NCBI GenBank assembly: GCA_011364925.1
Contig: RDOA01000007.1
Coordinates: 6,936 to 70,935, forward strand
DNA length: 64,000 bases
Direction of reading: 5' to 3'
Source of the DNA: Promethearchaeota archaeon
GTDB taxonomy: Archaea; Asgardarchaeota; Lokiarchaeia; Sigyniarchaeales; SOKP01
Shown: positions 1 to 64,000 of the stretch, one piece after another
Position numbering within the stretch: position 1 is the first letter of the stretch
Layout: every line of letters starts with the position of its first letter
The notes under the pieces: model-generated
The model's input: only the letters and a program-made list of their open reading frames with translations
Database searches by the model: none
Told to the model about the DNA's origin: nothing
Program-made: the position numbers and the translations under genes

Positions 1-1524
1 AACTTGAGTTTTTGTGTGTGGAAGTTGAGCAAATTCTATGGAGTCAAAATCGTATTCTACGTCTTTTAGAAAAATTCTCGGTTTTCCCTCACTACAGTCG
101 ATCGTAATGCTTTCAAGCCCGTCTCGTTGTTTTTCCTTTATCTTTTGTATAATATCATCTGCTCCAACAATTGAAGCAATGTTTAACTCTCGAGACACGA
201 TCGCTGCGTGACAAGTTGGACCTCCTTTCTCTGTAATGACTCCCCCTAAATTTTGCATGTAAGAAGTCCAATCAGGATTAGTTTCTTCTGTGATAAGAAT
301 GTCGCCTTCTTCTAATAAGTGTGCGTCATTAATAGATTCAATGATTTTAATTTTACCGTATCCAATTCTACGACCTATAGCAGTGCCAGTATTTTCTATA
401 AAAAGTCCATCCTCAGTGAGTTTTAAAGGATCCTCTAGTAGATAAAAAATGTCTTCAGTATCCCCCTTTTGTGAATGCACTGTTTCAGGTCGAGCTTGAA
501 CAATATACACTCTACCATCATTACCTAAAGCCCATTCGATGTCCATAGGACGGGCGTAGTGTTTTCGAATCTTGATGGCGTACTCTGCTAAAATTCTTAC
601 TTCATCTTCTGTTAAGCAAAATTGTTTTTGTTTTTCTGATTCAACAGGTAAAGTAACAGTTCCCCCTTTTTCAGTATCAAAGATCATCATTTGTTCCTTT
701 TTAACCAGTTCACGACTAATTATTCTCAATTTGGGACCGTGTTTAAAAACAATAAACTCGTCTCCTTTTTCTGCTCCTTGGACAATAAGCTCTCCAAGAC
801 CAAAGGTACCACGAATCACTACTACGTTTGGATTTCCAGAATCGGGATCTTCGCTAAACATAACACCAGATGATTTAACCCCTTGTAGCCCTCCTGCAAT
901 TTCTTGGACGCCCACGCTTAACTTGACTGTAAAATGATCGAAACCAGCCCTTTCTCGATACATAGTAGCTCTCGTCGTAAAAATGGAGGCCATATCTTTA
1001 AGAATGTATTCTAAAATCTGGTTTTCTCCCGAAATATTTAAGTGTGTATCTTGCTGTCCAGCGAACGAGGCGTCTGGTAAATCTTCAGCAGTCGCAGAAC
1101 TCCTAATTGCAAAAGTACTTTCAGCTCCAATTCGATCTAATAAGATATGGTATGCTTCTAAGATTTCATCAGCCAAACTATCGGGTATTTTTGCTTGTTC
1201 AATTACGTACCGGATATCAGCGCAAAATTTATCGACTTTTTGAATCGATTTTATATCTTCATGCTTAATTTCTTCAGCAATCTTATCAATATCTCGCTTT
1301 ATATAATCTTTTAATGTTATTTCTTCATCTTTAATCCGAAAATAGTTTGTTTCCAAAATATAATCGTAAGCATTAGCTGTAACTGCAAAGCCTAAAGGCA
1401 CAGGGATTCCAAAGGAAAGAAGCTCTCCTAAAGATGCGTTCTTCCCTCCAACGATACCTACATCGTGGGATCTTACATCATCGAAGAATTTAATGTAGCG
1501 GAACCGTGGTTTCTCTTCCTCCAT
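1..1524 (-). CDS. ppsA: Phosphoenolpyruvate synthase (pyruvate, water dikinase), first ~508 codons; the 3' end runs off the window edge
   Basis: Absent from the ORF track because there is no stop in the window. Hand translation of the minus strand from ATG (1524..1522) gives MEEEKPRFRYIKFFDDVRSHDVGIVGGKNASLGELLSFGIPVPLGFAVTANAYDY... and IRSSATAEDLPDASFAGQQDTHLN. In frame at 240..181 it gives VITEKGGPTCHAAIVSRELN, the phospho-His swivel motif of PEP-utilising enzymes. Confidence 0.85.
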   Translation of the reverse strand, partial: MEEEKPRFRYIKFFDDVRSHDVGIVGGKNASLGELLSFGIPVPLGFAVTANAYDYILETNYFRIKDEEITLKDYIKRDIDKIAEEIKHEDIKSIQKVDKFCADIRYVIEQAKIPDSLADEILEAYHILLDRIGAESTFAIRSSATAEDLPDASFAGQQDTHLNISGENQILEYILKDMASIFTTRATMYRERAGFDHFTVKLSVGVQEIAGGLQGVKSSGVMFSEDPDSGNPNVVVIRGTFGLGELIVQGAEKGDEFIVFKHGPKLRIISRELVKKEQMMIFDTEKGGTVTLPVESEKQKQFCLTEDEVRILAEYAIKIRKHYARPMDIEWALGNDGRVYIVQARPETVHSQKGDTEDIFYLLEDPLKLTEDGLFIENTGTAIGRRIGYGKIKIIESINDAHLLEEGDILITEETNPDWTSYMQNLGGVITEKGGPTCHAAIVSRELNIASIVGADDIIQKIKEKQRDGLESITIDCSEGKPRIFLKDVEYDFDSIEFAQLPHTKTQV

Positions 1525-1684
1525 CGTAAACTCACGAAAAAATTATTTTTTTTCTACTTCTTTTTTAAGTTTTTTAGGCTTAATAAAATTGTTAATTTAT
1601 TTTTGAAACTATTCAAAGAATCAATATACCAGTCGTCTGGTCTTTCCACAAAAGTAAAAGATAATTAAAATTTTAGATTTTGAT
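1430..1684. repeat. Direct repeat copy A: first ~31 codons of ppsA plus ~160 bp of its upstream region
   Basis: Aligns by eye with 3361..3564, e.g. aaagaYgcgttcttYcctccaacgatacc, atttaatgtagcg, cttaataaaattgttaattt and aaagataattaaaatttt. Copy A carries an extra ~52 nt (about 1598..1650). Confidence 0.8.
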
Positions 1685-1733
1685 AAATCATATATATAGA
1701 TTTCATCATAAAGAAATAGGAATTTTTTTTCCC

Positions 1734-3293
1734 TTAAAAATAGTGTTCCTTAAGGATTAAAATTTGATTGTACAAATCATTACTTTTCAAAATTTCATAA
1801 ATATACACTTCATTTTCATAAACAAAAGGAAATGGCGCCTTAATTTCTAATGGCTTCTTTAAAATGAATTCTAAACCATATTTGTTATTATCTTCTTTAT
1901 AATTTATGTAATCTATATTCTGATAGTTTATTTTCATAAGTTTTTTAGGGAATTTTATCACAAGATTTTGAGTAGTGAAAATGTATAATGTACTATTTAT
2001 TACTTTTTTTCCCCAAACTACAAAAAAAAAAATTACACTAGCAATACACATAAAAATCGTTCCCACAGATATACATATACCTAACAAAGTAAAAAATTCA
2101 ATTGAATATAAATCACCTAAAGAATAAAGTATTATAGAACAAGGTATTAATAGAAGAGATAGTCCAATAAAAATATAGTAACCCAAAAGTTTGAATTTGG
2201 GTTTATAAAATATTAAAATCTCTTCATCTTTTTCAAGATGACTAATAACTAGTGCAAACTGAGGTAAAGTTTTATCTATTGGTTCAAAAAAGGTTGTTTG
2301 TAACTTTTTATTAACAAGACTTTCCTTCGAGTCTCTAATTGATGGTGTACTTTGAAATCGAATTTCTTTTTCAGTAGTGAGAAGATTATTTGCATTTTTC
2401 CATCTTAAATATGTTATAAAAATTCTTTCGATAATTTCAATGAATTGTGAAGAGGGACCGAATTCAAGTTCAGAGTGCAAAGATCCTGGAGAAATTTTTA
2501 TTATTCCAAACTTATAAATACCCCAATCTCCTGAATGAAGACGAATAATTGATGATCTTATGGACATAAGGATATTCTGGTTAAATTCAATTTCTAATTG
2601 ATTGGATCGAATCCTATTTTGATATAAAACTAAAGAATTTTCTCTGGATCTCAAAATCGTGGAAAGCGATAAAGAGGCAACCCCATATGTTAAAATTAGA
2701 CCAATACCCAAGGCAAAAATTATTAACCACGTTATGCTAATCAGTGAAGGGAATGTTTGAAGTGAAGTTGCAAAGAGTATTACTCCGATAATAAAGATTG
2801 GAAATCCGATTAAAGCCCATCTTCGAAATACTCTATATTTTTTGTTTATCATGGTAAGATTATTAGAAGAAAGTTGAAACTCGTAGGGAAATTCTATATT
2901 CAATTCTCGACTTTCAAAACCTCCATAGTGCCATAAAATGGATTCCACCTTAGAAATGGTGCTTAAAGCATTTGACACATTCGGGATGATCAGCAAATTT
3001 TTGGGTATTCCAAAACTTTTATCAAGATAAATGATCAGATCGCCATCGTCCTTTTTTCTTATACTTTTCCTTTTTCGCTTTAACGAAATAGCTTTAATTA
3101 ACGAATATTCAATTAAAACTAGATAGCCTTCTGGTTTACGATAAGCATATACTTTCTTGTCAGTCATTACGATATTATAAATACTACGCTCTTTATATCC
3201 AATAGCCCTATAAAGAATTGTTTCGTTCTCTTTCAAATTGACAGCAATTTGCTCAGGAATCTCTTCATTTGTTTTGTTATTTCTATTAAACAT
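1734..3293 (-). CDS. Multi-pass membrane protein with three PH-like (bPH_2/YdbT-like) modules separated by TM hairpins
   Basis: 519-aa ORF. PH-like strands: ILYRAIGYKERSIYNIVMTDKKVYAY, LVLYQNRIRSNQLEIEF and LYIFTTQNLVIKFPKKLMKINYQNIDYI. Two hydrophobic hairpins: WALIGFPIFIIGVILFATS...WLIIFALGIGLILTYGVASL and YYIFIGLSLLLIPCSIILY...LGICISVGTIFMCIASVIFFFVV. The family assignment is from pattern only. Confidence 0.4.
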   Translation of the reverse strand: MFNRNNKTNEEIPEQIAVNLKENETILYRAIGYKERSIYNIVMTDKKVYAYRKPEGYLVLIEYSLIKAISLKRKRKSIRKKDDGDLIIYLDKSFGIPKNLLIIPNVSNALSTISKVESILWHYGGFESRELNIEFPYEFQLSSNNLTMINKKYRVFRRWALIGFPIFIIGVILFATSLQTFPSLISITWLIIFALGIGLILTYGVASLSLSTILRSRENSLVLYQNRIRSNQLEIEFNQNILMSIRSSIIRLHSGDWGIYKFGIIKISPGSLHSELEFGPSSQFIEIIERIFITYLRWKNANNLLTTEKEIRFQSTPSIRDSKESLVNKKLQTTFFEPIDKTLPQFALVISHLEKDEEILIFYKPKFKLLGYYIFIGLSLLLIPCSIILYSLGDLYSIEFFTLLGICISVGTIFMCIASVIFFFVVWGKKVINSTLYIFTTQNLVIKFPKKLMKINYQNIDYINYKEDNNKYGLEFILKKPLEIKAPFPFVYENEVYIYEILKSNDLYNQILILKEHYF

Positions 3294-3353
3294 AATATTA
3301 TATCTTTCTCTTGAACTATTGTTATCTATGTTATTTATGACAATATTAATTTT

Positions 3354-3455
3354 TCAATCTAAAGACGCGTTCTTTCCTCCAACGATACCAACATCGTGAG
3401 ATCTAACATCATCAAAAAATTTAATGTAGCGAAACTTCGGTTTTTCTACTTCCAT
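3354..3455 (-). pseudogene. Truncated duplicate of the ppsA 5' end (33 codons, then TGA)
   Basis: Hand translation from ATG 3455..3453 gives MEVEKPKFRYIKFFDDVRSHDVGIVGGKNASLD*. The genuine ppsA starts MEEEKPRFRYIKFFDDVRSHDVGIVGGKNASLGE. The fragment lies 60 nt upstream of the 519-aa gene start. Confidence 0.8.
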
Positions 3456-3564
3456 CTCAAAATCACTGAAAATTAATTTTTATATTCCTTTTTTTTTAAG
3501 TTTTCGATGCTTAATAAAATTGTTAATTTGAAAAAAAAAGATAATTAAAATTTTGAATTTTGAT
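3361..3564. repeat. Direct repeat copy B of the ppsA 5' end and upstream region
   Basis: See copy A (1430..1684). Same orientation, roughly 80-90 percent identical by eye in the alignable blocks. Confidence 0.8.
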
Positions 3565-3612
3565 GTTCCGATAACTTTAACTCCTTAAAGTTGAAAGCAA
3601 ATCTCTTCTCTA

Positions 3613-3927
3613 TTAGCCTTTTATTTGTTTTTTTAATTTCACCATTATTGGGAGCATTTTAACAACTTCCATGGCAGGAGTGGATTTCATAAATCTAATA
3701 AAACCGGGTTTAGAGATTCTCCACATGTTGACATTCCTTGCAAGAGCTTCTTCGCTATCGGCTTCATCTATGCCAATACCCCAGTAATCCGAGGTGCTCA
3801 TATAAAAGGCAAGTTGTTTAACACCTTCACCAGGGAAGGCTTTTTTACTAATAAGCTCTTGAGCAATTTCAGATAATTCTGCCGGATCAAAATCAGGATT
3901 TAACTCCCAGTATGAAATAAATATCAT
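3613..3927 (-). CDS. Small conserved hypothetical protein (possibly DUF3303-like ferredoxin-fold)
   Basis: 104-aa ORF, MIFISYWELNPDF...PGEGVKQLAFYMS...EALARNVNMW. It resembles small DUF3303-type proteins only at pattern level. Confidence 0.35.
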   Translation of the reverse strand: MIFISYWELNPDFDPAELSEIAQELISKKAFPGEGVKQLAFYMSTSDYWGIGIDEADSEEALARNVNMWRISKPGFIRFMKSTPAMEVVKMLPIMVKLKKQIKG

Positions 3928-4256
3928 TTTCTTCTTCCACCTTTATGATTTAATTCATTAAAAATTTTTTTTGGGTTAGATTTCGATACGAAGTATAAAT
4001 TAATGACAAAACATTTAAATTTTACAAAAATGGTAAAAGAAAAAACCTTAATGCTTCCTTTAACTTAGGATTCACTTTATTTATTGTAAAAAAAGTCAGA
4101 AAAAAATAGCTAAAAGAGTTATTCTTATGAGATGTGAATAAAAAAAAGAGAAAAATGAAAATTAAGTGATTAAAAAATGGAGTTACAAAAATAATCAATT
4201 TCGATTTTTTAAATGTTGATTTATGCAAATTTGTACTTTATAAGTGGACAAATAAA

Positions 4257-4775
4257 TCAGTATAAATCATTGTTAAAAACTTCGTAATCTGGACTTGAAT
4301 ACAAGCAAAAAATGACTTCCTCAATTTGAGTATCCCCAGAAAGATATTCTTTCACGGTAGAAATCATTACTTTAGAGCATCTTTCGATAGGATATCCAAA
4401 AATCCCGGTTGATATTGCTGGGAACGCGATGGTCTTTAACCCATTCTGATCCATCAATTTAAGACTATTAATAACAGCGTTACGCAATTTTGTATCTTCT
4501 TTTCCTTCTCCCATACGGGGTCCAACTGCATGTATTACACGCTTTGCTTTTAAATTTCCTCCCGTAGTAATAACCGCACCACCTACGAATGTGCCTCCTA
4601 CCTTATTACATTCTTCTTGAATGTCAGGACCACCTTTTCGCCGGATTGCCCCAGCTACTCCTCCACCTAAAATTAGTTGAGCGTTCGCTGCGTTGACGAT
4701 AGCATCCGTTTCTAATTCAGTAATGTCTCCTTTAGTTAACTTGATTTTTGCGTTTCCTACAGTAATTTCTTTCAT
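4257..4775 (-). CDS. Macro domain protein (ADP-ribose binding / O-acetyl-ADP-ribose deacetylase, Af1521/YmdB-like)
   Basis: Motifs: GDITELETDAIVNAANAQLILGGGVAGAI, VIHAVGP and IAFPAISTGIFGYP. Confidence 0.9.
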   Translation of the reverse strand: MKEITVGNAKIKLTKGDITELETDAIVNAANAQLILGGGVAGAIRRKGGPDIQEECNKVGGTFVGGAVITTGGNLKAKRVIHAVGPRMGEGKEDTKLRNAVINSLKLMDQNGLKTIAFPAISTGIFGYPIERCSKVMISTVKEYLSGDTQIEEVIFCLYSSPDYEVFNNDLY

Positions 4776-4823
4776 TAAAGGTTAAACTCGTAAATTATAA
4801 TTTTAAAAAATATAGGAATTAAA

Positions 4824-5567
4824 TTATTCTGCTTGTGGTTCCTGCCCCTTTCTTAAGATTTCATCAAGCTTCGATCGATCTTCATCACTCATCTTGCTCA
4901 TCGCTTCCATATTTTGCCTCATTAAATCCATCATGACTTTCTGTGAAACCAATTGAGTCAAAACCGGTAAGGCGATTCTCATCCGAGTGAGTTCGTAAAA
5001 CATTTGCTTGGCAGTATCTCTCATATCTTTTAAATCTTCTTTAGACATCCCTTCTTCGCCTATCCCTGGACATTCGACATCAACCACGGTAAAGTTTTTA
5101 CCATCAAATTCTAAGGGATAAGTGCGACAGCTTAAAGGACGATTATCGTATACTAGACATTCACTTTTCTCTTTATTGTAGAGTGGGCATTTTACTTCTA
5201 ACAATTCTTCAATTGGGACCGTTCCAAAAGGATCTCTGGGTTTTTCTTCCTCGCCTTCTTTCTGAGGAGGAGCTAAAGGTTTCAGAACTAAGTCAATGCC
5301 ACCATCTGGTTTGTTATATATATCTAAATAAGGCATGAAATTAGCAACAACGCCGTTTCTTGCCCATAGTTCTAAATCCCAGAATGTAATTGGAATCGGA
5401 CCTCGCGTAAGGCAACATTTATCAGAACGGGTACATTTAAACGTAAATTTAGCTTTAGGTTCTTCAGATTCAGCTTTCGCTTCAGTTTCTTCTTTTGGTT
5501 GTTCTTCTTCCTCTTTAATTTCATCTTTTATTTCAGATTCTTCTTCATTTTTATTATTTTCAGTCAT
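4824..5567 (-). CDS. YkgJ-family (CxxCxxCC, UPF0153) zinc/iron-chelating domain protein with an acidic low-complexity N-terminus
   Basis: Motifs: FKCTRSDKCC...CPLYNKEKSECLVYDNRPLSCRTYPLEF...VECPGI. The N-terminal ~45 aa are E/K-rich. Confidence 0.7.
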   Translation of the reverse strand: MTENNKNEEESEIKDEIKEEEEQPKEETEAKAESEEPKAKFTFKCTRSDKCCLTRGPIPITFWDLELWARNGVVANFMPYLDIYNKPDGGIDLVLKPLAPPQKEGEEEKPRDPFGTVPIEELLEVKCPLYNKEKSECLVYDNRPLSCRTYPLEFDGKNFTVVDVECPGIGEEGMSKEDLKDMRDTAKQMFYELTRMRIALPVLTQLVSQKVMMDLMRQNMEAMSKMSDEDRSKLDEILRKGQEPQAE

Positions 5568-5792
5568 TTTGATCCAGATTTAGTATTTTGTTTTACTAAT
5601 TTAATTATTGTTTTTCAAGTTGGGTAATACAACTTTGAAAAAAAATTTTGTTTTTTTAATTGATAAATTTTTAGAATAATCTTTAACCTTTAGGGGAAGT
5701 CGCTTTATTCGATTCTTTAATACTAATATATGAAAGGTTCATTATCCTACTAAATTTACAATTTGATTTTGAATATTTTATAGATTATTTGA

Positions 5793-7040
5793 GTGAATGT
5801 TAGAATGCCCGGACCAGGAATGGATATTATTGGTAAAGAAGAAAAAGAAGCTCTCTTAGATGTTATCGAATCTGGATATATCTATCGGTATGGAGATTTC
5901 CAAAATCCTAATTTTAAAGCAAAAGTTTGGACACTAGAACAAGATTTTGCTAAATATACAAATTCGAGTTATGCTTTAGCAGTAAGTTCTGGAACAGCTG
6001 CTTTATTAACGGCCCTATGGGCGTTGAAAATAGGGCCAGGAGACGAGGTAATAGTTCCAGGCTATACTTTTATCGCTAGCATTACCTCAATTATTTTTTC
6101 AAGGGCGATACCAATTTTAGCTGAAGTAGATGAAACTTTGACCTTGGATCCAGCAGATGTGAGGAAAAAAGTTACCCCTCGTACTAAGGCTATAATGCTT
6201 GTTCACATGCTAGGAAATCCCGGGCATTTAGACGAGATCGTTAAAATTGCTGAAGAGAACGAACTTATTTTGATCGAGGATTGTGCCCAAGCTTGTGGCG
6301 CTTCTTATCATGGGAAGTCAGTAGGAACTTTCGGTCGAATGGGGACTTTCAGCTTAAACATCTATAAAACGATCACGGGGGGAGATGGAGGCATGGTAAT
6401 CACAAACGATGAGGATTTGTATAAGCGAGCGTTTGCGGTGCACGATCAAGGCCACCTTCCTTTGCGACAAGGAGTAGAACAAGGTAATAGAACCGTATTA
6501 GGAATTAATTTTCGAATGAACGAGTTTACAGCAGCTGTGGCGGGTGCTCAACTAAAAAAGTTAGACTATATCAAAAATAAGCTGAAGGAAAATAAAAAGT
6601 ATTTGAAATCAATACTTTCAACAGTAAAAGAGATTAAATTTCGGAAAATTTTAGACGAGGACGGTGATATTGGGACTTTATTAACGTTTTTTATGCCAAA
6701 TAGAGAAGGCGCTGAAACGTTAGCAGAAAAATTAGGATGTACCACAATTTCTAAGTCTGGATGGCATTATTATAATAACATGGAACACTTTCTAAATCAA
6801 AGCACAGTAACAGACGAGGGATGTCCTTTCAGTTGTCCTTATTACAAAGGAGGTCCTGTCAAATACAGTAAAGGGATGCTACCACAATCTGACGATCTTT
6901 TGAATAGAGCTATTAACATTGGTGTCGGTGTGTCTGATGTAGGTCTTGGTTCTAACTATGGTATCACGATTAATAGTTCGAAAGAAGAAATCGAAGTAAG
7001 AGGTCGTAAAATCGTAGAGTTGATTAGATCGAGTCTTTAA
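5793..7040 (+). CDS. DegT/DnrJ/EryC1/StrS-family PLP-dependent aminotransferase
   Basis: Motifs: ALAVSSGTAALLTALWALKIGPGDEVIVPGYTFIAS, DCAQACGA, and FSLNIYKTITGGDGGMV (PLP lysine context). The track start is GTG 5793; ATG 5805 is an alternative. Confidence 0.85.
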   Translation: MNVRMPGPGMDIIGKEEKEALLDVIESGYIYRYGDFQNPNFKAKVWTLEQDFAKYTNSSYALAVSSGTAALLTALWALKIGPGDEVIVPGYTFIASITSIIFSRAIPILAEVDETLTLDPADVRKKVTPRTKAIMLVHMLGNPGHLDEIVKIAEENELILIEDCAQACGASYHGKSVGTFGRMGTFSLNIYKTITGGDGGMVITNDEDLYKRAFAVHDQGHLPLRQGVEQGNRTVLGINFRMNEFTAAVAGAQLKKLDYIKNKLKENKKYLKSILSTVKEIKFRKILDEDGDIGTLLTFFMPNREGAETLAEKLGCTTISKSGWHYYNNMEHFLNQSTVTDEGCPFSCPYYKGGPVKYSKGMLPQSDDLLNRAINIGVGVSDVGLGSNYGITINSSKEEIEVRGRKIVELIRSSL

Positions 7041-7195
7041 TTAGCATATTGCCTAATCAAATTGGAAACATTTTAAAAATAAGAGCGAAAGGAATTTAAC
7101 AAATAATCTTAAATATTATTAACATTTAACAATAGCATCTAGCCATTTAGCAATTAATCATTAAACTGTCTTGTTTACGCAAGAATCTGGTTAAC

Positions 7196-8272
7196 ATGAA
7201 ATTAAATTTCTTTCATAAATATTCAGTCTGGGTCGAATTATCTGTAGTCTTAATCTTAGGATTTATCTTTAGTATTTATATAGCTATTTTTTCTCTTGAG
7301 TTGACAAGTATTTTGTTTTTAGTTTTAACGATCTTGTTATTTGTTGCTCAAGCATTTATATTACTGGGTTTTTCGAAAGGAAAACTTGAGAAAAAGAAGA
7401 AATTTGGACTTATCCTTTATCACTCGTTAAATCTGCTGTTCATTGATGTTATAGGTTATTCAATTCCCTTAATGGAATCAAATTATAACTTTAATGCTGG
7501 AGTCGTCATGGTTCCGTTAATTTTAATTTTAGGTTTAATTATAACAGACAAATATGATAAGGACATCAAAAATATCCATTATGTGAGTAAACCGGACGAA
7601 GATAAGGAAAGAAATAAGCCAGTTATTGAATTTAATGAAAAAAAGTACATTTTCTCCACTAATTCGTTAATTATATTAGCCATCGGTACTCCTCTACTTG
7701 CCATTGGAATATATTTCTTTTTTGATAATAAAGCTCAATATTGGTTACACGAAATCGTGGTAAAACAAACAGTTTACTTTCTCAATCTCTTGTTCAATAT
7801 GGATGTTTCAGCAAGTTATTTTCCCGTAGGAAAATATTATTGGAGTTTCAAGTTTCTGAGTGGTAATATTAATGGTGATCCATTAGGAAGCATTTATTTT
7901 GAGACTTTCTGTACTGGGATTCAAGCTATCTGTGTTTTCGCCGGTATTATAATATGCACTCCTCATTCTCAGGACAAAAACACAAATAGAGATATTATTT
8001 GGAGAAAAGCAAAAGCTTTAGTCGTTTCATCGTTTATCTTTTATGTAGTAAACATCATTCGGATGATAATTCAAATCGAATTATATTATCTCGGTTACCC
8101 TTGGGAAAGTATCCACGTTTCTATTAGCGCTGCAAGCTCGTTTATTGCAGCCATAATTATTTTACTGCTTCATAAGTGGATTCCTGAGTTCATAATTAGC
8201 ATCATTTACATCGGCACATTAATTAATAGAAAATTTAAAAAACTAAAGAATCCAAAAAAAGGTTTAATTTAA
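7196..8272 (+). CDS. Exosortase/archaeosortase-family integral membrane protein (putative archaeosortase)
   Basis: Polytopic membrane ORF. The C-terminal half shows the family Cys/Arg/His pattern: FETFCTGIQAICVFAG, then FYVVNIIRMIIQ, then ESIHVSISAAS. Confidence 0.55.
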   Translation: MKLNFFHKYSVWVELSVVLILGFIFSIYIAIFSLELTSILFLVLTILLFVAQAFILLGFSKGKLEKKKKFGLILYHSLNLLFIDVIGYSIPLMESNYNFNAGVVMVPLILILGLIITDKYDKDIKNIHYVSKPDEDKERNKPVIEFNEKKYIFSTNSLIILAIGTPLLAIGIYFFFDNKAQYWLHEIVVKQTVYFLNLLFNMDVSASYFPVGKYYWSFKFLSGNINGDPLGSIYFETFCTGIQAICVFAGIIICTPHSQDKNTNRDIIWRKAKALVVSSFIFYVVNIIRMIIQIELYYLGYPWESIHVSISAASSFIAAIIILLLHKWIPEFIISIIYIGTLINRKFKKLKNPKKGLI

Positions 8273-8297
8273 AGAAATTTGAGTTCTTATAATCGAA

Positions 8298-9089
8298 TTA
8301 TTGTTCATGTCTTAATCTAACTAATTTCTTATCTACAAATTCTTTAAATCTTTTCTCTCTCTTAAGATCGATCTCATCAAACTCAATCCCAAAACCGGGT
8401 TTTATTATTTTATGAAGGATGAAAGGTATTGCTACGATTGATAAGAGATACAATCCCAAGATTGTGTAGAAGATTAAGTTGTAATTAGCATAATCTAAAT
8501 TGCCATATGGAATAATGTAATCAATATAATAATTAACCGTCTTATTAAGGACAACAGAACCCATCTGAAAGAGATAGGTAACTAGACCTGTTGAATTACA
8601 TACACCGTCTTTTCCAAGGCTAATACCTGTTGTGAATTTTAAAGATTCACGAGGCGGATTATAATATCCTGCATCGTGTTCCATTGCTTGTTTGTTTTGA
8701 TAGTGTATTAGAATTCTGTAAACGAATCCTATCGGTACTACATTCTCACTTGTTATCATGGAAACGGTGGTAGTTACATAATATCCATACGTTACATCCC
8801 TTTGACCACTAACTATATCTACATCAGAGAATTCTGTCAGTTGAAGGTTAAGTCGTACATCAATACCTACAGTTTCATTTCCATAAGCATTAGTTAATAT
8901 TTTTTCGTTATGGTATGTACCTATCCCGAATGCCGACATAGCACCAGAAATGTTATACCAAAATGGAATGTAGGGAAGTAACATTAAAACTGCGAAGAGT
9001 GTGGTTACAATGTAAATTCGATTTCGAGTCTTAATCTTTTTATTCAATCTTCTAATAATTTCTTTTGAACTCTCAGTCAAATTTATCAT
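8298..9089 (-). CDS. Hypothetical membrane protein (N- and C-terminal TM helices, beta-rich middle)
   Basis: 263-aa ORF. TM helices are IYIVTTLFAVLMLLPYIPFW and LIFYTILGLYLLSIVAIPFIL. No recognisable motif. Confidence 0.55.
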   Translation of the reverse strand: MINLTESSKEIIRRLNKKIKTRNRIYIVTTLFAVLMLLPYIPFWYNISGAMSAFGIGTYHNEKILTNAYGNETVGIDVRLNLQLTEFSDVDIVSGQRDVTYGYYVTTTVSMITSENVVPIGFVYRILIHYQNKQAMEHDAGYYNPPRESLKFTTGISLGKDGVCNSTGLVTYLFQMGSVVLNKTVNYYIDYIIPYGNLDYANYNLIFYTILGLYLLSIVAIPFILHKIIKPGFGIEFDEIDLKREKRFKEFVDKKLVRLRHEQ

Positions 9090-9260
9090 ACGCTTATCTT
9101 TATTAATAAGAAATATTTATAGTAAACTTTTAAACTTAATTTTTATGAAAAAAGTTGCTTTAAAATAATCACGAATTTTTTATAACTCAAATAATTAGAG
9201 CTAAATATGTGATGTGCTTAAGCAAATATATTAATACTTCAAATTTTCTAAAGGATTATT

Positions 9261-10163
9261 ATGCTAAATTTTGAACAAGAACAAAAAGTATTAGAAATTG
9301 GATCGGTACGAATTGGAGGGCAGCCAGGAGAAAACCCAGTTGTTATGATTGCTACCGTTTTCTATACAAATCACGCTGCCTTATTAGACGAAAAAAAAGG
9401 GGAAATTGATCGAGATCTTGTTGAACAAGAATTAAACGAATATTCAGAAATCATAGAGGAAACTGGAATGCAAGGGATAGTTGATATAGTAGGAGGTTAT
9501 CCAGAAGCTTTACTGAAAGAATGTGAATTTGTTGCTGATGTTATCGAATATCCGTTTTTAGTAGATGGCTTAAACGACTCTTCGCGCATTCCAGCTATGG
9601 AAGGGTTAAAAGAAGTGGGACTCTTAGATCGAGCTATTTTAAACAGTATAGATGAATCTACAACAGAGGAGAGCTTAATCAAATTAAAGGAAATTGGAGT
9701 AAAATCCACGGTTTTATTAACTTTTGGAAATAAATATATATTTCCTCAACAGAAAATCGATTTCCTAAAGAATGTATTAATTCCTAAAGCGCAAAAAGCC
9801 AATATTGAAAATATTATTGTTGACACTGCCGTGTTAGATTTACCTTCTATCGGAATCAATGCCGAAACAGCAAGGAGAGTAAAAGCAGAGTTAGGGATCC
9901 CCGTAGGATTTGCTCCTGCTAATGCTATTTATGGTTGGAATTTTGTTAAAAAGTATGGAGATAAAGCTAGATGTGGTGGAATTGCTTCCTTAATGGCTTA
10001 TTGTGTCAATGCTGGAAGTGATTTTGTGCTTTTTGGACCTATTAAATTTTCAAAATGCGTTATACCAGCTATCTCTCTTATCTCAGGCATAAATTCATAC
10101 TATCGAAGGCGAATTTTACGAAAACCTATTTCCGATCGAACCCCATTGAAGCAGATCTTTTAA
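9261..10163 (+). CDS. mtrH: MtrH-family (tetrahydromethanopterin S-methyltransferase subunit H-like) methyltransferase
   Basis: FEQEQKVLEIGSVRIGGQPGENPVVMIATVFY...YPFLVDGLNDSSRIPAMEGLKEVGLLDRAILNSI follows the MtrH N-terminal pattern closely. Confidence 0.8.
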   Translation: MLNFEQEQKVLEIGSVRIGGQPGENPVVMIATVFYTNHAALLDEKKGEIDRDLVEQELNEYSEIIEETGMQGIVDIVGGYPEALLKECEFVADVIEYPFLVDGLNDSSRIPAMEGLKEVGLLDRAILNSIDESTTEESLIKLKEIGVKSTVLLTFGNKYIFPQQKIDFLKNVLIPKAQKANIENIIVDTAVLDLPSIGINAETARRVKAELGIPVGFAPANAIYGWNFVKKYGDKARCGGIASLMAYCVNAGSDFVLFGPIKFSKCVIPAISLISGINSYYRRRILRKPISDRTPLKQIF

Positions 10164-11671
10164 GATATGTATCTAATTAACAAATCTTGTGTTCGATCCA
10201 AGAATTCTTTTACATGTTGATTAATGCTTTCTTTTTTGCTTTCATCGTCTAACAAAAAAAGGATGTACATATCGTAATTTAACACAAGTATTTTCTTGAA
10301 TAAAATAATTGAATCTGAAACTCTAAATGTCGCTTCATCTTTCTCGGTAGCCTTAAAGTTAGAAAATATTTTAAATAACATTGTAAACTGTGGAGCAACT
10401 ACTTCAAAAACATTCAATAATTCTTCAGAATTTTGCATTTCAGTAATTTGCAGTGCTTTAGAATTAAACGATTCTGCTAGCACTAATCCATCACTGCTTA
10501 GGAGTAGGATTAGAGAAGCGTCTGTGGCTAATGAAAATTCTCCAAGGTTATGTTCAACTAAATCTCTATTTGGACTAAGTTTTGCAATACCAGAAGAAAA
10601 GGCTCGCAAAATTGAAAAGATTTGAAAGAGGCTTGTGATAAAAATCTCAGGAGCTCTTTCTGGGGTCAATTTAATTAATTCACTTGTTATGTTTTTAATG
10701 TTCGCTTTGATTTCTTCTGATTCGAGTATGTCAGAATCCCCCTTCGATAATATGTAAATTATTGGTGTGTTTTGTTCCAAATCTGCTAATGCAAGTTTCA
10801 TTTTTTTTAGATACTCTATGCTCTCTTCAAAACGTTTTTTATCGCGGATGTCAATAAAATAGAAAAGCAGGTCTGCTTCGAATAGGTAAATTTGAGCTTT
10901 ATTAAGATATCGTTCGTGATATATTTTTTGTCCACCTAAGTCCCAAATAAATATGGTTGCTCCCAGTGCCTCTATTGAACTTACATCTGCTCCTCTTGTT
11001 GGGCTTAACCCTATCAATTTTGAAAATTTTCTGTCAATAGAAAGTAAAAAACTTGTTTTTCCGCTATTATCTAATCCTGCAAATAAGATTTTCATTTTTC
11101 TCTGAGATGAAATCGGTGTGGAAGGCGTCTTTTCAATGGTTATAATTTTTTTCACTAGATTTCTAAAATCTGATTCTACTTTTTTTTGTTGTGGAATCTG
11201 TTTAGTCAGTTTTTTATCAAAATTAGAGAAGAAATCAATAATGATGTTTTTGAGTCGATTAATATTATTGTAAAGAAAACTCCTTTTTTTCTCGTCAATT
11301 AATATACAAAAGGCACTTGCTGCGGGAATCTCTGTCGTTTCAGTTTCGAAGAAGTGGAAAAATGTGAGAGAAGTTAGTTTAAGATCGGGAAAGGGTATAA
11401 TCCCAAAGTATTGGTAATTTTTTAATACTTCGACCTCTTTATTGTAAACAGCCCCATCTCCTATTAAGAGAGAAATGTTTTTTATTGCGATTTGAGTATA
11501 ATCCCTTAGGGAAATTGCAAGAAGATCTCTCTCTTTTTCCTCTTGACTCATGCTTTCTAACTCTTCGACCTCAAATGGTTGAGGAAACATATAAACTGGT
11601 TGAGGTCCCAGTTTATCGAAGGCGGAAAAGACCATTCCTTTAATGATTGACGATTCGATTAGCTTGTCCAT
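10160..11671 (-). CDS. Three-domain protein: longin-like (uDENN-type) N-domain, Arf/Rag-like small GTPase, C-terminal Roadblock-like domain
   Basis: Longin-like part: VFSAFDKLGPQPVYMFP...IAIKNISLLIGD...YFGIIPFPDLKLTSLTFFHFF. G1 is KILFAGLDNSGKTS, G2 is SPTRG, G3 is IWDLGGQ, and G4 is atypical (ILSKGD). The tail SLILLLSSDGLVLAESF...IILFKKILVLNYDMYILFLL is Roadblock-like. Paralog of 17255..18667. Confidence 0.8.
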   Translation of the reverse strand: MDKLIESSIIKGMVFSAFDKLGPQPVYMFPQPFEVEELESMSQEEKERDLLAISLRDYTQIAIKNISLLIGDGAVYNKEVEVLKNYQYFGIIPFPDLKLTSLTFFHFFETETTEIPAASAFCILIDEKKRSFLYNNINRLKNIIIDFFSNFDKKLTKQIPQQKKVESDFRNLVKKIITIEKTPSTPISSQRKMKILFAGLDNSGKTSFLLSIDRKFSKLIGLSPTRGADVSSIEALGATIFIWDLGGQKIYHERYLNKAQIYLFEADLLFYFIDIRDKKRFEESIEYLKKMKLALADLEQNTPIIYILSKGDSDILESEEIKANIKNITSELIKLTPERAPEIFITSLFQIFSILRAFSSGIAKLSPNRDLVEHNLGEFSLATDASLILLLSSDGLVLAESFNSKALQITEMQNSEELLNVFEVVAPQFTMLFKIFSNFKATEKDEATFRVSDSIILFKKILVLNYDMYILFLLDDESKKESINQHVKEFLDRTQDLLIRYIS

Positions 11672-11755
11672 TCGTTGGAGTTTCTTGTTTATAATTGCTA
11701 ATAATAAAAGGTAGTAAATTTAATTATATATAGCTAGCTTTATTCTAGAACAACA

Positions 11756-12724
11756 ATGCTGGAAAAAATTGCGAACTACATTCGGAATAACAGAAACATC
11801 ATTGAAAAAGAAGAACTTAATCCCATTGTAGAGTTTATCAACGCTAACTCTTACAAGAGTTCCCACATTTTTTCAGACATGGGACAAGATTCTGCGGCAA
11901 TTAAAAGAAACGACGATACGCTTACGTTAGTAACCACCGATAGAATACGAACGAGTTTTATCGAAAGATTTCCATTTGGAGCCGGATTCAGTTCTATATT
12001 GGTTGGTGTTGACGATATTTACGCTTGTGGGGGAACGCCCTTAGCAGCAACGGTTATCATATCTTTCAAGGATAAAAGTGTAGGTCAAAAAATGATTGAA
12101 GGGATTAGTAATGGCTCTCACAAGTTTAAAGTTCCGATTATTAGGGGTCATACCAATACAAAAGATTACTACGAACTAAGCTCTACTTTAATCGGTGAAA
12201 TTAATAAGAACGATTATATTCCTGCTAACACTGCTAAAGAACTTGACGAGATTATTTTGGCTGTGGATTTTGATGGAAAAGTAGGTAGAGCAAGTAAGTT
12301 GCATTGGGATACCGTTACGTATAAATCATCTGAAGAAGTCTTAAACAAAAGGTATGCCATGAATCTTATTGCTCAATCTCATCTTGCCCACTCTTCTAAG
12401 GATGTATCCAATGGTGGAATATTTGGCACGATTTTACAATTATTAAAGTATTCAAGGGTAGGAGCAGCTATCAACATAAATCAAATTGAAATTCCTTCTA
12501 AATTAGTTGCAAAAGGATATGATCTCGAAACTTATGTTCAAATGTTTTTAACTACCTCTTATGTCTTGACCGCAGTTAGCAAAAATTGTCAAAAAATATT
12601 AAAAATATTCCAAGATCACCATATGAACGCGGTTGTTATTGGAAGTATTAAAAATGAGTTTGATTTATCTATTAATAATGGTCAGAATTCGATTAAAGTA
12701 ATTGATTTTAAACATAATATATAA
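11756..12724 (+). CDS. AIR synthase-related protein (PurM/ThiL/HypE superfamily)
   Basis: Motifs: GQDSAAIKRNDDTLTLVTTD...VGVDDIYACGGTPLAATVIISF and SKDVSNGGIFGTILQLL. Confidence 0.7.
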   Translation: MLEKIANYIRNNRNIIEKEELNPIVEFINANSYKSSHIFSDMGQDSAAIKRNDDTLTLVTTDRIRTSFIERFPFGAGFSSILVGVDDIYACGGTPLAATVIISFKDKSVGQKMIEGISNGSHKFKVPIIRGHTNTKDYYELSSTLIGEINKNDYIPANTAKELDEIILAVDFDGKVGRASKLHWDTVTYKSSEEVLNKRYAMNLIAQSHLAHSSKDVSNGGIFGTILQLLKYSRVGAAININQIEIPSKLVAKGYDLETYVQMFLTTSYVLTAVSKNCQKILKIFQDHHMNAVVIGSIKNEFDLSINNGQNSIKVIDFKHNI

Positions 12725-12759
12725 AATTTTAAGAAGAAAATTTAAAACAGGCAATTGCT

Positions 12760-13320
12760 ATGGATTTTGATTTTAAAAAAAGTTTTAAGGGGACAATCTC
12801 CGTTATTGGGACAAGTGAGATCGACGTAGTCACTAAAAAGATAACAATTGAGCTAGGACGATTATTGGCTGAGAATCATTATGCTATTTCTTGTGGAGGG
12901 TTATCTGGAGTAATGGAAGCTGTTTGTAAAGGAGCAAAGCTGGCTAATGGCCTTACAATCGGAGTTATTCCATTTGAAGATAAGTCTTATGCAAATAAAT
13001 ATGTAGATGTTGTAATTCCAGTTCCATTTTCTCAAGCTCGAAACATTATCGTCGTATTGAGTGGTGATGCGTGTGTCGCTGTAGGTGGAAAAGCAGGGAC
13101 GCTTTCTGAAATGTGTTTCGCTTGGATATACGGAAAACCAATTATTGCATTAACAGGTGAAGTTGAGGGATGGTCATCGAAGATGGCAGGAAAAAAAATA
13201 GATGATAGGAGGGGTGACGTAATTTACGAAGCCAAAACTCCTCAAGAGGTAGTTGATAAGTTAAACGATCTCTTTAAATCTCAATCTAAAATAATGTATA
13301 AAATGCCTACCGAATTTTGA
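12760..13320 (+). CDS. TIGR00725-family protein (LOG/SLOG, Rossmann-like, lysine-decarboxylase-like)
   Basis: Motifs: ISVIGTSE...LGRLLAENHYAISCGGLSGVMEAVCKGAK...IGVIP...VAVGGKAGTLSEM. Confidence 0.75.
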   Translation: MDFDFKKSFKGTISVIGTSEIDVVTKKITIELGRLLAENHYAISCGGLSGVMEAVCKGAKLANGLTIGVIPFEDKSYANKYVDVVIPVPFSQARNIIVVLSGDACVAVGGKAGTLSEMCFAWIYGKPIIALTGEVEGWSSKMAGKKIDDRRGDVIYEAKTPQEVVDKLNDLFKSQSKIMYKMPTEF

Positions 13321-13492
13321 TGCAATGAATTTTATTAAAATGCTAATAAAGGCACCTTTTTGAAGGAGTAGTGTGTTTCTTTTTTGAACTTAACAAATGT
13401 TTTTAATATTTAAGTTAAAGATAATTTTATAAGATTGTTTGCAATATTATTCTACATAAGAATATATACAAATATTTTCTTGTGTAGTTCAA

Positions 13493-13497
13493 GGTGA
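13493..13497 (+). promoter_or_regulatory. Shine-Dalgarno-like GGTGA 7 nt upstream of the TTG start at 13505
   Basis: The sequence caaGGTGAaacttttTTG is read directly. Confidence 0.35.
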
Positions 13498-13504
13498 AAC
13501 TTTT

Positions 13505-14473
13505 TTGACAATTCAATATTTAACGAAAGATGAGAAAGACAAGAAGAAAGTTGTTTCAGCGTCAAAGTTGCTCTTTACAGGCTTAGACAACGCCGGAAAG
13601 ACGACAATTATCTACGGATTACAACGAGAATTCTCAAAAATTGCTTTTCTTAAGCCAACACGGGGAGCTCAAAGAAGAATATTTGAATTCATGGGTAAAG
13701 AAATCGCAGAGTGGGATTTAGGAGGACAAGTTTCGTATAGAATTTCCTATTTAAAAAATCCAGGAAAATACTTCGATGACACGGAAATCGCAATTTATGT
13801 GATCGATGTTCAGAATCGAGTGAGACTACCCGAGGCAATAAGTTATCTCAAAGATGTTGTAGCGACATTCAAGAAACTTGAGATTGCGCCCCCGATCTAT
13901 GTTTTTCTCCATAAATACGATCCTGCATTAAGAAGAAATGCTTTAAATGAAATGAAGAATCTTGAAGTAGAAATTAAAGATAAAATAAAACAAACCATAG
14001 ATTATAAACAAATTTTTTATTACAATACAAGCATTTACGAGCTTTCTTCAATTATAAAAGCTATATCAGAGATCCTATTAAGTTTATATTCAAAATCTGA
14101 ATTAATTGAAAAAACTATCGTGGAATTTGGTAAAAAGACATATTCAGATGGAATCGTCCTGCTTGACGATAATTCGTTGATTATCGGTAGTTATTATAAG
14201 GATGAAGAAACTAAGAATCTATTGTCTGCAAGCACGCCTTATTTTCTAACTCTTAACGATAGTTTTATTTTTACCGAGGTTCAACCCAGTCGTCAAGAAG
14301 AGGAAAACCATATGATTGTTCAAAGATTTGGAAGAAATTTCTTATTTAAACAACTGACTTTAAAAGAAGGAATTAACCCATATTACATTCTCATGCTTAA
14401 ACAAGACACTAATATTAATAAAGACGATATAAATTCCTTTTCTAACCTATTAAAAGAGATCTTATACAGTTAA
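13505..14473 (+). CDS. Rag/Gtr-like small GTPase (Arf-like P-loop, HKxD G4) with C-terminal Roadblock-like domain
   Basis: G1 is LLFTGLDNAGKTT, G2 is KPTRG, G3 is EWDLGGQ, followed by IYVIDVQN. G4 is VFLHKYDP (HKxD, as in Rag/Gtr1). The C-terminal ~130 aa (GIVLLDDNSLIIGSYY...YYILMLKQD) are Roadblock-like. TTG start. Confidence 0.75.
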   Translation: MTIQYLTKDEKDKKKVVSASKLLFTGLDNAGKTTIIYGLQREFSKIAFLKPTRGAQRRIFEFMGKEIAEWDLGGQVSYRISYLKNPGKYFDDTEIAIYVIDVQNRVRLPEAISYLKDVVATFKKLEIAPPIYVFLHKYDPALRRNALNEMKNLEVEIKDKIKQTIDYKQIFYYNTSIYELSSIIKAISEILLSLYSKSELIEKTIVEFGKKTYSDGIVLLDDNSLIIGSYYKDEETKNLLSASTPYFLTLNDSFIFTEVQPSRQEEENHMIVQRFGRNFLFKQLTLKEGINPYYILMLKQDTNINKDDINSFSNLLKEILYS

Positions 14474-14599
14474 CTCTTTTCTTTTTTATCTTTGTTTTTG
14501 TCAATATTAATAAAATTGTGTTTTCATACTACTATTATAGTTAAAAGTATAAAAAATTAATAGTTCTGATTTTAACGATAAAAAGAAGAGATAAATAGT

Positions 14600-15598
14600 A
14601 TGATTATTTGCTCTAACTGTGGAACTACAAACAACGAACAAAACGGTCATATATGCAGGAAATGTGGTGCATTGCTCCCAATTTCTGTTAAACCCTCAAG
14701 AACAAAAACTTCATCGAAAAAGTCAGAAAAACCAAAAATTAAAGAGCAAAGAACTCCACCAGAAAAAAAGACGCCTACTACTAAACCAGAAAAGAAACCA
14801 GTTAATAAGGAGTTTAATACGGTGCCCAATGTTTTAGACCTTCACGAAATTCCTAAACCTAATGATCAAACCGAGGAGAAGTACTTGAGAGTTAACGATG
14901 AAAGCGATTTTAGCGAACCTGAAGATGATGGTGAAATTTTGAGAGAAATTCAACCACAACCATTCAGAGGCTCAATAATAGCAGAGAAAGGTGTTTATGG
15001 CCATCACCAGCAAACAGAGGGAGTGACAACTTCAAGGACCCAAGAAATTCCTTCTACTCCTAAAACCGAATCTAGTCTTATAAAACAAAAACAATTAGAA
15101 GAGGACATGACCAAGGTGCTTTCCTTTCTCTCAAAAAAAGTTACAGTTAAACCTCTCGAGTCCGCGAGAAAAAAGGAGGAAGTTAAAAAGAAACCGGAGG
15201 AGGTCATTCCTCCCTCTAGCATGACTGAAATTTTAAAAGATCTTTTAAAACTGGATTTGCATATCGAGGCGTCCGCTATTATAAAGAAAGATGGTACGAT
15301 TTTAGCTTCCGCGATTAGCTCAAGGATATCTGATTCACTTTTTGCTACGATTGGTCAAAATCTATCGATGATTGGTAATGATATTATTAATGGATTGAGT
15401 GCTGGGAACTTATTAAATATCTCAATAAGAGGGACAAATGGCGTTTTAGATTTAGCACCGATAGGATCAAAAGAAACTTTAGGAGACGATATGATTTTAA
15501 TTATTTTCTCACACCCACGAGTTAAAAGCGGAATCATAAATCTTGCCGCATCCAATGTTAGGAAACAGGTTACTCAATATTTAGGCTTGTCAAAGTAA
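14600..15598 (+). CDS. Zinc-ribbon, K/P/E/T-rich disordered linker, Roadblock/LC7 (MglB-like) domain protein
   Basis: N-terminus: CSNCGTTNNEQNGHICRKCG. The linker is ~190 aa. C-terminus: MTEILKDLLKLDLHIEASAIIKKDGTILASAIS...LFATIGQNLSMIGNDIINGL...LLNISIRGTNGVLDLAPIG...MILIIFSH. Confidence 0.8.
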   Translation: MIICSNCGTTNNEQNGHICRKCGALLPISVKPSRTKTSSKKSEKPKIKEQRTPPEKKTPTTKPEKKPVNKEFNTVPNVLDLHEIPKPNDQTEEKYLRVNDESDFSEPEDDGEILREIQPQPFRGSIIAEKGVYGHHQQTEGVTTSRTQEIPSTPKTESSLIKQKQLEEDMTKVLSFLSKKVTVKPLESARKKEEVKKKPEEVIPPSSMTEILKDLLKLDLHIEASAIIKKDGTILASAISSRISDSLFATIGQNLSMIGNDIINGLSAGNLLNISIRGTNGVLDLAPIGSKETLGDDMILIIFSHPRVKSGIINLAASNVRKQVTQYLGLSK

Positions 15599-16387
15599 TT
15601 GTTTTTGCGAGATTATTTTTGAAAGTTTCTCAGTTTTGAAAAAGGGCAAGTTTACTTGCAACTCTTGTAAAAAAGAATTTAAATTATAAACCCCGACTAA
15701 TGGAACTGAATTTTCATTTATCTTAATCCAATTTGATTCTAATGTTACCATTATTGGAATTAGAGTAAATGGTAATCTTTTTCGTAAATCATAATTGATT
15801 CCTAATATGTTCTGGATTAAGTTGGAGAGTACTTCGGGATTTTTTTTTAACGCCACCACTCTTTGGTATTGTAAATTAGCGGCTTTGTTAATCGCGCTGT
15901 AAGAATCTTTCCTTTTCCATTGCTTTGCGTCTATGACGAGTATAATGTTTTGGTGTATACCGATTACATCAATCTCGTATCTTTTTTGAGATGTTTCGTA
16001 CTTCAATGTTGATTTATCAGAAAATCTAAAATTTTTAGTAGTTTTATAGTTATTTTTTGAGAGAATATCTTGGATTAAAGCTTCAAATCCGTCGTAATCC
16101 AATAAATACGACAATTGATTAATATCTACCTCTAGGAATTGCAAACATATAGTAATAAATAGTATTTTGTCAACAACAATGTAATTAATATAGTTCCCTT
16201 TTTGAATAGAAATAAAATCAAACATACTTAAGAATTCGCGGAGCTTGAATTCGCTAAAATCCTTTAAAAAATCAATTTCAGAGATTTCTAACCAGACTTC
16301 GGTTATTTCTGAATTCCCCTCTCTAAGAAGATTATATATTTCTAAGAAAAATTGCTTAATTGAAGGAGAAGAATACAAATCAGACAT
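15590..16387 (-). CDS. PD-(D/E)xK nuclease-fold protein (NERD/Mrr-like)
   Basis: YEIDVIGIHQNIILVIDAKQWKRKD gives the D...(D/E)xK pattern. The 3' end overlaps the convergent gene by 9 nt. Confidence 0.4.
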   Translation of the reverse strand: MSDLYSSPSIKQFFLEIYNLLREGNSEITEVWLEISEIDFLKDFSEFKLREFLSMFDFISIQKGNYINYIVVDKILFITICLQFLEVDINQLSYLLDYDGFEALIQDILSKNNYKTTKNFRFSDKSTLKYETSQKRYEIDVIGIHQNIILVIDAKQWKRKDSYSAINKAANLQYQRVVALKKNPEVLSNLIQNILGINYDLRKRLPFTLIPIMVTLESNWIKINENSVPLVGVYNLNSFLQELQVNLPFFKTEKLSKIISQKQLL

Positions 16388-16456
16388 GATCTATCTTATA
16401 ATAATTATATAAAAGAATGAAAAGAGAGTAATGATATAATGATTATTTCATTAGGA

Positions 16457-16903
16457 TTAATTAGCGTTATTCGCGCTATCAATTAATTTTTTAACTTCCT
16501 TAAACTCGTAGATGACTCCTGAGTAAATGAATTCTTTCAGTTCCTCCTCATCGTGGCATTCTTCTATTTTTTTTTCTAAATCTTTGAATGGAAAGCCTAT
16601 TCGTGTATTTTTCAGGCGTGCAATCTCAAATCCAAATTTTGATAGCGTATAACTAACTAATTCTCTTATAAGAGGTGCTGTAAGTATCTTAAGGTTGGAA
16701 GAAGTGATAAAGCGAAACACATCAAGCGTAACTTTTTCAGCATCCTTCTCAGAAAGGTCTGTCTCTTTTAACAAAGACATGTATATCCGATTTGGGTCAA
16801 ACTTGTTTTTTTTCACTATTCCTGATTCTTTATCTTTATAAAGCACCTCTGGTAAAGAATCATAGATTTTTTCTTCAAACATAATAAAGGATTTTTTATA
16901 CAA
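16457..16903 (-). CDS. Hypothetical protein, possibly ATP-cone-like
   Basis: FDPNRIYMSLLKETDLSEKDAEKVTLDVFRFI...LIRELVSYTLSKFGFE resembles the ATP-cone helix pattern. Weak. Confidence 0.3.
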   Translation of the reverse strand: MYKKSFIMFEEKIYDSLPEVLYKDKESGIVKKNKFDPNRIYMSLLKETDLSEKDAEKVTLDVFRFITSSNLKILTAPLIRELVSYTLSKFGFEIARLKNTRIGFPFKDLEKKIEECHDEEELKEFIYSGVIYEFKEVKKLIDSANNAN

Positions 16904-17254
16904 TTTGATGAAAATTAGTTAAAATAGTAATTATTACCAAATAAAAGCTATTATTAATTTTTTATTAATATAGCATAATCGGCGGAATAACTGTTTTCTA
17001 AGAGCATATTAGTATATATTCAAAATTGCGATTAGTTTTAGAGCGCTTATCTAGATTTTGTTGATTTGAGAATTTTTCTTAAAATATAAGTTATATTTAA
17101 TAGAAAATTCTTTCATAATATATTAGAATAATATAATATTTTAAATCGGTTAAAAAGAATAAGGAAAAGTATATTTTTATGCTAAGAATTGAAAGCAGTG
17201 TTCTTCAGTTATTTCCTTTTAAATCTATAGTAATGTAATGAACTTCATCGAAAT

Positions 17255-18667
17255 ATGACAAAACAAAATAACGGAATCATCAAATCAATCGTATTGAGCG
17301 TGTTTGATGACGATGGTCCAACCCCTAAAATCTATTGGCCAGAGACAATGGACGAGTCTTCAAGATTATTGATTGCAATGAAGACTATCTCTCTTTTGAT
17401 GGGAGATACTGTCTATCAAAATGGAGAATCTACCGAGGATGTTAATTACTTTGGAATCCTACCTTTTCCCGATTTAAAGTTAAATGGATTGACTTACTTT
17501 TTTTTAATCCTAGATCCAACAGCTAGAGGTAACGCTAAAGCAGCGACCGTAACTATCTTAATTGATGAAGACGATAAAATTTTTTTTTATGAAAATATGA
17601 AATACCTCCGGGTTATAATAGATAGCGCGGCATCAAAAATTCAAACGAATAAGAATCTTGATGAACTACGTACTATCATGAATGAACTAAAGGAAGAGCT
17701 TTTTGATTTTACAAGCGAGATGAAAGATCCTTTTTCTTTTAAGCGACAAATTAAAATTTTAATGACTGGACTGGATCGTGCTGGGAAAACGAGTTTTCTT
17801 CACGCAGTTAAGAAACGATATTCTGAAATTATAAAAACATTACCTACAAAAGGGATTGCGAGAAGCGAAGAAAAAATTTTCGAAGAACAAAATTCTACGA
17901 TTTCAGTGTGGGATCTTGGCGGTCAAAAGGCCTATCGAGAAAAGTTCCTTGAGCAAAGAAAGGTCTATTTATACAACATAGATTTGCTCTTTTACTTCAT
18001 AGATGTTCAAGATTCCTCAAGAATTGAGGAGTCAATGGAATTATTTGTTAAAGTTATTGACTCACTGGTAGAATTAGAGGAGTTTCCTCCAATCGTTGTT
18101 TGTTTAAACAAATGCGATCCAGATATACAAGAAAAAGAGGATATCAAGAACAATATTACAGGTTTAATTGAAAGAATTAATAAATTCTCAGAAAGATTCT
18201 TTGTAAAAATTTTTGAAACATCTATTTTCGATGGATTTTCGTTAATCTCTGCTTATTCATATGGATTATCACAATTATCTCCTAACAGAGAGCTATTCGA
18301 AAATCAATTAAAGCATTTCGCGAAAAAAATCACCTCAGATGCGATCCTTTTGTTAAATGAAAAGGGAATTATCCTTTCAAACTTCTCAAATATCGATATC
18401 TCTGAGAAGCTTTTCGAAATATCTGCACCTCATTTTCAAACTTTATACAAAACATTTAAGGAATTTAAGTTACTCAAGCAAGATTTTCTAATTTCCTCAG
18501 GAATTACCGATGAATCAAAAAAGATTATCTTTAAGAGGATTACGGTTGATAAACACAACTTATACTTGTTACTTTTTATGGAGAGAGATTTGAATCTAGA
18601 TAAAATAGAAAGGCATTTACCCAAACTCTCTAAAAACCTTAATGAATTAATTCAAACATACATTTAA
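17255..18667 (+). CDS. Three-domain protein: longin-like N-domain, Arf-like small GTPase, Roadblock-like C-domain (paralog of 10160..11671)
   Basis: Longin-like part: IVLSVFDDDGPTPKIYWP...IAMKTISLLMGD...YFGILPFPDLKLNGLTYFFLI. G1 is ILMTGLDRAGKTS, G2 is LPTKG, G3 is VWDLGGQ, G4 is CLNKCDP. The tail is AILLLNEKGIILSNFS...IIFKRITVDKHNLYLLLFM. Confidence 0.8.
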   Translation: MTKQNNGIIKSIVLSVFDDDGPTPKIYWPETMDESSRLLIAMKTISLLMGDTVYQNGESTEDVNYFGILPFPDLKLNGLTYFFLILDPTARGNAKAATVTILIDEDDKIFFYENMKYLRVIIDSAASKIQTNKNLDELRTIMNELKEELFDFTSEMKDPFSFKRQIKILMTGLDRAGKTSFLHAVKKRYSEIIKTLPTKGIARSEEKIFEEQNSTISVWDLGGQKAYREKFLEQRKVYLYNIDLLFYFIDVQDSSRIEESMELFVKVIDSLVELEEFPPIVVCLNKCDPDIQEKEDIKNNITGLIERINKFSERFFVKIFETSIFDGFSLISAYSYGLSQLSPNRELFENQLKHFAKKITSDAILLLNEKGIILSNFSNIDISEKLFEISAPHFQTLYKTFKEFKLLKQDFLISSGITDESKKIIFKRITVDKHNLYLLLFMERDLNLDKIERHLPKLSKNLNELIQTYI

Positions 18668-18723
18668 CTGAAATAAATTAAAAATAAAAATTAAAATAAC
18701 TTTTTTAGAAGAACGTTATATTT

Positions 18724-19941
18724 TTAGAAACTTTCGTAAGCCTTTCTTTTCTTTTTATTAGATCTAACTACTAATACAATTCCTATTATTACCGCTCCAA
18801 CAATCGCTGCGATTATAGCTATAACAACAATCTGAATAAAGTTTGAACTAGACTCTAAAACGGTTATTTTCATGTTGTAAGAGAAAGTATATGCGCTGTG
18901 ATCAGAGGCTACTGGAGATGGTATGTGAGGAAATTCCGAAATATAATCGTATCCTGGTGATGCTCCTGGGACAAAAAACCACGCGCCTACGTTCAAATTG
19001 AACCGAAAGCAGTCGATCTTTTTGTAAGAACTTGCGATTTGTGGTTCACAGGCAACCCAACCGATCTCAGGAATGTAATATTCGACCCAAGCGTGACCTA
19101 AAATATTAGTATCTCCATTATCCGTAGCGTAAAAATTGAACACCCTCCCAACTTCAGGTACAACATTATCATCGCTTTTTAATAAAAAGCCTGTTACTTT
19201 TCTCGCGGGTATCCCTTGAATGCGTAAAAGCGTAATCATTAAGGAGGAGTATTCGCTACAATCTCCTCGTTTATTTTGGAATGCCCATAAAGCTCCCATT
19301 TCTTGAGCTGGAAGATTACCGTCATAAGTTAAATAACTTGACACGTTTTCACAAATCTTCCTTGCTTTTTCGAGAGGATTGTCGCTTGGACTTACAATTC
19401 GATTTGAAGCAGCAATTAACTCTGGATCGTCTCTTTCATAGTAGGTTTCTGAATGATTACAATACAGATCGAACATTTCATCAGCTGTGTTGTACACCCC
19501 TATATCCGAACTTTGGATTGCACCAAACTCAACCCCGTTTAGCTTGATAAGGTATTTCTGATTTAAAGTAATCGTATCAGATGTGCTTAGTGTTGCGTTA
19601 AATAAATCATAGGTATTGTTAAATTTGTCATGATAGCCCATAATAAGGGAATTATATCCCGTAATTGAATTGTATAAAAGGCTAGCTTCTTGATAGGGAG
19701 GACAGTATTGAGTAAGTGTTGAATTCGGTTGACGATCGTTTAATCGAGCTACTTTGAAATAATACTGTTGGGGAGTAAGCCTTGTATGCGTAAATGTATA
19801 GTTCATTTCAACTTGATAAGTGACACTTTGATTTATGTGATAATGAGATACCCCCTCGAAGGTGTTCAGATCTATTCGAGCAGTCACGCTAGTAGGTATT
19901 AAAAAAATGAGCAAGAAAAATGCGACTTTATACGTTTTCAT
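18724..19941 (-). CDS. Secreted/anchored transglutaminase-like (Cys-His core) protein with signal peptide and C-terminal TM plus basic tail
   Basis: Motifs: RGDCSEYSSLMITLLRIQGIPARKVTGF...LGHAWVEYYIPEIGWVACEPQ. N-terminus: MKTYKVAFFLLIFLIPTSVTA. C-terminus: IVVIAIIAAIVGAVIIGIVLVVRSNKKKRK. Confidence 0.8.
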   Translation of the reverse strand: MKTYKVAFFLLIFLIPTSVTARIDLNTFEGVSHYHINQSVTYQVEMNYTFTHTRLTPQQYYFKVARLNDRQPNSTLTQYCPPYQEASLLYNSITGYNSLIMGYHDKFNNTYDLFNATLSTSDTITLNQKYLIKLNGVEFGAIQSSDIGVYNTADEMFDLYCNHSETYYERDDPELIAASNRIVSPSDNPLEKARKICENVSSYLTYDGNLPAQEMGALWAFQNKRGDCSEYSSLMITLLRIQGIPARKVTGFLLKSDDNVVPEVGRVFNFYATDNGDTNILGHAWVEYYIPEIGWVACEPQIASSYKKIDCFRFNLNVGAWFFVPGASPGYDYISEFPHIPSPVASDHSAYTFSYNMKITVLESSSNFIQIVVIAIIAAIVGAVIIGIVLVVRSNKKKRKAYESF

Positions 19942-20161
19942 AGAAATCTTTTTTTAAATTTTTTTACATAGAGTATAATAATCTCTCTTTTTATTTGTTC
20001 TGATAATTTTAGAAAAAAAGAACATTATTAAGACAGAATTTTTATTATGTAAGTAATTAAAATTTGCAGCAGTACAACGGGTAAGGACTATTATCTACAA
20101 GATATTTCTCATTGATAGTGAAAATGGCATCTCTCTTTTAGAAGCCACATTTAAAGAATTA

Positions 20162-20731
20162 GTGGGAGACATTAAAGTTAAAGGGGTGATTCCTGGATTT
20201 TTTAAAGAGATCAACGAAATCATAGATAAAATACAAGAGGCTATGGTAAAAGGTGGCTATAAAGAAGATTTAACCCGAATTGTAGAATCTGAAAATTCGA
20301 CTATCGTTATTATCCACCATCCACCTTCAAGAATATTATTTTGCTCAATTTCTGATCCCGATGACGATGTAGATAAAACTATCGAAGTAATCCGTAAAAT
20401 TTCAAGCCGTTTCTGGAAAAAGCATGAAGCGGAAGTTAAATTATTTAGAAGTACTTCGCAAAAGTCTCGTTTTCAGACGATAATTACTGATATAGAAAAT
20501 TTATGCCAAGGCGGTAAGATAGCTGAAATATTCCCAAAATTGTTAGTAGTAAAGAGTGTTTTAGAGAAAATCAAAAGCATGGGAATGATTAACGAAGATG
20601 ATTTCCAAGTCGCCTTAAAATGCTCTGGTGAAGCGTCCCCGTTAAAAATCGCAAGAATATTATCTAAATCTCGCAATGATGTAAATAATGTACTTAAAAA
20701 GTTAGAGGAATTAGATATAGTATCTTTTTAA
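20162..20731 (+). CDS. Soluble longin-like + C-terminal winged-helix protein; the coding sequence very likely starts upstream (open frame from 20057)
   Basis: The track ORF starts at GTG 20162. The in-frame upstream sequence reads ...IIYKIFLIDSENGISLLEATFKEL, which gives typical longin beta1-beta2 strands. These are followed by FFKEINEIIDKI, STIVIIHHPPSRILFCSIS and a wHTH (SPLKIARILSKSRNDVNNVLKKLEELDIV). Confidence 0.6.
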   Translation: MGDIKVKGVIPGFFKEINEIIDKIQEAMVKGGYKEDLTRIVESENSTIVIIHHPPSRILFCSISDPDDDVDKTIEVIRKISSRFWKKHEAEVKLFRSTSQKSRFQTIITDIENLCQGGKIAEIFPKLLVVKSVLEKIKSMGMINEDDFQVALKCSGEASPLKIARILSKSRNDVNNVLKKLEELDIVSF

Positions 20732-20827
20732 TTACTTTTAGGTTTCTCCTTTTAGGCTTTTGTAATAGAAAAAAATAAAAGCTTTCTTTATTTACCTCAT
20801 TTACCTTACAATCAATTTGGTGATGCT

Positions 20828-21439
20828 TTGATTATGGAAAATAATAAAAATATCGAATCAATAGTAATATCTCCGGCAAGAGATGCTCATTTACGAAAAG
20901 GAAAGGGATTTTCGTTATTAGAGATAAAAGAAGCCGGTAAAACTGTAGAACTGCTAAGAAATCTGAATATGAATATCGATTATCTTAGAAAGTCTAAACA
21001 TGAAGCAAACATTGAAACCCTTAAAAAACTAAAACCAGAAATAAAGAAAATTAAAAAGAAAAAACCATATGAATTCAAAGAAAAGAAAAGAACTCCTTTC
21101 ATTCCTGAAGAAGAAAAAGTAAAAAAGAAAACTGTTAAAGCTAAGAAAGTCACTCCCGTAGCCAAAGCTGTTAAAAAAGCACCACCTATAAAGAAAGAAA
21201 AAGTCAAAAAAGAACTAAAACCAGAGAAAGAAACTATACCTTCGGCTGAAAAGACAAAATTAACTATGCTATCCGGCTTAGGGCCTACAACCGCTAAGAA
21301 ATTTGAAGAACTTGGCGTAAATAGCGTAGAAGATCTTGTCAATGAAGACCCGGCAGAACTTGCAACATTAATTAAAGGAGTATCTGAAGAACGAATAACA
21401 AACTGGATCCAAGAGTGCAAAGAAATACTGAATAAATAG
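20828..21439 (+). CDS. Ribosomal protein eL13-like N-domain fused to a Lys-rich linker and a C-terminal helix-hairpin-helix module
   Basis: RKGKGFSLLEIKEAGKTVELLRNLNMNIDYLRKSKHEANIETLKKL matches the eL13 core pattern (GRGFSL.ELK.AG...D.RR...N...L). C-terminus: LSGLGPTTAKKFEELGVNSVEDLVNEDPAELA (HhH). Confidence 0.5.
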   Translation: MIMENNKNIESIVISPARDAHLRKGKGFSLLEIKEAGKTVELLRNLNMNIDYLRKSKHEANIETLKKLKPEIKKIKKKKPYEFKEKKRTPFIPEEEKVKKKTVKAKKVTPVAKAVKKAPPIKKEKVKKELKPEKETIPSAEKTKLTMLSGLGPTTAKKFEELGVNSVEDLVNEDPAELATLIKGVSEERITNWIQECKEILNK

Positions 21440-21484
21440 CATCTAAACTTTCATTGAAAAAATTCATTAAGTCGTGAGTTAGCA

Positions 21485-21976
21485 ATGGAATACAATTACT
21501 ACAGTTATGAGAAACCAGAAGCTAAAATAGAGATTCAAAAGTTACCCAAATGGTTCAAAGAGGTCAAATTTGAGGGCGATCAAAACGAAGGAAATATAAC
21601 ATTTAATTCTCATAACGATTACGACGAGATTTATGGCTCTAACGCCAAAATGGAGATTTCTTGGGAGAAAAAATTCAAAAATAGTCTGTATTTTGGAAAA
21701 GAGGTTCAACACTCAATCGAAGTGTATAATGCTATTGATTTTGCTATAACTCAACGAGAGAATACTTGGCTTCTTTCGCACGAATTCGTATCTTGGTTTG
21801 GTCAAAGAACTAAGATGATGAGGAAGCGCTTTTATCGAGAGAAATGCATGCATGGTATTTTCTATTGTGATATAACTGAGCGATTATTTAACATTCATGT
21901 AAATGTGATTGATAAATTTTACGAGAACTTTAAACCTTTTATTGAAAAATCGTTTGCAACGTTCATCTGCCATTAA
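21485..21976 (+). CDS. Hypothetical protein
   Basis: 163-aa ORF with no recognised motif. Confidence 0.5.
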   Translation: MEYNYYSYEKPEAKIEIQKLPKWFKEVKFEGDQNEGNITFNSHNDYDEIYGSNAKMEISWEKKFKNSLYFGKEVQHSIEVYNAIDFAITQRENTWLLSHEFVSWFGQRTKMMRKRFYREKCMHGIFYCDITERLFNIHVNVIDKFYENFKPFIEKSFATFICH

Positions 21977-21987
21977 TATACATCGTT

Positions 21988-22740
21988 CTATTGTCTGTTC
22001 TTATTTACTTTTTGAGTTAAAATGAAGAAGTTATCTTTTTTATTAGGGCCTCCTTTCTTTGAGATAATCATCAATTTATATGTTTTCAATAAGGTTTTAA
22101 TTTCTTTTTGAGAAAAGAAGTGATAAAATCGATTGTAGGTTGCTTTTCTACTTGATAAAGTCCAAGGAATATATTTATCACCATAGTTAGACAAACCTAA
22201 GCGCTCTTGTGTTCTGCTATATCGAGGTATAAAGAGTCTTTTAATTTTATCCGCAATAAAATAATATCGATATTTTTTTTGGTAACGTCTCCATACGGTA
22301 AGCAGTAAAAATCCGTTCTTTTTCAAAATACTGTAAAGTTGGGAGAGTACATTCCTTCGGTCAATTTCATTGTTCAAATGATGGAAAGTAGCAATCGAAA
22401 AAGCATTAGTAATAGAAAAGGGTCTTAGGGGTAAGGCATTTATATCACTTAATATCAGGTCAATAAATTTTGTGTTTACTTTTAGACCTTGATTTTGGTT
22501 TTTCAATCTTTCACGCGCAAGGTTTAACAACGCTTTTGATTTATCGATTCCAATTAACCTACTATCAGAATGTAGAAATAAATTAAAGTTTCTACCATTT
22601 GCGCATCCTAAATCTAAATTAAATCCATGGAATCTGAAATTTCTCCTTTTTAGATCATCAAGAAACTCTTCAAGATCTCTCCAATGATACTTTCGCTTAC
22701 GATGATAATCTACCGCGAAAAAATCGTAGGAATTTTTCAT
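21988..22740 (-). CDS. Class I SAM-dependent methyltransferase (Methyltransf_11; Trm9/ALKBH8-like features)
   Basis: Motif I is NLDLGCANGRN. It is followed by SIATFHHL and, late in the protein, RFYHFFSQKEI, which resembles Trm9 RYYHxF..GEL. Confidence 0.6.
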   Translation of the reverse strand: MKNSYDFFAVDYHRKRKYHWRDLEEFLDDLKRRNFRFHGFNLDLGCANGRNFNLFLHSDSRLIGIDKSKALLNLARERLKNQNQGLKVNTKFIDLILSDINALPLRPFSITNAFSIATFHHLNNEIDRRNVLSQLYSILKKNGFLLLTVWRRYQKKYRYYFIADKIKRLFIPRYSRTQERLGLSNYGDKYIPWTLSSRKATYNRFYHFFSQKEIKTLLKTYKLMIISKKGGPNKKDNFFILTQKVNKNRQ

Positions 22741-22809
22741 TACTTGATTTATGACTGATTTTTTAATTATAAAATTTTATTAATAATAATATCACTGAAC
22801 AAGAATAAT

Positions 22810-24384
22810 ATGGACGACTTAAAAACTCTTATTTTACAACTGGTTGAAGTCTTAGAAGAAGACATAAAAAGATTCTATGAAATTTTTGAATCCTACTTGA
22901 CAGATTTAATTCTATCAAAAAATATTCAACTATCCTTCGTCATTGATCCAAACGCGCAAAAGGAAACAATGGATATTATATTATCTATTATCACAGTTTG
23001 TAATTCGGCATTGAACACAATAGGCGTTTCTAAAGAAAAATTAACTCCAAATCGTGAGCTTTATCAAGTCGTGTACGAGCAAAAAGAAGGTGCTTTTAAC
23101 ACCTATCAATCTTTTCTCCAGTTAGGATTAAAAGACTATATTAATAAACACCTTTTTATTGTGATTTTAGATTACATAATTGAGAAGAATAGCAAGGTTA
23201 TCGAAAATTTAGATCTCTTTGATTTATTACCTCATGACCTTCGCAATAATTTAGCTAAATTTCGAAACGAGAGAGATATCTCACTGAAAATCAAAGAAGA
23301 AAAAATTATTTTTGCCAAAGATTTATTAAAATACTTTGATCCATCTAATTTTACATTTAAATCGGAAGATTTCGGTTTAGAAATTAATCAGAATCCGATA
23401 TCTGAAGAAGATATTTTAAAACAACTACATGAAGCTCGCCAAGAAAATATAGAAGTTATTAGCAAAACTTCCAATCAATCGCCTGATGTAAATCAAAGAA
23501 AAATACCCTCATTTTTGAATTACTTCATGAAATTTCCCCTCTTAGATCCATCTATTATAGATAAAATAAAAATTAACATTAAGGGATTAAAAAAATTTGT
23601 CAAGAGTTCTCCGGATTTTTTAGATTTAGAGAATTTGTTTTATGTAGTAAGCATTTTTAAAATGATGGGCGAAGATTCACAACTAGAATTAGGGCACATT
23701 AAAAATGTCGCAAGTGAATTCATTAGTGGAAATATTTTCAGCACAGGGAGGTATCACAAACCAAATCCAATAACAATATATCACGGTCTTTCAGTCTTCT
23801 CGGAGTTAGGTTTATTAAATTCCTCAGATCTTATTGATTTATTGGATGTAGAAATGTTCCTTGAAAACGAACTCAATCCGCTCTTCCCCGAAAAATTGAT
23901 TCTCAATTTCTTCACAATTTTAAGCTTGAGGATGATAAAAAAGAGTGGCGGAATTATAACAGATAAAAAACATCTTATTGAGCCTTTAGTAAATCTCAAT
24001 TTATTCAATTTAGAAAATTTTAAACCATCTACAGACATGTTTTTTTATCTAGCTTCACTTAAACTTTTAGACGAAAGATTCAATTTCAATAATTTACAGG
24101 AACATTATTTAAATGAATTACGAAGACAGATGCTTCCAAATGGATCCGTGAATGATAATACGACAGATACATCACGAACCTTATTAACATTAGCTCTTCT
24201 TGATTCGACAGGTAAAGAAACAGAAATAATTCCCGGTTTGTTAAAATATTTAAACCGAAATATAGAATTTTTTTCGGAAAACCACGATTTCGATAATTTT
24301 AATTGGACTCAGAACAAAATCGCATTTAAAATCGAATTACGCATGTTGTTTTGGATGTTAATAGCACTCTCGCAATATTTTTAA
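22810..24384 (+). CDS. Hypothetical protein; the C-terminal half may form alpha/alpha-toroid (prenyltransferase/terpene-cyclase-like) repeats
   Basis: 524-aa ORF. Repeat-like segments are FYVVSIFKMMGED, GRYHKPNPITIYHGLSVFSELGLLNSSD, FFYLASLKLLDE and LPNGSVNDNTTDTSRTLLTLALLDSTG. Weak, pattern only. Confidence 0.25.
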   Translation: MDDLKTLILQLVEVLEEDIKRFYEIFESYLTDLILSKNIQLSFVIDPNAQKETMDIILSIITVCNSALNTIGVSKEKLTPNRELYQVVYEQKEGAFNTYQSFLQLGLKDYINKHLFIVILDYIIEKNSKVIENLDLFDLLPHDLRNNLAKFRNERDISLKIKEEKIIFAKDLLKYFDPSNFTFKSEDFGLEINQNPISEEDILKQLHEARQENIEVISKTSNQSPDVNQRKIPSFLNYFMKFPLLDPSIIDKIKINIKGLKKFVKSSPDFLDLENLFYVVSIFKMMGEDSQLELGHIKNVASEFISGNIFSTGRYHKPNPITIYHGLSVFSELGLLNSSDLIDLLDVEMFLENELNPLFPEKLILNFFTILSLRMIKKSGGIITDKKHLIEPLVNLNLFNLENFKPSTDMFFYLASLKLLDERFNFNNLQEHYLNELRRQMLPNGSVNDNTTDTSRTLLTLALLDSTGKETEIIPGLLKYLNRNIEFFSENHDFDNFNWTQNKIAFKIELRMLFWMLIALSQYF

Positions 24385-24402
24385 AGCATCCTTACGAACA
24401 TT

Positions 24403-25017
24403 TCATTTTAAATTAAAAATAGTTAAGATAAAATTTTTAACGAAAGGTTTAATTACTCCTTTTTTGACACTCTCGTTCCATTTATTTATCAAAATTGTGT
24501 TATTACTTAAATCATTAATCACAGCTTGACCTAACTTAATCCATTCATTCAGTTTAATTGAGGGTGAATCATTCCCAATTCCTTGACAATATTCAAGTCC
24601 TTTTTTAGTAAAGAATACCTTCAGACTTTGTTTATTTGAATCTTTTTTGTTTACAAATATCTTGAAAGAAAAGGGAAATGTTCTACAGAAATTAGGTCTC
24701 ACATTATAAACGGAACATCGTTTCCTTTTATTGTCATAAAAGTAACATAAACCGTCAGATTTCTTCTTTAATCCAACAAACGCCAACCCTCTTTCTGTTT
24801 CTATTGGTGGGATAACCAGTTTCTCTTTTTCTTTAGCTGTGGGCTTCTTGTCAAAAGTATAAAACCCTAAAACTTCAATTACTTCATCTTCTGTTAAGTT
24901 TAGCCCATCCTTGATCCGAAGAATATCTGTATAAGTAGTATTTACTAGTGTATTTGGGTCGGTACAACACTTACCACAGTGTATACATTCAAACCTCAAA
25001 TCATTTGTGTTACTCAT
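24403..25017 (-). CDS. YkgJ-family (CxxCxxCC) zinc/iron-chelating domain protein
   Basis: Motifs: FECIHCGKCC...GLCYFYDNKRKRCSVYNVRPNFCRTFPF...EYCQGIG. Paralogous in type to 4824..5567. Confidence 0.7.
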   Translation of the reverse strand: MSNTNDLRFECIHCGKCCTDPNTLVNTTYTDILRIKDGLNLTEDEVIEVLGFYTFDKKPTAKEKEKLVIPPIETERGLAFVGLKKKSDGLCYFYDNKRKRCSVYNVRPNFCRTFPFSFKIFVNKKDSNKQSLKVFFTKKGLEYCQGIGNDSPSIKLNEWIKLGQAVINDLSNNTILINKWNESVKKGVIKPFVKNFILTIFNLK

Positions 25018-25056
25018 AATTAGATTAAGAAAAAATAGGAAAAAAAAACATATATT

Positions 25057-28000
25057 TTATTTTGTTGATGGTACAATAACTTTCTTTTTTATTAGGCTTT
25101 CGATACCTTCGATTACTATATCTTTATTCTTTTCGTGAATCAGCTCAAAGATGGTCTCTAAGTTAAATTCTTTCTTGCTTTTCGCAATCGAATAAATGAC
25201 GTTCAAGATACGAGTCTCCATTGAGTTCAGTTCTCCTTCTTTGCGGACCTTTGCTATATAATCAGCGCTATTTATCACAAATGGTTCCTTTAAGTAAAGT
25301 TCAATGTAATTATTTATAACAGGCGGAAATAGGTCTTCAAATTCGTGAATGGCGCCGTCCCAATTACCGATTTGTTCTGATAATTCTAGCATCGCTCCTA
25401 AAGATAGATCAGAGATCAAACTCTTCAATCGGTCTGAAGCCCGCTCAGTTAAAATAAAAATTATCCGTAATTCTTGCCGATCACAGATTAAACAATAGAA
25501 ATACTTGAAATCGAGCTCTAAGATGGTACGAGTTCCGTCTTCTTCGTCTATATTTACTAAATCGCCGCTCTCTCCTCTTTTTCCAACCATTTCTTCTCCG
25601 ACGGTGATGATAGCCTGTATGAATCCCGCAAAAATCTCCTTTTTTTGTTTCTCTAAAATGGAATAACTCTTAGTATAAAGTGGAATTCCACTATCCTTAT
25701 GAATCGCAACAATAGCCTGAATGTTTTCAATATCTTTAAACCTCTGTGTCCTTGATAGCAAATCTGCTTCTCTCCTTCTCCTTCTTGGTAATATAACATA
25801 CGATCTAATACTCAAAGCCCCCAAAATAGCTATAACAGATATCGAGATTATTGTAATCAAGATTAACAAAAATGGGTTTGCTTCGCTTGGAGGTGGTGGA
25901 TTTACAATATTAAATTGGTAGATATGACTCTGAGGTTCATATCCAGGAGCTGAAAATTCGAAGAAAAGTTGATATGTTCCTGTACTATCAAGAAACACTG
26001 TATTAATTAGAATACTATAAGTTCCTGGCGTTGTTTCTGTGACGCTATAATACATTGGATTAGAAATATTAACTGCTACTGTGGCGTCAGTTATACCCTC
26101 CTCACTAATTTTTGAGTAGTAAAAGAATGTGATAGTGCTATTCTGGTTGATGATAATCGAAGAATCAGAACCTAATCTTTGTAAAACGGTATCTTCACCT
26201 AAATTAATCTCTAAAATTAATGTACTATTCTCAAATCCTATTTTATAAGACGAAATGATAATAGTATATAATCCTAAAGAACCCAAATCTGAAGTGTCCA
26301 ATATTGCGTCGTATATGCCTAATCCAACCTCGACCAGGTACCTTGTACCGCTTGTCCAATTAAATGATAAAATTGCATTTGATATTGATTCATTATTCTC
26401 TGTATCGCGAAGATATATTCTTAACGGTAAAATGTCACCTACAACACCACCCGTTCGATTGTCTGATTTTGCGTCATCTGGACGTAATAATTTAATATAA
26501 GAATCATGTCTTATTACAAAATTAGAGTCGATTCCTCCTACAGAAGTGCCGTTTCCCCAAAATATTTTAAAATTATATATTCCTCCTGTTGAATTCTGAG
26601 CTGCGATATTGAAATTTGAGAATACAACTGTACCATTCGTCATAGGTATTGCGCTATCTTCAAACCAAAGGTCCCCCTCTGGACTATATATGGTTAAATT
26701 TGCTATAGTTTGTTCGAGTCCTGGTGGTATTTCATTGGTTTTATTAATTTGTGTTTTGATCTGGGCTATATCACCTGTTTGGAATTCTGAAACCCCCCAT
26801 TGACCATTCCTTGAAATTTTTACATTTTCTTCTTGGATGAAATTAGGAGATGTAGCTTTGAAAGACCACCAACCAGAGTATAGGGCGTTTGTTTTATTGA
26901 TCTTTAAAAAGGATTCACCAATATTTCCATTCTCAAAAGGACGAGAAAGAAGCGTTGGATCTAACGCATATAATATTTGCCAATTCGAAGGTTTGCTTAT
27001 GATAAACTCAAAATCTGAGTACTGTGAAGGCATAAAGAAGTTATGCGTAAAGTACCAATACACAGTTCCGTTTTCTAAGATTTCATACGAGGTTCCTTCA
27101 AGTAGAGTTTGCCCTATCCGCGAATATGCTTCGTGATATCCATATAAGTAGGTATCTAATTCAAACGAAAGCGAAGGTGAACTTGTATTTACCGTAAGAA
27201 TGACTGGATTAACAGTCCAAGTCCCCGTTAAGTTTAAATCAGAACTACCCCATTCATTTCCCTGATTTAAAGAATACCCATCAATGGTAAGATTTATATC
27301 ACTTTGGCTAGAGTTTGCGAGAGTTGTAAGCTCTAAAGACAAGTTATCAAACCAGAAAATTTGCTGATGCAGTTCGTCAAATCCAGAATAACTTATTGAC
27401 GCACCGCTCATTATTCCAAGCGATATTCTGAACTCTTGATCATTCTTAATATCTTCAAAAATGTTCGAGGTATTTAACCATAAATCTAGATTAATACTCC
27501 CAGTACTCAACCATGTTCGTCTTCCCCCATATACTACGATATCACGAATGCCCTTAGAATAAATAATTTGATCATTGATAGCACAATACATAAAATTTTC
27601 GTTCGTTGACATAGCTGATTCTGCATAATAATCAAAACTTATATATCCATCTATTACTTGACCACGTGGGATGGTTATGTTTTGATAAATTTCTGAAAAA
27701 TCGTTTTCGTAATATGTGGAACCAAAGTATCCAGTTCCAGTTCTATATGGTTCTCCTACTAAACTAACATACATTGCTGTTTCATTATCTATACTATTCG
27801 AACCATAATTATCAACTCCAGTAGCACTATTATTTCCCCAAAGGTCGTAACTATCATAATATTCTGAACCATCATGAGTATATTCGTAATAATCTATATC
27901 ATAGCCCCACCATTGAATTGAACCATCTGAATCCATCGTAATTTTTAGATGGTTAGTTTTAATCCAGGGACTAAAAAAAGCAGGTTTATTACCGGTATCA

Positions 28001-28632
28001 GTATATTGTAAAACATTACTCTCGTCGTAAAAACAGACTATATCCCAATCTGTTTCTATCTCAAATCTACTAAAATGAACTCGTATTAACGATGCGTTAT
28101 TTTGAATTATTTCGCTGTGAATGTTTGAGGGATTTGATGGGTCGTGGTTGAGATCTGCAGTGTAGTTATGTCGAGGCGGAGAAGTGTCTGGTATATTTGA
28201 TAAAGTTACATAGACTCTGTAAACATCAAGTTCGGAGAAATCTCTGTTTCTTACCCATTCTCTCGTATCTTGAATATTATTGATCTGAGTTGATATTTTC
28301 GATACTTTCCAATCGTGAACATCGTCAAGATAATAATTTAAATTGAGTTCTGCTTGATTATCTAATGATACATCTTGACTATCAACATATAGATTTCCAT
28401 AATCGGTTATATTTAGCGGAACTTCACTACCCTCAAATGCAACAGAATCTGGATCTGATAGTGTTGGACTTTGAAAGCGGTCAATTAAATCTTTATTTAT
28501 CGCTTGTAAATTCTTATTCGATTGTGGAACGAAAAAGCTACTTGAAATAATTATTACAAATAGAATCATTAGAGATGTAATCCTTAGAATTAAGCTTCTT
28601 TTTGTATGTTCGAAGTGTGAAAAAATTTTCAT
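25057..28632 (-). CDS. Single-pass surface receptor-like protein: N-terminal anchor/signal, ~890-aa sequon-rich ectodomain with CUB-like module, internal TM, cytoplasmic longin-like + winged-helix tail
   Basis: N-terminal TM: LILRITSLMILFVIIISSSFFV. The ectodomain has many N-x-S/T sequons. The CUB-like stretch is SLIRVHFSRFEIETDWDIVCFYDES...NHLKITMDSDGSIQWWGYDIDYY. The internal TM is FLLILITIISISVIAILGALSI, followed by RSYVILPRRRRRE. The tail reads IQAIVAIHKDSGIPLYTKSY...FAGFIQAIITVGEEM...TILELDFKYFYCLICDRQELRIIFILTE...METRILNVIYSIAKSKKEFNLETIFELI. Confidence 0.7.
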   Translation of the reverse strand: MKIFSHFEHTKRSLILRITSLMILFVIIISSSFFVPQSNKNLQAINKDLIDRFQSPTLSDPDSVAFEGSEVPLNITDYGNLYVDSQDVSLDNQAELNLNYYLDDVHDWKVSKISTQINNIQDTREWVRNRDFSELDVYRVYVTLSNIPDTSPPRHNYTADLNHDPSNPSNIHSEIIQNNASLIRVHFSRFEIETDWDIVCFYDESNVLQYTDTGNKPAFFSPWIKTNHLKITMDSDGSIQWWGYDIDYYEYTHDGSEYYDSYDLWGNNSATGVDNYGSNSIDNETAMYVSLVGEPYRTGTGYFGSTYYENDFSEIYQNITIPRGQVIDGYISFDYYAESAMSTNENFMYCAINDQIIYSKGIRDIVVYGGRRTWLSTGSINLDLWLNTSNIFEDIKNDQEFRISLGIMSGASISYSGFDELHQQIFWFDNLSLELTTLANSSQSDINLTIDGYSLNQGNEWGSSDLNLTGTWTVNPVILTVNTSSPSLSFELDTYLYGYHEAYSRIGQTLLEGTSYEILENGTVYWYFTHNFFMPSQYSDFEFIISKPSNWQILYALDPTLLSRPFENGNIGESFLKINKTNALYSGWWSFKATSPNFIQEENVKISRNGQWGVSEFQTGDIAQIKTQINKTNEIPPGLEQTIANLTIYSPEGDLWFEDSAIPMTNGTVVFSNFNIAAQNSTGGIYNFKIFWGNGTSVGGIDSNFVIRHDSYIKLLRPDDAKSDNRTGGVVGDILPLRIYLRDTENNESISNAILSFNWTSGTRYLVEVGLGIYDAILDTSDLGSLGLYTIIISSYKIGFENSTLILEINLGEDTVLQRLGSDSSIIINQNSTITFFYYSKISEEGITDATVAVNISNPMYYSVTETTPGTYSILINTVFLDSTGTYQLFFEFSAPGYEPQSHIYQFNIVNPPPPSEANPFLLILITIISISVIAILGALSIRSYVILPRRRRREADLLSRTQRFKDIENIQAIVAIHKDSGIPLYTKSYSILEKQKKEIFAGFIQAIITVGEEMVGKRGESGDLVNIDEEDGTRTILELDFKYFYCLICDRQELRIIFILTERASDRLKSLISDLSLGAMLELSEQIGNWDGAIHEFEDLFPPVINNYIELYLKEPFVINSADYIAKVRKEGELNSMETRILNVIYSIAKSKKEFNLETIFELIHEKNKDIVIEGIESLIKKKVIVPSTK

Positions 28633-28777
28633 AATATCCCCTGTTGTAGATTAGAATAATTATAAAATGTATAAAAGCTTAAATTAATAAATTTAAGTTT
28701 TAAGCTAGACAGAAGACCTATAGTGTTAGTAACTTATATTCAAGTTTACTATGAAAAATAACCAGCTAATTCTTTAC

Positions 28778-29101
28778 TTAATTAAGGATATCGTTCCTAA
28801 ACTCTGATTTTAGAATATTTAAAAAGGAAACGCGATCTTCGTTCGTTAAGGCGTTTGGGGTAATCCCCTTATTATTAAAGCTATCTGGAGGTAAATCGTC
28901 AAAAAGTGACAAAATAAGGATAATAGCGTTTTTTACGAACTCCTTTCTTCTGGTTCGTTTTAGGACTTTCATTAAATGAATAAACGATTTATTTCTCCAC
29001 ATGGCGGTTGCTTCCCGTTCGGAACTTTGGTTTTGGTAGAACTCAATAATACTCAGATAATAATCAAGCTCATAGTCTTCGTTGTTATTTGACACTTTCA
29101 T
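28778..29101 (-). CDS. Hypothetical protein
   Basis: 107-aa ORF with no motif recognised. Confidence 0.45.
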   Translation of the reverse strand: MKVSNNNEDYELDYYLSIIEFYQNQSSEREATAMWRNKSFIHLMKVLKRTRRKEFVKNAIILILSLFDDLPPDSFNNKGITPNALTNEDRVSFLNILKSEFRNDILN

Positions 29102-29351
29102 TATTCTTAAACCGTATTCTTAATTATCTAATCTTAGAATTTGCTTTTAAATTAGATGAGAATTTTAATTTTTTGTTGTATTAATTTGCGCATCTATTTT
29201 TATTCAAAACTTCTAATCCAATTGTTTTGAAAATTGTATTCTTCTTAATTCAGTTTAAGAATATATAATGGTATTTTATGTTTTTATGTGATATTTAGAT
29301 AATATATCCATCTAAAGAGCATAAATAAAAATTGACTCTAATTTAGAAAGA

Positions 29352-30353
29352 TTATACATTTTCTAATTCTGGAGGAATATACCCAAAGGTTTTTTGAAAT
29401 CGTGATTTTACACTTTTAATGTCATAAGTTTGTGTCTGAGCGCCATTTGTCTCTACAACAAAGGATCCTAAAATGGATCCTAACCGGCATGAGTCAAGAA
29501 GATTCATACTAAGAATTAATCCCGTAAGAAGTCCTGCACGATAACCGTCTCCCGCACCTGTAGCATCAGCGATGTTATTAGGTATCGCAATAGGTATTAC
29601 TTCGCTTTTTAAATCTCCAGAATCTGTTTTAGAAATTAATTCAGAGCCTTCTGAGCCTTTTGTTTTTATTATGGCTTTCACATGCTCAAGAATGTTTTGC
29701 TCGCTTAAATTTGTTTTTTTAATTACTTGACTAATTTCAAACGAGTTTCCAATCAAAATTTCTGATCTTTTTAGAATATCTATTAGATCTTCTCTTGAAA
29801 ATAGAGGGCTAACTTGGCCAGGATCAAAGATCATAGGAATTTTCAGGCGACTTAGTTGCTCCGCAAAATTCTTCATTGCCTCAACACTCTGCGTTGAATT
29901 AATCGCATAAGCGTATTGTTCAGGATCGGTAATCTTCTTACCTAAATCAATGTTTTTATTCTCGTCCAAAGCGCCACCATGAAAGATTATCATTTGGTTT
30001 GCTTTATTATCGTTTACTATATAACATGCCGCCGTAAAAAGATCAGACTGGACATCTAGGTTCAAATCGATGTTTTGGAATTGTGTTATATGGTCTTTAT
30101 AACCTAAACTATAGAAGTCTTTTCCTACTGAACCAAGTAAAGCAACCTTTGATATGTTGAGTAATCCTAAGTTATACGCTATATTTCCCGCAGTTCCTCC
30201 AAAAAATTGGATACGACTATTAGCGGTAATTGTGCTTTGATATTCTTCTCTTTCTACATCTATTGAAACAGCATTAACAAAATTTTCTTCGAAACTCATG
30301 ATGTAGTCAAATGCTAATGAACCCAGAACGATAATTTTATCTCGCTTCAACAT
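29352..30353 (-). CDS. PfkB-family sugar/nucleoside kinase (ribokinase/adenosine-kinase-like)
   Basis: Motifs: FGGTAGNIAYNLGLL, KTKGSEGS, and ATGAGDGYRAGLLTGL (the PfkB C-terminal signature context). Confidence 0.85.
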   Translation of the reverse strand: MLKRDKIIVLGSLAFDYIMSFEENFVNAVSIDVEREEYQSTITANSRIQFFGGTAGNIAYNLGLLNISKVALLGSVGKDFYSLGYKDHITQFQNIDLNLDVQSDLFTAACYIVNDNKANQMIIFHGGALDENKNIDLGKKITDPEQYAYAINSTQSVEAMKNFAEQLSRLKIPMIFDPGQVSPLFSREDLIDILKRSEILIGNSFEISQVIKKTNLSEQNILEHVKAIIKTKGSEGSELISKTDSGDLKSEVIPIAIPNNIADATGAGDGYRAGLLTGLILSMNLLDSCRLGSILGSFVVETNGAQTQTYDIKSVKSRFQKTFGYIPPELENV

Positions 30354-30486
30354 GAAACTTACCTTATTATTATTTTAAGAAAGCTATACGAATATAATTC
30401 AAAGATCAATTATAGATTTTATGAATATTGAAACTTATCAAATTAAAGAGTATTACTTTTAAAATATCAATAGTTTCTTAAATTGT

Positions 30487-31113
30487 ATGGAAAACCTCAT
30501 AAAATCGATCGAAACCTTAAAAAAGAGAGAGATATCCACCTTTATAAGTGAACGCATCACACAGTTTTCCTCAATACCTAGATTGGGAATTAAAGAGATT
30601 TTTAAAGAACTGTGCTTTTGCATAATGACTGCTAATTGTGGCGCCAAGAAATGCATAGAGGTCCAAGAAAAGATTGATGATGGCTTTTTGACATATTCAA
30701 AGGATGAGTTGAAAAAAAAATTCAAGGAATATGGCTATCGCTTCCCTAACATTAGAGCGGAGTATATTGATGACGCAAAAAGCAATATTCCAGAGTTAAA
30801 GCGCGTTTTAAACTCAAACTTAGAAGAAACAGATAAACGGGATTGGATTGTGAAAAATATCAAAGGATTGGGCTATAAAGAGGCTAGTCACTTTTTAAGA
30901 AACATCGGTTTTAGAAATTTAGCGATCATCGACTTCCATATTATTGATCTATTAGTTAAATCCAATATTATTGAAAAACCCAAAAGCCTTACGAGAAATA
31001 AATATCTTGAAATTGAATCTATTCTCAAACAATTGGGAACTGAGTTAAATTTAGATCTGGGAACTTTAGATTTATATATGTGGTATCTAGAAACTAAGGA
31101 AGTTCTTAAATAA
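30487..31113 (+). CDS. ogg: Archaeal Ogg2-type 8-oxoguanine DNA glycosylase / AP lyase (HhH-GPD)
   Basis: Motifs: ELCFCIMTANCGAKK, GYRFPNIRAEYI, IKGLGYKEASHFLRNIGFRNLAIIDFHIIDLL. Confidence 0.85.
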   Translation: MENLIKSIETLKKREISTFISERITQFSSIPRLGIKEIFKELCFCIMTANCGAKKCIEVQEKIDDGFLTYSKDELKKKFKEYGYRFPNIRAEYIDDAKSNIPELKRVLNSNLEETDKRDWIVKNIKGLGYKEASHFLRNIGFRNLAIIDFHIIDLLVKSNIIEKPKSLTRNKYLEIESILKQLGTELNLDLGTLDLYMWYLETKEVLK

Positions 31114-31128
31114 AAGTTGAAATTGTTT

Positions 31129-31395
31129 CTATAGATTCCCTAAAGGTAAATCTAAATCTACTTCGGCTGTTTTGAGTTTTTTCATAAATTCTATTGTTCC
31201 ACGGTCGTTTATCATCAATTCTAAGAAATTCTCGTATAAAGCTTCAATGTTGTCTTGTCCCAAATTAAAGTACATGTTTTCAGAAGTGAGAGCTATATTT
31301 AGAATATCGTAAAGCCCTTGGATACACTCTTTTATGTTCTCAAAGTTATCAAAGGCTCTCTTGGTTAATTCAGCTAAACTTTCAGTATTTGTCAC
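31129..31395 (-). CDS. Hypothetical small helical protein
   Basis: 88-aa ORF with a GTG start. No motif. Confidence 0.4.
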   Translation of the reverse strand: MTNTESLAELTKRAFDNFENIKECIQGLYDILNIALTSENMYFNLGQDNIEALYENFLELMINDRGTIEFMKKLKTAEVDLDLPLGNL

Positions 31396-31651
31396 CGCTA
31401 ATTCTTACACCATCAAATCTTAACCTATTAAATAATGAAATTGTTAGAAATTTAAAAATTGCGAGAAAATTACGGATTTCCGTGACTAAAGAACAAATTT
31501 TTTGAAACTCTAAAATGATAATAACCCTAAAGGAGCTAAACCATTTATCTAATAACTCAAGTATAAATAATTAAAATTTTTTAGATATATATTACCATTC
31601 GAATGGAAATTATTGAGTTACAATTTCTAATTACCTCTAATATCATAAAAT

Positions 31652-32695
31652 ATGAGAAAGTTAATTGATGCGGTAATTTACACGGATATTCACGATGAAT
31701 TAGGGCCAGATCCTATTCATTGGGCGCCTCCAGATTTACCTGAATCAATAAGGATGTTAGTGGGAATTAAAACAATGACCTTGTTAACGGGAGACCAAGG
31801 AACTGTGCCTAATTCCTTATTAATCATTCCATTTCCTTCTTTAAAACTAAAAGGACTAATAAGATACATAGAAAGAGAGGATAGCAGCAAACGGGGTGGT
31901 TTTGCGCGATCAGCTATAACGTTCTTATTCAAAGAAGCCGATGATGTAATATTTTACAAGTATATGAGCTTTCTTAAAGCTCCATTTGATGAAACCGCAA
32001 GAAGGATTATCGAACTTGAGAATAATGAGGTAGAAAAAGAAAAAGTCTTTGAAGAAATCAGCTACTTAAGAGATAGTGTAGGTCAATTATTAGATGATTT
32101 CAGAGCTAAAGAAATTTCCTTCCCATCTGCTAAAGAATTTCCCGAAAGAATTATAAGAGGGGATAAGATTGTTGATTATAGATTCAAGCTCGTTGTAGTA
32201 GGTGATCCAGGTGTAGGTAAAACTTCAACAATTTTACGCTTTACCGATAATGCATTTTTAAGGACATACGTTCCTACTTTAGGAGTTAGTATTACCGAGA
32301 AAATCTTTCAAATCGATGAGAAAGCTGTAGAAGCAATCTTGTGGGACATTGCGGGTCAGAATAAGTTTCAAACGATGAGGAGGCACTTCTATCAAGGAGC
32401 CGAGGCAATCTTACTTATTTTTGACTTAACAAATCGAATCTCTTTTAACAGTATTAAAAATTGGTACGAAGATATTATGAAAAATATGGAAAAGCATCAT
32501 CACCAAATGACTGGCTATATTTTCGGAAATAAAAATGATTTGATTGATGTGCGTAAAGTTAAATTGGTTGAAGCGTTAGCATTAGCTAAAGAATTAAACT
32601 TAAAATACATTGAAACTTCTGCTATGACTGGAAGAAACGTGGAATACGCTTTTTACGACATGGCAGAAACTGTAATAAAATTAAGAATAGAATAA
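31652..32695 (+). CDS. Longin-like N-domain fused to a Rab/Ras-like small GTPase
   Basis: N-domain: VIYTDIHDELGPDPIHWAPP...LVGIKTMTLLTGD...LLIIPFPSLKLKGLIRYI, the same family as in 10160 and 17255. G1 is KLVVVGDPGVGKTS, G2 is YVPTLGV, G3 is LWDIAGQNKF, G4 is FGNKNDL, G5 is ETSAMTG. Confidence 0.9.
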   Translation: MRKLIDAVIYTDIHDELGPDPIHWAPPDLPESIRMLVGIKTMTLLTGDQGTVPNSLLIIPFPSLKLKGLIRYIEREDSSKRGGFARSAITFLFKEADDVIFYKYMSFLKAPFDETARRIIELENNEVEKEKVFEEISYLRDSVGQLLDDFRAKEISFPSAKEFPERIIRGDKIVDYRFKLVVVGDPGVGKTSTILRFTDNAFLRTYVPTLGVSITEKIFQIDEKAVEAILWDIAGQNKFQTMRRHFYQGAEAILLIFDLTNRISFNSIKNWYEDIMKNMEKHHHQMTGYIFGNKNDLIDVRKVKLVEALALAKELNLKYIETSAMTGRNVEYAFYDMAETVIKLRIE

Positions 32696-32713
32696 GAATA
32701 ATGGTTAAGAAAT

Positions 32714-33286
32714 ATGGATCTTGAAGAAGTTATATTTAGAAGAAGAACAATTAGGAGATTTAAACAGGATCCTATTCCTAGCGAAGAATTAAAAAAGTTA
32801 ATCGATTACGCTCGAGTAGCACCTGCAGGGAGCAATATTCAATGCGTAGAATACATTCTTGTAGAAACTCCTTCTATGAGAGAGCAAATGTTTCCTTTAG
32901 TTAAATGGGCTTCCTCCCTTCCAAAAGAGGAAAGAACCCCAGAAAGCGGGCGAGAACCAGCAGCGTATATTATCGTTCTGGTAAACACAGATATTAAAAA
33001 ATCTTACTTTGACTACGATGTAGGAGCAGCGGTCGAGAACATTTTACTCGGCGCTGTTAACTTTGGGATAGGATGTTGTTGGATGGGTAACATAAATGCC
33101 GGTAAAATCAGGAGATTGCTAGAAATACCCGAAAACTACGAAATCAAGCATGTAATTAGTTTGGGTTACCCTGACGAAACATCAAAAATGGAACCATATA
33201 AGGATTCTTTTAAGTACTGGAAAGAAGGAAACGAAATGCACGTTCCAAAGCGAGATTTAGCTGATATAATTTTTAAGATTTTATAA
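32714..33286 (+). CDS. Nitroreductase-family protein
   Basis: RRRTIRRFKQDPIP...LIDYARVAPAGSNIQ...VGAAVENILLGAVNFGIGCCWMG. Confidence 0.85.
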   Translation: MDLEEVIFRRRTIRRFKQDPIPSEELKKLIDYARVAPAGSNIQCVEYILVETPSMREQMFPLVKWASSLPKEERTPESGREPAAYIIVLVNTDIKKSYFDYDVGAAVENILLGAVNFGIGCCWMGNINAGKIRRLLEIPENYEIKHVISLGYPDETSKMEPYKDSFKYWKEGNEMHVPKRDLADIIFKIL

Positions 33287-33511
33287 GAGAAAAAAATTGC
33301 CCTCTAAAAATTCTCTCTATCTATTAAAATCATCAGATTGAGATTTTAATAGACTAAAATTACCTAACCCCACCCTAGATTTTTGTTTTTAGTCTTAAAC
33401 TAAATTAAAATGTCAAACTATCTTAATATTATATCATTAACGTAAAATTTAAGCTTTATTCACCAAAATTGAGGAAAACATTCTGGGAACAAATTAATTT
33501 ATTTAAATACA

Positions 33512-33529
33512 TTCCTCAATGTTGAGGAA
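33512..33529. promoter_or_regulatory. Perfect 8-bp-arm palindrome TTCCTCAA-tg-TTGAGGAA in a ~440-bp intergenic region; an extra TTGAGGAAA half-site lies at 33469..33477
   Basis: Read directly from the sequence. Candidate operator upstream of 33728..34354. Confidence 0.3.
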
Positions 33530-33727
33530 ATAAAAGCTTGTACTCATAATATGTGGCTCAGTTCTTTAGTTAAATAGAATATTTTACTAACATTAATGAA
33601 ATATCTGTTTAGCTCAAAGATAAATTTAAATTTGATTAGTCGTATTTATTTATTGCAGATTTACTAATTTGATTAAGATTTTATCTTTTAATAAAAACAA
33701 AAAATCGACTACAAATTACAATTTATT

Positions 33728-34354
33728 ATGAATGATAACAAATCTTCTCAAAAAAAAAAAAAAACTAAGCTCCCAACTTTAAAAGAAAATCCTTTTGTGT
33801 TTAGAACATTATCGATGCGAGAATTTGAAACACTTCTTATATTACTTCGAAATGACGGAATAGAGCAATCAATTTTGAAGATTTTAATTGATCAGGAATT
33901 TGGTTATGAAAGTGAAACTAAAGGATACGATCACATTCGCATTTTATGTAAAAAAAAGATCAAGGATCCCGATAATGCCGAAAAATATATTACGAATCCT
34001 AAATGCTTTGCGCAGAAGAAAAAAATCAAAGAAAATGGTAGAAATGTAACAAGAATATATGTTGAAGCTGAATTTAAGAAGAAGTACGAGAAGTATATGC
34101 TTTCCACGATAAGTAATTTAGATGATTCTGTAAATGAAATTATACAAGAATACATCGAAGGAATCAGAGAAGAAGACAAAGTGCGAGAAAAATTTAAAGC
34201 GTATACAGAAACCATTATTTTAGCACTTGGTAAATTAATTTCAGAATCATCGAGTAAAAGTATGAGCAGTGAGCGCTTTCAGAAAAAAGTTTACGATACA
34301 ATTATGAGATATTACCGATCTGAAGTATTGAAGTATGAAGTGTTTTCAAGATAA
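33728..34354 (+). CDS. Hypothetical Lys-rich protein (possible DNA-binding/regulatory)
   Basis: 208-aa ORF with a basic N-terminus (SSQKKKKTKLP). No family recognised. Confidence 0.45.
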   Translation: MNDNKSSQKKKKTKLPTLKENPFVFRTLSMREFETLLILLRNDGIEQSILKILIDQEFGYESETKGYDHIRILCKKKIKDPDNAEKYITNPKCFAQKKKIKENGRNVTRIYVEAEFKKKYEKYMLSTISNLDDSVNEIIQEYIEGIREEDKVREKFKAYTETIILALGKLISESSSKSMSSERFQKKVYDTIMRYYRSEVLKYEVFSR

Positions 34355-34534
34355 AAAATAGATTTTGATCTCTCAAAAATATTGATTTTTTTATTTATAT
34401 ACATAGGACTGCTAGTTTAAATTAACAAAATCTAATAATTTTATAAGAGACAAAATTTTTGAAACCATTTTATTTAATATCGAAAAAAAGTTAACACATA
34501 ATTATAATTCATTTATTTACTCAGACATCAGAAA

Positions 34535-35257
34535 ATGTTGCTTCAAAGTATTCTTATTCAGAGAATTACTCTTGTCTTGATGTTCCAGGTATGGCCAATT
34601 TTTTTTTTATCGTACCTTGCTTACAAATTGTTAAAGAGAGCAAGAAATAGGGCCACATATTCTCTGAGTACCGTTTTTATTTTTATCGCATTTGCGTATG
34701 CGTTAATCTCATTGTCAGCATTTCTTTTTTTTCTACCTATGTCTTATTTTTTGTATATTGTTGGATTGTATTTCTTCGTTTTGGGCAACTGTTTTTTTGT
34801 CATTTTTAGTTGGGTGTTGGTAAGACTTGAGGAAAAATCTCCCTATTGGATGTATTCGTTGTGGGTCACATTTTATGGAGTACTCTCTTCATATATTATA
34901 TTATTAGGATATTTCTTTGACGGGATTAGATATGATTCTAGTACGGGATGGATTCCGACTTATAACTGGTTTTTTTTAGCGTTAAGTTGGTTAATTTTCT
35001 CGGTTTTTATAGTAATTCCTCAGATTCCTCTTTCAATTAGGTTAATAAAAGTTTTTGAAGGTAAAGTTTTAAAAAAGAGAATATATTGGTATTTAATTTG
35101 CGTATTTTTTGAATTTAGTCTGGCATTTGCTGCATTTCTCTATAACACGTGGGTAGATAATCAAATTTATAGGTTCGTTTATGTGTTTATTTTTCCCCCT
35201 TTAGGTTCGATCGGAGCATATCTAATTTACCGGAGTTTTATCAAAGAATTAGACTAG
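34535..35257 (+). CDS. Seven-TM membrane protein, tandem paralog 1
   Basis: Seven hydrophobic segments. Collinear and about half identical by eye with 35344..36063. Shared blocks: QVWPIF, LAYK.LKR..NR.TY, CFF.I.SW.LVRL, GIRYD.ST.WIPTY, LYNTW.DNQIYR. Confidence 0.65.
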   Translation: MLLQSILIQRITLVLMFQVWPIFFLSYLAYKLLKRARNRATYSLSTVFIFIAFAYALISLSAFLFFLPMSYFLYIVGLYFFVLGNCFFVIFSWVLVRLEEKSPYWMYSLWVTFYGVLSSYIILLGYFFDGIRYDSSTGWIPTYNWFFLALSWLIFSVFIVIPQIPLSIRLIKVFEGKVLKKRIYWYLICVFFEFSLAFAAFLYNTWVDNQIYRFVYVFIFPPLGSIGAYLIYRSFIKELD

Positions 35258-35343
35258 GCGCCTATAAATTATGTCCAAGCTTTTTTAACTCTTAAAAAGT
35301 TATCTTTAAATTATTGATAGTTTAATTATTATAAAGAGACAAA

Positions 35344-36063
35344 ATGCTTCTTCAAGATGCTCTTACTCAAAGAATAATTATTGTTTTAATTGTTCAAGTT
35401 TGGCCAATTTTTTATGGGTCAATTTTAGCTTATAAAATATTAAAACGTAGAAAAAATCGGTCGACCTATACACTTGCTACCCCTTTTATTTTAAATTCCA
35501 TAACATATTTCTTAGCTACACTTTCAATCCTTTTTCTAAATACACCCTTCGCATACATCTTATATATAACTGGAATATATTTTTACGCATACTGCCATTG
35601 TTTTTTCATTATTTTAAGTTGGATTTTAGTAAGACTAGATGACCAAGCTCCCTTTTGGAAATTCATCTTAATTGTTTCTTTTTATGGAATTATCTCAACT
35701 TACGTTTTTTGGATTGGATTTTATTTTAAAGGGATACGCTATGATGCGAGTACAACATGGATACCTACTTATAGTCTGTTTTTTCTCCTCTTCAGTTGGA
35801 GCTTTTTAGTAATTTTTATACTTATACCCCAAATCTATTTCTCATTTAAATTAAAAAAAATATTTGAAGGTGCAACATTAAGGCGTAGAATTAACATGTA
35901 TTTAGTTAGTTTTTATTTAGAATTTCTTGTAGTCTTTTCAGTATTTCTATATAATACTTGGATAGACAACCAGATTTACCGAATATTTTATCTTGTAATA
36001 ATGCCAGCAACTTCAACCATTGCCGCCTTTTTAGTCTATAAAGGGTTTGGTAAAAATCTATAA
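35344..36063 (+). CDS. Seven-TM membrane protein, tandem paralog 2
   Basis: See 34535..35257. Confidence 0.65.
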   Translation: MLLQDALTQRIIIVLIVQVWPIFYGSILAYKILKRRKNRSTYTLATPFILNSITYFLATLSILFLNTPFAYILYITGIYFYAYCHCFFIILSWILVRLDDQAPFWKFILIVSFYGIISTYVFWIGFYFKGIRYDASTTWIPTYSLFFLLFSWSFLVIFILIPQIYFSFKLKKIFEGATLRRRINMYLVSFYLEFLVVFSVFLYNTWIDNQIYRIFYLVIMPATSTIAAFLVYKGFGKNL

Positions 36064-36065
36064 GA

Positions 36066-36793
36066 TTAGCTTAGATACTTTAAAGCTACTTCTGTAGAAT
36101 TCTTAGCTTCCTCAACAGAAACCATTCCAATAGTGACACAACAAATATTATGGTGAGAAATATAATCATAAGCTTGGTTCACATCTAATTTTCCGGCTGC
36201 TAGAGTCTTCATGCCAATAAAGTATTTATCTTTGTTCTCGTTTACAATGCCTTCTAACTTAGTTGGATTTCCCATCAAGAATCCTTTGGCATTAAAGGGA
36301 ATTAAAAATGTCTTTACAGAGGGAAGGTTTTCGAATGCATATTCCAAAGTGGGAATAGGATTATGAACCGCTATCCCCGGAATTATACCTAGTGATTCAA
36401 TATCATTAATTAATTTTCCTAATATCTCATCTTTTCGATCTGAAATCATTCCATGGGCAAAAATTATCTTTGCGTCAAGAGCTGCTAAAACATCAATCAT
36501 CGGATCAGGACCTGGATATGTAGACCCAGTTATAATAAAGTCGTCGTGAGTTTCTGCCATAGTTTTTGCAGCTTCACCAACTTTTCCTGCCGGAACCAAC
36601 TCAATTCCACGTCCTCCAGCCTCATAACTAGCATTTAATATTTCTAAAACAGCATCCTTATCGTTTAGAAATTTCTTACGATAAAACCACGCATTTACAC
36701 CAAATTGTCCAGCTCCTAAAAAGGGGGAAGTTCCAACAGATACAAGTGGGATTTTCTTTCCGTCTATCTCGTAAAAAATAATCTAACCACCAT
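36066..36793 (-). CDS. Conserved hypothetical protein; the reading frame is interrupted near the start (apparent -1 frameshift in a T6 run) or it uses a non-canonical start
   Basis: The track ORF (TTG 36599) is N-terminally short. The same frame stays open up to 36782 and encodes IIFYEIDGKKIPLVSVGTSPFLGAGQFGVNAWFYRKKF...GGRGIEL. An ATG at 36793..36791 sits in the neighbouring frame: ATG GTG GTT AGA TTA TTT TTT ACG AGA TAG. Confidence 0.55.
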
Positions 36794-36930
36794 AAAGTTT
36801 TATATTTTTTAGCAAAATTTTTCAATCATTATAAACCTTTATGTGAATTTGATTAATCACCTAATTAATAAAAAGTATAAAAATTCTACAATCTAAATTA
36901 TATTAATTCTCAAATAAAGGTAACAAAAAA

Positions 36931-38769
36931 ATGACAGATCCAAATGCGATAAAGAACAATCCATTTATAGAGTTAGGTGAGATCCCCGAAAAAAAGTATA
37001 AAGAGGGGTATATCATTGAAACAGCTTATATTACAGTACGGGATGGAGTGAAGATTGCTGCTACAATTTGTCTTCCTAAAGGACTTCCTCCCAACGCTAA
37101 AATTCCTACTGTTTTAACTCAAACTAGATATTGGAGAGCTATGGAATTACGAATTCCGTTTAGGTGGATCCTTGATAGTATGGTACCGAACGCTCCAAAT
37201 CCAGAAGTTGTAACTAGTCGGGGTTATGCCCTTATATACACTGATGTTCGTGGAACGGGAGCTTCAACGGGATCAAGAACTACTCCTTTTTCTGAAGAGG
37301 AAGTTAAAGACGGATACGATATTGTGGAGTGGATTATTGCTCAACCTTGGTCAGATGGAAATGTGGTCTCCAAAGGTATTTCTTATACAGGAATTACGGC
37401 AGAAATGTTTGCGAGGAACTTGCATCCAGCAATTAAAGCAGTAATTCCCGGTCATGGATTTTGGGATCCATATACAGATGTTGCGTTTCCCGGTGGATGT
37501 TTTGACTATGGTTTCATTCAGATGTGGTCGTTTATTGGCAAGAATCTAGATTTAAACAACCCTAAAGTATTTAGGCAAGTCATGCCCGATGCGTGGCTGG
37601 TTGTGAAGGGCGTAAAATCCGTTAAATCAGATAAAGATTTAGAATTGTTGAATGAAGCAATAACACAGCATAAATCTAATCAATATGTTTACGAACATAC
37701 TCTTGATAAGAGTTATCGAGACGATCAAATTTTAGACGGTTCTTCTTTTGATGACTTCAGCGTTTTCGCCCATAAACAAGAAATCGCGCGTTCTAATCTA
37801 CCAATTCTTGCTTGGTGTTCGTGGTTAGATTCTGGTTATGGAGATGCTATTATCCATAGATTCATGAATACTCCTAATCCTCATATTGCTATTTTAGGCG
37901 ATTGGAGTCATGGAGCAATTCTACCTGCGAATCAATTTTTTCCTAACAGAACTACAGTAACTCCTGCACCAAGAGATAAGGTGAATGCTTGGATTAATTT
38001 CTATGACAAGTGTATTTACGGTGAAGGTATCCAAGGAAAAGTGATATATTATTATACCTTAGTTGAGGAAAAATGGAAAAAATCTAATGTTTGGCCACCA
38101 TTTGGGCATAATTACCAAAAATGGTATTTTTCTGATAATTTTACATTAACTCAAGAAAAACCTGAGAGCACTGTTGGAGAAGACTCGTATAAAGTTAATT
38201 TTCGCGCAACAACGGGGAGAAATAACCGATGGTGGGCTTTATTAGGGCTTCCGATAACCTACGAAAATAGAGCGAAAGTCGATGAAAAGTTAATATGCTA
38301 CACCAGCCAACCATTAGAAAGCGATACTGAAATTACTGGGCAAATAATACTTTGTTTATATCTGAAATCAACGCACGATGATGGGTCAATTTTCGCCTAT
38401 TTCGAGGATGTAGACGAGAACGGTAAGATCACTTATATAACAGATGGTGAATTTCGAGTAATTCACAGAAAAATTTTAACTGAGAATCCCCCTTACAAAA
38501 TATTGATTCCATATCATAGCTACAAAAAAGAGGATGCCGCTCCTCTCGTTCCGGGGGAAATAACAGAGATAAAGTTTGGATTACACTCAACTTCAGTTCT
38601 CATAAAAAAGGGTCATCGAATTAAGATTGGTATTGCTGGTGCAGATAAAGATACCTTCATCAGGTATCCTGCTGAAGGAAGACCGACAATCACTATTTCG
38701 AGAAATAGTACCTATGCTTCATATCTTGAGATTCCAATTATCAAAAAACAACAGGAGGGTGAAAAATAA
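36931..38769 (+). CDS. CocE/NonD-family hydrolase (peptidase S15 / X-Pro dipeptidyl-peptidase-like)
   Basis: Motifs: ITVRDGVKIAATICLPKG, GYALIYTDVRGTGASTGS, EEVKDGYDIVEWIIAQPWSDGNVVSKGISYTG. Confidence 0.85.
   Translation: MTDPNAIKNNPFIELGEIPEKKYKEGYIIETAYITVRDGVKIAATICLPKGLPPNAKIPTVLTQTRYWRAMELRIPFRWILDSMVPNAPNPEVVTSRGYALIYTDVRGTGASTGSRTTPFSEEEVKDGYDIVEWIIAQPWSDGNVVSKGISYTGITAEMFARNLHPAIKAVIPGHGFWDPYTDVAFPGGCFDYGFIQMWSFIGKNLDLNNPKVFRQVMPDAWLVVKGVKSVKSDKDLELLNEAITQHKSNQYVYEHTLDKSYRDDQILDGSSFDDFSVFAHKQEIARSNLPILAWCSWLDSGYGDAIIHRFMNTPNPHIAILGDWSHGAILPANQFFPNRTTVTPAPRDKVNAWINFYDKCIYGEGIQGKVIYYYTLVEEKWKKSNVWPPFGHNYQKWYFSDNFTLTQEKPESTVGEDSYKVNFRATTGRNNRWWALLGLPITYENRAKVDEKLICYTSQPLESDTEITGQIILCLYLKSTHDDGSIFAYFEDVDENGKITYITDGEFRVIHRKILTENPPYKILIPYHSYKKEDAAPLVPGEITEIKFGLHSTSVLIKKGHRIKIGIAGADKDTFIRYPAEGRPTITISRNSTYASYLEIPIIKKQQEGEK
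38754..38762 (+). promoter_or_regulatory. Shine-Dalgarno-like GGAGGGTGA inside the end of the upstream gene; stop and start overlap (TAATG) at 38767..38771
   Basis: The sequence acaGGAGGGTGAaaaaTAATGg is read directly. It suggests translational coupling of 38769..39128 to the hydrolase gene. Confidence 0.5.
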
Positions 38770-39128
38770 TGGAAGAATTACTACCCAGTCTAAAAGGAAT
38801 GCTTAAAGAAGCGATAGACATCGATAATGATGCATTAAATTTAACGATCACATTAACAGTTAAAAACAAAATTAATGGAGTTATCGCTGAGCCCGAAGAA
38901 GTCGGTATAATGTTGAAAATGTATGGCGGTTTAACAGAAGAAATCCCGATGGAAATCAATATAGACAATGAGAATCAAAAAATCATTTTAAAGTTCAAAA
39001 ATGAAGAAGATTTTATGGAAATCGCTGAAATTTTTAAGAAAATATGGGATAACGCTATTGATCTGCTTTATCAAGCAATAAAAAGCGATTTTAGTCGCAT
39101 TAAAAACATCCCTGATATCGACGATTAA
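38769..39128 (+). CDS. Hypothetical acidic protein, translationally coupled to the CocE/NonD hydrolase gene
   Basis: 119-aa ORF, TAATG overlap, SD-like element upstream. Confidence 0.55.
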   Translation: MEELLPSLKGMLKEAIDIDNDALNLTITLTVKNKINGVIAEPEEVGIMLKMYGGLTEEIPMEINIDNENQKIILKFKNEEDFMEIAEIFKKIWDNAIDLLYQAIKSDFSRIKNIPDIDD

Positions 39129-39137
39129 ACTTTTTTT

Positions 39138-40130
39138 TTACTTTTTCTTTATTAATTGGCTTGAAGTCTGAGAATCTTTTTGTAATACTTCAAAAAATTT
39201 TGATAAATCGATATTGCCACCACTGATTATTAATCCAACTTTTTTATTCTTTATTAATGATGGTTCGATGTTGCCTGATAATAATCCTGCTAAAGGTACT
39301 GCCCCTGAAGGTTCTACAACGAGTTTCATGCGTTCCCAATAGAATTTCATAGCGTCAATAATTTGCTCTTCAGAAACGGTAACGATATCATCGACATATT
39401 CTTGAATTATTGGAAATGTCTTTTCTCCTACAGAAGTCCTTAATCCATCTGCAATTGTATTTGCGTTTACAACTGGTAAGCGCATTCCCGATTGAAATGA
39501 ACGATAGGCATCATCCGCGTTTTTGGGTTCTATACCTATAACTTTTATTCTTGGAAGTAATCCTTTTGCTGCAATCGAGCACCCACTAATCAAACCACCA
39601 CCTCCTATTGGAACAAGTAATAAGTCGATTGGTTTTATCGAAGTTAAAAATTCGTACGCAGTCGTACCAGCTCCAAATATAACGTTGTAATCATCGAAAG
39701 GATGAACTAACCTGTAACCGTATTGTTCCACGAGTTCTTCAGCCATCTTAGCTCGATCACCAGGATTATTTCCACAGAATATTACATCTGCTCCATAACC
39801 TTTAGTAGCTTGGATTTTGGAAGGAGTTGCATTATTCGGCATAATTATCGTAGCCTTTATTTTCAGCATTGCAGATACTAAAGCAACAGCTTGAGCGAAA
39901 TTTCCCGAAGAGTGAGCTATAATCCCTTTTTTTCTCTCATCATTCGATATGTGGCTAATCACGTTCCACGCTCCTCTAAACTTAAAGGAACCTGTACGTT
40001 GAAAGTTCTCGCACTTAACAATTACATCTTTTGCGCCTGTAATTGAATCTAAAGTCCTACTAGTCATAACTGGTGTTGCATTTGCCACATATGAGATTAA
40101 CTTAGCTGCGTTTTTAATACTTTTAAAAAT
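39138..40130 (-). CDS. PLP-dependent threonine/serine dehydratase (serine-racemase-like fold type II)
   Basis: Motifs: ENFQRTGSFKFRGAWNVI, HSSGNFAQAVAL, PIGGGGLISG. The N-terminal helix FKSIKNAAKLISYVANATPVMTSRTL lies upstream of the only canonical start (GTG 40088). The open frame begins with ATT at 40130..40128, right after a TAA. Confidence 0.85.
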   Translation of the reverse strand: MFKSIKNAAKLISYVANATPVMTSRTLDSITGAKDVIVKCENFQRTGSFKFRGAWNVISHISNDERKKGIIAHSSGNFAQAVALVSAMLKIKATIIMPNNATPSKIQATKGYGADVIFCGNNPGDRAKMAEELVEQYGYRLVHPFDDYNVIFGAGTTAYEFLTSIKPIDLLLVPIGGGGLISGCSIAAKGLLPRIKVIGIEPKNADDAYRSFQSGMRLPVVNANTIADGLRTSVGEKTFPIIQEYVDDIVTVSEEQIIDAMKFYWERMKLVVEPSGAVPLAGLLSGNIEPSLIKNKKVGLIISGGNIDLSKFFEVLQKDSQTSSQLIKKK

Positions 40131-40232
40131 TTAAATCAACTCGCTATTTAGTTTAAAGGACAATTTGATTGTATTAATTAGTATAATAATATTAGTAATC
40201 TTAAAAAAAATGTTAATATGAGTTGAGAGCTT

Positions 40233-41340
40233 TTATTGCTGTTGAGCTAGTTGTAGGGGAGGAATAAATACTTCCCGAAGCCCAGTTCTTTCTAATTTCC
40301 TTGCTTTCTCAGGGCAATGATGAGCACAGAGGCCACAACCTATACATTTATTAAGAATTGTTGAGGAAAGAGCATCTACTAATTCAATTGCGTCTATTGG
40401 GCATTTGCTTATGCAAGTTCCACATCCTGTGCATTTATTTTTATTGACTCTTGCGATATAGTAAGTTAAAGTATGAAAAGGGAGTATTCCTCTCTTATAT
40501 AGTTGGAAAAACTGACAGCAACAATCACAACAGTTACAAAATGCATTTTCTTCTTGGTCTGGATTTTTCAGATGAATAGCTTTGTGGATAAGCCCATCTT
40601 CTTCAGCTTCTTTCAAGATTTCTAAGGCTTTTGCTTTAGATATTAGGGTACTAAACTTGTGATCTATAAGAAATTGAGCGTATCTTCCGAATTGAAAGCA
40701 ACATAATTTCGGGCTTTCTAATTTACATTCTTGTTGTAAGTTATTTTTCCAATTTCTACAATAACAATAATTAACAGCTATAATTTCATTTCTTTCTATA
40801 ATACTTTTAGCGTTTTCATAAGGTAATACTACATCTCGATATGCTTCGACTTCTTTATTAACAGGAACAACTCTATCTATTGGTTTACGAGCCTTAAACT
40901 GCTCTACAATTACATTATAATTACTTTGAGTCAAGTCCCTTAACTCATCTAATAATTTATCTATCTGTTTAGCTACTTCCTTCTGCTTATTGCCTTGTTC
41001 ACCTCTCATAAAAGGATATTCAATAAGCCCTGGAAGGATTGAGATTAATGAGTATACCATACTTCCCGTACTCCTACTTGGAATTCCCATTATTATTCCA
41101 TTATCCATTAATTCATTGAGCATCTTTTTTAGTTCTAGATCGTTTAACTCAGTTTTAGATTTAATCTGTTCCAAATTTAACGACCGTTTCCTAAAGAGTG
41201 ACAGAAATTTTGCTTGATCTTCATTTACTAAAGTCTGAATTAGCTTAATTAATGTATCACTTATGGGGATAGGTGCACCTCCAGCATTAACAAAATTTCT
41301 CGCAACTTTTTGCCATAATTTCTCTGAAATTTTTAATCAT
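40233..41340 (-). CDS. Cys-rich Fe-S protein (N-terminal helical/wHTH-like region, CNCCxCCC motif, C-terminal 2x[4Fe-4S] ferredoxin domain); apparent +1 frameshift 3 codons after the ATG
   Basis: Motifs: CYCRNWKNNLQQEC...CCFQFG...GLIHKAIHL...FCNCCDCCCQ...CTGCGTCISKCP...CIGCGLCAHHCP. The frame is open upstream of the track start (TTG 41174) to 41336 and encodes SEKLWQKVARNFVNAGGAPIPISDTLIKLIQ, which is homologous to the N-terminus of 50639..51820. ATG 41340..41338 is out of frame by one nucleotide across an A5 run. Confidence 0.7.
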
Positions 41341-41542
41341 CTTTTAATTATAATTCAAATTACGCATATTATCTATTCTCAAAATCCTAAATTATTTCAA
41401 GTGTCTGCTCCATCTTTCCTTTATACATTAGTTTCTCCACTTGTACTAGTAATTACTTGTACTAATGAGTCTAATAATTTTTTTAATCTTAAAAAAAATG
41501 CCAATACAAATTATAAATATGATAATAACAAATACCATAATT

Positions 41543-42355
41543 ATGCCATATGTAGAGATTGACAAGGGTTATAAAGTCTATTATATAGAAAAAGGCAAAG
41601 GAAGGAATCTTGTATTTATCCATGGTTTTTTAGGCTCTTCTTGGTTATTCGAAGCTCAACTCGATTATTTCTCAAGCAATTTTCATACGATTGCTATAGA
41701 TCATTTAGGTCATGGCAAAAGCGATAAACCAGAGTCAGAATCCTACGAGTTAACGGATTTAACTAATTTTTTGGATGCCACACTCTCAAAAATCATTGGC
41801 GACGAAAAAATCATCTTGGTGGGACACTCAATGGGTGGCATGATAAGTTTGCTATATACTTCAAATCCAAATTTAGCTAAAAGATTGGATGGCCTAATTT
41901 TAATGTCAACAGCTCCTAAACTTAATAATCCTGGTTTAGTTCAATATATTAAAGATTTAAAATCAGGTGAAATGTCTCTCAAAGACAGGGAAACGATTGA
42001 GACAGTTTTTGTAGGACTCTGTTTTCAACGCAAAGCCCGAAAAGAACAAACTAATTTAATAAAAGAATTCGCAGATTTGACGTTACAAAATGAGGAGTAC
42101 GTTGGTTTAAGAACGATGGAGTCAATTGTAAATAATTATAATGTAGAAGATAAATTATCAAGCATTAACATACCTACATTAATTCTTACTGGAGACAAAG
42201 ATATATTTATTCTTCCAGACGAATCGAAATTGATGAATCAGAAAATTCCTAATTCAAAATTAGTAATATTAACGCCAAAAATAGGACATATGATTCAATA
42301 CGAAGCTACAGAAGATTATCATAAAGCAATAGAAGATTTTCTAGGAGAAATATAG
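41543..42355 (+). CDS. Alpha/beta hydrolase
   Basis: Motifs: MPYVEIDKGYKVYYIEKGKGRNLVFIHGFLGSS, DHLGHGKSD, LVGHSMGG, IGHMIQ. The track ORF starts earlier (41465), but the M at 41543 fits the family N-terminus. Confidence 0.85.
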   Translation: MPYVEIDKGYKVYYIEKGKGRNLVFIHGFLGSSWLFEAQLDYFSSNFHTIAIDHLGHGKSDKPESESYELTDLTNFLDATLSKIIGDEKIILVGHSMGGMISLLYTSNPNLAKRLDGLILMSTAPKLNNPGLVQYIKDLKSGEMSLKDRETIETVFVGLCFQRKARKEQTNLIKEFADLTLQNEEYVGLRTMESIVNNYNVEDKLSSINIPTLILTGDKDIFILPDESKLMNQKIPNSKLVILTPKIGHMIQYEATEDYHKAIEDFLGEI

Positions 42356-42431
42356 CCCTCCTGTAAAATAGATATTCATTTAAAATAATGGATATAAAAA
42401 AAATATAAAAAATATTTAATTCATTCTTTTT

Positions 42432-43157
42432 TTAACCTCTTACTCCTAAGTACATGAGTGAGATACTAGCAACTAGACCTATTCTAATAAAGAATGTATA
42501 TATTCCAGGGTCAAATAATCCGTCGAGAGCACCACAAATTATGAAAACGATCCAACCCAAAGAGAGATATAAAAATTTTCTTCTAATAGCACCAGCGGCT
42601 TTCCGACTCTTACTTAAAAATCCAAATCCGTTAAAAATAAGACCTGAAATTAAAAATACCAGCATTAAAATGAATGCTATCGATCTAGGATTCATGCTAG
42701 TATTGAGTAGAGCGGTTCCATGGGGATCTTCTGGAAGTCGGTAAATGGCTTCGGGGTTAGTCAAAGAGTAATAAAAAACGATTATTTCAAATATTACGCT
42801 CAAAACTGCGTAAATTGAGACAATTAATTTCTTTCTATTAGGTGCCAATAGTTCTGCACCAATATAGAGTCCAAATATAGTAATTGGTGCTGTCCAAGTA
42901 TAACTAAGAAGTCCATATAGCCAATATGGATCCAAATTATCTTCGGTAAAAAGAATATGTATCAGATCTACGGAAGCTCCTAATAATATAAAACCAGCAC
43001 TCATAGTTGCCAAACCTGTTACGATTAATAAAGTAGATTTTAGCTTCGTACCTTTATAGAAACTCAATATTCCAACTATAATACCCGCACTGACAACAGC
43101 TAAAGCTGTTAATCCATCTAACCAGCCAATTGGATTAAGATTAATATCAAAAAGCAT
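42432..43157 (-). CDS. Hypothetical polytopic membrane protein
   Basis: 241-aa ORF with about 7 hydrophobic segments. No motif. Confidence 0.55.
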   Translation of the reverse strand: MLFDINLNPIGWLDGLTALAVVSAGIIVGILSFYKGTKLKSTLLIVTGLATMSAGFILLGASVDLIHILFTEDNLDPYWLYGLLSYTWTAPITIFGLYIGAELLAPNRKKLIVSIYAVLSVIFEIIVFYYSLTNPEAIYRLPEDPHGTALLNTSMNPRSIAFILMLVFLISGLIFNGFGFLSKSRKAAGAIRRKFLYLSLGWIVFIICGALDGLFDPGIYTFFIRIGLVASISLMYLGVRG

Positions 43158-43267
43158 ATTATCACATTAATAAAGTGATTTCATTTTTTATAAATATTTG
43201 ATGTTATCCTTTTTAAAACTATTTCTTTCACATTCTATAAGACTTTTTTATCCTTGATCGGATTTCT

Positions 43268-44452
43268 TTAATGTTCTAAAATTATAGTAGAACCCGTCGA
43301 GTATTTGTTCAAAGCCTGTTCATCAAGCTTGATACCCCATCCTGAATTTTCAGGAACTTTAGCCATTCCATTACTATAATCAATAGGATCTAAAATTAAA
43401 TCATCCTGTAGCATTTCTTGACCAAATAACTCGGTGGCATGGTCAATATAAGGATACTTTGCGGCTGTAAAATGAATATGCATTGCCGACGCTATTCCTA
43501 GGGGTTGATTATGCAAAACCACATCTAATCCGCGCATTTTCGCATAGTTTAAGGCTTTTAATGCTTTCGTAACTCCTCCTGGTCGTTCAGAGTTCAGTCC
43601 TAATACCTTTACAGCTTTCATCTCAACTAATGTTATAAAATCCTTTAAAGAAAAGAAACCTTCGTGAGCCATCAATGGAGTGTTGACTCTTTCCTGAACA
43701 AATGCCATTCCTACATAATCTGATGCTCTAACTGGTTGCTCTACAAAATCAATTACATATGGTTCAATGGCTTTAATAGCTCGAACAGCCATGTATGGTG
43801 TGTAAGCTTGGTTATAATCGACTCTTAACCTAATTTCGTTGCCAAACGTACTTCTGATGAGTTGCACGATTTCAAGATCTCTTTCCACGCTACTTCCTAG
43901 TTTTAATCGAAAATTTCTAAAGCCTTTTTTATAATAAGATCGAAGTATCCCTTTAACTAATATTGGTTCTGCGAGAGGAATTAAAGCCGCTAGAGGGATT
44001 TTCTCCACAAATTTCCCTCCCATCAAATAACATGCGGGTAAGTTTAACAATTGCCCCATTAAATCATAGCAAGCCATATCAATCAAACCTTTAGCTACTT
44101 CGCTTCGAGCTAAATTAAGATCCATCCGATGATTTATTCTTTCAATATTAAACGGATTTTCTCCTAATACATATTTGGACAGTGAATTTTTTATCGCGTC
44201 AATAACTTGATATGGTGACACTCCAGTTTCAGGTAACCAGACAAATACCTCACCTAATCCTACTTCTCCACTTTTACTAAACAATTTGCAAATGACAAAA
44301 TCACCACCTGGCCAAGCTTCCTCTGCTCCAAGCATGAAACCTAAACCACCTTCACCTTCACTCATTGCCTTTATTACAGCTTCTTTGAACGGAACATGCA
44401 AAGGGGTAAGTTCACATCTTTCGATTTCAAACTTCAAATTATTCACTAACAT
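43268..44452 (-). CDS. Enolase-superfamily enzyme (mandelate racemase / muconate lactonizing enzyme family)
   Basis: Motifs: FRLKLG, IRLRVDYNQAYT, IDFVEQP, MAHEG, GLNSERPGG. Confidence 0.8.
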   Translation of the reverse strand: MLVNNLKFEIERCELTPLHVPFKEAVIKAMSEGEGGLGFMLGAEEAWPGGDFVICKLFSKSGEVGLGEVFVWLPETGVSPYQVIDAIKNSLSKYVLGENPFNIERINHRMDLNLARSEVAKGLIDMACYDLMGQLLNLPACYLMGGKFVEKIPLAALIPLAEPILVKGILRSYYKKGFRNFRLKLGSSVERDLEIVQLIRSTFGNEIRLRVDYNQAYTPYMAVRAIKAIEPYVIDFVEQPVRASDYVGMAFVQERVNTPLMAHEGFFSLKDFITLVEMKAVKVLGLNSERPGGVTKALKALNYAKMRGLDVVLHNQPLGIASAMHIHFTAAKYPYIDHATELFGQEMLQDDLILDPIDYSNGMAKVPENSGWGIKLDEQALNKYSTGSTIILEH

Positions 44453-44544
44453 TAATTAATTATTTCTCTATTGAGTAAATAAAATTGAAGAAACATTTAT
44501 AGTTTTAAAATACTTTAAATAAACAAAAACTCAACATAGAAAAA

Positions 44545-45379
44545 GTGATATTTATGGTGGTTGATGTAATAAAACTAAGGGAAGAGTTTAAAGAGCCTTT
44601 CGATTTAGTTACGACTTCTGATGGGATTACATTATTTTTAAGGAAATGGGAGCCTCCGAATCCTTCAAATATAGCTGTTCTTATTTTGCATGGGATTACA
44701 TCGTATAGTAAACCTTACGAGATGTGGGAATCCAGTCTCCCAAGCAGGATTTACAGTAATTGGCTTAGATCTGAGAGGTCATGGATTATCTGATGGAATT
44801 CGAGGTGATTACCCCAGTAAAGAGAGATTAATCAACGATCTTGTTGAAACCATTTCATTTTTAAAGAATCAATTCAAATCTCTAATAATATTCGGTCATA
44901 GTTTAGGTGTTCTTAACGCTCTAATCGCAACTACAAATATAAGCGAAAAAGTTGACGGTTTAATTTTATTAAGCGCCGGGAAAACGGTTAATCCTGGAGT
45001 GTATAGAAAACAGTCGTTTACCCAGAAATTAAAGATCCTGTTTAGTTCGATCGTGCATCCAAGTAAACCTGTTATAAAGTATTATCGAGAAGGCATTTTA
45101 GGTTTGGATGATCCATTGTTTAATTTTAATTACACATTCAGATTTATGAGACTAATAAATTTTAAGATTATAGACCGTTTGGATGAACTACACTGTCCTT
45201 TATTTTTTGGTATCGGAGAACACGATGAGATTTTTTCTATTGAATCAGCTCAATCACTATTTAACGATATACCTTGCCAAGATAAGCAATTTTTTATAAT
45301 GCCCGGTGCTAAGCATGCTGTGGGATTTACTAAAGAGACATTCAATGAAATAATATCTTGGTTGAAAACCAAATTCTAA
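44545..45379 (+). pseudogene. Alpha/beta hydrolase (lysophospholipase/monoglyceride-lipase-like) split by a +1 frameshift near 44725
   Basis: ORF 44545..44793 ends its homologous part at AVLILHGITSYSKPYEM. ORF 44690..45379 continues in the next frame with GNPVSQAGFTVIGLDLRGHGLSDG...IFGHSLGV...GAKH. Confidence 0.7.
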
Positions 45380-45415
45380 TAATTTACCCAAATTAACTCT
45401 ATTATTTTTATAATT

Positions 45416-46261
45416 ATGGAAACCAAAATTCAAAAGGTTGCGATAATCGGAGCTGGTTTTACGGGAAAACAAATCGCAGCCCAAACAGCTTTATACGATT
45501 TTAAAGTGCAAATCTACGATATTAATTCTACAACCTTAAAGGAAGCCGAGAAATACATTGTTGGAGTGTTAAAACGAAATAAGCGAAAAGAAGCAATTCA
45601 AAAAGTCTTATACTATTCTGATTTAACTCAAGCATTAGAAAATACCGATCTAGTAATCGAAGCTGTTCCGGAAAATCTTGAGTTAAAAAAAGAAGTATTC
45701 TCACAAATAGACAACATTGCTCCAACACACGCTATAATAGGGACTAATAGTTCTTCTTATCCAGTATCAAGAATTGAATCTGCGGTCAAGAGAAAAGATA
45801 AAGTCCTAAACTTGCATTTCTATCCTCCTATTCCTACCCGTCCAATGGTAGATATTATGCGTGGTTCCGAAACAAGTGAAGAAACGTTCGAAAAAGGTAA
45901 AATATGGATAACAGAAATTGGATGCGAACCGATTATTGTTAAAAAAGAATGTTTAGGTTTTGTGTTTAATAGAATCTGGCATACGGCAAGAAGAGAGGCT
46001 TTAAACATGTGGGATAAAGGAAACGCTGACATAGAAACCATTGATAAAGCGTGGAAGATTTTTACTGGGATGAAAATGGGTCCATTTGTTCTAATGGACG
46101 GGATTGGATTGGATACTGTATATGCGGTACAAATGTCGTATTACAATGAAAGCGGAGATCCTCGCGATAAACCACCAGATAGGCTTAAAGAAATGGTTGA
46201 AAAAGGCGATCTCGGTATAAAAACAGGAAAAGGATTCTACACTTGGAAAAAAAGGAAATAA
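45416..46261 (+). CDS. 3-hydroxyacyl-CoA (3-hydroxybutyryl-CoA) dehydrogenase
   Basis: Motifs: KVAIIGAGFTGKQIA, EAVPENLELKKEVF, NSSS, GFVFNRI. Confidence 0.85.
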   Translation: METKIQKVAIIGAGFTGKQIAAQTALYDFKVQIYDINSTTLKEAEKYIVGVLKRNKRKEAIQKVLYYSDLTQALENTDLVIEAVPENLELKKEVFSQIDNIAPTHAIIGTNSSSYPVSRIESAVKRKDKVLNLHFYPPIPTRPMVDIMRGSETSEETFEKGKIWITEIGCEPIIVKKECLGFVFNRIWHTARREALNMWDKGNADIETIDKAWKIFTGMKMGPFVLMDGIGLDTVYAVQMSYYNESGDPRDKPPDRLKEMVEKGDLGIKTGKGFYTWKKRK

Positions 46262-46269
46262 ATTTGTTT

Positions 46270-47205
46270 TTACCCGTTTAATAATAAAATCAAGACCCAA
46301 ATAAGACCAAAACTGATTAGAATTGTTAAATTCACAGTAATCGTAACTAATCTCTTATCGTAACCGTTTTCTACTGAGAAGGGAATAACTGCAAGACCAA
46401 CTGGTAATATTAAAGCCAAACAAATTATAATTCTAAAAAGAGAGTTGAAAATGTTTGGTGGCAATAAAAAAAATATGGAAAGACCTGTAATGAGACCTAT
46501 TATGTACCTTAATGCTAAAACTTTAATTATTGATATCCATTCTGATTTAGAGAATTTAAATTGAAGAAATATTCCTAATAATAACAACGCTAAAGCTGAA
46601 TTTGCCCTTGCTATAATGTCGATAAGGTCAGAAATAAAGCTTGGGAACACAAATCCCGCGAAATTGAGAATCAAAGCGACGATATAACTTATAAGTGGAG
46701 TAGATTTAAGTAAACGTCTTAAAATAAATTTGAAATTTATTTTCATTTCGAGATTCTGATTATTTGGGGAATATATTGTTGCTAGAATGTAACATAACAC
46801 GAATATTGTAAAACCGTTCCCTGCATCGACAAGAATTATGTATTGCATTCCTGCTTGCCCCCATATCCCCTCTACTAAAGGAAAGAAGAAATTTGCGATG
46901 TTAAATCCCACTGTTGTCATAATCATAGCTCCTTTCAAGTAAGAAGGATCTTTTCTAAAAACCAAAATTGCAACGAAAGCCATCAAAAAACCAAAAGAAA
47001 TACTAATAAAAGGTAATAAAGCCATTGAAAAATCAAATTGGATTGTTGTCGTAAACTTAAAGATAACTGCGGGGAGTGTGATATTGAAGATGATTTTCGC
47101 AATTGTATCACCATCTGATTCCTTCAATACTTTTAATTTTTTAATTAAATACCCTATTATTATTATTGTAATAGAGATTAAAAAAACTACATTTACATCT
47201 GCCAT
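46270..47205 (-). CDS. AEC-family (auxin efflux carrier-like) membrane transporter
   Basis: 10-TM-like profile. N-terminus: VFLISITIIIIGYLIKKLKVLKESDGDTIAKIIFNITLPAVIF. Confidence 0.7.
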   Translation of the reverse strand: MADVNVVFLISITIIIIGYLIKKLKVLKESDGDTIAKIIFNITLPAVIFKFTTTIQFDFSMALLPFISISFGFLMAFVAILVFRKDPSYLKGAMIMTTVGFNIANFFFPLVEGIWGQAGMQYIILVDAGNGFTIFVLCYILATIYSPNNQNLEMKINFKFILRRLLKSTPLISYIVALILNFAGFVFPSFISDLIDIIARANSALALLLLGIFLQFKFSKSEWISIIKVLALRYIIGLITGLSIFFLLPPNIFNSLFRIIICLALILPVGLAVIPFSVENGYDKRLVTITVNLTILISFGLIWVLILLLNG

Positions 47206-47431
47206 GCTTACATAATTCTAATACTTGTATTTTTGGTTATTAAAATATTTAAAACAATTAAATAATTATCGACCTTGTTTTTATTCAGAATCAAAATATA
47301 TTTTTTAGAGTTAAAAATCGCACTACATCGAATTCAAAGTTTATAGGGGCGAATTTAGATTAGAAAAAGACTTATAAGAAAATGGAATACAACATAGATT
47401 AATAATAACATTTAAACAAAAATGAATTAAA

Positions 47432-48796
47432 ATGTCATCAGACGAAATTAATGAAGAAGTTGAGTATGAAACCACTACATCTAAACGCAATATATTCTTT
47501 TGGGCAATGTACGACCTCGCAAATACGATTTATTCTATGGTGATTGTTAGCTTAATAATAAATCGTTACATATTGGTCATAGGACAACTTGAATATGGTA
47601 TGACTTATGGAACTGCCAGTTTTCTCTTTGGAACAGTCTCATTTGCAATGCAAATTGTTATAGCTTTATGTATACCGTTTTTAGGATCGTTAAGTGATAA
47701 CATAGGTAAGCGTAAACCTTTCGTTATAAGTCTGACGGGAATTATCCTTATCTTCGCAAGCTTGATTGGATTTTCCCATAACCTCACATTAGTTCTATTA
47801 TTTTACATCATAGCAAACATTGCATATCAATTTAGTTTGCTATTCTATGATGCTATGCTTCCATTTATTGCTAAAAGAAAGGACATTGGTAAAGTTGCGG
47901 GATTTGGTGTTGCTTGGGGTTATTTAGGTACGATTATTTCGCTTTTGATCATGATGCCTTTGATCCTCATATTAGGCGATATGGATTCAACACCTCCAGG
48001 TTTAACTTATGGATATACCGGATCTTGGATGCCATTTGTTATATCTATGATACTTTTTTTGGGTTTTGCGATTCCTTTTCTATTTGTTCGCGAAAAGCAA
48101 AAAAAAATGAAAAGACCCCCGATTGGTAAATTAATTAGTAACTCGTTTAAGCAAATAGGTAACACATTTAAAGAGATCAGGACGCATAAGTATATGTTTA
48201 TTTTTATACTAGGGTATTTTTTTGTTGCAGATATTGCTAATGTAATAGTTCTATACATGACACCAATTATTACTGATGGATTAGTTGTTGGAGGAGGATC
48301 TACAACATTCGCAATACTCTTTATAATTATCGCTACTTTCTCGGCTGTATTATTTACTTTTTTTGTTGGATGGTTTGGTGAGAAATTCGGAGCAAAAAAT
48401 ACGTTCTTCCTTGTAGGGCTATTGTGGGGTATAGCATTAACTATCGGTGTCGTTTTAGTTTTTACAACTACTTCTATTGATATTGGTGGGAACGTTCCAT
48501 TTATATTTACGCTAATAATGGGCATAGTAGCTGGTCCTGCTTTAGGAGGAACATGGACGGCACAAAGAATCATGGTCGTAGAACTTGCTCCTAAAGAAAA
48601 GTTTGGTGAATTTTTTGGATTTTCTAAGCTGACTGGTAAATTCTCATCCGCGCTAGGGCCTTTAGTTTGGGGTCTTGTATTGTTATCTTACGACATAATA
48701 GGAAAAGCTGCATACGGTTGGGCTATGATCTCTGTAGGGGTTATCATGGCAATTGGAATCGTTATCCTAAGCTTCGTAAAGACGAAATCAGAATAA
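47432..48796 (+). CDS. MFS transporter (UMF1 / Atg22-like family)
   Basis: FWAMYDLANTIYSMVIVSL is typical of the family. The protein is polytopic with a central basic loop (REKQKKMKRPP). Confidence 0.6.
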   Translation: MSSDEINEEVEYETTTSKRNIFFWAMYDLANTIYSMVIVSLIINRYILVIGQLEYGMTYGTASFLFGTVSFAMQIVIALCIPFLGSLSDNIGKRKPFVISLTGIILIFASLIGFSHNLTLVLLFYIIANIAYQFSLLFYDAMLPFIAKRKDIGKVAGFGVAWGYLGTIISLLIMMPLILILGDMDSTPPGLTYGYTGSWMPFVISMILFLGFAIPFLFVREKQKKMKRPPIGKLISNSFKQIGNTFKEIRTHKYMFIFILGYFFVADIANVIVLYMTPIITDGLVVGGGSTTFAILFIIIATFSAVLFTFFVGWFGEKFGAKNTFFLVGLLWGIALTIGVVLVFTTTSIDIGGNVPFIFTLIMGIVAGPALGGTWTAQRIMVVELAPKEKFGEFFGFSKLTGKFSSALGPLVWGLVLLSYDIIGKAAYGWAMISVGVIMAIGIVILSFVKTKSE

Positions 48797-48811
48797 ATCA
48801 GTATCCAATAC

Positions 48812-48820
48812 TTTTTTTTT
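48812..48820 (+). terminator. Oligo-T tract (T9) about 16 nt after the MFS gene stop; archaeal-type terminator candidate
   Basis: The sequence caatacTTTTTTTTTatttttattt is read directly. It lies in a convergent intergenic region. Confidence 0.3.
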
Positions 48821-49047
48821 ATTTTTATTTGAAAATAAATATAAAATTAGTTATTAAGCTATTTTTTACATTATTTCCCCATTCTAAAATCTAAAATTAC
48901 TGGCTAATCCAGTATTACTCTTAATTGCAGAAGAACAAGCACAAAAAAAACAAGAGAAATCCTAGGATTAAGCTAGTTTTTATACTATGAAACTTTAATT
49001 CTTGAAAGTAATAAAAATAAAAGAAAAGAAGGAAGGAATAAGTTAAA

Positions 49048-50463
49048 TCATTGTAGATATGGATGTTGTTTTAATTCTTCTCGCATTTTTTTAAGTTTTT
49101 CACCATGTAATGGAAATCGTGATAAAATTATAATCGCTATTCCACATCCAATTGCAGGAAAAACAAACATTATCGTTTTGATTGCAAACTCTACTTCACT
49201 GAGAGGTATAAGAGGGTTATAATCATTCGCCCAAGATGTTCCTTGAAACACAATTCCAATAGTTAAGATGGCAAATATGGTAGAAAACCTATGAATGAAT
49301 GCGTTGACGCCGTAATAACTCGCAGATCGTTTTACACCGAACTTAAGAGCATCCTCATCAATTACATCACCATGTATTATATCAACATAGAAAAGAGCAC
49401 CTGATAATGCGATCCCTTGAATAGCGGTCACTATAATTCCAAAGACTACATTTCCAAGTGGTATAAGCACAAAGAAGAACAGTAAGACGATCCATATTCC
49501 TAAAGTAAGCATGAAAGCATTTCGCATACCTAGTTTCCTACCAAGTCTCATGTGGAGTGGCAACAATAATGCTGCTATAATTAATGCTGAAGCTAACGAT
49601 ATCGTAATAATAAATCCTTGGTCTATAAGTAATATGTAGACCCCAAATAATGGTAATATTAGTATTAGAGTATTAAAGACATACCATACAAGCATATTAG
49701 TGAATGTAAACTTAAGGAACGTCGTATTCTTAGCTGTAATTTTAAGCGATTGATAAAATGAAGGTCTCTTTTCGAAAATTTCTTGATCTTCGTCTTTTTC
49801 CTTAATGCCTTTGAGCAGAAAAGGAATTGCGGTTAAAATCGTTATCACTGCGACCATTGTTCCACCAATTATATAGTTAATTTTAATAATATTAAGTCCA
49901 GCAGGAGTAGTTGTCTCATCTGGTACTAACGGAGAAAATAAAAGAGAAGGAAGACTTGCAATAATGATGCCTAAGACAGTTAAAGCTTTTACAAAAACAT
50001 TTGTTTGTGATCGGTGACTTTCAGTTGGGAACATTTCCGGAAATAATGCATTTACATTTACATCCCATAAGGTGTAAAAAAACTCAAATAACATGATAAT
50101 GAAAAGGAAATATATATATTGAAGAATTTTTTCACTCGCCGCAAAGGGAACGGTAAATAAGAAAATCATCATTAAAGATAATGGAATAATAGTTATAATT
50201 AGATAAAATTTCCGCTTCCCTAATTTACCCTTATGTCTTGTTCTTTCAGAAAGACCGCCCAAGATTGGATCATTGATGCTATTCCATAAAGACCAAACTA
50301 TAAATCCAATCATCACTGGAACTGTACCCAAATTTACAACAGCAAAGTAATAAGTGAACACAAAGAGATTAAAAAATTGATATACCATCTGATCGGGAAT
50401 TGCAGAGAGAGCAAATAAGAATTTCTTTTTAAACGGTAATCGTTCGTCGCTCATACTTTTCAT
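49048..50463 (-). CDS. GPH-family (glycoside-pentoside-hexuronide:cation symporter, MelB-like) transporter
   Basis: 12-TM-like profile. NDPILGGLSERTRHKGKLGKRKFYLII matches the GPH loop 2-3 pattern. Confidence 0.7.
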   Translation of the reverse strand: MKSMSDERLPFKKKFLFALSAIPDQMVYQFFNLFVFTYYFAVVNLGTVPVMIGFIVWSLWNSINDPILGGLSERTRHKGKLGKRKFYLIITIIPLSLMMIFLFTVPFAASEKILQYIYFLFIIMLFEFFYTLWDVNVNALFPEMFPTESHRSQTNVFVKALTVLGIIIASLPSLLFSPLVPDETTTPAGLNIIKINYIIGGTMVAVITILTAIPFLLKGIKEKDEDQEIFEKRPSFYQSLKITAKNTTFLKFTFTNMLVWYVFNTLILILPLFGVYILLIDQGFIITISLASALIIAALLLPLHMRLGRKLGMRNAFMLTLGIWIVLLFFFVLIPLGNVVFGIIVTAIQGIALSGALFYVDIIHGDVIDEDALKFGVKRSASYYGVNAFIHRFSTIFAILTIGIVFQGTSWANDYNPLIPLSEVEFAIKTIMFVFPAIGCGIAIIILSRFPLHGEKLKKMREELKQHPYLQ

Positions 50464-50638
50464 ATCGCTATTTTTTTTTTAAACATTATAAATTGTAATT
50501 AAGGTTGATTACGCTATATTGTATTTAAAATTATGCTTAAGAGTATAATACAAAATCTTCATAAGAATAAGCCTTATAAGATGATGGAATACAAAATCTA
50601 TCAATTTTTTATTTGAGATTAAATTTAAAATTAGATTT

Positions 50639-51820
50639 TTAAGCCAATTTCTTCTCAGGCAAAATATTAACGCGACGATATGGACCTTCGATTAACGAAA
50701 TAGCATTCTCGGGGCACAAATACGCACACACACCACATCCAACACATTCTTCTCCTATTCTCTCCGCTAATCCTTCTTCGTTTAACTCTAACACTTGATT
50801 AAAACATTTTTCGACACATGTTCCGCAACCTATACATAAATCTTGATCAATATTAACAGTATATTTTGCGATATTAACCATCGGAAACTTTACGGACACT
50901 TTACTAGTTGGACAGCAACAACTACAGCAATTACATATTGCTACTTCATCTTTGCTTAGATCTGAATTGAGATGATAAACTTTATGAACTAAACCTGCGT
51001 CTTCGATATCTTTTAAGATAGATAACGCTTCTTCTTTAGAAATAAGTCTTGTAAAACCGTGTTTGGCTGTATGTCTTGCACTTTTCCCGAGCGTGAAACA
51101 ACTTTCTCCGGGTGGATTCTGTTGGCATTTATGCCCTAAAAATTCCTCTTTTTGGCGACAATAACATTGACCAACAGCTATATCGTCGAATTTGTTAACG
51201 ATTTCCCTAATATCTTGAGCAGTGACAACTTGTTCTTCTGGTACTTCCAAGTCCTGATTAACTATTATTTTAATCTCATCTCCAGTTTCTTTATTCTCTC
51301 TAATTGGAACTGTTCGATCCATTGCTGGTATAGTTTTCACCATGTTGGGAAGATTGTCGTAGTCATTTTGAGCGAGTGTTCCTAATTCCTTCTCTGTTTC
51401 GTGGAATAACTTTGCTAATCTTACCATTTCGTCGGTTTTTTCTAATTTTTTCATGAAAGTATACTCAAATTGACGGTATATAGGAGCTAGACGAAAAACC
51501 ACTATACCTTGACGATTAGGTTGATCAAACATTACACCATGTTTCGCTAGACGGTCTACCATTTTCAAAATCTCTTCTTCAGAATAGGATTTCTCACAGT
51601 ATTTTGCTATGCTCTCCTTTAGTTGTTCCATCGTTTGAGAGATGTTCCTTTTAAACGCCAGTAAAAAATCTAAATATTCTTCCGGTATAGCATACTTTAA
51701 AATCTCAATCACATTATCTGAAACGATGTATGGTCCAGCTTGATTTAATATGTTGCCAATTTTTTTATATTTTTCATTAATATCTTCTGTCATTTTTTTC
51801 TCTCTTAAGCAATTATTCAT
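50639..51820 (-). CDS. Cys-rich Fe-S protein, paralog of 40233..41340 (CNCCxCCC motif plus 2x[4Fe-4S] ferredoxin domain)
   Basis: Motifs: CYCRQKEEFLGHKC...CFTLG...GLVHKVYHL...ICNCCSCCCP...CIGCGTCVEKC...CVGCGVCAYLCP. Confidence 0.75.
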   Translation of the reverse strand: MNNCLREKKMTEDINEKYKKIGNILNQAGPYIVSDNVIEILKYAIPEEYLDFLLAFKRNISQTMEQLKESIAKYCEKSYSEEEILKMVDRLAKHGVMFDQPNRQGIVVFRLAPIYRQFEYTFMKKLEKTDEMVRLAKLFHETEKELGTLAQNDYDNLPNMVKTIPAMDRTVPIRENKETGDEIKIIVNQDLEVPEEQVVTAQDIREIVNKFDDIAVGQCYCRQKEEFLGHKCQQNPPGESCFTLGKSARHTAKHGFTRLISKEEALSILKDIEDAGLVHKVYHLNSDLSKDEVAICNCCSCCCPTSKVSVKFPMVNIAKYTVNIDQDLCIGCGTCVEKCFNQVLELNEEGLAERIGEECVGCGVCAYLCPENAISLIEGPYRRVNILPEKKLA

Positions 51821-51955
51821 TACTTACTATCTCGCTTTCCATTTAATAAAAAATTATGGATATTGTTATAAACATTCCTCTGCATTCCCTAAATTAGGAG
51901 TAATCAAAAACTGGAGTGCCCAAGCCTTAAATTTATTTAAAAAGAAATACTCAAA

Positions 51956-52549
51956 TTGCTTATAATGTCAGATATGAATATAGAAGTTTATTATTTTGAG
52001 AAGGGAGGACCCCAAAATACAGATAAAGCATTGGAAGTAGCGAAAAAATATGCTCAACAATTTGGTGTAAAGGATATAATAATTGCTAGCACAACAGGGA
52101 TGACAGCTCAAAAAGCTAAAGACGTGTTTGATCTTGACAAATTCAAACTTATAATCGTAACTCATTCGTATTTTTTTGGTGGACCAAACAAGAGGCAGGA
52201 GTTTCCCGAAGATTTGATTGAAAGTTTGAAAAAAGAAGGTTTAATAGTGTTTTCCGCAACACACGCTTTTGCGTCAATAGAAAGAAGCTTTCGAGTGTCT
52301 TTAAAGCAGTGGGCACCTGTTGAACTAATGGCGAAATACCTAAGAGAAAATTTTAGCCAAGGCGTCAAAGTTTGCATGGAAATTGCAACTATGGTTTCTG
52401 ATGCGGGATTAATTTCGAATCTTGAAGATGACATCATTTGTATAGGTGGGACGGGAAGAGGAGCGGATACTGTCTGTCTGATTAAACCTGCAACTACCAG
52501 CTTATTCCATGAATTAAGAGTTAAAGCAATTCTTGCAAAACCACTGTAA
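51956..52549 (+). CDS. Pyruvate kinase C-terminal (alpha/beta) domain-like protein
   Basis: Motifs: VYYFEKGGPQNTDKALEVAKKYA...IIIASTTGMTAQKA...IVTHS...GVKVCMEIATMVSDAGLI...CIGGTGRGADT. Confidence 0.65.
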   Translation: MLIMSDMNIEVYYFEKGGPQNTDKALEVAKKYAQQFGVKDIIIASTTGMTAQKAKDVFDLDKFKLIIVTHSYFFGGPNKRQEFPEDLIESLKKEGLIVFSATHAFASIERSFRVSLKQWAPVELMAKYLRENFSQGVKVCMEIATMVSDAGLISNLEDDIICIGGTGRGADTVCLIKPATTSLFHELRVKAILAKPL

Positions 52550-52645
52550 TTATAAGAATAAAATAAAAATTAAAGTATAATTAACTTTTTTTCCAAATTT
52601 CATTATTATATCCAGTCAAAAAAAATTTTATTCTCAAAATCATAA

Positions 52646-53638
52646 ATGAGTACTATGGGTAAAAAAATAAAGTGGGGAATCTTAGGTTGTGGAAAAATTG
52701 CCCATAAATTCGCTGAAGGATTAAAAGTAATTCCTGATGCAATATTAGAAGCTGTTGCGTCAAGAACGGAAGGAAAAGCTGAAAACTTTGGAAAATTATT
52801 TGGAGTAGAAAATAGGTATGATAACTATGAAGATCTGGTAGAAAACGCCGAAATAGATGTTATATATATTGCAACAACTCATAATTTTCATCATGAGAAT
52901 GCATTACTCTGTTTAAACCACGGAAAACCGGTTCTATGTGAAAAGCCTATTACACTGAACGCTACACAAACGGAGGACCTAATTAACTCTGCTCGTAGTA
53001 ATAATTTATTTTTAATGGAAGCAATGTGGATGAGATTTATACCATGTATAGTTAAATTAAAGGAACTTTTAGAGCAAGGTATAATTGGAGAAATTAAGCA
53101 TCTAACAGCTAATTTTGGAATTAAAAAGGAATTGGATTCTAAAATTCGGTCGTTTAACCCTGATTTAGGTGGTGGCGCATTACTTGACCTTGGAATTTAT
53201 CCAATTTCATTTGCTAGAATGGTTTACAAGCAACCTCCTTCAAAGATACAAAGTAGTGCCTATATTGGAACAACATCAGTCGATGAAAAATCTTGTTATT
53301 TATTTGAATACGAAGATGGACAGACTGCTATGCTCTCTTCTTCGCATAGATTAATTATGCCACACGATGCTTTCATTTATGGAACTAAAGGATATATACA
53401 AGTTCCTGACTTCTATCACCCTTCAGAAATGATTCTGAAATTAGAAGGCGATAAAAAGAAAACGATTAATGTACCTTTTAAATCTACGGGTTATAATTAC
53501 GAAGCTATGGAAGTCATGCATTGTCTTAATACTGGAAAACTCGAAAGCATTCTCATGCCTTTAGATGAAACTTTAGAAATTATGAAAACTATGGATACAT
53601 TACGTTCTCAATGGCATTTAAAATATCCAGGAGAATGA
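52646..53638 (+). CDS. Gfo/Idh/MocA-family NAD(P)-dependent oxidoreductase
   Basis: Motifs: IKWGILGCGKIAHKF, VIYIATTHNFH, VLCEKP. Confidence 0.85.
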   Translation: MSTMGKKIKWGILGCGKIAHKFAEGLKVIPDAILEAVASRTEGKAENFGKLFGVENRYDNYEDLVENAEIDVIYIATTHNFHHENALLCLNHGKPVLCEKPITLNATQTEDLINSARSNNLFLMEAMWMRFIPCIVKLKELLEQGIIGEIKHLTANFGIKKELDSKIRSFNPDLGGGALLDLGIYPISFARMVYKQPPSKIQSSAYIGTTSVDEKSCYLFEYEDGQTAMLSSSHRLIMPHDAFIYGTKGYIQVPDFYHPSEMILKLEGDKKKTINVPFKSTGYNYEAMEVMHCLNTGKLESILMPLDETLEIMKTMDTLRSQWHLKYPGE

Positions 53639-53656
53639 ACCTAAGGGGGAATTCCA

Positions 53657-54046
53657 TTGAAAATAGAACATATTGCTATTTGGGTTAAAGACTTAGAAAA
53701 GATGAAAATTTTTTATGAAACTTATTTTAATGCAAAATCAAATGAGAAATACTTCAATAATACCAACAAATTTTCATCGTATTTCTTAACCTTTGAAGGT
53801 GTGACAAGATTGGAACTTATGCAAATGCCCTCAATTCCAGAGTCATCAAATAATCCATATATACAATCGATGGGTTTAGTTCATCTCGCAATCTCTGCAG
53901 GATCTAAGGAAAAAGTGATTAATTTGACTAAACGTTTGGCTAATGACGGCTACGAAATATTAGATGGTCCAAGATATACAGGTGATGGTTATTTCGAAAG
54001 TACGGTATTAGATCCCGAAAACAATCGAATTGAAATTACTGTATAA
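53657..54046 (+). CDS. Glyoxalase/VOC-family protein
   Basis: Motifs: MKIEHIAIWVKDLEKMKIFYETYF...HLAISAG...DPENNRIEI. TTG start preceded by an AGGGGGA SD-like element (53644..53650). Confidence 0.8.
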   Translation: MKIEHIAIWVKDLEKMKIFYETYFNAKSNEKYFNNTNKFSSYFLTFEGVTRLELMQMPSIPESSNNPYIQSMGLVHLAISAGSKEKVINLTKRLANDGYEILDGPRYTGDGYFESTVLDPENNRIEITV

Positions 54047-54083
54047 TTTGAGACATTAATAAAATTAGAATAGGATTTTATTT

Positions 54084-55202
54084 TTATTTTCGAGATTCGT
54101 AATATGTGTTTTCTCCAGTTTCTTTGTTAAAGAAATGAAGTTTTTCTTCATCAAAAATAAGATTAACTACGTCATTGATCTTAAAGTTTTCAATATTTCT
54201 GATAAGTGCTATTATTCTCTCCTCTTCTACTTTTAGATGAACTTCGAATTCTCTCCCAGTTAGCTCAATAATCTCAATGGTTGCCTTAATTGAGTTATCA
54301 GATTCATTTTTAGACAACTTAATATCTTCAGGTCGAATACCTAAAACGATTTCTTTGCCCTTCAATTCTTTTACGATACTGAATTCACTAGGTACTTTAT
54401 AATTTATCTTCTTTGTAGTAAAATATACTGTTCCATTTTCTTCTTTCACAGATCCATCAATTAAATTCATTGGAGGACTTCCAATAAATCCAGCGACGAA
54501 TAAATTTTTTGGAAGGTCAAATATCGTTTGTGGTTTGTCGATTTGTTCAATTTCTCCCTTATTCAAAATAGCTATTCTATCTCCTAAAGACATAGCCTCA
54601 ATTTGATCGTGGGTTACGTATATAGTAGTTATGCCCAATCTTCGATGCAATTTTTTTAGTTCTGCTCGAGCAAATATTCTCAGTTTTGCATCGAGATTTG
54701 AAAGAGGTTCATCCATCAGGAACGCGTTAGGTTCCCTTACAATTGCTCTTGCTAAAGCTACTCTTTGTCTTTGACCTCCGCTGAGTTGCTTTGGTTTTCT
54801 GTCTAAAAGCTCTTCTATCCCCAAACTTTTTGCGGTAGAGTGAACTAATTTCTCAATTTCTTTCTTATCCATATTCTTTATTTCTAAGGGAAATGCTATA
54901 TTTTTAAAAACCGTCATATGGGGATATATTGCGTAGTCTTGAAAAACCATCGCAACATTTCTATCCTGAGGTCTTTCGTAATAGTTTTTTTCCGCACTAG
55001 TAACAATTTGTTCGTCAAACCATATTTCACCTTCTTCAGGTTTAATCAATCCAGCAATGCACAAAAGGGTAGTTGTTTTTCCGCATCCAGAGGGACCTAA
55101 TAAAATAAATAATTCTGAGTTTTTTATATCTATATCAACATTATTTACAGCATTACTTTCTCCATATTTTTTAACTAAGTTACTTATTCTTATATTTGTC
55201 AA
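54084..55202 (-). CDS. ABC transporter ATP-binding protein (MalK/UgpC-type sugar importer ATPase)
   Basis: Motifs: GPSGCGKTT, LSGGQRQRVALARA, FLMDEPLSNLD. A C-terminal TOBE-like domain is present. Confidence 0.9.
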   Translation of the reverse strand: MTNIRISNLVKKYGESNAVNNVDIDIKNSELFILLGPSGCGKTTTLLCIAGLIKPEEGEIWFDEQIVTSAEKNYYERPQDRNVAMVFQDYAIYPHMTVFKNIAFPLEIKNMDKKEIEKLVHSTAKSLGIEELLDRKPKQLSGGQRQRVALARAIVREPNAFLMDEPLSNLDAKLRIFARAELKKLHRRLGITTIYVTHDQIEAMSLGDRIAILNKGEIEQIDKPQTIFDLPKNLFVAGFIGSPPMNLIDGSVKEENGTVYFTTKKINYKVPSEFSIVKELKGKEIVLGIRPEDIKLSKNESDNSIKATIEIIELTGREFEVHLKVEEERIIALIRNIENFKINDVVNLIFDEEKLHFFNKETGENTYYESRK

Positions 55203-55212
55203 AATATCACCT

Positions 55213-55998
55213 CTATCCTTTAACTGCTCCCGCCATTAGACCTTGCATTAGATATTTTCCTAATAATACAAAAATTATAATAACTGGTAGTGAATAGAGA
55301 AACGATCCTGCCATTACATTATTCCATGCCGTTTCTGTACTCCCTGCTATATTGGAAAGTGCAAATGAAGCAGGTTCAAAATTTATATTTGTTAATGTTA
55401 ATGCAAATAGATAATCATTCCAAATGCTAGTAAATTGAAATACTCCTGCGACGACGAATGGTAATGGAGATAATGGTAAAATAATTCGTTGATAAATTGT
55501 CATAATTCCTGCTCCATCAACTTTTGCCGCCTTAAAAAGACTTTCTGGAATGGATTCATAATAACTTCTAAATAGAAGAGTAGTCATCGGTATTCCGTAG
55601 ATAGTATGAACTAAAACCATGACCCATAGTGAATCATATATCCCTAGATTTCTTATTGTGATAAAAAGAGGAATTATAATGGATTGATAAGGTAGGAAGA
55701 TTCCTATTGTTAATAGTAAAAATACTGTGTTTGATCCTCTAAATTTTAACTTTGCCACTACAAATCCACAAATCGATCCGAGTAAACAAGATAAGATTGT
55801 AGCAATAGAAGTAAACAGTATAGAATTAAATAAGGGTCCTATTAATTCGTTATAGGATGCTATAAAACCATCAAATACTAAAGTGGTTGGTGGTGCGAAA
55901 GGTAAAGTCTGTGCTAAATCTGCTTGAGTCTTAAGGGCAGACATAATACCTGACCATAATGGTAAAATCATTATTATCGCAATTATTATTAAAATCAA
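55213..55998 (-). CDS. ABC transporter permease (MalG/UgpE-type); the N-terminus probably extends to about 56034
   Basis: EAA-loop region: ESLFKAAKVDGAGIMTIYQRIILPLS. The in-frame upstream sequence IIATLTKHSILY continues the first TM, but it has no ATG/GTG/TTG. Confidence 0.8.
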   Translation of the reverse strand: MILIIIAIIMILPLWSGIMSALKTQADLAQTLPFAPPTTLVFDGFIASYNELIGPLFNSILFTSIATILSCLLGSICGFVVAKLKFRGSNTVFLLLTIGIFLPYQSIIIPLFITIRNLGIYDSLWVMVLVHTIYGIPMTTLLFRSYYESIPESLFKAAKVDGAGIMTIYQRIILPLSPLPFVVAGVFQFTSIWNDYLFALTLTNINFEPASFALSNIAGSTETAWNNVMAGSFLYSLPVIIIFVLLGKYLMQGLMAGAVKG

Positions 55999-56134
55999 GT
56001 AAAGGATCGAATGTTTTGTTAACGTCGCAATAATAAAATTAAGTTAAATTAGAGATAGAATATTAGAACAAAGAAATTAAATTATATTTTTTTTAAAAGA
56101 AATTATTAATAACAAAAATAAATAAAAAAATGAA

Positions 56135-57322
56135 TTAAATAATATCTAACTTCTTTCCAACTTTCTCTATTGCGTTTAAAGCCATGTTTAAATCGTCTTT
56201 TGTTAACAAAGCATTCATTTGAACACGAATTCTTGATAATTCTCTCGCAACCATAGGGAAAACTATTGGAGTTCCATAAATGCCTTCATCTTCGAAAAGA
56301 ACTCTTGCCAATTCTTGCGCTTTCCCAGGATCTCCAATAATCAAGGGAATTATAGGAGTTGATGAGTTTCCAGTATCATATCCCATACTTTGAACTTCTT
56401 TCTTAAAATAATTAGTATTCTCCCAGACTCTTTTTACATGTTGAGGTTCAGTTTCAACTACATCAATCGAAGCAATGTTAGCGGCTACTACACCTGGAGG
56501 ATGTGCTGTACTAAGTAAATAAGTTCTACTTTTATTTGCGCAAAATTCGATTAAATCTTTTGAGCCAGCAACAGTCCCTCCGAACACTCCAAAACCTTTA
56601 CTCATCGATCCACCTTCTACATGAACTTTCCCTTGTAGATTAAAATGAGCAACTATACCACGCCCTTCCCCAAGTACACCTTCCCCGTGGCAATCATCTA
56701 CAAAAATCATGGCTCCAAATTCCTCTGCAACTTGTGCGATACCGTCTAATGGAGCCATATCTCCATCCATTGAGAAAACTCCATCAGTGATAATACAAAT
56801 TCTACGAGCACTTTCCTTTTCCGCTTCTTTTAGTTGATTTTCTAAGTCTCCAACATCGGTGTGTTTATAAATAATTCTTTTTGCTCCAGATAACCTAACA
56901 CCATCGATTATTGACCCGTGATTTAATTCGTCTGAAACCACAATATCGGGTTTTCCAACTAACATAGGAATTAACCCAGAATTAACAGCAAAACCGGTCT
57001 GGCATAAAAGCGATGCCTCAACCTCTTTAAATTTCGCAAATCTTTCTTGAAATTCTTTTGTTAAGTTAAAACTTCCAGCGATAACTGGAACTGCCCCAGC
57101 TCCAGCACCGTATTTTTTAGTTGCGTCTATTGTTGCTTGTATAATTTTTGGATGTGTTGCCAATCCAAGATAATTATTAGTGTTTAGCATTAAGACTTCC
57201 TTGCCATCTACAATGGAATGAGGTTTAGAACCTTCTTCTAAGTATCTAATAATCCACTCAAGGTTATTGTTTCTTAATTCTGTCATATCTTCTTTAAGAA
57301 AAGCAACCGGATCTCTTTTCAT
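56135..57322 (-). CDS. kbl: 2-amino-3-ketobutyrate CoA ligase (glycine C-acetyltransferase)
   Basis: Motifs: NNYLGLATHP, SDELNHGSIIDG, ITDGVFSMDGDMAP, DDCHG, SMSKGFG. Divergently paired with a threonine dehydrogenase gene. Confidence 0.85.
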   Translation of the reverse strand: MKRDPVAFLKEDMTELRNNNLEWIIRYLEEGSKPHSIVDGKEVLMLNTNNYLGLATHPKIIQATIDATKKYGAGAGAVPVIAGSFNLTKEFQERFAKFKEVEASLLCQTGFAVNSGLIPMLVGKPDIVVSDELNHGSIIDGVRLSGAKRIIYKHTDVGDLENQLKEAEKESARRICIITDGVFSMDGDMAPLDGIAQVAEEFGAMIFVDDCHGEGVLGEGRGIVAHFNLQGKVHVEGGSMSKGFGVFGGTVAGSKDLIEFCANKSRTYLLSTAHPPGVVAANIASIDVVETEPQHVKRVWENTNYFKKEVQSMGYDTGNSSTPIIPLIIGDPGKAQELARVLFEDEGIYGTPIVFPMVARELSRIRVQMNALLTKDDLNMALNAIEKVGKKLDII

Positions 57323-57494
57323 AAAATCACCTTATCTTTTTGAAACATATGTGTAAATTAATACTTTAAGTGTATATAGAAACCTATATTAGTTTTTCCT
57401 ATAATAATTATAGGGGTTAAAAGTGGGAGAAATTTGGATAAACCTTTTTTAATTGGTTGAATTATGAATGTCACTATATTTATGAGCTTAAGAA

Positions 57495-58451
57495 TTGATG
57501 AAATTGAATAGAAAAATACTTGTAATAGGTTCAGCGGGGCAAATAGGATCTGAATTAGTACCCGCGTTAAGAGAGAAATACGGTGGAAACAATGTTATAG
57601 CAACTGGTAGAAGGACTCCACTTCCCGACACTATTAAAAATTCTGGACCAGTGATTTATCTCGATGCGTTGGATAAAGATTCATTAGCAAAGGTTATCTT
57701 TGAGTATGAAATTGATACAATTTTTCATATGGCTTCAATTTTATCAGCAACTGGAGAAAAAATGCCTCAAACGGCGTGGAATATCAACTTGAATGGTTTA
57801 ATCAATGTCCTTGAAGTTGCGAGAAGTTATAAAATTGATCGCGTCATTTGGCCGAGTTCAATTGCTTCTTTTGGTCCTACGACTCCTCGAGAAAATACAC
57901 CTAACACTACGGTGTTACAACCGACTACGATGTATGGTATAACCAAAGTAGCTGGTGAACTCTTAGCAGAATATTACTACAATAAATACCAGCTCGACGT
58001 TAGGTCAATGAGACTACCCGGGATCATAAGTAGCGAAACATTACCTGGTGGGGGAACAACAGATTACGCTGTTGAGATATTCTACGAAGCCATTAAAAAG
58101 AAAAGATACACATGTTTCTTAAGAGAAGATACGGTGTTACCTATGTTGTACATGCCAGATTGCAATAAGTGTATGATGGATTTATTAGAAGCAGATAATT
58201 CGAAATTAAAAAGACGCGTGTACAATTTAACTGGTATCAGTTTTTCCGCGGGTGAGATCGCTGCAGAGATTAGAAAACATATTCCTGAATTTGAGATCGA
58301 GTATAAACCAGATTTTAGACAGGCGATAGCAGATTCTTGGCCTAAAACGATTGATGACTCTCCCGCACGGGAAGAATGGGGTTGGAATCCTGAATACGAC
58401 CTTGAAGCTATGACAAAAGATATGATCGAAATTCTAAGTAAAAGACTATAA
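57495..58451 (+). CDS. tdh: L-threonine 3-dehydrogenase, SDR/epimerase-type
   Basis: Motifs: KILVIGSAGQIGSELVPALREKYG, MYGITKVAGE. Context with kbl. Confidence 0.75.
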   Translation: MMKLNRKILVIGSAGQIGSELVPALREKYGGNNVIATGRRTPLPDTIKNSGPVIYLDALDKDSLAKVIFEYEIDTIFHMASILSATGEKMPQTAWNINLNGLINVLEVARSYKIDRVIWPSSIASFGPTTPRENTPNTTVLQPTTMYGITKVAGELLAEYYYNKYQLDVRSMRLPGIISSETLPGGGTTDYAVEIFYEAIKKKRYTCFLREDTVLPMLYMPDCNKCMMDLLEADNSKLKRRVYNLTGISFSAGEIAAEIRKHIPEFEIEYKPDFRQAIADSWPKTIDDSPAREEWGWNPEYDLEAMTKDMIEILSKRL

Positions 58452-58519
58452 AAGTTAAAAACCATAATTCCCAATTTCTTTTTGTATTTCAAAATTAATC
58501 TGAATTAGTGTGATTTTAG

Positions 58520-59290
58520 ATGAAAATTGTATTTCACGAGCGGTACTTTAATTCGAGTTATGCGATGGATCCAGCAGCGTCCCAAGGACGCCTAGAAGGC
58601 ATTATAGAGACATTGTCAGGTAAGAGTGAGTTTGAATTTATCGAACCAAAACCAGCAACAAAAGAAGATATTTTAAGAGTTCACTCGGAAAGACACTACA
58701 ACTATGTCCACCGGGATACTTTATTGTATGAGTTAGCCTCACTTGCTGCAGGGGGAGCAATTTTAGCGGCTGAAGAAGCTTACGAAGGCAATCCAACTTT
58801 TGCTGTTATCCGACCTCCGGGGCATCACGCGTCAGCAGATTCGTGTTGGGGCTTTTGTTATTTCAATAATATCAGTATTAGTTTACTTAAACTATACGCG
58901 GAAGGAAAAATCAAATCTGCGTTTGTACTCGATTTTGATCTGCATACTGGGGATGGGAACATCAATATCTTAACATTCAGAAGTGATAATTTACGTGTCA
59001 AAATACTCAATCCTGAATCTAATGATAACTCAAAATATATTAAAGAAGTCAAAACTTACATGGAAGATTTAAAAGATATTGATATTTTTGTAGCCTCAGC
59101 GGGATTTGATCAAGCAATTGAAGATTGGGGGAACCTATTATACCCTGAGGATTATAGAGAGTTAGGAAACTTAATGAAAATATACTCAAATAAATTAAGC
59201 AAAGGGAGGAGATACGCACTCTTAGAGGGTGGTTACAATCACGATGTTCTTCCCATTAATGTTAACTCTTTCATTCAAGGTTTTAAATAA
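58520..59290 (+). CDS. Histone deacetylase-family (HDAC/AcuC-type) deacetylase, compact form
   Basis: Motifs: VIRPPGHHA, GFCYFNN, VLDFDLHTGDGN, ASAGFD. Confidence 0.85.
   Translation: MKIVFHERYFNSSYAMDPAASQGRLEGIIETLSGKSEFEFIEPKPATKEDILRVHSERHYNYVHRDTLLYELASLAAGGAILAAEEAYEGNPTFAVIRPPGHHASADSCWGFCYFNNISISLLKLYAEGKIKSAFVLDFDLHTGDGNINILTFRSDNLRVKILNPESNDNSKYIKEVKTYMEDLKDIDIFVASAGFDQAIEDWGNLLYPEDYRELGNLMKIYSNKLSKGRRYALLEGGYNHDVLPINVNSFIQGFK
59225..59290. repeat. Direct repeat copy A: last ~21 codons of the HDAC gene
   Basis: ttagagggtggttacaatcacgatgttcttcccattaatgttaactctttcattcaaggttttaaataa aligns with 62449..62514 (about 80 percent identity by eye). Confidence 0.75.
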
Positions 59291-59509
59291 CCATAGGTAT
59301 TATTTTTTCTTTGTTTATTGATTTTGTACTCATTTACGCCTTTATTTAGATTTTTTACGAAAGAGGGATTTTTGACAGAGAAGTACATATTGAACACTCT
59401 AAGGATCTCTGATATTTAAAATATTCCAAGGATTAATCTGTAAAATTGGGTGCTTTAACTTAAATCCTTTTTTTTTGATATTTAAAATACAGTGGATTAG
59501 ACAACAATT

Positions 59510-62005
59510 TCATGTGTTTTCTAGATCTTGTCCGCAATATACGCAAAACTTGTAAGTGGGTTGGACCGGAATTCCACAGTTTGGACAAAAGTTACTTTTT
59601 TCTTCTTTTATAGTGCTTTTATCATCGATAGGAAATCTATCGCGAAGGTTTATCCTAGGTTCATGACGAATAAATATCTTTTTTCTGAAAACAATCAAAA
59701 TGATTGCTAGCAGTGCTACTATCCCAATTCCTATACTAATTAAAATATAGGGAATTAAGAAGGGTTTTATAGGAATTAATGGTGGTATCGGTGGTTCTTG
59801 GATATTGATTGCAAAATACATCAAATCGGAAGTAATAGATTGTCCCATAGATGATATTCCACTTAGAATCAATGAATGAACGCCATTTTCGGGAATAGGA
59901 ATAACTTGATTTCCGGAAATTGATACGTTATAACCACCATCTAAAGAATAACCTACCCAGTTTAAAGTTGTTGTGCTTGTATAGCTTATTAATATACCCT
60001 CTTTTTGATTATCTCCCAAGACATAATCAAGGTCTTGACTCTCTCCTATTGCATCAATCCAAAAACCACTTGTAGAAGCAGAAGATGTGAAAATTCTAAT
60101 TCGTTCTATAGAATTACCTACATTTCGAAAATTAATCGGTCCAGAATCAAAACCATCTATAATGAGTTTAAATTGATTTTCATTCAATCCTTGATAAGCT
60201 GGTGCACCAAGTCCTCTAAAGTGAATCGTTAAATGATACCAAGTATTATCTTGAGGATCATAAACACTATCAAATGTAGGAATTGGAATTAAATCTACAC
60301 CATTATAATATTTCCACTTATAAAAATCTAAACTTATGTGAATTAGAGGAAGATAAGTATCATCATCCCACCATTGTATTGCTATCCCATCTGAAGCATC
60401 TTCAGCGTATAACCAAAATTCAGTGAATCCATAATCGAGATCTGTAAAATTGTAGTTTAATCTAACTCTTCCAGAACTACTCTCATCATCAATATGAACG
60501 ACTTTATTATGGCCAGATTTTTCAGAAACTACAAACGCATGGCAATTCGAATCTGAAGGAAGGTCATCCATATTAAAAGGTAATAATCCATCCTCCGTGT
60601 CTTCAAATCCTGTCGTTCCAACATAATATCCGACCATAGGTTCATAGTATGTTTTATTTTCAGGATTGATAATATTGATATTGTCTATTGGGGATTGTGG
60701 CGTATAGTCATACTTTAAGGTAAGAATATCTTCTACCCCAGCACCTACGCTTGTTGATCCTCCAACAGCGTAAATATTTAACTCAGAATCGTAGGTAAGG
60801 CTACGTATAGCCTCGACACCTGTGTCACCCCACGATTTATACCAATTTAAGTTCCCTGATGTATCATAATTAAGTAAAATACAATCCCCATTTGTAGATA
60901 CTCCGTGAGTTGAAGTATATCCACCAATAAACAATTCATCATTCGGCAGAATAGTCATTGACCACCAGCTATTTCCATACACACCACTACTTCCAAAAGT
61001 TCGATACCATTGATAATTACCGTTTTTGTCGTATTTGAGCAGTAAACCTTTCATACTGCTAGCTGGGTGCCCAAAAGTGTAACCTGTGAGATAGATGTTG
61101 TTATTAGAATCAATAGCTAAGGCTCTACCTCTTTGAGTCCAGTCAGCGTCCCAATCTTCTGCCCATTGAAGAATACCTGAGGAATCATACTTCAAAATAT
61201 AATTATCATACTCTCCTGAAGATGGATCCATACTATCAGAATGACCAGCTACATATATATAGCCTTCTGAATCGATTTCGACATCCTCAGTCTCTTCAGC
61301 GAGGCTACCTCCCCATGTGTTATTCCAAATCTGATTAAGCGAACTATTAAATTTTATGAGAACCGAATCTCCATCGGTATCACCAAAGCTTTTAGTTTTT
61401 CCAGCCACATAGAGATTTCCCGTTGAGTCTCCAACTATTCCGCGAGCTTCATCCAGATCGTTACCACCCCATGTTATATTAGATTGATAATTACCTAAAT
61501 TATCAAATTTTACAACACATAAGTCCCCGTAAGGATCTCCCGCATTAATAGTATACCCTGCGATATATATATTATTTAGTATATCGATAGTAAGGCAATT
61601 TGCGACATCATTATCAGGTCCACCCCACGTACGAACCCATTGTTCTACTCCGGAAGTGTTATATTTTATTAAAGTCATATCGGTATTTCCAGAATTATTT
61701 ACATTAGTATATCCGCAAACATACAGAAAATTGTCAGAACCAATTACTGCACCAAAACCATAATCTTCATATGACGATCCCCAATCTTTATACCAGTCAA
61801 AAACATATTCACTTGATAAACTGGTAGTATTAGGGTACTTGTCCAATTCAATAGAAGTCGAACAATTACTAATAGACATTGAATTGATTAGGAAATACAA
61901 GACAAATAAGATACTTATGAAACAAAATTTTTTTCGAGCGATTTTACGCATTCTAAATCTTGCAGCAAGATTTCTGTTTATTACTATCAAATAGATGTGG
62001 AACAA
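59510..62005 (-). CDS. Surface protein with SBBP-type beta-propeller repeats, internal TM and cytoplasmic C-terminal zinc ribbon
   Basis: Repeats have the form D.G..I..D..GNIY.AG.T.....D..L.KY...G...W...WGG. The TM is PYILISIGIGIVALLAIILIVF. The tail is CPNCGIPVQPTYKFCVYCG. The likely true start is ATG 61951 (MRKIARKKFCFISILFVLYFL). Confidence 0.8.
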   Translation of the reverse strand: MFHIYLIVINRNLAARFRMRKIARKKFCFISILFVLYFLINSMSISNCSTSIELDKYPNTTSLSSEYVFDWYKDWGSSYEDYGFGAVIGSDNFLYVCGYTNVNNSGNTDMTLIKYNTSGVEQWVRTWGGPDNDVANCLTIDILNNIYIAGYTINAGDPYGDLCVVKFDNLGNYQSNITWGGNDLDEARGIVGDSTGNLYVAGKTKSFGDTDGDSVLIKFNSSLNQIWNNTWGGSLAEETEDVEIDSEGYIYVAGHSDSMDPSSGEYDNYILKYDSSGILQWAEDWDADWTQRGRALAIDSNNNIYLTGYTFGHPASSMKGLLLKYDKNGNYQWYRTFGSSGVYGNSWWSMTILPNDELFIGGYTSTHGVSTNGDCILLNYDTSGNLNWYKSWGDTGVEAIRSLTYDSELNIYAVGGSTSVGAGVEDILTLKYDYTPQSPIDNINIINPENKTYYEPMVGYYVGTTGFEDTEDGLLPFNMDDLPSDSNCHAFVVSEKSGHNKVVHIDDESSSGRVRLNYNFTDLDYGFTEFWLYAEDASDGIAIQWWDDDTYLPLIHISLDFYKWKYYNGVDLIPIPTFDSVYDPQDNTWYHLTIHFRGLGAPAYQGLNENQFKLIIDGFDSGPINFRNVGNSIERIRIFTSSASTSGFWIDAIGESQDLDYVLGDNQKEGILISYTSTTTLNWVGYSLDGGYNVSISGNQVIPIPENGVHSLILSGISSMGQSITSDLMYFAINIQEPPIPPLIPIKPFLIPYILISIGIGIVALLAIILIVFRKKIFIRHEPRINLRDRFPIDDKSTIKEEKSNFCPNCGIPVQPTYKFCVYCGQDLENT

Positions 62006-62145
62006 TATAAATCTAACTCTCCAATATAGATATCATATTCGTCCTCTAGGAGTTTTTGCGAAAATTCTAGATTTAAAACCACTGAGACAAATTTTATATA
62101 ACGGTATAAATTCAAATTTTCAAGAATAAAACGAGGTCCTATAAA

Positions 62146-62514
62146 TTGAAAGATCCTATTATTCAGACTTTTAGTTTGACTAAAGTTTTTAAGGACGTTA
62201 CAGCGGTTAAGAATTTAAACTTAAAAGTCTAGGGGGGAATATATGGACTACTGGGACTTAATGGAGCGGGAAAAACGACCACGATAAAAATGATGGTCGG
62301 TTCGGTGTTTCAGATGTCTATCCAAGATACTAAGAGAAAGATAAGTGAACTCCTTAAGCTTGTAGAATTAAATGATGCGAAATCACGCATAATCGCAAAG
62401 TATTCTGCTGGTATGAGACAAAGGATTGGTATTGCTCAGGCGTTAATTAGAAGGAGGTATAATCACGATGTCCTTCCTAACAATGTGAACTCTTTCTGTC
62501 AAGGTTTCAAATAG
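62146..62514 (+). pseudogene. Degenerate ABC-2-type ATPase fragment (in-frame TAG, internal deletion, 3' truncation) fused to a duplicated HDAC 3' end
   Basis: Hand translation from TTG 62146 gives LKDPIIQTFSLTKVFKDVTAVKNLNLKV*GGIYGLLGLNGAGKTTTIKMMVG|SVFQMSIQDTKRKISELLKLVELNDAKSRIIAKYSAGMRQRIGIAQALI|RRRYNHDVLPNNVNSFCQGFK*. Walker A and the signature motif are present. Walker B is missing, and the tail equals the HDAC C-terminus. Confidence 0.75.
62449..62514. repeat. Direct repeat copy B of the HDAC 3' end
   Basis: See 59225..59290. Confidence 0.75.
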
Positions 62515-62662
62515 GGATCGTTGTTAACATCTCTATAATAAATCAACCTTTCTATTTATTGTTATTTGACAGAAAAGTATAAATATTCTGCTTCAAGTAT
62601 TAACTGTAGGATGGTTTTTACGAAATCCTATCTATCGAAAATAACAATCTAAAGGTATAATT

Positions 62663-64000
62663 ATGAATAATGCAAGACATATTTCAATCTTGGGAATCAT
62701 CTCTCTCGGATTAATCTTTAGTTTATCGTTCTTTAATTTCGCGACGTTGATTCCCGATAAAAAAACTGATACTTTAGCCCTAATTAATCCCAAAAGTTCT
62801 TCAATTGATCCTTTCCTTTATGAAGACTATTTAACAATAGGAGGGAGTTACATCGCAATATCTAGCGATATCAAATTGGATAGCTCAAATAATATCTACA
62901 TTACCGGTTCACTACAACTCGATGAAACTGAGGATACTGAAGCTTTTCTAGCTAAATTTGACAATACTGGATCTCAATTGTGGTTTATAACATGGGGTGG
63001 TGATTATGCTGATTCTGGAGGGGGAATTGCGTTCGATTCCACGGGCAATGTATACATGGGAGGATCAACATCCAGTTTTGGTCCGGCCGTACCTGATGCA
63101 AACTGGTTTTTAGCAAAATTTGATAGTTCAGGTAATCAACTGTGGAATTATTCATGGGGAACTGGTGAAGGAGAATGGGGAGGAGCAATAGTCGTAGATT
63201 CAGCGGATTATATTTATTACACTGGTTCCACTTGGGGTCACGGAGGACCTTCGGCAAATGTAGGATTAATAAAGTTCAGTAGTGCCGGAGTACTTCAATG
63301 GGACCGTTATTGGGGTCCCGGTGGTTATGACTCCCCTAGAGATATAGCCATTGATGCTTCAGACAATATTTACATTATTGCTGGTTCTGATACAAGGAGT
63401 CTCGGAGGCAGGGATGTAGCACTGATTAAATACAATAGTGCGGGAACGTTACAATGGGATACAGCGTGGGGCGGCACTGGTTACGACGATCCAAGAGGAA
63501 TGACACTTGATACTTCAGGTAATATCTATATCACAGGAATGACGGATAGTTTTGGAGTTGGTGATTACGATATTTTTGTTACGAAATTCGATGGAACACC
63601 TACTCAGCTCTGGAATTTCACATGGGGAGGTGTCAATTCAGATATTCCAAGAGCAATCGCAGTAGATACGGCTAACAACATGTATATTGGCGGTCATACC
63701 GAGAGTTTTGGTTCTGGAGATAGCGATATAGTTACAATTAAATACGACAATACTAGAGTTCAGCAATGGAATAAAACTTGGGGAGGAACTGGTTACGAGG
63801 AATGTACAGATTTGCAGATTGATTCTTCAAATTATACGTATATCACAGGGCAAGTTAATAGCTTCAATACGGTATCTACAAATGTTTTGTTACTTAAATA
63901 CAATAATTCAGGTAATGAAGAATGGTATAAATCTTGGGATGGAGAAAGTAGGGATGAATGTCGAGAAATAGCTTTTGATTTGCAAGGAAATTATTATTTG
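62663..64000 (+). CDS. SBBP beta-propeller repeat surface protein, 5' part (runs off the window end)
   Basis: Not in the track because there is no stop. Hand translation from ATG 62663 gives MNNARHISILGIISLGLIFSLSFF..., followed by repeated GGIAFDSTGNVYMGGSTSSFG...FLAKFDSSGNQLWNYSWG units. Paralogous to 59510..62005. Confidence 0.8.
   Translation, partial: MNNARHISILGIISLGLIFSLSFFNFATLIPDKKTDTLALINPKSSSIDPFLYEDYLTIGGSYIAISSDIKLDSSNNIYITGSLQLDETEDTEAFLAKFDNTGSQLWFITWGGDYADSGGGIAFDSTGNVYMGGSTSSFGPAVPDANWFLAKFDSSGNQLWNYSWGTGEGEWGGAIVVDSADYIYYTGSTWGHGGPSANVGLIKFSSAGVLQWDRYWGPGGYDSPRDIAIDASDNIYIIAGSDTRSLGGRDVALIKYNSAGTLQWDTAWGGTGYDDPRGMTLDTSGNIYITGMTDSFGVGDYDIFVTKFDGTPTQLWNFTWGGVNSDIPRAIAVDTANNMYIGGHTESFGSGDSDIVTIKYDNTRVQQWNKTWGGTGYEECTDLQIDSSNYTYITGQVNSFNTVSTNVLLLKYNNSGNEEWYKSWDGESRDECREIAFDLQGNYYL

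Follow-up and report, generated by a model that had tools for sequence, protein, structure and literature searches.

Why do so many small GTPase, longin and Roadblock genes stand close together between positions 10160 and 32695 of this DNA, and does their proximity mean that they work together? A sequence-only reading had called their density in these 22.5 kb of the window (the whole 64-kb stretch analysed) unusual, and had taken the clustering as a sign of functional linkage in a shared pathway or regulon. The seven ORFs on which it relied are all present where it placed them, except for the start of one, corrected below. Its attribution of the gene set to Asgard archaea was also right, as the orthologues of the GTPase that we call G3 (63-98% identical) all come from Promethearchaeota/Lokiarchaeia MAGs.

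Pfam searches bore out the four small GTPase genes. G1 (10160..11671, minus strand, 503 aa), G2 (13505..14473, plus strand, 322 aa) and G3 (17255..18667, plus strand, 470 aa) have Gtr1_RagA as their top match (3.9e-20, 3.6e-24 and 2.1e-25, respectively), and G4 (31652..32695, plus strand, 347 aa), in which a longin is fused to a Ras/Rab-like GTPase, has Ras (8.8e-48). The nucleotide-binding motifs that bear the names G1, G3 and G4, not to be confused with our gene names, are intact in all four genes; the protein G1 carries GLDNSGKT, DLGGQ and SKGD, and motif G4 of the protein G2 reads HKYD. A phmmer search of every stop-to-stop frame from 60 aa upwards detected no further GTPase in the 64 kb.

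G1 and G3 are built as a longin, a Rag-Gtr-like GTPase and a C-terminal domain, of Rag type in G1, and G2 has the GTPase and the C-terminal domain without the longin. By similarity, this Rag-like class falls between Rag and Arf. G2 matches the solved structure 8yl2_A, a 'GTP-binding protein', over its full length (E=1.7e-85), and G3 matched 8yl2, 8zla, RagA and Gtr1 in the PDB. Homology links the C-domains of G1, G2 and G3 with one another and with that of 8yl2, and both the N- and the C-domain of G1 are homologous to their G3 counterparts. The three genes are paralogues, and therefore local duplication would account for their adjacency. The alignment with RagA extends into the three C-domains, at the site of the Rag C-terminal roadblock, so that a roadblock is predicted at this position in each. 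Orthologues of G2 (54-91% identity) were found in 59 loci; G3, with 683 homologues, is the most conserved protein of the region.

G1, G3 and G4 share homologous N-domains (8.5e-18 for G4 with G3), and the sole PDB match of the joint profile of these domains was 8yqg, annotated 'Longin domain' (E=0.0027). Among 79 orthologues of G3, the longin keeps G21-P22 in 98% and R91-G92 in 100%; its invariant A-R-G aligns with R164 of folliculin, in an alignment that is weak (hhalign E=0.034; weak Pfam Folliculin match, 2.7e-3). The G4 longin has the GP motif plus K-R-G-G. In G1, G22-P23 is 100% conserved among 23 orthologues, in all of which the Arg is absent from the aligned finger position. The meaning of the GP motif and the Arg is taken from PMC12290439; their presence in the longins of G3 and G4, with the Arg in apparent alignment to folliculin R164, is a new detail.

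Three further proteins of the neighbourhood have folds of the kind that accompanies such GTPases. R (14600..15598, plus strand, 332 aa) carries a Zn-ribbon at its N-terminus and a Roadblock/LC7 domain at its C-terminus, joined by a low-complexity Lys/Pro/Glu linker. Its Pfam matches (Zn_Ribbon_TF, 4e-3; Robl_LC7, 7.7e-3) lie under the curated cut-off, and its PDB matches to Roadblock/LC7 proteins (7f8m, profile E=8.5e-4; 7yh1; 9jue) are weak and consistent. Four Roadblock-like domains had been counted; that of R agrees with these matches, and those of the G1, G2 and G3 C-domains are predicted from the Rag position. R lies directly 3' of G2 in 59/59 loci, with a gap below 600 nt in 57. In the window the spacer has 126 nt with T-runs and a TATA-like box, and looks like a terminator plus a promoter.

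L (20090..20731, plus strand, about 213 aa) combines a longin fold with a C-terminal winged helix-turn-helix (wHTH). The start first proposed, GTG at 20162, was rejected: the conserved N-terminus IIYKIFLIDSENGISLLEATFKEL lies upstream of it, and the start was shifted because the first two longin strands precede the GTG. The N-terminal extension offers no ATG, GTG or TTG in frame, and L probably starts at the ATT at 20090, 72 nt upstream. Its AlphaFold model (pLDDT 75) shows a beta-beta-alpha-beta-beta-beta-alpha-alpha order followed by the wHTH, for which Foldseek returned NPRL2/3 of GATOR1 as the best match, along with Sec22b, VAMP7, AP sigma and LAMTOR. We found L in 63/63 loci where it was expected; only an optional transglutaminase gene separates it from G3, and where this gene is absent L lies directly 3' of G3.

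BIG (25057..28632, minus strand, 1191 aa) appears to be a single-pass membrane protein, with a signal anchor, an ectodomain of ~890 aa that holds all 25 N-glycosylation sequons, a TM segment at ~920-948 followed by an RRRRR run (hydropathy), and a cytoplasmic tail (aa ~955-1191) of longin fold and winged helix. BIG had no Pfam match. The modelled tail (pLDDT 80, pTM 0.74) has the same topology as L, and its Foldseek matches were Ego3, zeta-COP, AP sigma, LAMTOR, TRAPP and Mon1-Ccz1. Together with L and the N-domains of G1, G3 and G4, this predicted fold yields the five longin-like domains that had been proposed from the sequence. At the sequence level, orthologue profiles connected L, the BIG tail and R neither with one another nor with the GTPase-fused domains.

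To what extent is this arrangement conserved? We compared the window proteins by tblastn with 80 genome loci, 44 metagenome loci and 2 further contigs. G1, G2, R, G3, L and BIG lie in a collinear core-genome block of ~27 kb (4257..31404), of which the left part (4257-9261) is backed by 3-19 loci only. Pfam and NCBIfam identified its other genes as housekeeping genes: macro domain, CxxCxxCC, MtrH family, AIR-synthase-like, LOG-like, NERD, an ATP-cone/NrdD slot, transglutaminase, L13e-HhH, methyltransferase, PfkB kinase and Ogg. Collinearity was seen in 79/80 loci; in this block, the only one compared, each of the 49 loci that showed 10 or more block genes was collinear with the same strands, so that the order G1 / G2-R / G3 / L / BIG is kept in every one, even though mean protein identity is only 52-60% in 37 of them. 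The absence of conserved synteny, which the sequence-only reading had named as evidence against a linkage, was not borne out. Block genes were present whenever their flanks were seen, with minor misses for the ATP-cone ORF (68/70 loci) and w22810 (47/48); larger exceptions were the transglutaminase gene, seen in 55/69, and the L13e-HhH gene, which was poorly detected. Retention is likewise 100% for the MtrH, AIR-synthase-like, LOG-like, NERD, methyltransferase and CxxCxxCC genes. As these interleaved genes are equally kept, conservation does not set the GTPases and their partners apart, and the region is therefore a frozen piece of the core genome rather than a demonstrated GTPase operon. G4 lies just outside the stable block and is not a stable member of it: it is linked to BIG-PfkB-Ogg in closer relatives only, lies beyond an inverted block in L103, L110 and L115, and is missing beside Ogg in L126. 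It is probably an accidental or recent neighbour.

Could such a cluster simply be expected in a genome that encodes ~74-92 small GTPases and has longin and roadblock genes by the dozen? We simulated random placement with family sizes assumed from the literature (74-92 GTPases per Loki genome of 4.4-5.1 Mb). By the number of GTPases alone, the cluster is not unusual: chance would bring four of them within 21.5 kb at some place in such a genome with P=0.30-0.40. The seven family genes in 22.5 kb, drawn from 110-150 family members, gave P=0.002-0.012, and three Rag-like paralogues within 8.5 kb gave P=0.005-0.07. We consider chance density very improbable, as it is largely refuted by the synteny: the arrangement recurs in dozens of divergent genomes and is therefore inherited, not a one-off. 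A single co-regulated unit, in which the four GTPases and their longin/roadblock partners would be jointly expressed in one pathway, also seems unlikely to us. Order is strongly conserved in at least 49 genomes and the component families cooperate in the eukaryotic Rag-Ragulator-GATOR/FLCN system, but the genes lie on both strands with unrelated genes between them, sub-blocks can be parted by insertions of 2-8 kb, and more distant genomes lack the linkage of G4. The region does not form an operon, and comparison of upstream motifs in five gene families gave no evidence of a common regulon, with no conserved word common to more than two of the five. The sequence-only reading is thus supported in part: the gene order is conserved, but this does not establish a shared pathway or regulon.

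A history without any functional coupling, in which the paralogues arose by local duplication in a rarely rearranging region and R, L and BIG are unrelated neighbours from the very large longin/roadblock families, is possible, though we hold it in some doubt. The equally conserved housekeeping genes, the mixed strands with separate promoter- and terminator-like signals, the missing upstream motif and the insignificant GTPase density all speak for it. In MK-D1, moreover, GTPase genes are generally neither beside nor in operons with RB or longin genes, with only one Rag-like operon pair described (PMC10933270), and most Asgard ESP genes have been published as lying outside conserved neighbourhoods. 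It is less comfortable with the improbable grouping of seven family genes, with a G2-R adjacency unbroken in 59 loci despite insertions elsewhere in the block, and with the Arg-finger asymmetry of G1 and G3, which mirrors eukaryotic GAP-longin heterodimers.

The explanation that we favour, and to which we give about an even chance, is that of ancient local paralogues in a frozen Lokiarchaeia core block, with plausible coupling of G2 with R and of G3 with L. The gene order (~4257-31404) would have been frozen since before the species diverged, and G1, G2 and G3 would have been born by local duplication and never separated. R, L and BIG appear to be platform folds of the type that binds such GTPases in eukaryotes and bacteria. 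Every interaction and catalytic role that follows we infer from analogy with Rag-Ragulator-FLCN/GATOR1 and MglA-MglB. The GTPases may dimerise via their C-terminal domains; the folliculin-type longin of G3, with its GP motif and Arg91, could supply or regulate GTP hydrolysis, and G1, with the motif and without the Arg, could be the non-catalytic partner. G2 would have R as its cognate roadblock regulator or scaffold, G3 would have L as its cognate partner, and BIG would be a membrane tether for a GTPase. With these pairwise partners, coupling, if any, would therefore most likely concern G2-R and G3-L and not the whole 22.5 kb.

Among known systems, the bacterial MglA-MglB pair also has a roadblock-protein gene behind that of a small GTPase, as in G2 and R, MglB being a roadblock dimer with a GAP role. 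However, G2 already comes with a C-terminal domain, R includes a long disordered linker as well as a Zn-ribbon, and the G2-R spacer has terminator- and promoter-like features. A conserved Asgard operon of a LAMTOR1-like roadblock, a Rab-like GTPase and a DENN protein (Liu et al., bioRxiv 10.1101/2020.10.19.343400) likewise joins a small GTPase with roadblock-superfamily proteins; here the GTPases are Rag-like and not Rab-like, no DENN domain was detected, and the genes are not co-directional and have housekeeping genes interleaved. The eukaryotic Rag-Ragulator system likewise places a C-terminal domain after a Rag-type G domain, an architecture that G2 has in common with RagA/Gtr1, and also has roadblock and longin platform proteins. 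The likeness would extend to FLCN-FNIP through the GP motif and aligned Arg of the G3 and G4 longins, to longin GAP complexes through one Arg-bearing (G3) and one Arg-less (G1) paralogue, and to GATOR1 (NPRL2-NPRL3) through the structural matches of L. Unlike in eukaryotes, the GTPase carries the longin in cis, both L and BIG include a winged helix, the block holds no TOR kinase, LAMTOR1 or DENN module, and the membrane anchor would be a large receptor-like protein that is predicted to be glycosylated. In MK-D1 ('Ca. Prometheoarchaeum syntrophicum'), Rag-like GTPases are known that are built as longin-GTPase, GTPase-RB or longin-GTPase-RB (Tran et al., 2024, PMC10933270), with heterodimers predicted through the RB domains (PMC10933270). 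G1-G4 have the same domain architectures, but in contrast to that report, three Rag-like, one roadblock and two longin-wHTH genes are here held together in one conserved block.

The seven ORFs that the sequence-only reading had named in this neighbourhood are all present where it had placed them: four small-GTPase genes, G1 (10160-11671, reverse strand), G2 (13505-14473, forward), G3 (17255-18667, forward) and G4 (31652-32695, forward), the gene R for a zinc-ribbon and putative roadblock protein (14600-15598, forward), and two genes for proteins with a predicted longin domain and a winged helix, L (ending at 20731, forward) and BIG (25057-28632, reverse). A phmmer search with each domain against all open frames of 60 aa or more found no further GTPase gene in the 64 kb, and when the ORFs still unannotated within the interval and around it were scanned with Pfam under relaxed settings, no more longin or roadblock matches appeared. 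The expansion of these protein families in Asgard archaea, which that reading had named as a hallmark, is well known in the literature. Lokiarchaeum GC14_75 has ~92 small GTPases in 5.1 Mb. In MK-D1, 74 small GTPases are encoded in a genome of 4.43 Mb (PMC10933270).

The gene order around these ORFs is conserved among relatives. G3 has 683 detectable homologues, of which the full-length orthologues are 63-98% identical and labelled Promethearchaeota or Lokiarchaeota; no identical G3 sequence is on record, the closest match (98%) lying on a 1.9-kb ENA contig. The synteny comparison suggested in the sequence-only reading was made by tblastn with the window proteins on the best 80 loci, taken with 10-kb flanks from species-representative genomes. 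The order reads MtrH, G1, AIR-synthase-like, LOG-like, G2, R, NERD, a slot for an ATP-cone or NrdD gene, G3, an optional transglutaminase gene, L, L13e-HhH, the ORF starting at 21485, a methyltransferase, the ORF starting at 22810, a CxxCxxCC gene and BIG. It is collinear in 79 of these 80 loci, and both order and orientation are kept in all 49 that have at least 10 block genes; mean identity in those 49 is below 55% in 13 and 55-60% in 24, the lowest value being 52%. Wherever both flanks were seen among the 80 loci the block genes are present, with minor misses for the ATP-cone ORF (68/70) and the ORF at 22810 (47/48), and with larger exceptions for the transglutaminase gene (55/69) and for L13e-HhH, a divergent gene often under the detection threshold. 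The transglutaminase-core gene (18724-19941, reverse) is the only clearly dispensable gene of the block, and in the 14 of 69 loci that lack it L follows directly after G3. Insertions of 1-8 kb occur between the AIR-synthase-like and LOG-like genes, LOG-like and G2, NERD and G3, and CxxCxxCC and BIG, and almost never between G2 and R, where 57 of 59 gaps stay below 600 nt, or between R and NERD. The GTPase genes and their partners are not singled out by this conservation of order.

Several smaller features of the block were recorded. Three conserved genes, at 28778-29101 (reverse), 21485-21976 (forward) and 22810-24384 (forward), have no family match in Pfam or NCBIfam, and the product of the first, with 107 aa, has a size like that of a roadblock or longin protein. 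The convergent MtrH gene (9261-10163) and G1 overlap at their 3' ends by 4 nt, an overlap kept in all loci showing the pair, and the 3' ends of R and the convergent NERD gene (15590-16387) overlap by 9 nt. CxxCxxCC (PF03692) proteins are encoded twice, at 4824-5567 and 24403-25017 (both reverse), and the second always adjoins BIG. More distant relatives carry, directly upstream of G3 and on the same strand, a full-length gene for the anaerobic ribonucleotide reductase NrdD of ~600 aa (L034, 8088-9938; L071, 8010-9824). At this position the window and closer relatives show, on the opposite strand, no more than an ORF of 148 aa (16457-16903, reverse), which is weakly ATP-cone-like and similar to the N-terminus of NrdD. 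This ORF was considered as an extra longin or roadblock gene and rejected for its ATP-cone-like character.

The limits of the block were drawn from metagenome loci found with G4 and from one more divergent contig. In closer relatives (G4 identity 57-87%), BIG is followed by the ORF at 28778, PfkB, Ogg, G4 and a nitroreductase gene. On metagenome contigs L103, L110 and L115, G4-like genes adjoin the ORFs starting at 4257, 4824 and 7196, MtrH and G1 in inverted orientation, such that the whole block is inverted with respect to G4-nitroreductase, with one breakpoint between 31404 and G4. Contig L126, whose BIG tail is 55% identical, has the block from NrdD-G3 on, by way of BIG, PfkB and Ogg, as far as the small ORF 31132-31404, after which unrelated genes follow, without G4. 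The inversion and the contig without G4 together define a stable unit of about 4257-31404 that leaves G4 outside. The small ORF between Ogg and G4 (31132-31404, reverse), absent from the sequence-only reading, codes for ~90 aa and is conserved, with 52% identity in L126. G4 is duplicated in tandem in L102, L103, L105, L106 and L115, and an inverted extra G4-like gene (35-37% identical) lies downstream of the nitroreductase gene in L094, L098, L099, L106 and L111; the window has no extra G4-like longin-Ras-like copies. At the edge of the block, GTPase genes are gained and lost.

How much of this clustering could arise by chance was estimated by simulating random gene placement, with family sizes that were assumed rather than taken from this genome and with P referring to an occurrence somewhere in the genome. 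Any four GTPases fell within 21.5 kb with P 0.30-0.40. For a Rag-like subfamily of 15-35 genes, three members lay within 8.5 kb with P 0.005-0.07, and for 110-150 GTPase, longin or roadblock genes, seven shared a 21.5-kb stretch with P 0.002-0.012. GTPase density by itself is not remarkable. Pure chance clustering is unlikely, since the arrangement is inherited. The main rival, a real possibility, holds that the conserved order reflects a slowly rearranging region and nothing more, and it is favoured by the housekeeping genes of the block, which are retained equally well. The best-supported reading is that of a frozen core-genome segment in which three ancient Rag-like paralogues have been kept along with a putative roadblock protein and the longin-winged-helix proteins L and BIG; local duplication is the simplest origin for G1, G2 and G3.

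A single operon or regulon, as the shared regulon put forward from sequence would have it, is not supported. The cluster genes lie on both strands with unrelated genes between them, and the only co-directional neighbours are G2 with R and L with its downstream genes. The interleaving with ordinary genes described earlier holds, the neighbours being identified as an MtrH family gene, a methanogenesis-marker-2-like AIR synthase, a TIGR00725 LOG-like gene, NERD, a transglutaminase-like gene, a class I methyltransferase, a nucleoside-kinase-like PfkB and Ogg. No upstream 7-mer was common to more than two of the five gene families in the 150 nt examined in the window and the orthologues; the conserved 7-mers that were found are plain A/T, TATA-like words, in what is a crude test for a genome of 32% GC (the window itself is AT-rich, with ~32% G+C). 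Within the 126-nt spacer between G2 and R, T-runs come first and are followed by a TATA-like 'AAAGTATAAAAAATT' ~45 nt before the start codon of R. One transcription unit or a common cis element finds no support.

All four GTPases have intact P-loop, DxxGQ and [NSH]KxD motifs, which in G1-G3 read GLDN[SA]GKT or GLDRAGKT, DLGGQ, and SKGD, HKYD or NKCD. Gtr1_RagA is the top Pfam family for G1 (3.9e-20), G2 (3.6e-24) and G3 (2.1e-25), with Arf ranking behind, and the PDB matches include human RagA and yeast Gtr1. By Pfam rank and PDB matches G1-G3 thus appear nearer to Gtr1/RagA than to the other families of small GTPases, and they could belong to the Asgard 'ArfL' group. For the G domain of G4 the top Pfam family is Ras (8.8e-48). 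A Rab assignment of G4 was rejected, as its C-terminus (...VIKLRIE) lacks a prenylatable Cys; it is best called a Ras-like protein, of the Asgard 'RasL' group. The ~120-aa C-terminal domains of G1, G2 and G3 are mutually homologous by phmmer and hhalign, and the alignment of G3 with human RagA passes from the G domain ~60 residues into the RagA C-terminal domain. Their location matches that of the roadblock domain at the Rag C-terminus, and by homology and position they are putative roadblock domains; the literature assigns RB to the C-terminal domain of this GTPase architecture, and of the 74 small GTPases in MK-D1, 26 have a longin-GTPase, GTPase-RB or longin-GTPase-RB architecture (PMC10933270). 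Against PDB sequences the only match of the C-domain profile is the C-domain of 8yl2 (3.8e-9), the matches to COMMD6 and haemagglutinin being noise. The match of G2 to 8yl2 ('GTP-binding protein') is full-length (E=1.7e-85), so that a close relative of G2 has a solved structure; a literature search gave no relevant paper on PDB codes 8YL2, 8ZLA and 9M28.

The N-terminal domains of G1, G3 and G4 (~160-185 aa) are also mutually homologous (phmmer, G3-G1 1.5e-18 and G3-G4 8.5e-18; hhalign among the profiles, 100% probability). The single PDB match of their joint profile is the 'Longin domain' of 8yqg (E=0.0027, 126 positions aligned), and G3 has a weak Pfam Folliculin match; these matches point to a longin fold. 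A G-P pair is invariant across the three domains (alignment A1) and is kept in 98% of the 79 orthologues of G3 and in all 23 of G1; its place relative to the second longin beta-strand is suggested by the sequence pattern. A GP motif just before that strand together with an arginine finger marks the GAP longins FLCN, SMCR8 and NPRL2, C9orf72 has the GP motif without the Arg, and a class of Asgard longins has both, the GTPase targets of the GP-motif Asgard longins having been left open (PMC12290439). In G3, A90-R91-G92 is conserved at 98-100% in the 79 orthologues; at the aligned finger position G4 has K-R-G-G, and G1 has no Arg in any of its 23 orthologues. By hhalign, the G3 segment 'FLILDPTARGNA-KAATVTILID' is aligned weakly (E=0.034) to human folliculin with R91 on R164, whose context is S-L-A-R164-G in the folliculin sequence, checked against 6ulg_L; this weak alignment agrees with the Pfam Folliculin match of G3. 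Putative GP-motif longins are here joined directly to Rag-like (G1, G3) and Ras-like (G4) GTPases. The asymmetry of the putative arginine finger between G1 and G3 is a lead, not a demonstration.

In R, a CxxC...CxxC zinc ribbon is joined by a low-complexity linker to a C-terminal domain that is conserved, with 62-87% identity between orthologues. Its match to Pfam Robl_LC7 (16.4 bits, 7.7e-3) is under the 23-bit cut-off, and a profile of 37 orthologues matched in the PDB 7f8m (8.5e-4) and also 7yh1 and 9jue, all Roadblock/LC7 proteins, weakly and consistently. The matches of R to 'Cake' designer proteins are repeat artefacts, as no single stretch passes. No profile link was found by hhalign between the putative roadblock domain of R and the C-domains of G1-G3.

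In Pfam, L gave a weak TrmB-type helix-turn-helix match and nothing else. Its homologues start 20-30 residues earlier than the GTG at 20162 that had been taken as the start, with a conserved 'IYKIYLIDGDNGISILE' segment that is present in frame upstream of this GTG; an open frame at 20057-20161 codes for the first two conserved beta-strands (IIYKIFLIDSENGISLLEATFKEL) and contains no ATG, GTG or TTG. The TTG start of one L orthologue corresponds to ATT 20090 in the window, so that L probably uses a non-canonical start codon, and the GTG start gives way to the likely ATT 20090. Gene callers shorten L to 189 or 162 aa. The AlphaFold model of the extended L (pLDDT 75) has the succession beta-beta-alpha-beta-beta-beta-alpha-alpha and then a confident winged helix, and its Foldseek matches include NPRL2/NPRL3 of GATOR1, Sec22b, VAMP7, AP sigma subunits and LAMTOR proteins.

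BIG (25057-28632, reverse), of 1191 aa, has a signal anchor, an ectodomain of ~890 residues that holds all 25 N-x-S/T sequons, one transmembrane helix, RRRRR and a 236-residue cytoplasmic tail. The model of the tail (pLDDT 80, pTM 0.74) shows a longin-type fold like that of L and a winged helix, with Foldseek matches to Ego3, zeta-COP, AP sigma, LAMTOR, TRAPP and Mon1-Ccz1. For L and the tail together, Foldseek gave, against Sec22b, VAMP7, AP sigma, NPRL2/3, Ego3 and LAMTOR, a probability of ~1.0, E of 3e-4 to 1e-2 and TM-scores to target of at most 0.73; the two models correspond to the longin fold at the superfamily level, at which roadblock proteins match too. No sequence link of L, the BIG tail or R to the GTPase-fused domains, or of L to BIG, was found by hhalign of orthologue profiles (probability <20), and the common longin fold of L and BIG is accordingly a matter of predicted structures. 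In L126 the BIG orthologue is divided into two ORFs, one with an 858-aa ectodomain (7281-9857) and one of 268 aa with TM, longin and winged helix (10001-10807); the tblastn pieces overlap at the junction, which may reflect a frameshift, an error of assembly or a true split. The earlier tally of five longin-like and four roadblock-like domains is reasonable as a count, with L and BIG included by predicted structure only; among the four roadblock-like domains, R has its weak family matches, whereas the three GTPase C-domains enter by homology and position only.

Functional linkage had been proposed for the clustering as a whole. Within the frozen core-genome segment, functional coupling of the neighbours G2-R and G3-L and a G1-G3 dimer are plausible by analogy, given the precedents of Rag-Ragulator-FLCN/GATOR1 and MglA-MglB. 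A more extended proposal, that the block is a pre-eukaryotic Rag-type signalling module, is improbable. In such a module, G1 and G3 would form a heterodimer through their Rag-like C-terminal domains, and their cis-fused folliculin-type longins would build an asymmetric GAP pocket to which G3 alone contributes the Arg finger; G2 and R would be a Rag-Ragulator-like unit, the receptor-like BIG would bring GTPases to the membrane via its longin domain, and the winged helices of L and BIG would relay the signal to DNA or other partners. If true, it would put names to cognate pairs of Asgard GTPases and of GAP-type longins that can be tested; such pairings are described in the literature as open questions.

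Asgard archaea have scores of small GTPases along with longin and roadblock proteins, and genome layout rarely tells which regulator fits which GTPase; in MK-D1 the GTPase genes generally do not adjoin RB or longin genes (PMC10933270), and most Asgard ESP genes lie outside conserved neighbourhoods (bioRxiv 10.1101/2020.10.19.343400). No description of this block was found in the searchable literature. The block gives concrete candidate pairings conserved in many species, namely G2 with R, G3 with L, G1 with G3, and the GP-motif longin-GTPase fusions. If any pair is real, it bears on the origin of the Rag-Ragulator-FLCN/GATOR nutrient-signalling machinery; otherwise the block is simply core genome that has been preserved well. 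The system is of a known kind, here in a new instance, and its use lies mainly in the pairings it suggests. G3, with the Arg, and G1, without it, differ as do the catalytic and the non-catalytic subunit of a eukaryotic longin GAP dimer, and the asymmetric GAP pocket proposed for G1:G3 would be like those of FLCN:FNIP and NPRL2:NPRL3.

Follow-up and report, generated by a model that had tools for sequence, protein, structure and literature searches.

What is a protein in which regulator-like domains are fused to a small GTPase, and what might two of them do at one locus? The window that we analysed, a stretch of 64,000 nucleotides from a Promethearchaeota archaeon (contig RDOA01000007.1; coordinates are those of the window), encodes two such proteins, which were called as open reading frames of exactly 503 and 470 aa and characterised with BLASTP, AF2, and Foldseek. 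Gene A (10160..11671, minus strand; 503 aa) and gene B (17255..18667, plus strand; 470 aa) point away from each other and encode full-length collinear paralogs, both as originally predicted: BLASTP aligns the products over their entire length (35% identity, E 6e-89), and all three domains are significantly similar individually (38% identity, E 2e-23 for the N-domains alone; 30%, E 8e-18 for the C-terminal domains alone). The motifs quoted in that prediction are present (FDKLGPQP in A and FDDDGPTP in B, GLDNSGKT in A and GLDRAGKT in B, and WDLGGQ in both). The fusion is genuine and not a gene-call artefact, since more than 200 full-length public orthologues have the same lengths and the B orthologue is uninterrupted in 82 GTDB species loci. 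The gene A product is 100% identical to NCBI EAX91_04125, a "hypothetical protein" of a Candidatus Lokiarchaeota MAG, and A has evolved ~1.7x faster than B.

Full-length AF2 models (pLDDT 74.5 and 76.3, with longin and roadblock blocks reaching ~80-90) recover the expected three domains. The N-termini follow the longin order ββ-α-βββ-αα, and alignments additionally delimit this domain in A (aa 1-181, 11129..11671, minus strand; B: aa 1-154, 17255..17716, plus strand); the A longin differs from that of B by an acidic insert of ~22 aa between β2 and α1. Of the "uDENN/longin" assignment made earlier, the longin part holds and the uDENN part does not, as there is no DENN module. The G domains, delimited by motifs and profiles, comprise aa ~190-364 in A (GLDNSGKT, PT.G, WDLGGQ; 10580..11104, minus strand) and aa ~163-340 in B (GLDRAGKT, PTKG, WDLGGQ; 17741..18274, plus strand). 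The C-termini, foreseen as roadblock-like over ~130 aa, indeed adopt the roadblock order α-ββ-α-βββ-α in the models and resemble the Rag CRD (A: aa 365-503, 10163..10579, minus strand; B: aa 341-470, 18275..18664, plus strand), which is also indicated by Foldseek and by the similarity of the two C-domains to each other.

The best Foldseek matches of both models are LokiRagO (8YL2; E 3e-22 and 3e-18), RagA/RagC (6S6A), and Gtr1/2, with Rag chains matched over ~310 columns at a TM(target) of ~0.7. Pfam Gtr1_RagA is likewise matched almost end to end (E 2e-25 and 4e-20; profile positions 1-211 and 1-227 of 232). By sequence, the G domain alone fits Arf and Rag about equally (Arf profile 74.8/65.8 bits versus Gtr1_RagA 70.7/53.3), so the "Arf-like" label originally given to it is apt for the isolated domain but not for the whole, in which the G domain and C-terminus are modelled as a Rag fold matching entire Rag GTPases. 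A and B belong to the longin-GTPase-roadblock (LGR) type of Rag-family GTPase from Asgard archaea, in which a longin is followed by a Ras-superfamily G domain and by a roadblock equivalent to the Rag/Gtr dimerisation domain. Like the eukaryotic heterodimers (RagA/B-RagC/D and Gtr1-Gtr2), they occur as paralog pairs, place the G domain before a C-terminal roadblock, show a non-canonical first G4 residue (S in A), and lack a C-terminal lipid-modification motif. Unlike them, they carry an N-terminal longin, and both are slightly closer to RagA than to RagC, so that they show no A/C-type orthology. A TOR pathway is not known from these archaea.

This architecture is not new: Tran, Akil, Senju & Robinson (2024, Commun Biol, PMC10933270) described proteins with an identical domain order in Ca. 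Prometheoarchaeum syntrophicum MK-D1. Two MK-D1 LGRs (WP_147663355 and WP_147663364) and an 8YL2-like Rag (WP_147663357) have close accession numbers, which suggests the same neighbourhood as in our window. What we add is a GP and Arg signature in the fused longin, an asymmetry between Arg-bearing and Arg-less paralogs, and a conserved neighbourhood, none of which is mentioned in the portion of that paper available to us.

The signature stands out in the longin alignment. Across 29 diverse sequences (24-53% identity), no column other than G21, P22, P29, and R91 (B numbering) is invariant, and R91 is found in all B orthologues of two ortholog sets (115/115 and 82/82). The GP motif is present in both paralogs (A: G22-P23, 11603-11608, minus strand; B: G21-P22, 17315-17320, plus strand), whereas R91 (17525-17527, plus strand), a candidate arginine finger in the β4-β5 loop, has no equivalent in A. 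In the family-wide alignment, GP and xRG are kept not only in B-type LGRs but also in longin-Rab-like fusions and standalone members. Nearly all distant members of this longin family have the Arg, and the A-type clade lacks it throughout. A neighbour-joining tree built from the G and roadblock domains only places all Arg-less LGRs in one clade nested inside an Arg-bearing grade.

The same combination characterises a known class of regulators. GAP longins reportedly differ from other longins by a GP motif plus an arginine finger, and C9orf72 is reported to have GP but no finger (PMC12290439), which is the condition of A. In FLCN:FNIP, GATOR1 (NPRL2:NPRL3), and C9orf72:SMCR8, GP lies in the β1-β2 loop and the Arg in the β4-β5 loop, as in B (B FDDDGP...TARGN; FLCN ELHGP...LARGF; SMCR8 EQVGP...EARGF; NPRL2 TLGP...YSRNA). 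From the longin strand order, these two loops are expected to adjoin at one edge of the sheet. In FLCN, loop 10-16 and R164 contact RagC (PMC9473554); hhalign aligned B R91 with FLCN R164 (..SLARGF..) and the GP loop with the G68-P69 loop of SMCR8 (P 1.4e-4) and the LGP loop of NPRL2 (P 0.006), the P values ranging from 1e-4 to 0.06 over short segments, with human sequences verified against PDB entries. Pfam Folliculin (PF11704) matched the N-domains of 12/12 B-type and 0/13 A-type proteins, in every case at profile positions ~49-105, as well as 6/8 further Arg-bearing relatives; these matches are sub-threshold (15-19 bits; cut-off 23.3), but Folliculin is the only Pfam family matched repeatedly, and in Arg-bearing members only.

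On balance, we favour the reading that the LGR pair is an archaeal GAP-longin counterpart that acts as a dimer, probably A:B, with the arginine finger coming from the longin of B. The LGR longin would then correspond to the GAP longins of folliculin, NPRL2, and SMCR8, in which the GP loop docks on the GTPase and the adjacent finger completes the active site. A and B would dimerise through their roadblock and longin domains, like Rag heterodimers, FLCN:FNIP, NPRL2:NPRL3, and SMCR8:C9orf72, most likely as a heterodimer. In such a dimer, only B would supply a finger, so that GTP hydrolysis may be stimulated asymmetrically, one G domain at a time; candidate substrates are the G domain of B, that of A, or the neighbouring RagO-like protein. 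That a regulator is fused to its own switch, as had been suggested for these proteins, is plausible and strengthened by the family-invariant GP...Arg signature.

Such an arrangement would differ from known systems in its connectivity. The eukaryotic Rag GAPs (FLCN:FNIP and GATOR1) are separate complexes, and the longins of the GAP complexes are followed by a DENN or other C-terminal module; in LGRs, the longin is followed by GTPase and roadblock, and the presumed substrate of the putative GAP activity is covalently attached. Standalone Folliculin/SMCR8-type longins of Asgard archaea, highlighted in Heimdallarchaeia, share the GP and arginine-finger signature but are separate proteins (Traffic 2025, PMC12290439). 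The bacterial small GTPase MglA is also regulated by a roadblock/longin-fold platform, the roadblock-dimer GAP MglB, but here GAP and GTPase are separate proteins, and the GAP brings no arginine finger. MglA itself carries an Arg in switch I. The longin-GTPases of MK-D1 have no such residue and "may require GAPs" according to the available part of Tran et al. (PMC10933270).

Whether A and B belong together can be judged partly from their surroundings. They lie 5.6 kb apart and are divergently transcribed, with unrelated genes between them, and do not form one operon. The intervening "Rag-like pair" of the original prediction contains one Rag-like GTPase, a LokiRagO orthologue (13505..14473, plus strand; 322 aa; E 1.7e-85 to 8yl2_A) with G and roadblock domains, no longin, and the G4 motif HKYD. 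The supposed second member (14600..15598, plus strand; 332 aa) has no G domain and combines an N-terminal C4 zinc ribbon, a Lys/Pro-rich linker, and a C-terminal roadblock-like region (Robl_LC7 E 0.0077; roadblock 7yh1 E 0.012). Besides these two, the interval holds four unrelated genes. The neighbourhood of A, LokiRagO orthologue, zinc-ribbon-roadblock protein, and B is conserved in ~80 Asgard species (GTDB loci) and recurs on two further contigs. The flanking MtrH and transglutaminase genes are equally syntenic, however, so the linkage of A and B may merely reflect a slowly rearranging region. It is possible, if rather doubtful, that A and B act separately in different pathways, each as a homodimer or with other partners, that they are close through inherited gene order and not through functional coupling, and that A is GAP-independent or differently regulated. 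The MK-D1 LGRs were modelled with AF2 only as homodimers, plausibly and with typical roadblock/longin contacts, so that a heterodimer is not a necessity, and MK-D1 GTPases and regulators generally lie outside operons, as far as the consulted part of PMC10933270 goes. LokiRagO crystallised as a homotetramer (title of PDB 8YL2), L085 has only a B-type gene within ±10 kb, and the mirror-tree signal for A and B is weak. Against this, an Arg-bearing and an Arg-less LGR are encoded within 8 kb of each other in a distant MAG whose gene arrangement is different, and A, although it has lost the Arg, still carries the GP loop and every core residue of the longin. The eukaryotic analogues (RagA/C, FLCN/FNIP, NPRL2/3, and SMCR8/C9orf72) are, moreover, all heterodimers of paralogs with one catalytic partner.

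The longin might instead serve as a platform, be it a scaffold or one of the GEF type (TRAPP, Mon1-Ccz1, DENN, or Ragulator-like assemblies being the models), or as an autoinhibitory lid, with Arg and GP serving structure or partner binding. Dimers of longins and roadblocks act chiefly as GEFs or platforms (PMC3747258 and the accessible part of PMC10933270), the majority of such platforms being GEFs or scaffolds rather than GAPs, and all matches to GAP longins fall below curated thresholds. A longin profile search of PDB sequences gave no match, and when 1.84 billion representatives were searched exhaustively with HMMER, none of the 119 proteins found, judged by lengths and domain make-up only in a library without names, pointed to eukaryotic FLCN, SMCR8, or NPRL2. 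We nevertheless regard this as unlikely, given that the sole invariant residues include the very features that set GAP longins apart, that they map to loops predicted to be neighbours, and that the Folliculin matches track the Arg.

The G4 motifs do differ as originally noted (SKGD in A, 10736-10747, minus strand; NKCD in B, 18107-18118, plus strand), and SKGD is kept in A orthologues (106/116 and 22/23 in two ortholog sets). HKxD is used by eukaryotic Rags too. That these are Arf-like GTPases, as the slightly higher Arf profile score might suggest, in which a degenerate G4 makes A a pseudo-GTPase or shifts its nucleotide specificity, is very improbable. SKGD retains Lys and Asp, neither of which varies in either ortholog group, and the first position alternates among N, H, S, and T in both clades (15/115 B orthologues among them) and is H in the RagO-like neighbour. 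A orthologues fully conserve the P-loop (G1), the switch-I Thr, and DxxGQ; genuinely degenerate G1/G3 motifs are a feature of other LGR subfamilies and not of A. No N-terminal amphipathic helix of the Arf type adjoins the G domain, and the proteins as a whole are built like Rags. Judged from their motifs, both G domains look competent, and the real asymmetry of the pair is in the longin, with Arg91 in B and none in A. If the GAP-longin reading is correct, switch and GAP would form one self-contained module, and the retention of the Arg in only one paralog suggests a testable, built-in GTPase-activating pair.

The two divergently transcribed ORFs that the original prediction described as paralogous three-domain proteins are present as described. 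Gene A (10160..11671, minus strand, 503 aa) and gene B (17255..18667, plus strand, 470 aa) align end to end with 35% identity (E 6e-89), their N-terminal domains (E 2e-23) and C-terminal domains (E 8e-18) match significantly when compared alone, and all of the quoted motifs were found at their coordinates. A is 100% identical to EAX91_04125, a "hypothetical protein" of a Candidatus Lokiarchaeota MAG. Public data hold hundreds of full-length orthologues of matching length, which, together with continuity, rules out a fused gene call. The window is AT-rich (GC ~32%), and a scan of all 64 kb found no tRNA genes and no Rfam families at the gathering score.

Both proteins comprise a longin domain, a Rag/Arf-like G domain and a roadblock domain, in this order and in a single Asgard polypeptide (LGR architecture). 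AlphaFold2 models of full-length A and B, built from 95-sequence alignments, have mean pLDDT values of 76.3 and 74.5, respectively, with low values in the switch regions. The longin and roadblock folds that the original prediction expected from modeling are recovered in both chains at the level of secondary structure: the N-terminus follows the longin order without the leading helix (ββ-α-βββ-αα, pLDDT ~80-90), and the segment directly after the G domain follows the roadblock order (α-ββ-α-βββ-α). The additional uDENN label does not hold, as the Pfam scan returned no DENN-family matches and the longin precedes a GTPase and a roadblock domain without core DENN/dDENN.

Ras-superfamily G motifs (GxxxxGK[ST], PT.G, WDLGGQ, xKxD, and TS[IVL]F) are kept in both orthologue sets. 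The G domains had been called Arf-like, which fits their sequence, whereas Rag-like fits the architecture and the fold. Scanned alone, the G domains of the two proteins score slightly higher to Arf (74.8 and 65.8 bits) than to Gtr1_RagA (70.7 and 53.3 bits), whereas at full length Gtr1_RagA is the top Pfam family (90.0 and 72.7 bits versus 76.0 and 65.1 for Arf). Best Foldseek matches of both models are whole Rag chains, namely 8YL2 (E 3e-22 and 3e-18 for the two models), RagA/RagC (6S6A), and Gtr1/Gtr2 (3R7W), over ~310 columns spanning the G domain and the CRD at a target-normalised TM of ~0.7; among the matches listed for the full-length models, there are only Rag and Arf proteins. True Arf-family membership is rejected on architecture: in place of an Arf-type N-terminal amphipathic helix and single-domain layout, a ~155-180-aa longin precedes the G domain and a roadblock follows it. 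The accessible text of Tran et al. 2024 (PMC10933270) describes the proteins of Ca. P. syntrophicum MK-D1 likewise, as Arf-like in sequence and Rag-like in architecture, and the accessible text of Vargova et al. (10.1101/2024.02.28.582541) has ArfL (Asgard-only), ArfR, and RagGtr as reference clades.

What robustly separates A from B is that the longin of A has lost a candidate arginine finger. A GP motif in the β1-β2 loop (G21-P22 in B, G22-P23 in A) is invariant in both groups and in distant relatives. The β4-β5 loop of B-type proteins contains the invariant segment D-x-x-A-R-G-N-A-K-A, and its arginine, R91 in B, is present in 115/115 B orthologues and 0/116 A orthologues of the top-120 sets; in GTDB species genomes, 82 B orthologues have R91 and 22 A orthologues lack an arginine in this column. 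An exhaustive HMMER search of 1.84 billion proteins identified 119 representatives that match the N-domain profile and fall into three groups: LGR proteins of several subfamilies, fusions of ~335-350 aa with Rab/Ras-like GTPases, and standalone or differently placed domains. Across the family-wide alignment, the GP motif and the β4-β5 "xRG" are retained nearly everywhere, the exception being the A-type clade, and in a set of 29 Arg-bearing sequences (24-53% identity) no columns are invariant other than G21, P22, P29, and R91. All Arg-less LGRs form one nested clade inside an Arg-bearing grade in a neighbor-joining tree of the G and roadblock domains, which carries no support values and is no more than indicative. 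Over 13 genomes, A evolves ~1.7x faster than B (mean Kimura distance 0.49 versus 0.29), and B and the neighboring RagO-like GTPase are conserved at the level of the MtrH enzyme. The GP...RG longin is also found in roadblock-free proteins of ~335-350 aa (P0296, P0305, P0309, P0311, P0312, and about 15 others) whose G domains are Rab/Ras-like (motifs GDPxVGKT and NKxD; Pfam Ras matches at E 1e-38 to 1e-46), so the fusion of a candidate-GAP longin to a GTPase recurs and is not specific to Rag-like switches.

A GP motif is found in FLCN, NPRL2, SMCR8, and C9orf72, with an arginine finger in the catalytic subunits, and both have been pointed out in standalone Asgard longins too (PMC12290439). In the active FLCN complex, RagC is contacted by the GP-bearing loop (residues 10-16) and by R164 (PMC9473554). 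Judged by sequence, the GP...Arg combination in the longin of B matches the signature described for longin-domain GAPs; B has the candidate arginine finger and A does not. This asymmetry mirrors that of FLCN/FNIP, NPRL2/NPRL3, and especially SMCR8/C9orf72, in which both partners carry the GP and one carries the finger, as in B and A. Direct sequence support for kinship with the GAP longins is consistent but weak. The Pfam Folliculin family (PF11704) matched 12/12 B-type and 0/13 A-type N-domains, as well as six of eight further Arg-bearing relatives scanned, each time at profile positions ~49-105 and with scores that stayed under the gathering cut-off of 23.3 bits (15-19 bits, E 4e-4 to 2e-2). 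When N-domain profiles were aligned with hhalign to the single human FLCN, NPRL2, SMCR8, and C9orf72 sequences (each an exact match to PDB chains), R91 fell on FLCN R164 in a weak, fragmentary alignment at a sensible position, and the GP loop fell on SMCR8 G68-P69 (P 1.4e-4) and on the LGP loop of NPRL2 (P 0.006), likewise in weak and fragmentary alignments. Searching the N-domain profile against all PDB sequences gave chance matches only, a word-indexed homologue search with a diverse Arg-bearing alignment gave B-type fragments only, with no informative names or Pfam labels, and no eukaryotic longin GAP was apparent among the 119 HMMER matches, whose entries are unnamed and were judged by length and domain make-up. 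As a rival to GAP function, the longin may act as a scaffold or as a GEF.

Gene A is flanked by genes for an MtrH-family corrinoid methyltransferase (9261-10163, plus strand; NF002142, E 3e-74, below cut-off) and an AIR-synthase-related protein resembling "methanogenesis marker 2" (11756-12724, plus strand; TIGR03267, E 2e-71, below cut-off). The interval between A and B also encodes a SLOG protein (TIGR00725), a Rag-like GTPase of 322 aa (13505-14473, plus strand), a 332-aa zinc-ribbon, basic-linker, roadblock protein (14600-15598, plus strand), a NERD-like protein, and an ATP-cone-like protein of 148 aa. Of the "Rag-like pair" proposed for this interval, one member is a Rag: the 322-aa protein is an orthologue (E 1.7e-85) of crystallised LokiRagO (PDB 8YL2), a homotetrameric RagA-like GTPase. 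The other is the 332-aa roadblock protein, which has no G domain. Our literature search found no paper on the LokiRagO/LokiRagM structures (8YL2, 8ZLA, and 9M28). The 332-aa protein carries a C4 zinc ribbon (CSNC...CRKC) at its N-terminus, then a Lys/Pro/Glu-rich low-complexity linker of ~150 aa, and a C-terminal roadblock-like domain; it is encoded directly downstream of the Rag-like gene in ~70 species, is fast-diverging (38-72% identity), and may serve as an anchor or adaptor in the manner of Ragulator.

In a scan of GTDB species genomes, 207 contained a relative; the best 80 loci are all from Asgard MAGs, with 61-87% identity to B. Essentially every well-flanked locus among these 80 keeps the order MtrH(+), A(-), AIR-synthase-like(+), variable inserts, SLOG(+), RagO-like(+), Zn-ribbon-roadblock(+), NERD(-), ATP-cone/NrdD, B(+), and transglutaminase(-). 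A distant MAG (L084) has an Arg-bearing and an Arg-less LGR gene 6 kb apart in a rearranged context, without the RagO-like and Zn-ribbon-roadblock genes between them, and another distant contig has a B-type gene alone within ±10 kb. In L084, an MtrH gene still adjoins an LGR gene. Since the unrelated genes on either side show as much synteny, the linkage of A and B is suggestive of a functional unit and not proof of one. The mirror-tree signal is weak: distances of A, B, and RagO, three proteins of one shared fold, correlate at ~0.95 with one another versus 0.78-0.94 with neighboring genes in 13 genomes; residual correlations are 0.5-0.64 over these few taxa. A and B could also be independent homodimers, and LGR homodimers are what the accessible text of Tran et al. 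(PMC10933270) reports as modeled for MK-D1.

Some lineages carry amino acid biosynthesis genes between the AIR-synthase-like and RagO-like genes (L001 477-4850, and also L020, L022, L025, and others), in which an ACT-domain protein, homoserine dehydrogenase, and threonine synthase, with SLOG among them, are encoded upstream of the RagO-like gene. This is curious since eukaryotic Rags signal amino acid status, and it may be coincidence. Upstream of B, a 148-aa ORF (16457-16903, minus strand) has a weak ATP-cone match and 74-87% identity to a same-strand small ORF of close relatives. In this slot, more distant relatives encode on the other strand a full-length anaerobic ribonucleotide reductase (NrdD, ~600 aa; e.g., L001 7995-9791(+)), the N-terminus of which matches at 41-50%; a standalone ATP-cone protein appears to have replaced NrdD in the window.

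The best-supported reading is a dimeric LGR in which the longin of B would be a built-in GAP module. We infer that LGR proteins would dimerise both through the roadblock domains, in the manner of Rags, and through the longin domains, like longin GAP pairs. The GP loop of B would dock on a G domain and R91 would complete the active site, the substrate being a G domain in cis, one in trans, or that of the neighboring RagO-like protein. Since all eukaryotic counterparts are of this kind and the co-location is conserved, the assembly is most likely an A:B heterodimer, and with its single finger it would hydrolyse GTP asymmetrically and sequentially.

The original prediction had instead placed the asymmetry in G4, reading the SKGD of A as degenerate and A as a possible pseudo-GTPase. 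SKGD is indeed typical of A orthologues (106/116 in the top-120 set and 22/23 in the GTDB set), but the G4 Lys and Asp are invariant in both groups, the first position is N, H, S, or T in both clades (SKxD in 15/115 B orthologues), and the RagO-like neighbor has HKYD. The P-loop, switch-I Thr, and DxxGQ of A are all intact, and its motifs speak against a pseudo-GTPase. Degenerate P-loops (GLKNSGRT, GLRSSGKN, and GLPKAGKK) and loss of the DxxGQ Gln (WDLNINE, WDI-GED, and WNFRDPP) occur in other LGR subfamilies (P0258, P0260, P0263, P0266, P0277, and P0279), and these, rather than A, are by their motifs the plausible pseudo-GTPases of the family.

Liu et al. reported Rag-family GTPases fused to longin-type domains, and the accessible text of Tran et al. 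(PMC10933270) catalogues 74 small GTPases in MK-D1 and notes that longin-GTPases do not have the MglA-type switch-I Arg and "may require GAPs". With LGR proteins published for MK-D1, the architecture itself is not new. The accessions of two MK-D1 LGRs (WP_147663355 and WP_147663364) and of the 8YL2-like protein (WP_147663357) lie within ten of one another, which suggests the same neighborhood in the cultured organism. We found no description of the arginine-finger asymmetry or of the conserved four-gene neighborhood in the searchable literature. A and B are therefore a correctly observed known Asgard architecture with two corrections: the architecture is Rag-like and not Arf-like, and the key asymmetry concerns the longin and not G4.

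Rag GTPases and longin-domain GAPs (folliculin and GATOR1) form the core of eukaryotic amino acid sensing, a related GAP, C9orf72:SMCR8, is relevant to disease, and all three eukaryotic GAP complexes have catalytic/non-catalytic paralog asymmetry. It is improbable, in our estimate, that A:B represents the entire eukaryotic Rag and longin-GAP supercomplex in a precursor-like form made of two polypeptides, with covalent links between a single-finger longin heterodimer (likened to FLCN:FNIP, NPRL2:NPRL3, and SMCR8:C9orf72), a pair of Rag-type G domains, and a heterodimer of roadblocks. Were it so, eukaryotic Rags and longin GAPs could stem from fission of LGR-type genes, with the LokiRagO-like Rag and the Zn-ribbon-roadblock protein in Ragulator-like roles. 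The finger asymmetry and the neighborhood yield a sharp and cheap prediction, which concerns one invariant arginine in soluble proteins with orthologues in cultured MK-D1. If this arginine is not catalytic, the locus is one more case of the described expansion of Asgard GTPase, longin, and roadblock fusions. If the fused longin does supply an arginine finger, the GAP-substrate relationship would predate eukaryotes and would once have been covalently linked, and catalytic/non-catalytic paralog asymmetry would gain an archaeal precedent.

Follow-up and report, generated by a model that had tools for sequence, protein, structure and literature searches.

Introduction

Does a Rag-like GTPase of an Asgard archaeon have a dedicated partner in the Roadblock protein that is encoded beside it? 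The question is raised by a window of 64,000 nucleotides from a Promethearchaeota archaeon (GCA_011364925.1, RDOA01000007.1:6936-70935), the whole stretch of DNA analysed here, in which a GTPase gene (gene 1) is followed on the same strand by a gene for a zinc-ribbon and Roadblock protein (gene 2) (Table 1). An earlier note on this DNA had placed the two reading frames at 13505-14473 and 14600-15598 with a 126-nt spacer between them, which is exact.

At issue is the origin of Rag-Ragulator-GAP nutrient signalling: Asgard archaea are rich in Rag-like GTPases and in Roadblock and longin proteins, and the question is which of them work together. No homolog of the mTOR PI3-kinase catalytic domain is found in Asgard archaea (bioRxiv 10.1101/2020.10.19.343400). 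Asgard fusions of a Rag-like GTPase with a Roadblock domain have been published since 2016, and two architectures, GTPase-RB and longin-GTPase-RB, were set out by Klinger et al. 2016 (cited in PMC4917890) and Tran et al. 2024 (PMC10933270). Gene 1 has the first of these and its flanking paralogs fit the second; neither a zinc-ribbon/Roadblock neighbour nor a neighbourhood of three GTPases is described in the accessible parts of the two reports. The GTPase is thus already known and the pairing with gene 2 is the addition, a new form of the GTPase/Roadblock theme.

We hypothesise that gene 2 is a dedicated Roadblock partner of the GTP-binding switch encoded by gene 1, a reading that we hold to be fairly probable; physical contact, its geometry, the target of a tether and effects on GTP hydrolysis or nucleotide exchange are what we infer. 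As the conserved, specific neighbour of a Rag-like GTPase whose ortholog has been structurally solved, gene 2 makes up with it a defined pair on which binding, GTPase activity and localisation can be assayed, and which can be tested as a candidate archaeal precursor of the Rag-Ragulator pairing in eukaryotes. Should the two proteins not interact, gene order in Asgard GTPase clusters would be a poor guide to partnership. In either case the neighbourhood of ~9.5 kb, with its three Rag-like GTPases, is a defined region to study.

Table 1. Features of the locus, with positions counted from the first letter of the window.
Feature	Coordinates	Strand	Remarks
LGR_a, Rag-like paralog (503 aa)	10160..11671	-	conserved neighbour, 69/80 loci
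AIR-synthase-related gene (AIRS)	11756..12724	+	upstream of gene 1
SLOG cluster-4 gene	12760..13320	+	upstream of gene 1
Gene 1 (322 aa), Rag-like GTPase ending in a Roadblock domain	13505..14473	+	TTG start
G1 P-loop GLDNAGKT, residues 26-33	13580..13603	+	Arf-type by sequence; read from sequence
G3/switch II WDLGGQ, residues 70-75	13712..13729	+	Gln75 at catalytic position; invariant in A1
G4 HKYD, residues 136-139	13910..13921	+	Rag-type; aligned with HKMD of RagA
G5 TSIYE, residues 175-179	14027..14041	+	Rag-type (TSIWD in RagA)
Roadblock domain of gene 1, residues ~196-322	14090..14470	+	AF2 topology a-b-b-a-b-b-b-a
Spacer between gene 1 and gene 2, 126 nt	14474..14599	.	A/T-rich; T-run just past gene 1 stop codon
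Gene 2 (332 aa), zinc ribbon, linker bearing conserved islands, Roadblock domain	14600..15598	+	
N-terminal zinc ribbon MIICSNCG...CRKCGALLP, residues 1-27	14600..14680	+	
Disordered linker of gene 2	14690..14932	+	pLDDT <50
Linear motif EILxEIxPxPFxGSIIAxKGVYG of gene 2, residues 112-134	14933..15001	+	conserved
Helix preceding gene 2 Roadblock domain, residues 156-186, KQKQLEEDMTKVLSFLSKK	15065..15157	+	kept in both A2 and A3
Roadblock/LC7 domain of gene 2, residues 203-332	15206..15595	+	AF2 topology a-b-b-a-b-b-b-a
LGR_b, Rag-like paralog (470 aa)	17255..18667	+	conserved neighbour, 69/80 loci; also in MK-D1

Gene 1 is a Rag-like GTPase and the ortholog of LokiRagO

The Rag-like nature of gene 1 is supported by its G4 and G5 motifs, its architecture and its fold. 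Its top Pfam match is Gtr1_RagA (PF04670; 85.9 bits against a cutoff of 22, E 3.6e-24, residues 21-237), the Arf profile (PF00025) also matches (71.1 bits, cutoff 22.3, E 1e-19), and a search of NCBIfam returned the generic small_GTP domain alone, below threshold. The Arf-like P-loop, WDLGGQ and HKYD at G4 that had been noticed earlier are present, and G1, G3 and G4 are invariant in an alignment of 18 gene 1 orthologs with 67-91% identity (A1); this applies to G26, L27, D28, A30, G31, K32 and T33 of the P-loop and to H136, K137 and D139 of G4. Switch II lines up with WDCGGQ in RagA and WDVGGQ in ARF1, HKxD is retained by all gene 1 orthologs including distant ones, and TSI[YFW][DE] is conserved among them at G5, where it aligns to RagA. 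Eukaryotic Rag/Gtr proteins likewise have HKxD at G4, TSI[WY][DE] at G5 and, at the C-terminus, a Roadblock domain.

This last domain had also been claimed for gene 1 and is borne out by the AF2 model (residues ~197-321, pLDDT mostly 80-92) and by Foldseek alignments of 300-330 columns to full-length Rag/Gtr chains, which extend over it. The whole model matches full-length RagA, RagC, Gtr1 and Gtr2 with E values of 1e-14 to 1e-8, and MglB with 3e-5. The N-terminus, MTIQYLTKDEKDKKK, lacks Gly2, is highly charged and has a pLDDT below 50.

Gene 1 is the Lokiarchaeal ortholog of LokiRagO from Promethearchaeum syntrophicum MK-D1, as judged by similarity and synteny. With phmmer it matches 8yl2_A at E 1.7e-85 over residues 11-319, the first Foldseek match of its model is 8yl2, ahead of the full-length Rag/Gtr chains, and it is 47% identical to the MK-D1 ortholog (tblastn); the 8YL2 sequence and MK-D1 protein P0241 (341 aa) are 100% identical. 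The MK-D1 locus shares LGR_a, AIRS, SLOG, gene 1 itself, a Mrr/NERD-like gene, LGR_b and a transglutaminase gene. The PDB title of 8YL2, released on 2025-09-10, reads 'Homo Tetrameric RagA-like small GTPase ... (LokiRagO) in complex with GTP'; a search for 8YL2, 8ZLA/9M28 and 'LokiRag' found no relevant paper, and these structures are known here from their PDB titles alone. The layout of G domain and Roadblock domain is common to LokiRagO and gene 1, as is the neighbourhood, whereas LokiRagO has HKFD in place of HKYD, a longer N-terminus and no adjoining zinc-ribbon/Roadblock gene. The homotetrameric state is known for MK-D1 LokiRagO alone.

Gene 1 also resembles the Arf family. Its identity to ARF1 is 34% (BLASTP, residues 21-161, covering G1-G4, with a hand-entered ARF1 sequence) and to RagA 22% (BLASTP, G domain and start of the Roadblock domain, with a RagA sequence verified against 6ces_A), and its best eukaryotic phmmer matches in the PDB are Arl3, Arl2 and Arf1. 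It shares with Arf proteins the profile match, a GLDxAGKT P-loop, which sets it apart from eukaryotic Rag/Gtr GTPases, and WDxGGQ. However, Arf proteins have NKxD at G4, an N-terminal amphipathic helix that is often myristoylated on Gly2, and a stand-alone G domain of ~180 aa, none of which gene 1 has; instead, it carries HKYD and runs on into a Roadblock domain. Rags are guanine-nucleotide GTPases. The idea that HKYD hints at a changed nucleotide specificity does not hold, and use of XTP or ATP was rejected as a reading of HKxD, since RagA has HKMD and the 8YL2 ortholog was crystallised with GTP.

Published work has already defined Asgard ArfL and RagGtr groups and Rag-like proteins that are also close to Arf (PMC10933270; PMC11914678; bioRxiv 10.1101/2024.02.28.582541), with the ArfL group outside the Arf clade in published trees (PMC11914678; bioRxiv 10.1101/2024.02.28.582541). 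The mixture of an Arf-type P-loop and a Rag-type G4, which the earlier note called notable for Arf/Rag ancestry, is thus real but already known from the literature; it is no new clue to that ancestry.

Gene 2 joins a zinc ribbon and conserved linker islands to a Roadblock domain

Gene 2 has the three parts that had been read from it. In the zinc ribbon (CxxC...CxxC), C4, C7, C19 and C22 are invariant in an alignment of 22 gene 2 sequences (A2) and at least 90% conserved in a more distant alignment (A3); the Pfam zinc-ribbon matches are weak (E 0.004-0.03), and the model has a pLDDT of ~75 there. The linker of ~170 aa, earlier called low-complexity, is indeed mostly disordered, with a basic stretch at residues 31-78 (net +10) and an acidic one at 79-111 (net -9), but it holds three conserved islands, namely LDLHEIP (residues 79-85, in the acidic half), EILxEIxPxPFxGSII and helix 156-186. 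In the second island L114, E116, I117, P119, P121, G124, S125, I126 and I127 are invariant in A2, and L114, I117, P119 and P121 are still kept at 27-53% identity, whereas the helix is modelled with a pLDDT of ~82 over residues 156-180.

This layout of five modules persists to 27% identity in what is a small family, with 104 representatives in 1.84 billion proteins. NCBIfam gave no match for gene 2, and a literature search found no paper on its family; homologs are labelled by JGI as 'predicted regulator of Ras-like GTPase activity (Roadblock/LC7/MglB family)'.

The C-terminal domain matches Pfam Robl_LC7 weakly and short of the cutoff (E 0.0077), and it is from AF2 and Foldseek that its Roadblock fold is recognised. 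The model matches Asgard Roadblocks, MglB and LAMTOR2/MP1-p14 at E 2e-7 to 6e-6 with TM(target) ~0.7, and 9jue, 7yh1, 7f8m and 6hjm (MglB) are among these matches. Those of MglB type (6hjm, 6izw, 6h5b, 1j3w, 3t1r) lie at E 5e-7 to 6e-6 with TM(target) 0.6-0.75, and the LAMTOR2/MP1-p14 chains (6b9x_B, 1veu_B, 6ehr_B, 5x6u_B) at E 3e-6 to 6e-6 with TM(target) ~0.7. Between the Roadblock domains of gene 1 and gene 2 phmmer detected no sequence similarity.

One possibility that arises here is that gene 2 is a GAP of the MglB type, in which a Roadblock homodimer would engage the G domain of gene 1 in its GTP state and speed up hydrolysis, in the way that MglB acts on MglA, with linker and zinc ribbon serving merely for localisation. 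The bacterial MglA/MglB polarity module, which has archaeal homologs, likewise consists of a small GTPase gene adjoining a gene for a Roadblock-fold regulator, MglB chains (6hjm, 6izw, 6h5b) are among the best Foldseek matches of gene 2 (E 5e-7 to 4e-6, TM(target) 0.65-0.75), the JGI label names the MglB family, and gene 1 keeps the glutamine at the catalytic position of WDLGGQ. However, the fold does not discriminate, since Ragulator subunits and functionally uncharacterised Asgard Roadblocks fit the model just as well. Moreover, gene 1 is not MglA-like, as it includes a Roadblock domain itself and is matched best, in sequence and in fold, by Rag and Arf proteins, and gene 2 differs from MglB in an N-terminal extension of ~200 residues made up of the zinc ribbon and the linker with its conserved motifs. 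The mglB and mglA genes usually lie in a tight operon, whereas gene 1 and gene 2 are more than 100 nt apart and are not tightly coupled. We regard an MglB-type GAP as decidedly doubtful, and a scaffold or localisation role for gene 2, possibly affecting nucleotide state, as more likely than pure GAP activity.

The pair is conserved in many Promethearchaeota

The co-directional adjacency of gene 1 and gene 2 is conserved across many Promethearchaeota species. At all ortholog loci with enough downstream sequence (73/73), the gene 2 Roadblock domain lies downstream of gene 1 on the same strand; within 2 kb this holds for 71 of 72 loci, and L052 (2.5 kb) and L077 (4.0 kb) bring the total to 73. 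This figure is inflated, because the ~9.5-kb block around the pair is wholly syntenic in most loci; the synteny runs from MtrH through LGR_b in most of the 80 loci. Among distant loci anchored on gene 2, the pair is present in 4/4 of those that have upstream sequence and come from Promethearchaeota-type MAGs (L092, L091, L088, L093). The flanks of two of these differ, L088 having homoserine dehydrogenase upstream and actin downstream, and L093 threonine synthase upstream and methylmalonyl-CoA mutase downstream. That the pair is kept there despite changed flanks argues that its adjacency exceeds the inertia of the larger syntenic block. L088 further has two gene 1-like genes in tandem, the duplicate having been inserted without parting the GTPase unit from gene 2; a second such gene is absent from the window.

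The co-occurrence that the earlier note had expected thus holds for the ortholog and distant loci, and the MK-D1 clade departs from it. At three of its loci (L081/L082, L083, L084) the gene 1 ortholog is present and no gene 2 was found within 6-8 kb. Together with the 8YL2 homotetramer, this indicates that gene 2 is unnecessary for folding or oligomerisation of the GTPase. A 277-aa protein encoded upstream of the MK-D1 ortholog was considered as a relocated gene 2 and rejected, as it lacks the zinc ribbon and gave no tblastn hit.

The spacer in the window probably holds a promoter of gene 2's own. Across 77 loci the spacer is never shorter than 108 nt and its median length is 188 nt, which makes co-transcription of the two genes unlikely and argues against a tight operon; with a T-run directly past the gene 1 stop codon as well, operon status is doubtful. 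The two genes share a reading frame, and six stop codons interrupt a continuous translation of positions 13505-15598. An Rfam search of the whole window found nothing, and hence no known RNA lies in the spacer.

These data allow an alternative in which the two genes are neighbours and not partners. Gene 1 would be a self-sufficient homo-oligomer like LokiRagO, gene 2 would serve a non-GTPase process or another GTPase (candidate clients being the flanking longin-GTPase-Roadblock paralogs and Asgard Ras/Rab-like or MglA-like GTPases), and their adjacency would be a by-product of the larger conserved block. The homotetramer of the 8YL2 title, the MK-D1-clade loci, the MtrH-to-LGR_b synteny and spacers of at least 108 nt, which suggest separate promoters, are all consistent with this, as is a distant gene 2-like protein at a locus labelled Bathyarchaeota (L089) that has no GTPase beside it. 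Same-strand adjacency at 73/73 loci, the pair that stays together where the flanks of L088 and L093 have changed, and the L088 tandem duplication that left the link to gene 2 intact speak against it, and we consider it somewhat unlikely.

A possible mode of action and its relation to Ragulator

If gene 2 is the dedicated partner that we favour, the Roadblock domain of gene 1 would mediate oligomerisation, as in Rag/Gtr proteins, and that of gene 2 would dock on the GTPase, be it as a homodimer or in a pair with the gene 1 Roadblock, in a geometry that may be similar to that of Rag bound to Ragulator (LAMTOR2/3) or of MglA bound to MglB. A tether to a cellular site could be provided for the complex by the zinc ribbon together with the highly basic linker stretch, and the three linker islands may bind the GTPase or other partners, possibly the flanking longin-GTPase-Roadblock paralogs.

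The likeness to Rag-Ragulator can be taken further. The neighbour of gene 1 encodes a Roadblock protein whose model structurally matches LAMTOR2/MP1-p14. In an extended reading gene 2 would be a single-chain archaeal counterpart of Ragulator, with an extended LAMTOR1-like tether fused to a LAMTOR2-like Roadblock, that docks gene 1 and forms with the paralogs a pre-eukaryotic module of Rag, Ragulator and longin-GAP. We think this extended reading unlikely. Ragulator has five subunits and is anchored by lipidated LAMTOR1, whereas gene 2 encodes one chain that carries a zinc ribbon. LAMTOR1 is lipidated at its N-terminus, extended and wrapped around Roadblock dimers; gene 2 starts with MIICSNCG, without Gly2, and its cysteines belong to the CxxC...CxxC zinc ribbon. 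Gene 2 does have an extended linker with conserved motifs, for which a wrapping role may be envisaged. In eukaryotes two paralogous Rags pair obligately by way of their Roadblock domains, dock on Ragulator/EGO and signal to TORC1; for gene 1, no partner for a heterodimer of RagA-type and RagC-type was identified. The tether in such a counterpart would combine the zinc ribbon and the basic stretch with the conserved, putatively wrapping motifs.

The gene pair is flanked on both sides by Rag-like GTPase paralogs in the conserved block. In LGR_a the N-terminal domain carries an invariant GP motif and is followed by a Rag-like G domain, whose G4 reads SKGD, and by a C-terminal domain. LGR_b opens with a longin-like domain that weakly matches Folliculin, continues with a Rag-like G domain in which G4 is NKCD, and ends in a Roadblock-like region. 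Both thus differ at G4 from the HKxD of gene 1 orthologs. With regard to the Ragulator-like reading, the GP motif of the paralogs' N-terminal domains is of the FLCN/NPRL2 type.

The AIRS and SLOG genes are found upstream of gene 1, not always adjoining it, in all distant loci examined except L093, where of the two the SLOG gene alone was seen. A module of the Ragulator-like kind might respond to a nucleotide-derived metabolite that is made or sensed by these AIR-synthase-like and SLOG genes.

The GTPase is an ortholog of LokiRagO

The two open reading frames picked out by the earlier note, gene 1 for a Rag-like GTPase and gene 2 for a zinc-ribbon and Roadblock protein, do lie on one strand with a gap of 126 nt, in a window of approximately 32% G+C. 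The product of gene 1 is 100% identical to an NCBI protein with the locus tag EAX91_04140, whose source is a metagenome-assembled genome labelled 'Candidatus Lokiarchaeota' (NCBI now names the phylum Promethearchaeota and places it inside the Asgard kingdom Promethearchaeati). Its previously described motifs GLDNAGKT, WDLGGQ and HKYD do not vary among 18 orthologs (67-91% identity), and HKxD is kept in orthologs as distant as ~39-52%. The best Pfam match is Gtr1_RagA (85.9 bits, E 3.6e-24), with Arf next (71.1 bits). The C-terminal region, predicted earlier to be Roadblock-like, has the topology a-b-b-a-b-b-b-a of that domain at residues ~197-321 of an AlphaFold2 model (pLDDT 73.9, pTM 0.73). 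The best Foldseek match of this model in the PDB is 8YL2, followed by ~40 full-length RagA/RagC/Gtr1/Gtr2 chains (E 1e-14 to 1e-6), with Arl3 not appearing before E 1.7e-5 and MglB at E 3e-5.

Searching PDB sequences with phmmer, chain 8yl2_A matched residues 11-319 of gene 1 with an E of 1.7e-85. The chain sequence, reconstructed from the printed alignment and then used as a query, is 100% identical to protein P0241 (341 aa) of Promethearchaeum syntrophicum MK-D1, and the entry, released 2025-09-10, is titled 'Crystal Structure of Homo Tetrameric RagA-like small GTPase from Asgard Lokiarchaeota (LokiRagO) in complex with GTP'. A second solved relative, 'LokiRagM' (8ZLA/9M28), is more distant. 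The MK-D1 and window genes also have neighbours in common: both are preceded by an opposite-strand longin-type GTPase paralog, an AIR-synthase-like gene and a SLOG gene, and followed by a Mrr/NERD-like gene, a second paralog and a transglutaminase-like gene. Taken together, the match, the identity and the common neighbourhood mean that gene 1 is the ortholog of a protein already solved in structure and known to bind GTP. Its architecture is likewise known as a kind in Asgard archaea, since Rag-like and Arf-like GTPases with fused Roadblock and longin domains have been described from Lokiarchaeum (PMC4917890, citing Klinger et al. 2016), and 'Multiple Rag family GTPases' have been reported (bioRxiv 10.1101/2020.10.19.343400).

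The earlier note held that the mixture of an Arf P-loop with a Rag G4 was notable for the ancestry of these families. The mixture is real: in BLASTP, gene 1 is 34% identical to human ARF1 over residues 21-161, G1 to G4, and 22% identical to human RagA (sequence checked against 6ces_A) over residues 21-239, an alignment that extends into the Roadblock domain and sets HKYD opposite HKMD and TSIYE opposite TSIWD. As WDxGGQ is common to both families, the P-loop is the only Arf-specific signature. However, the mixture is not new, because the published Asgard 'ArfL' and 'RagGtr' groups already cover such proteins, with ArfL falling close to Rag but not within Arf, and the Rags of eukaryotes branching inside the Asgard RagGtr set (PMC11914678; bioRxiv 10.1101/2024.02.28.582541).

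The NCBI annotation of gene 1 is 335 aa, 13 residues longer than our call (13466-13505). Orthologs begin M/L-T-I-Q-Y-L, and a Shine-Dalgarno-like GGTGA stands 8 nt 5' of the TTG at 13505; from the sequence, the shorter form looks to be the correct one.

Gene 2 is a modular Roadblock protein

Both end modules proposed for gene 2 are borne out. The CxxC...CxxC zinc ribbon is invariant throughout the closer alignment of 22 sequences, and although the match to Pfam Robl_LC7 is sub-threshold (E 0.0077), residues 208-328 form a clear Roadblock domain in the predicted model, which Foldseek pairs with MK-D1 and Thorarchaeota Roadblocks, MglB and LAMTOR2/MP1-p14 (E 2e-7 to 6e-6, TM(target) ~0.7). The linker, previously called low-complexity, does contain charged stretches, one basic (residues 31-78, net +10) and one acidic (79-111, net -9), but is more than that, having three conserved islands (LDLHEIP, EILxEIxPxPFxGSII and a confident helix at 156-186) that are retained even at 27-53% identity within the family. 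It is a small family: among 1.84 billion proteins, clustering at 50% gives 104 representatives, and its named members are all Promethearchaeota.

The pair and its neighbourhood across genomes

Genes of the conserved neighbourhood, in window coordinates
Gene	Position	Strand	Description
MtrH-family methyltransferase	9261-10163	+	converges on LGR_a, 4-nt overlap at its end
LGR_a	10160-11671	-	Rag-like GTPase paralog, 503 aa; in 69/80 loci
AIR-synthase-related	11756-12724	+	upstream of gene 1
SLOG cluster-4 (LOG-like)	12760-13320	+	upstream of gene 1
Gene 1	13505-14473	+	322 aa, TTG start
Gene 2	14600-15598	+	332 aa
NERD/Mrr-like nuclease fold	15590-16387	-	converges on gene 2, 9-nt overlap with its 3' end
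LGR_b	17255-18667	+	Rag-like GTPase paralog, 470 aa; in 69/80 loci

We surveyed 80 loci with gene 1 orthologs (61-91% identity), using one genome per GTDB species. Of the 72 loci having more than 1.3 kb of downstream sequence, 71 have the Roadblock domain of gene 2 on the same strand no more than 2 kb downstream; it is 4.0 kb off in L077, the remaining locus with room, and 2.5 kb off in L052, while L064 has a partial copy at the contig end. Overall it is found downstream on the same strand in 73/73 ortholog loci with enough sequence, a figure less telling than it appears, since nearly the entire 9.5-kb block is syntenic in these genomes.

A wider look started from distant gene 2 relatives (27-42% identity), leaving unscored three contigs that end too near the gene. 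The pair is adjacent in L091, L092 and L093, the last flanked by threonine synthase and methylmalonyl-CoA mutase, and in L088 (3680-8345), a distant Asgard MAG of 49% G+C, where gene 2 comes after a tandem of gene 1-like GTPases (328 and 371 aa), which could form a Rag-type heterodimer, and directly before an actin-family gene. The co-occurrence implied by the earlier pairing therefore extends from the ortholog loci to these four. On the other side, one gene 2-like protein, labelled Bathyarchaeota, is encoded at a locus without a neighbouring GTPase gene, and in three genomes of the MK-D1 clade (gene 1 at 44-47% identity) no gene 2 was found within 6-8 kb, the upstream genes being retained. 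That the two genes are neighbours only, and not partners, seems to us the less likely reading. The A/T-rich spacer (median 188 nt, minimum 108 nt), which in the window opens with a T-run, points to a promoter for each gene and not to a tight operon.

Taxon labels of several MAGs are odd (L017-L022, L043, L085 and L089, labelled Odin-, Thor-, Hod-, Hermod- or Heimdallarchaeota or Bathyarchaeota), given that these loci closely resemble Promethearchaeota-labelled ones, with L019 and L020, for example, giving near-identical match statistics. We would not judge by such labels how widely the pair is spread among taxa.

The flanking paralogs LGR_a and LGR_b are Rag-like by Pfam and PDB search, with SKGD and NKCD respectively, and not HKxD, at G4. 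In their ~165-aa N-terminal domains a GP motif is invariant and Pfam gives a weak Folliculin match, which recalls the FLCN/NPRL2-type GAP longins reported from Asgard archaea (PMC12290439). LGR_b is also present in MK-D1, where an upstream Rag-like gene is cut off at the locus edge. The AIR-synthase-like and SLOG genes occur upstream of gene 1, not always adjacent, in all distant loci examined but L093, which has SLOG alone; their association, holding also in MK-D1-clade loci without gene 2, reaches further than the adjacency of genes 1 and 2. The NERD/Mrr-like gene is kept in 67/80 loci and MK-D1, and at least 37 loci have the MtrH-family gene as part of the block.

A putative role for gene 2

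We infer that gene 2 is probably a dedicated Roadblock partner of the gene 1 GTPase. Its Roadblock domain would serve for docking, whilst the zinc ribbon, basic stretch and conserved linker motifs may provide tethering and further contacts. By fold, a Ragulator-like scaffold and an MglB-like GAP match equally well and are indistinguishable. Gene 1, however, has its own Roadblock like a Rag, and gene 2 a long modular extension, which favours a scaffold or localisation role; a strictly MglB-type GAP we regard as quite unlikely. The GTPase itself can fold and oligomerise without gene 2, as shown by the MK-D1 ortholog, which is homotetrameric and lacks an adjacent copy. In the literature searched we found neither a conserved partner of gene 1 combining zinc ribbon, motif-bearing linker and Roadblock, nor the three-GTPase neighbourhood. 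The pair, a candidate drawn from sequence and models, offers a lead on Rag-Ragulator-like pairing before eukaryotes that is concrete and testable, albeit unsurprising to a specialist.

Two other genes in the window deserve mention. That at 31652-32695 (+) encodes a Ras/Rab-like GTPase (Pfam Ras, E 8.8e-48 at residues 179-342) whose 175-aa N-terminal extension is uncharacterised. The gene at 20828-21439 (+) combines in one protein a ribosomal-L13e-like region, a lysine-rich linker and a C-terminal helix-hairpin-helix domain, and its homolog is kept downstream in MK-D1 and L086.
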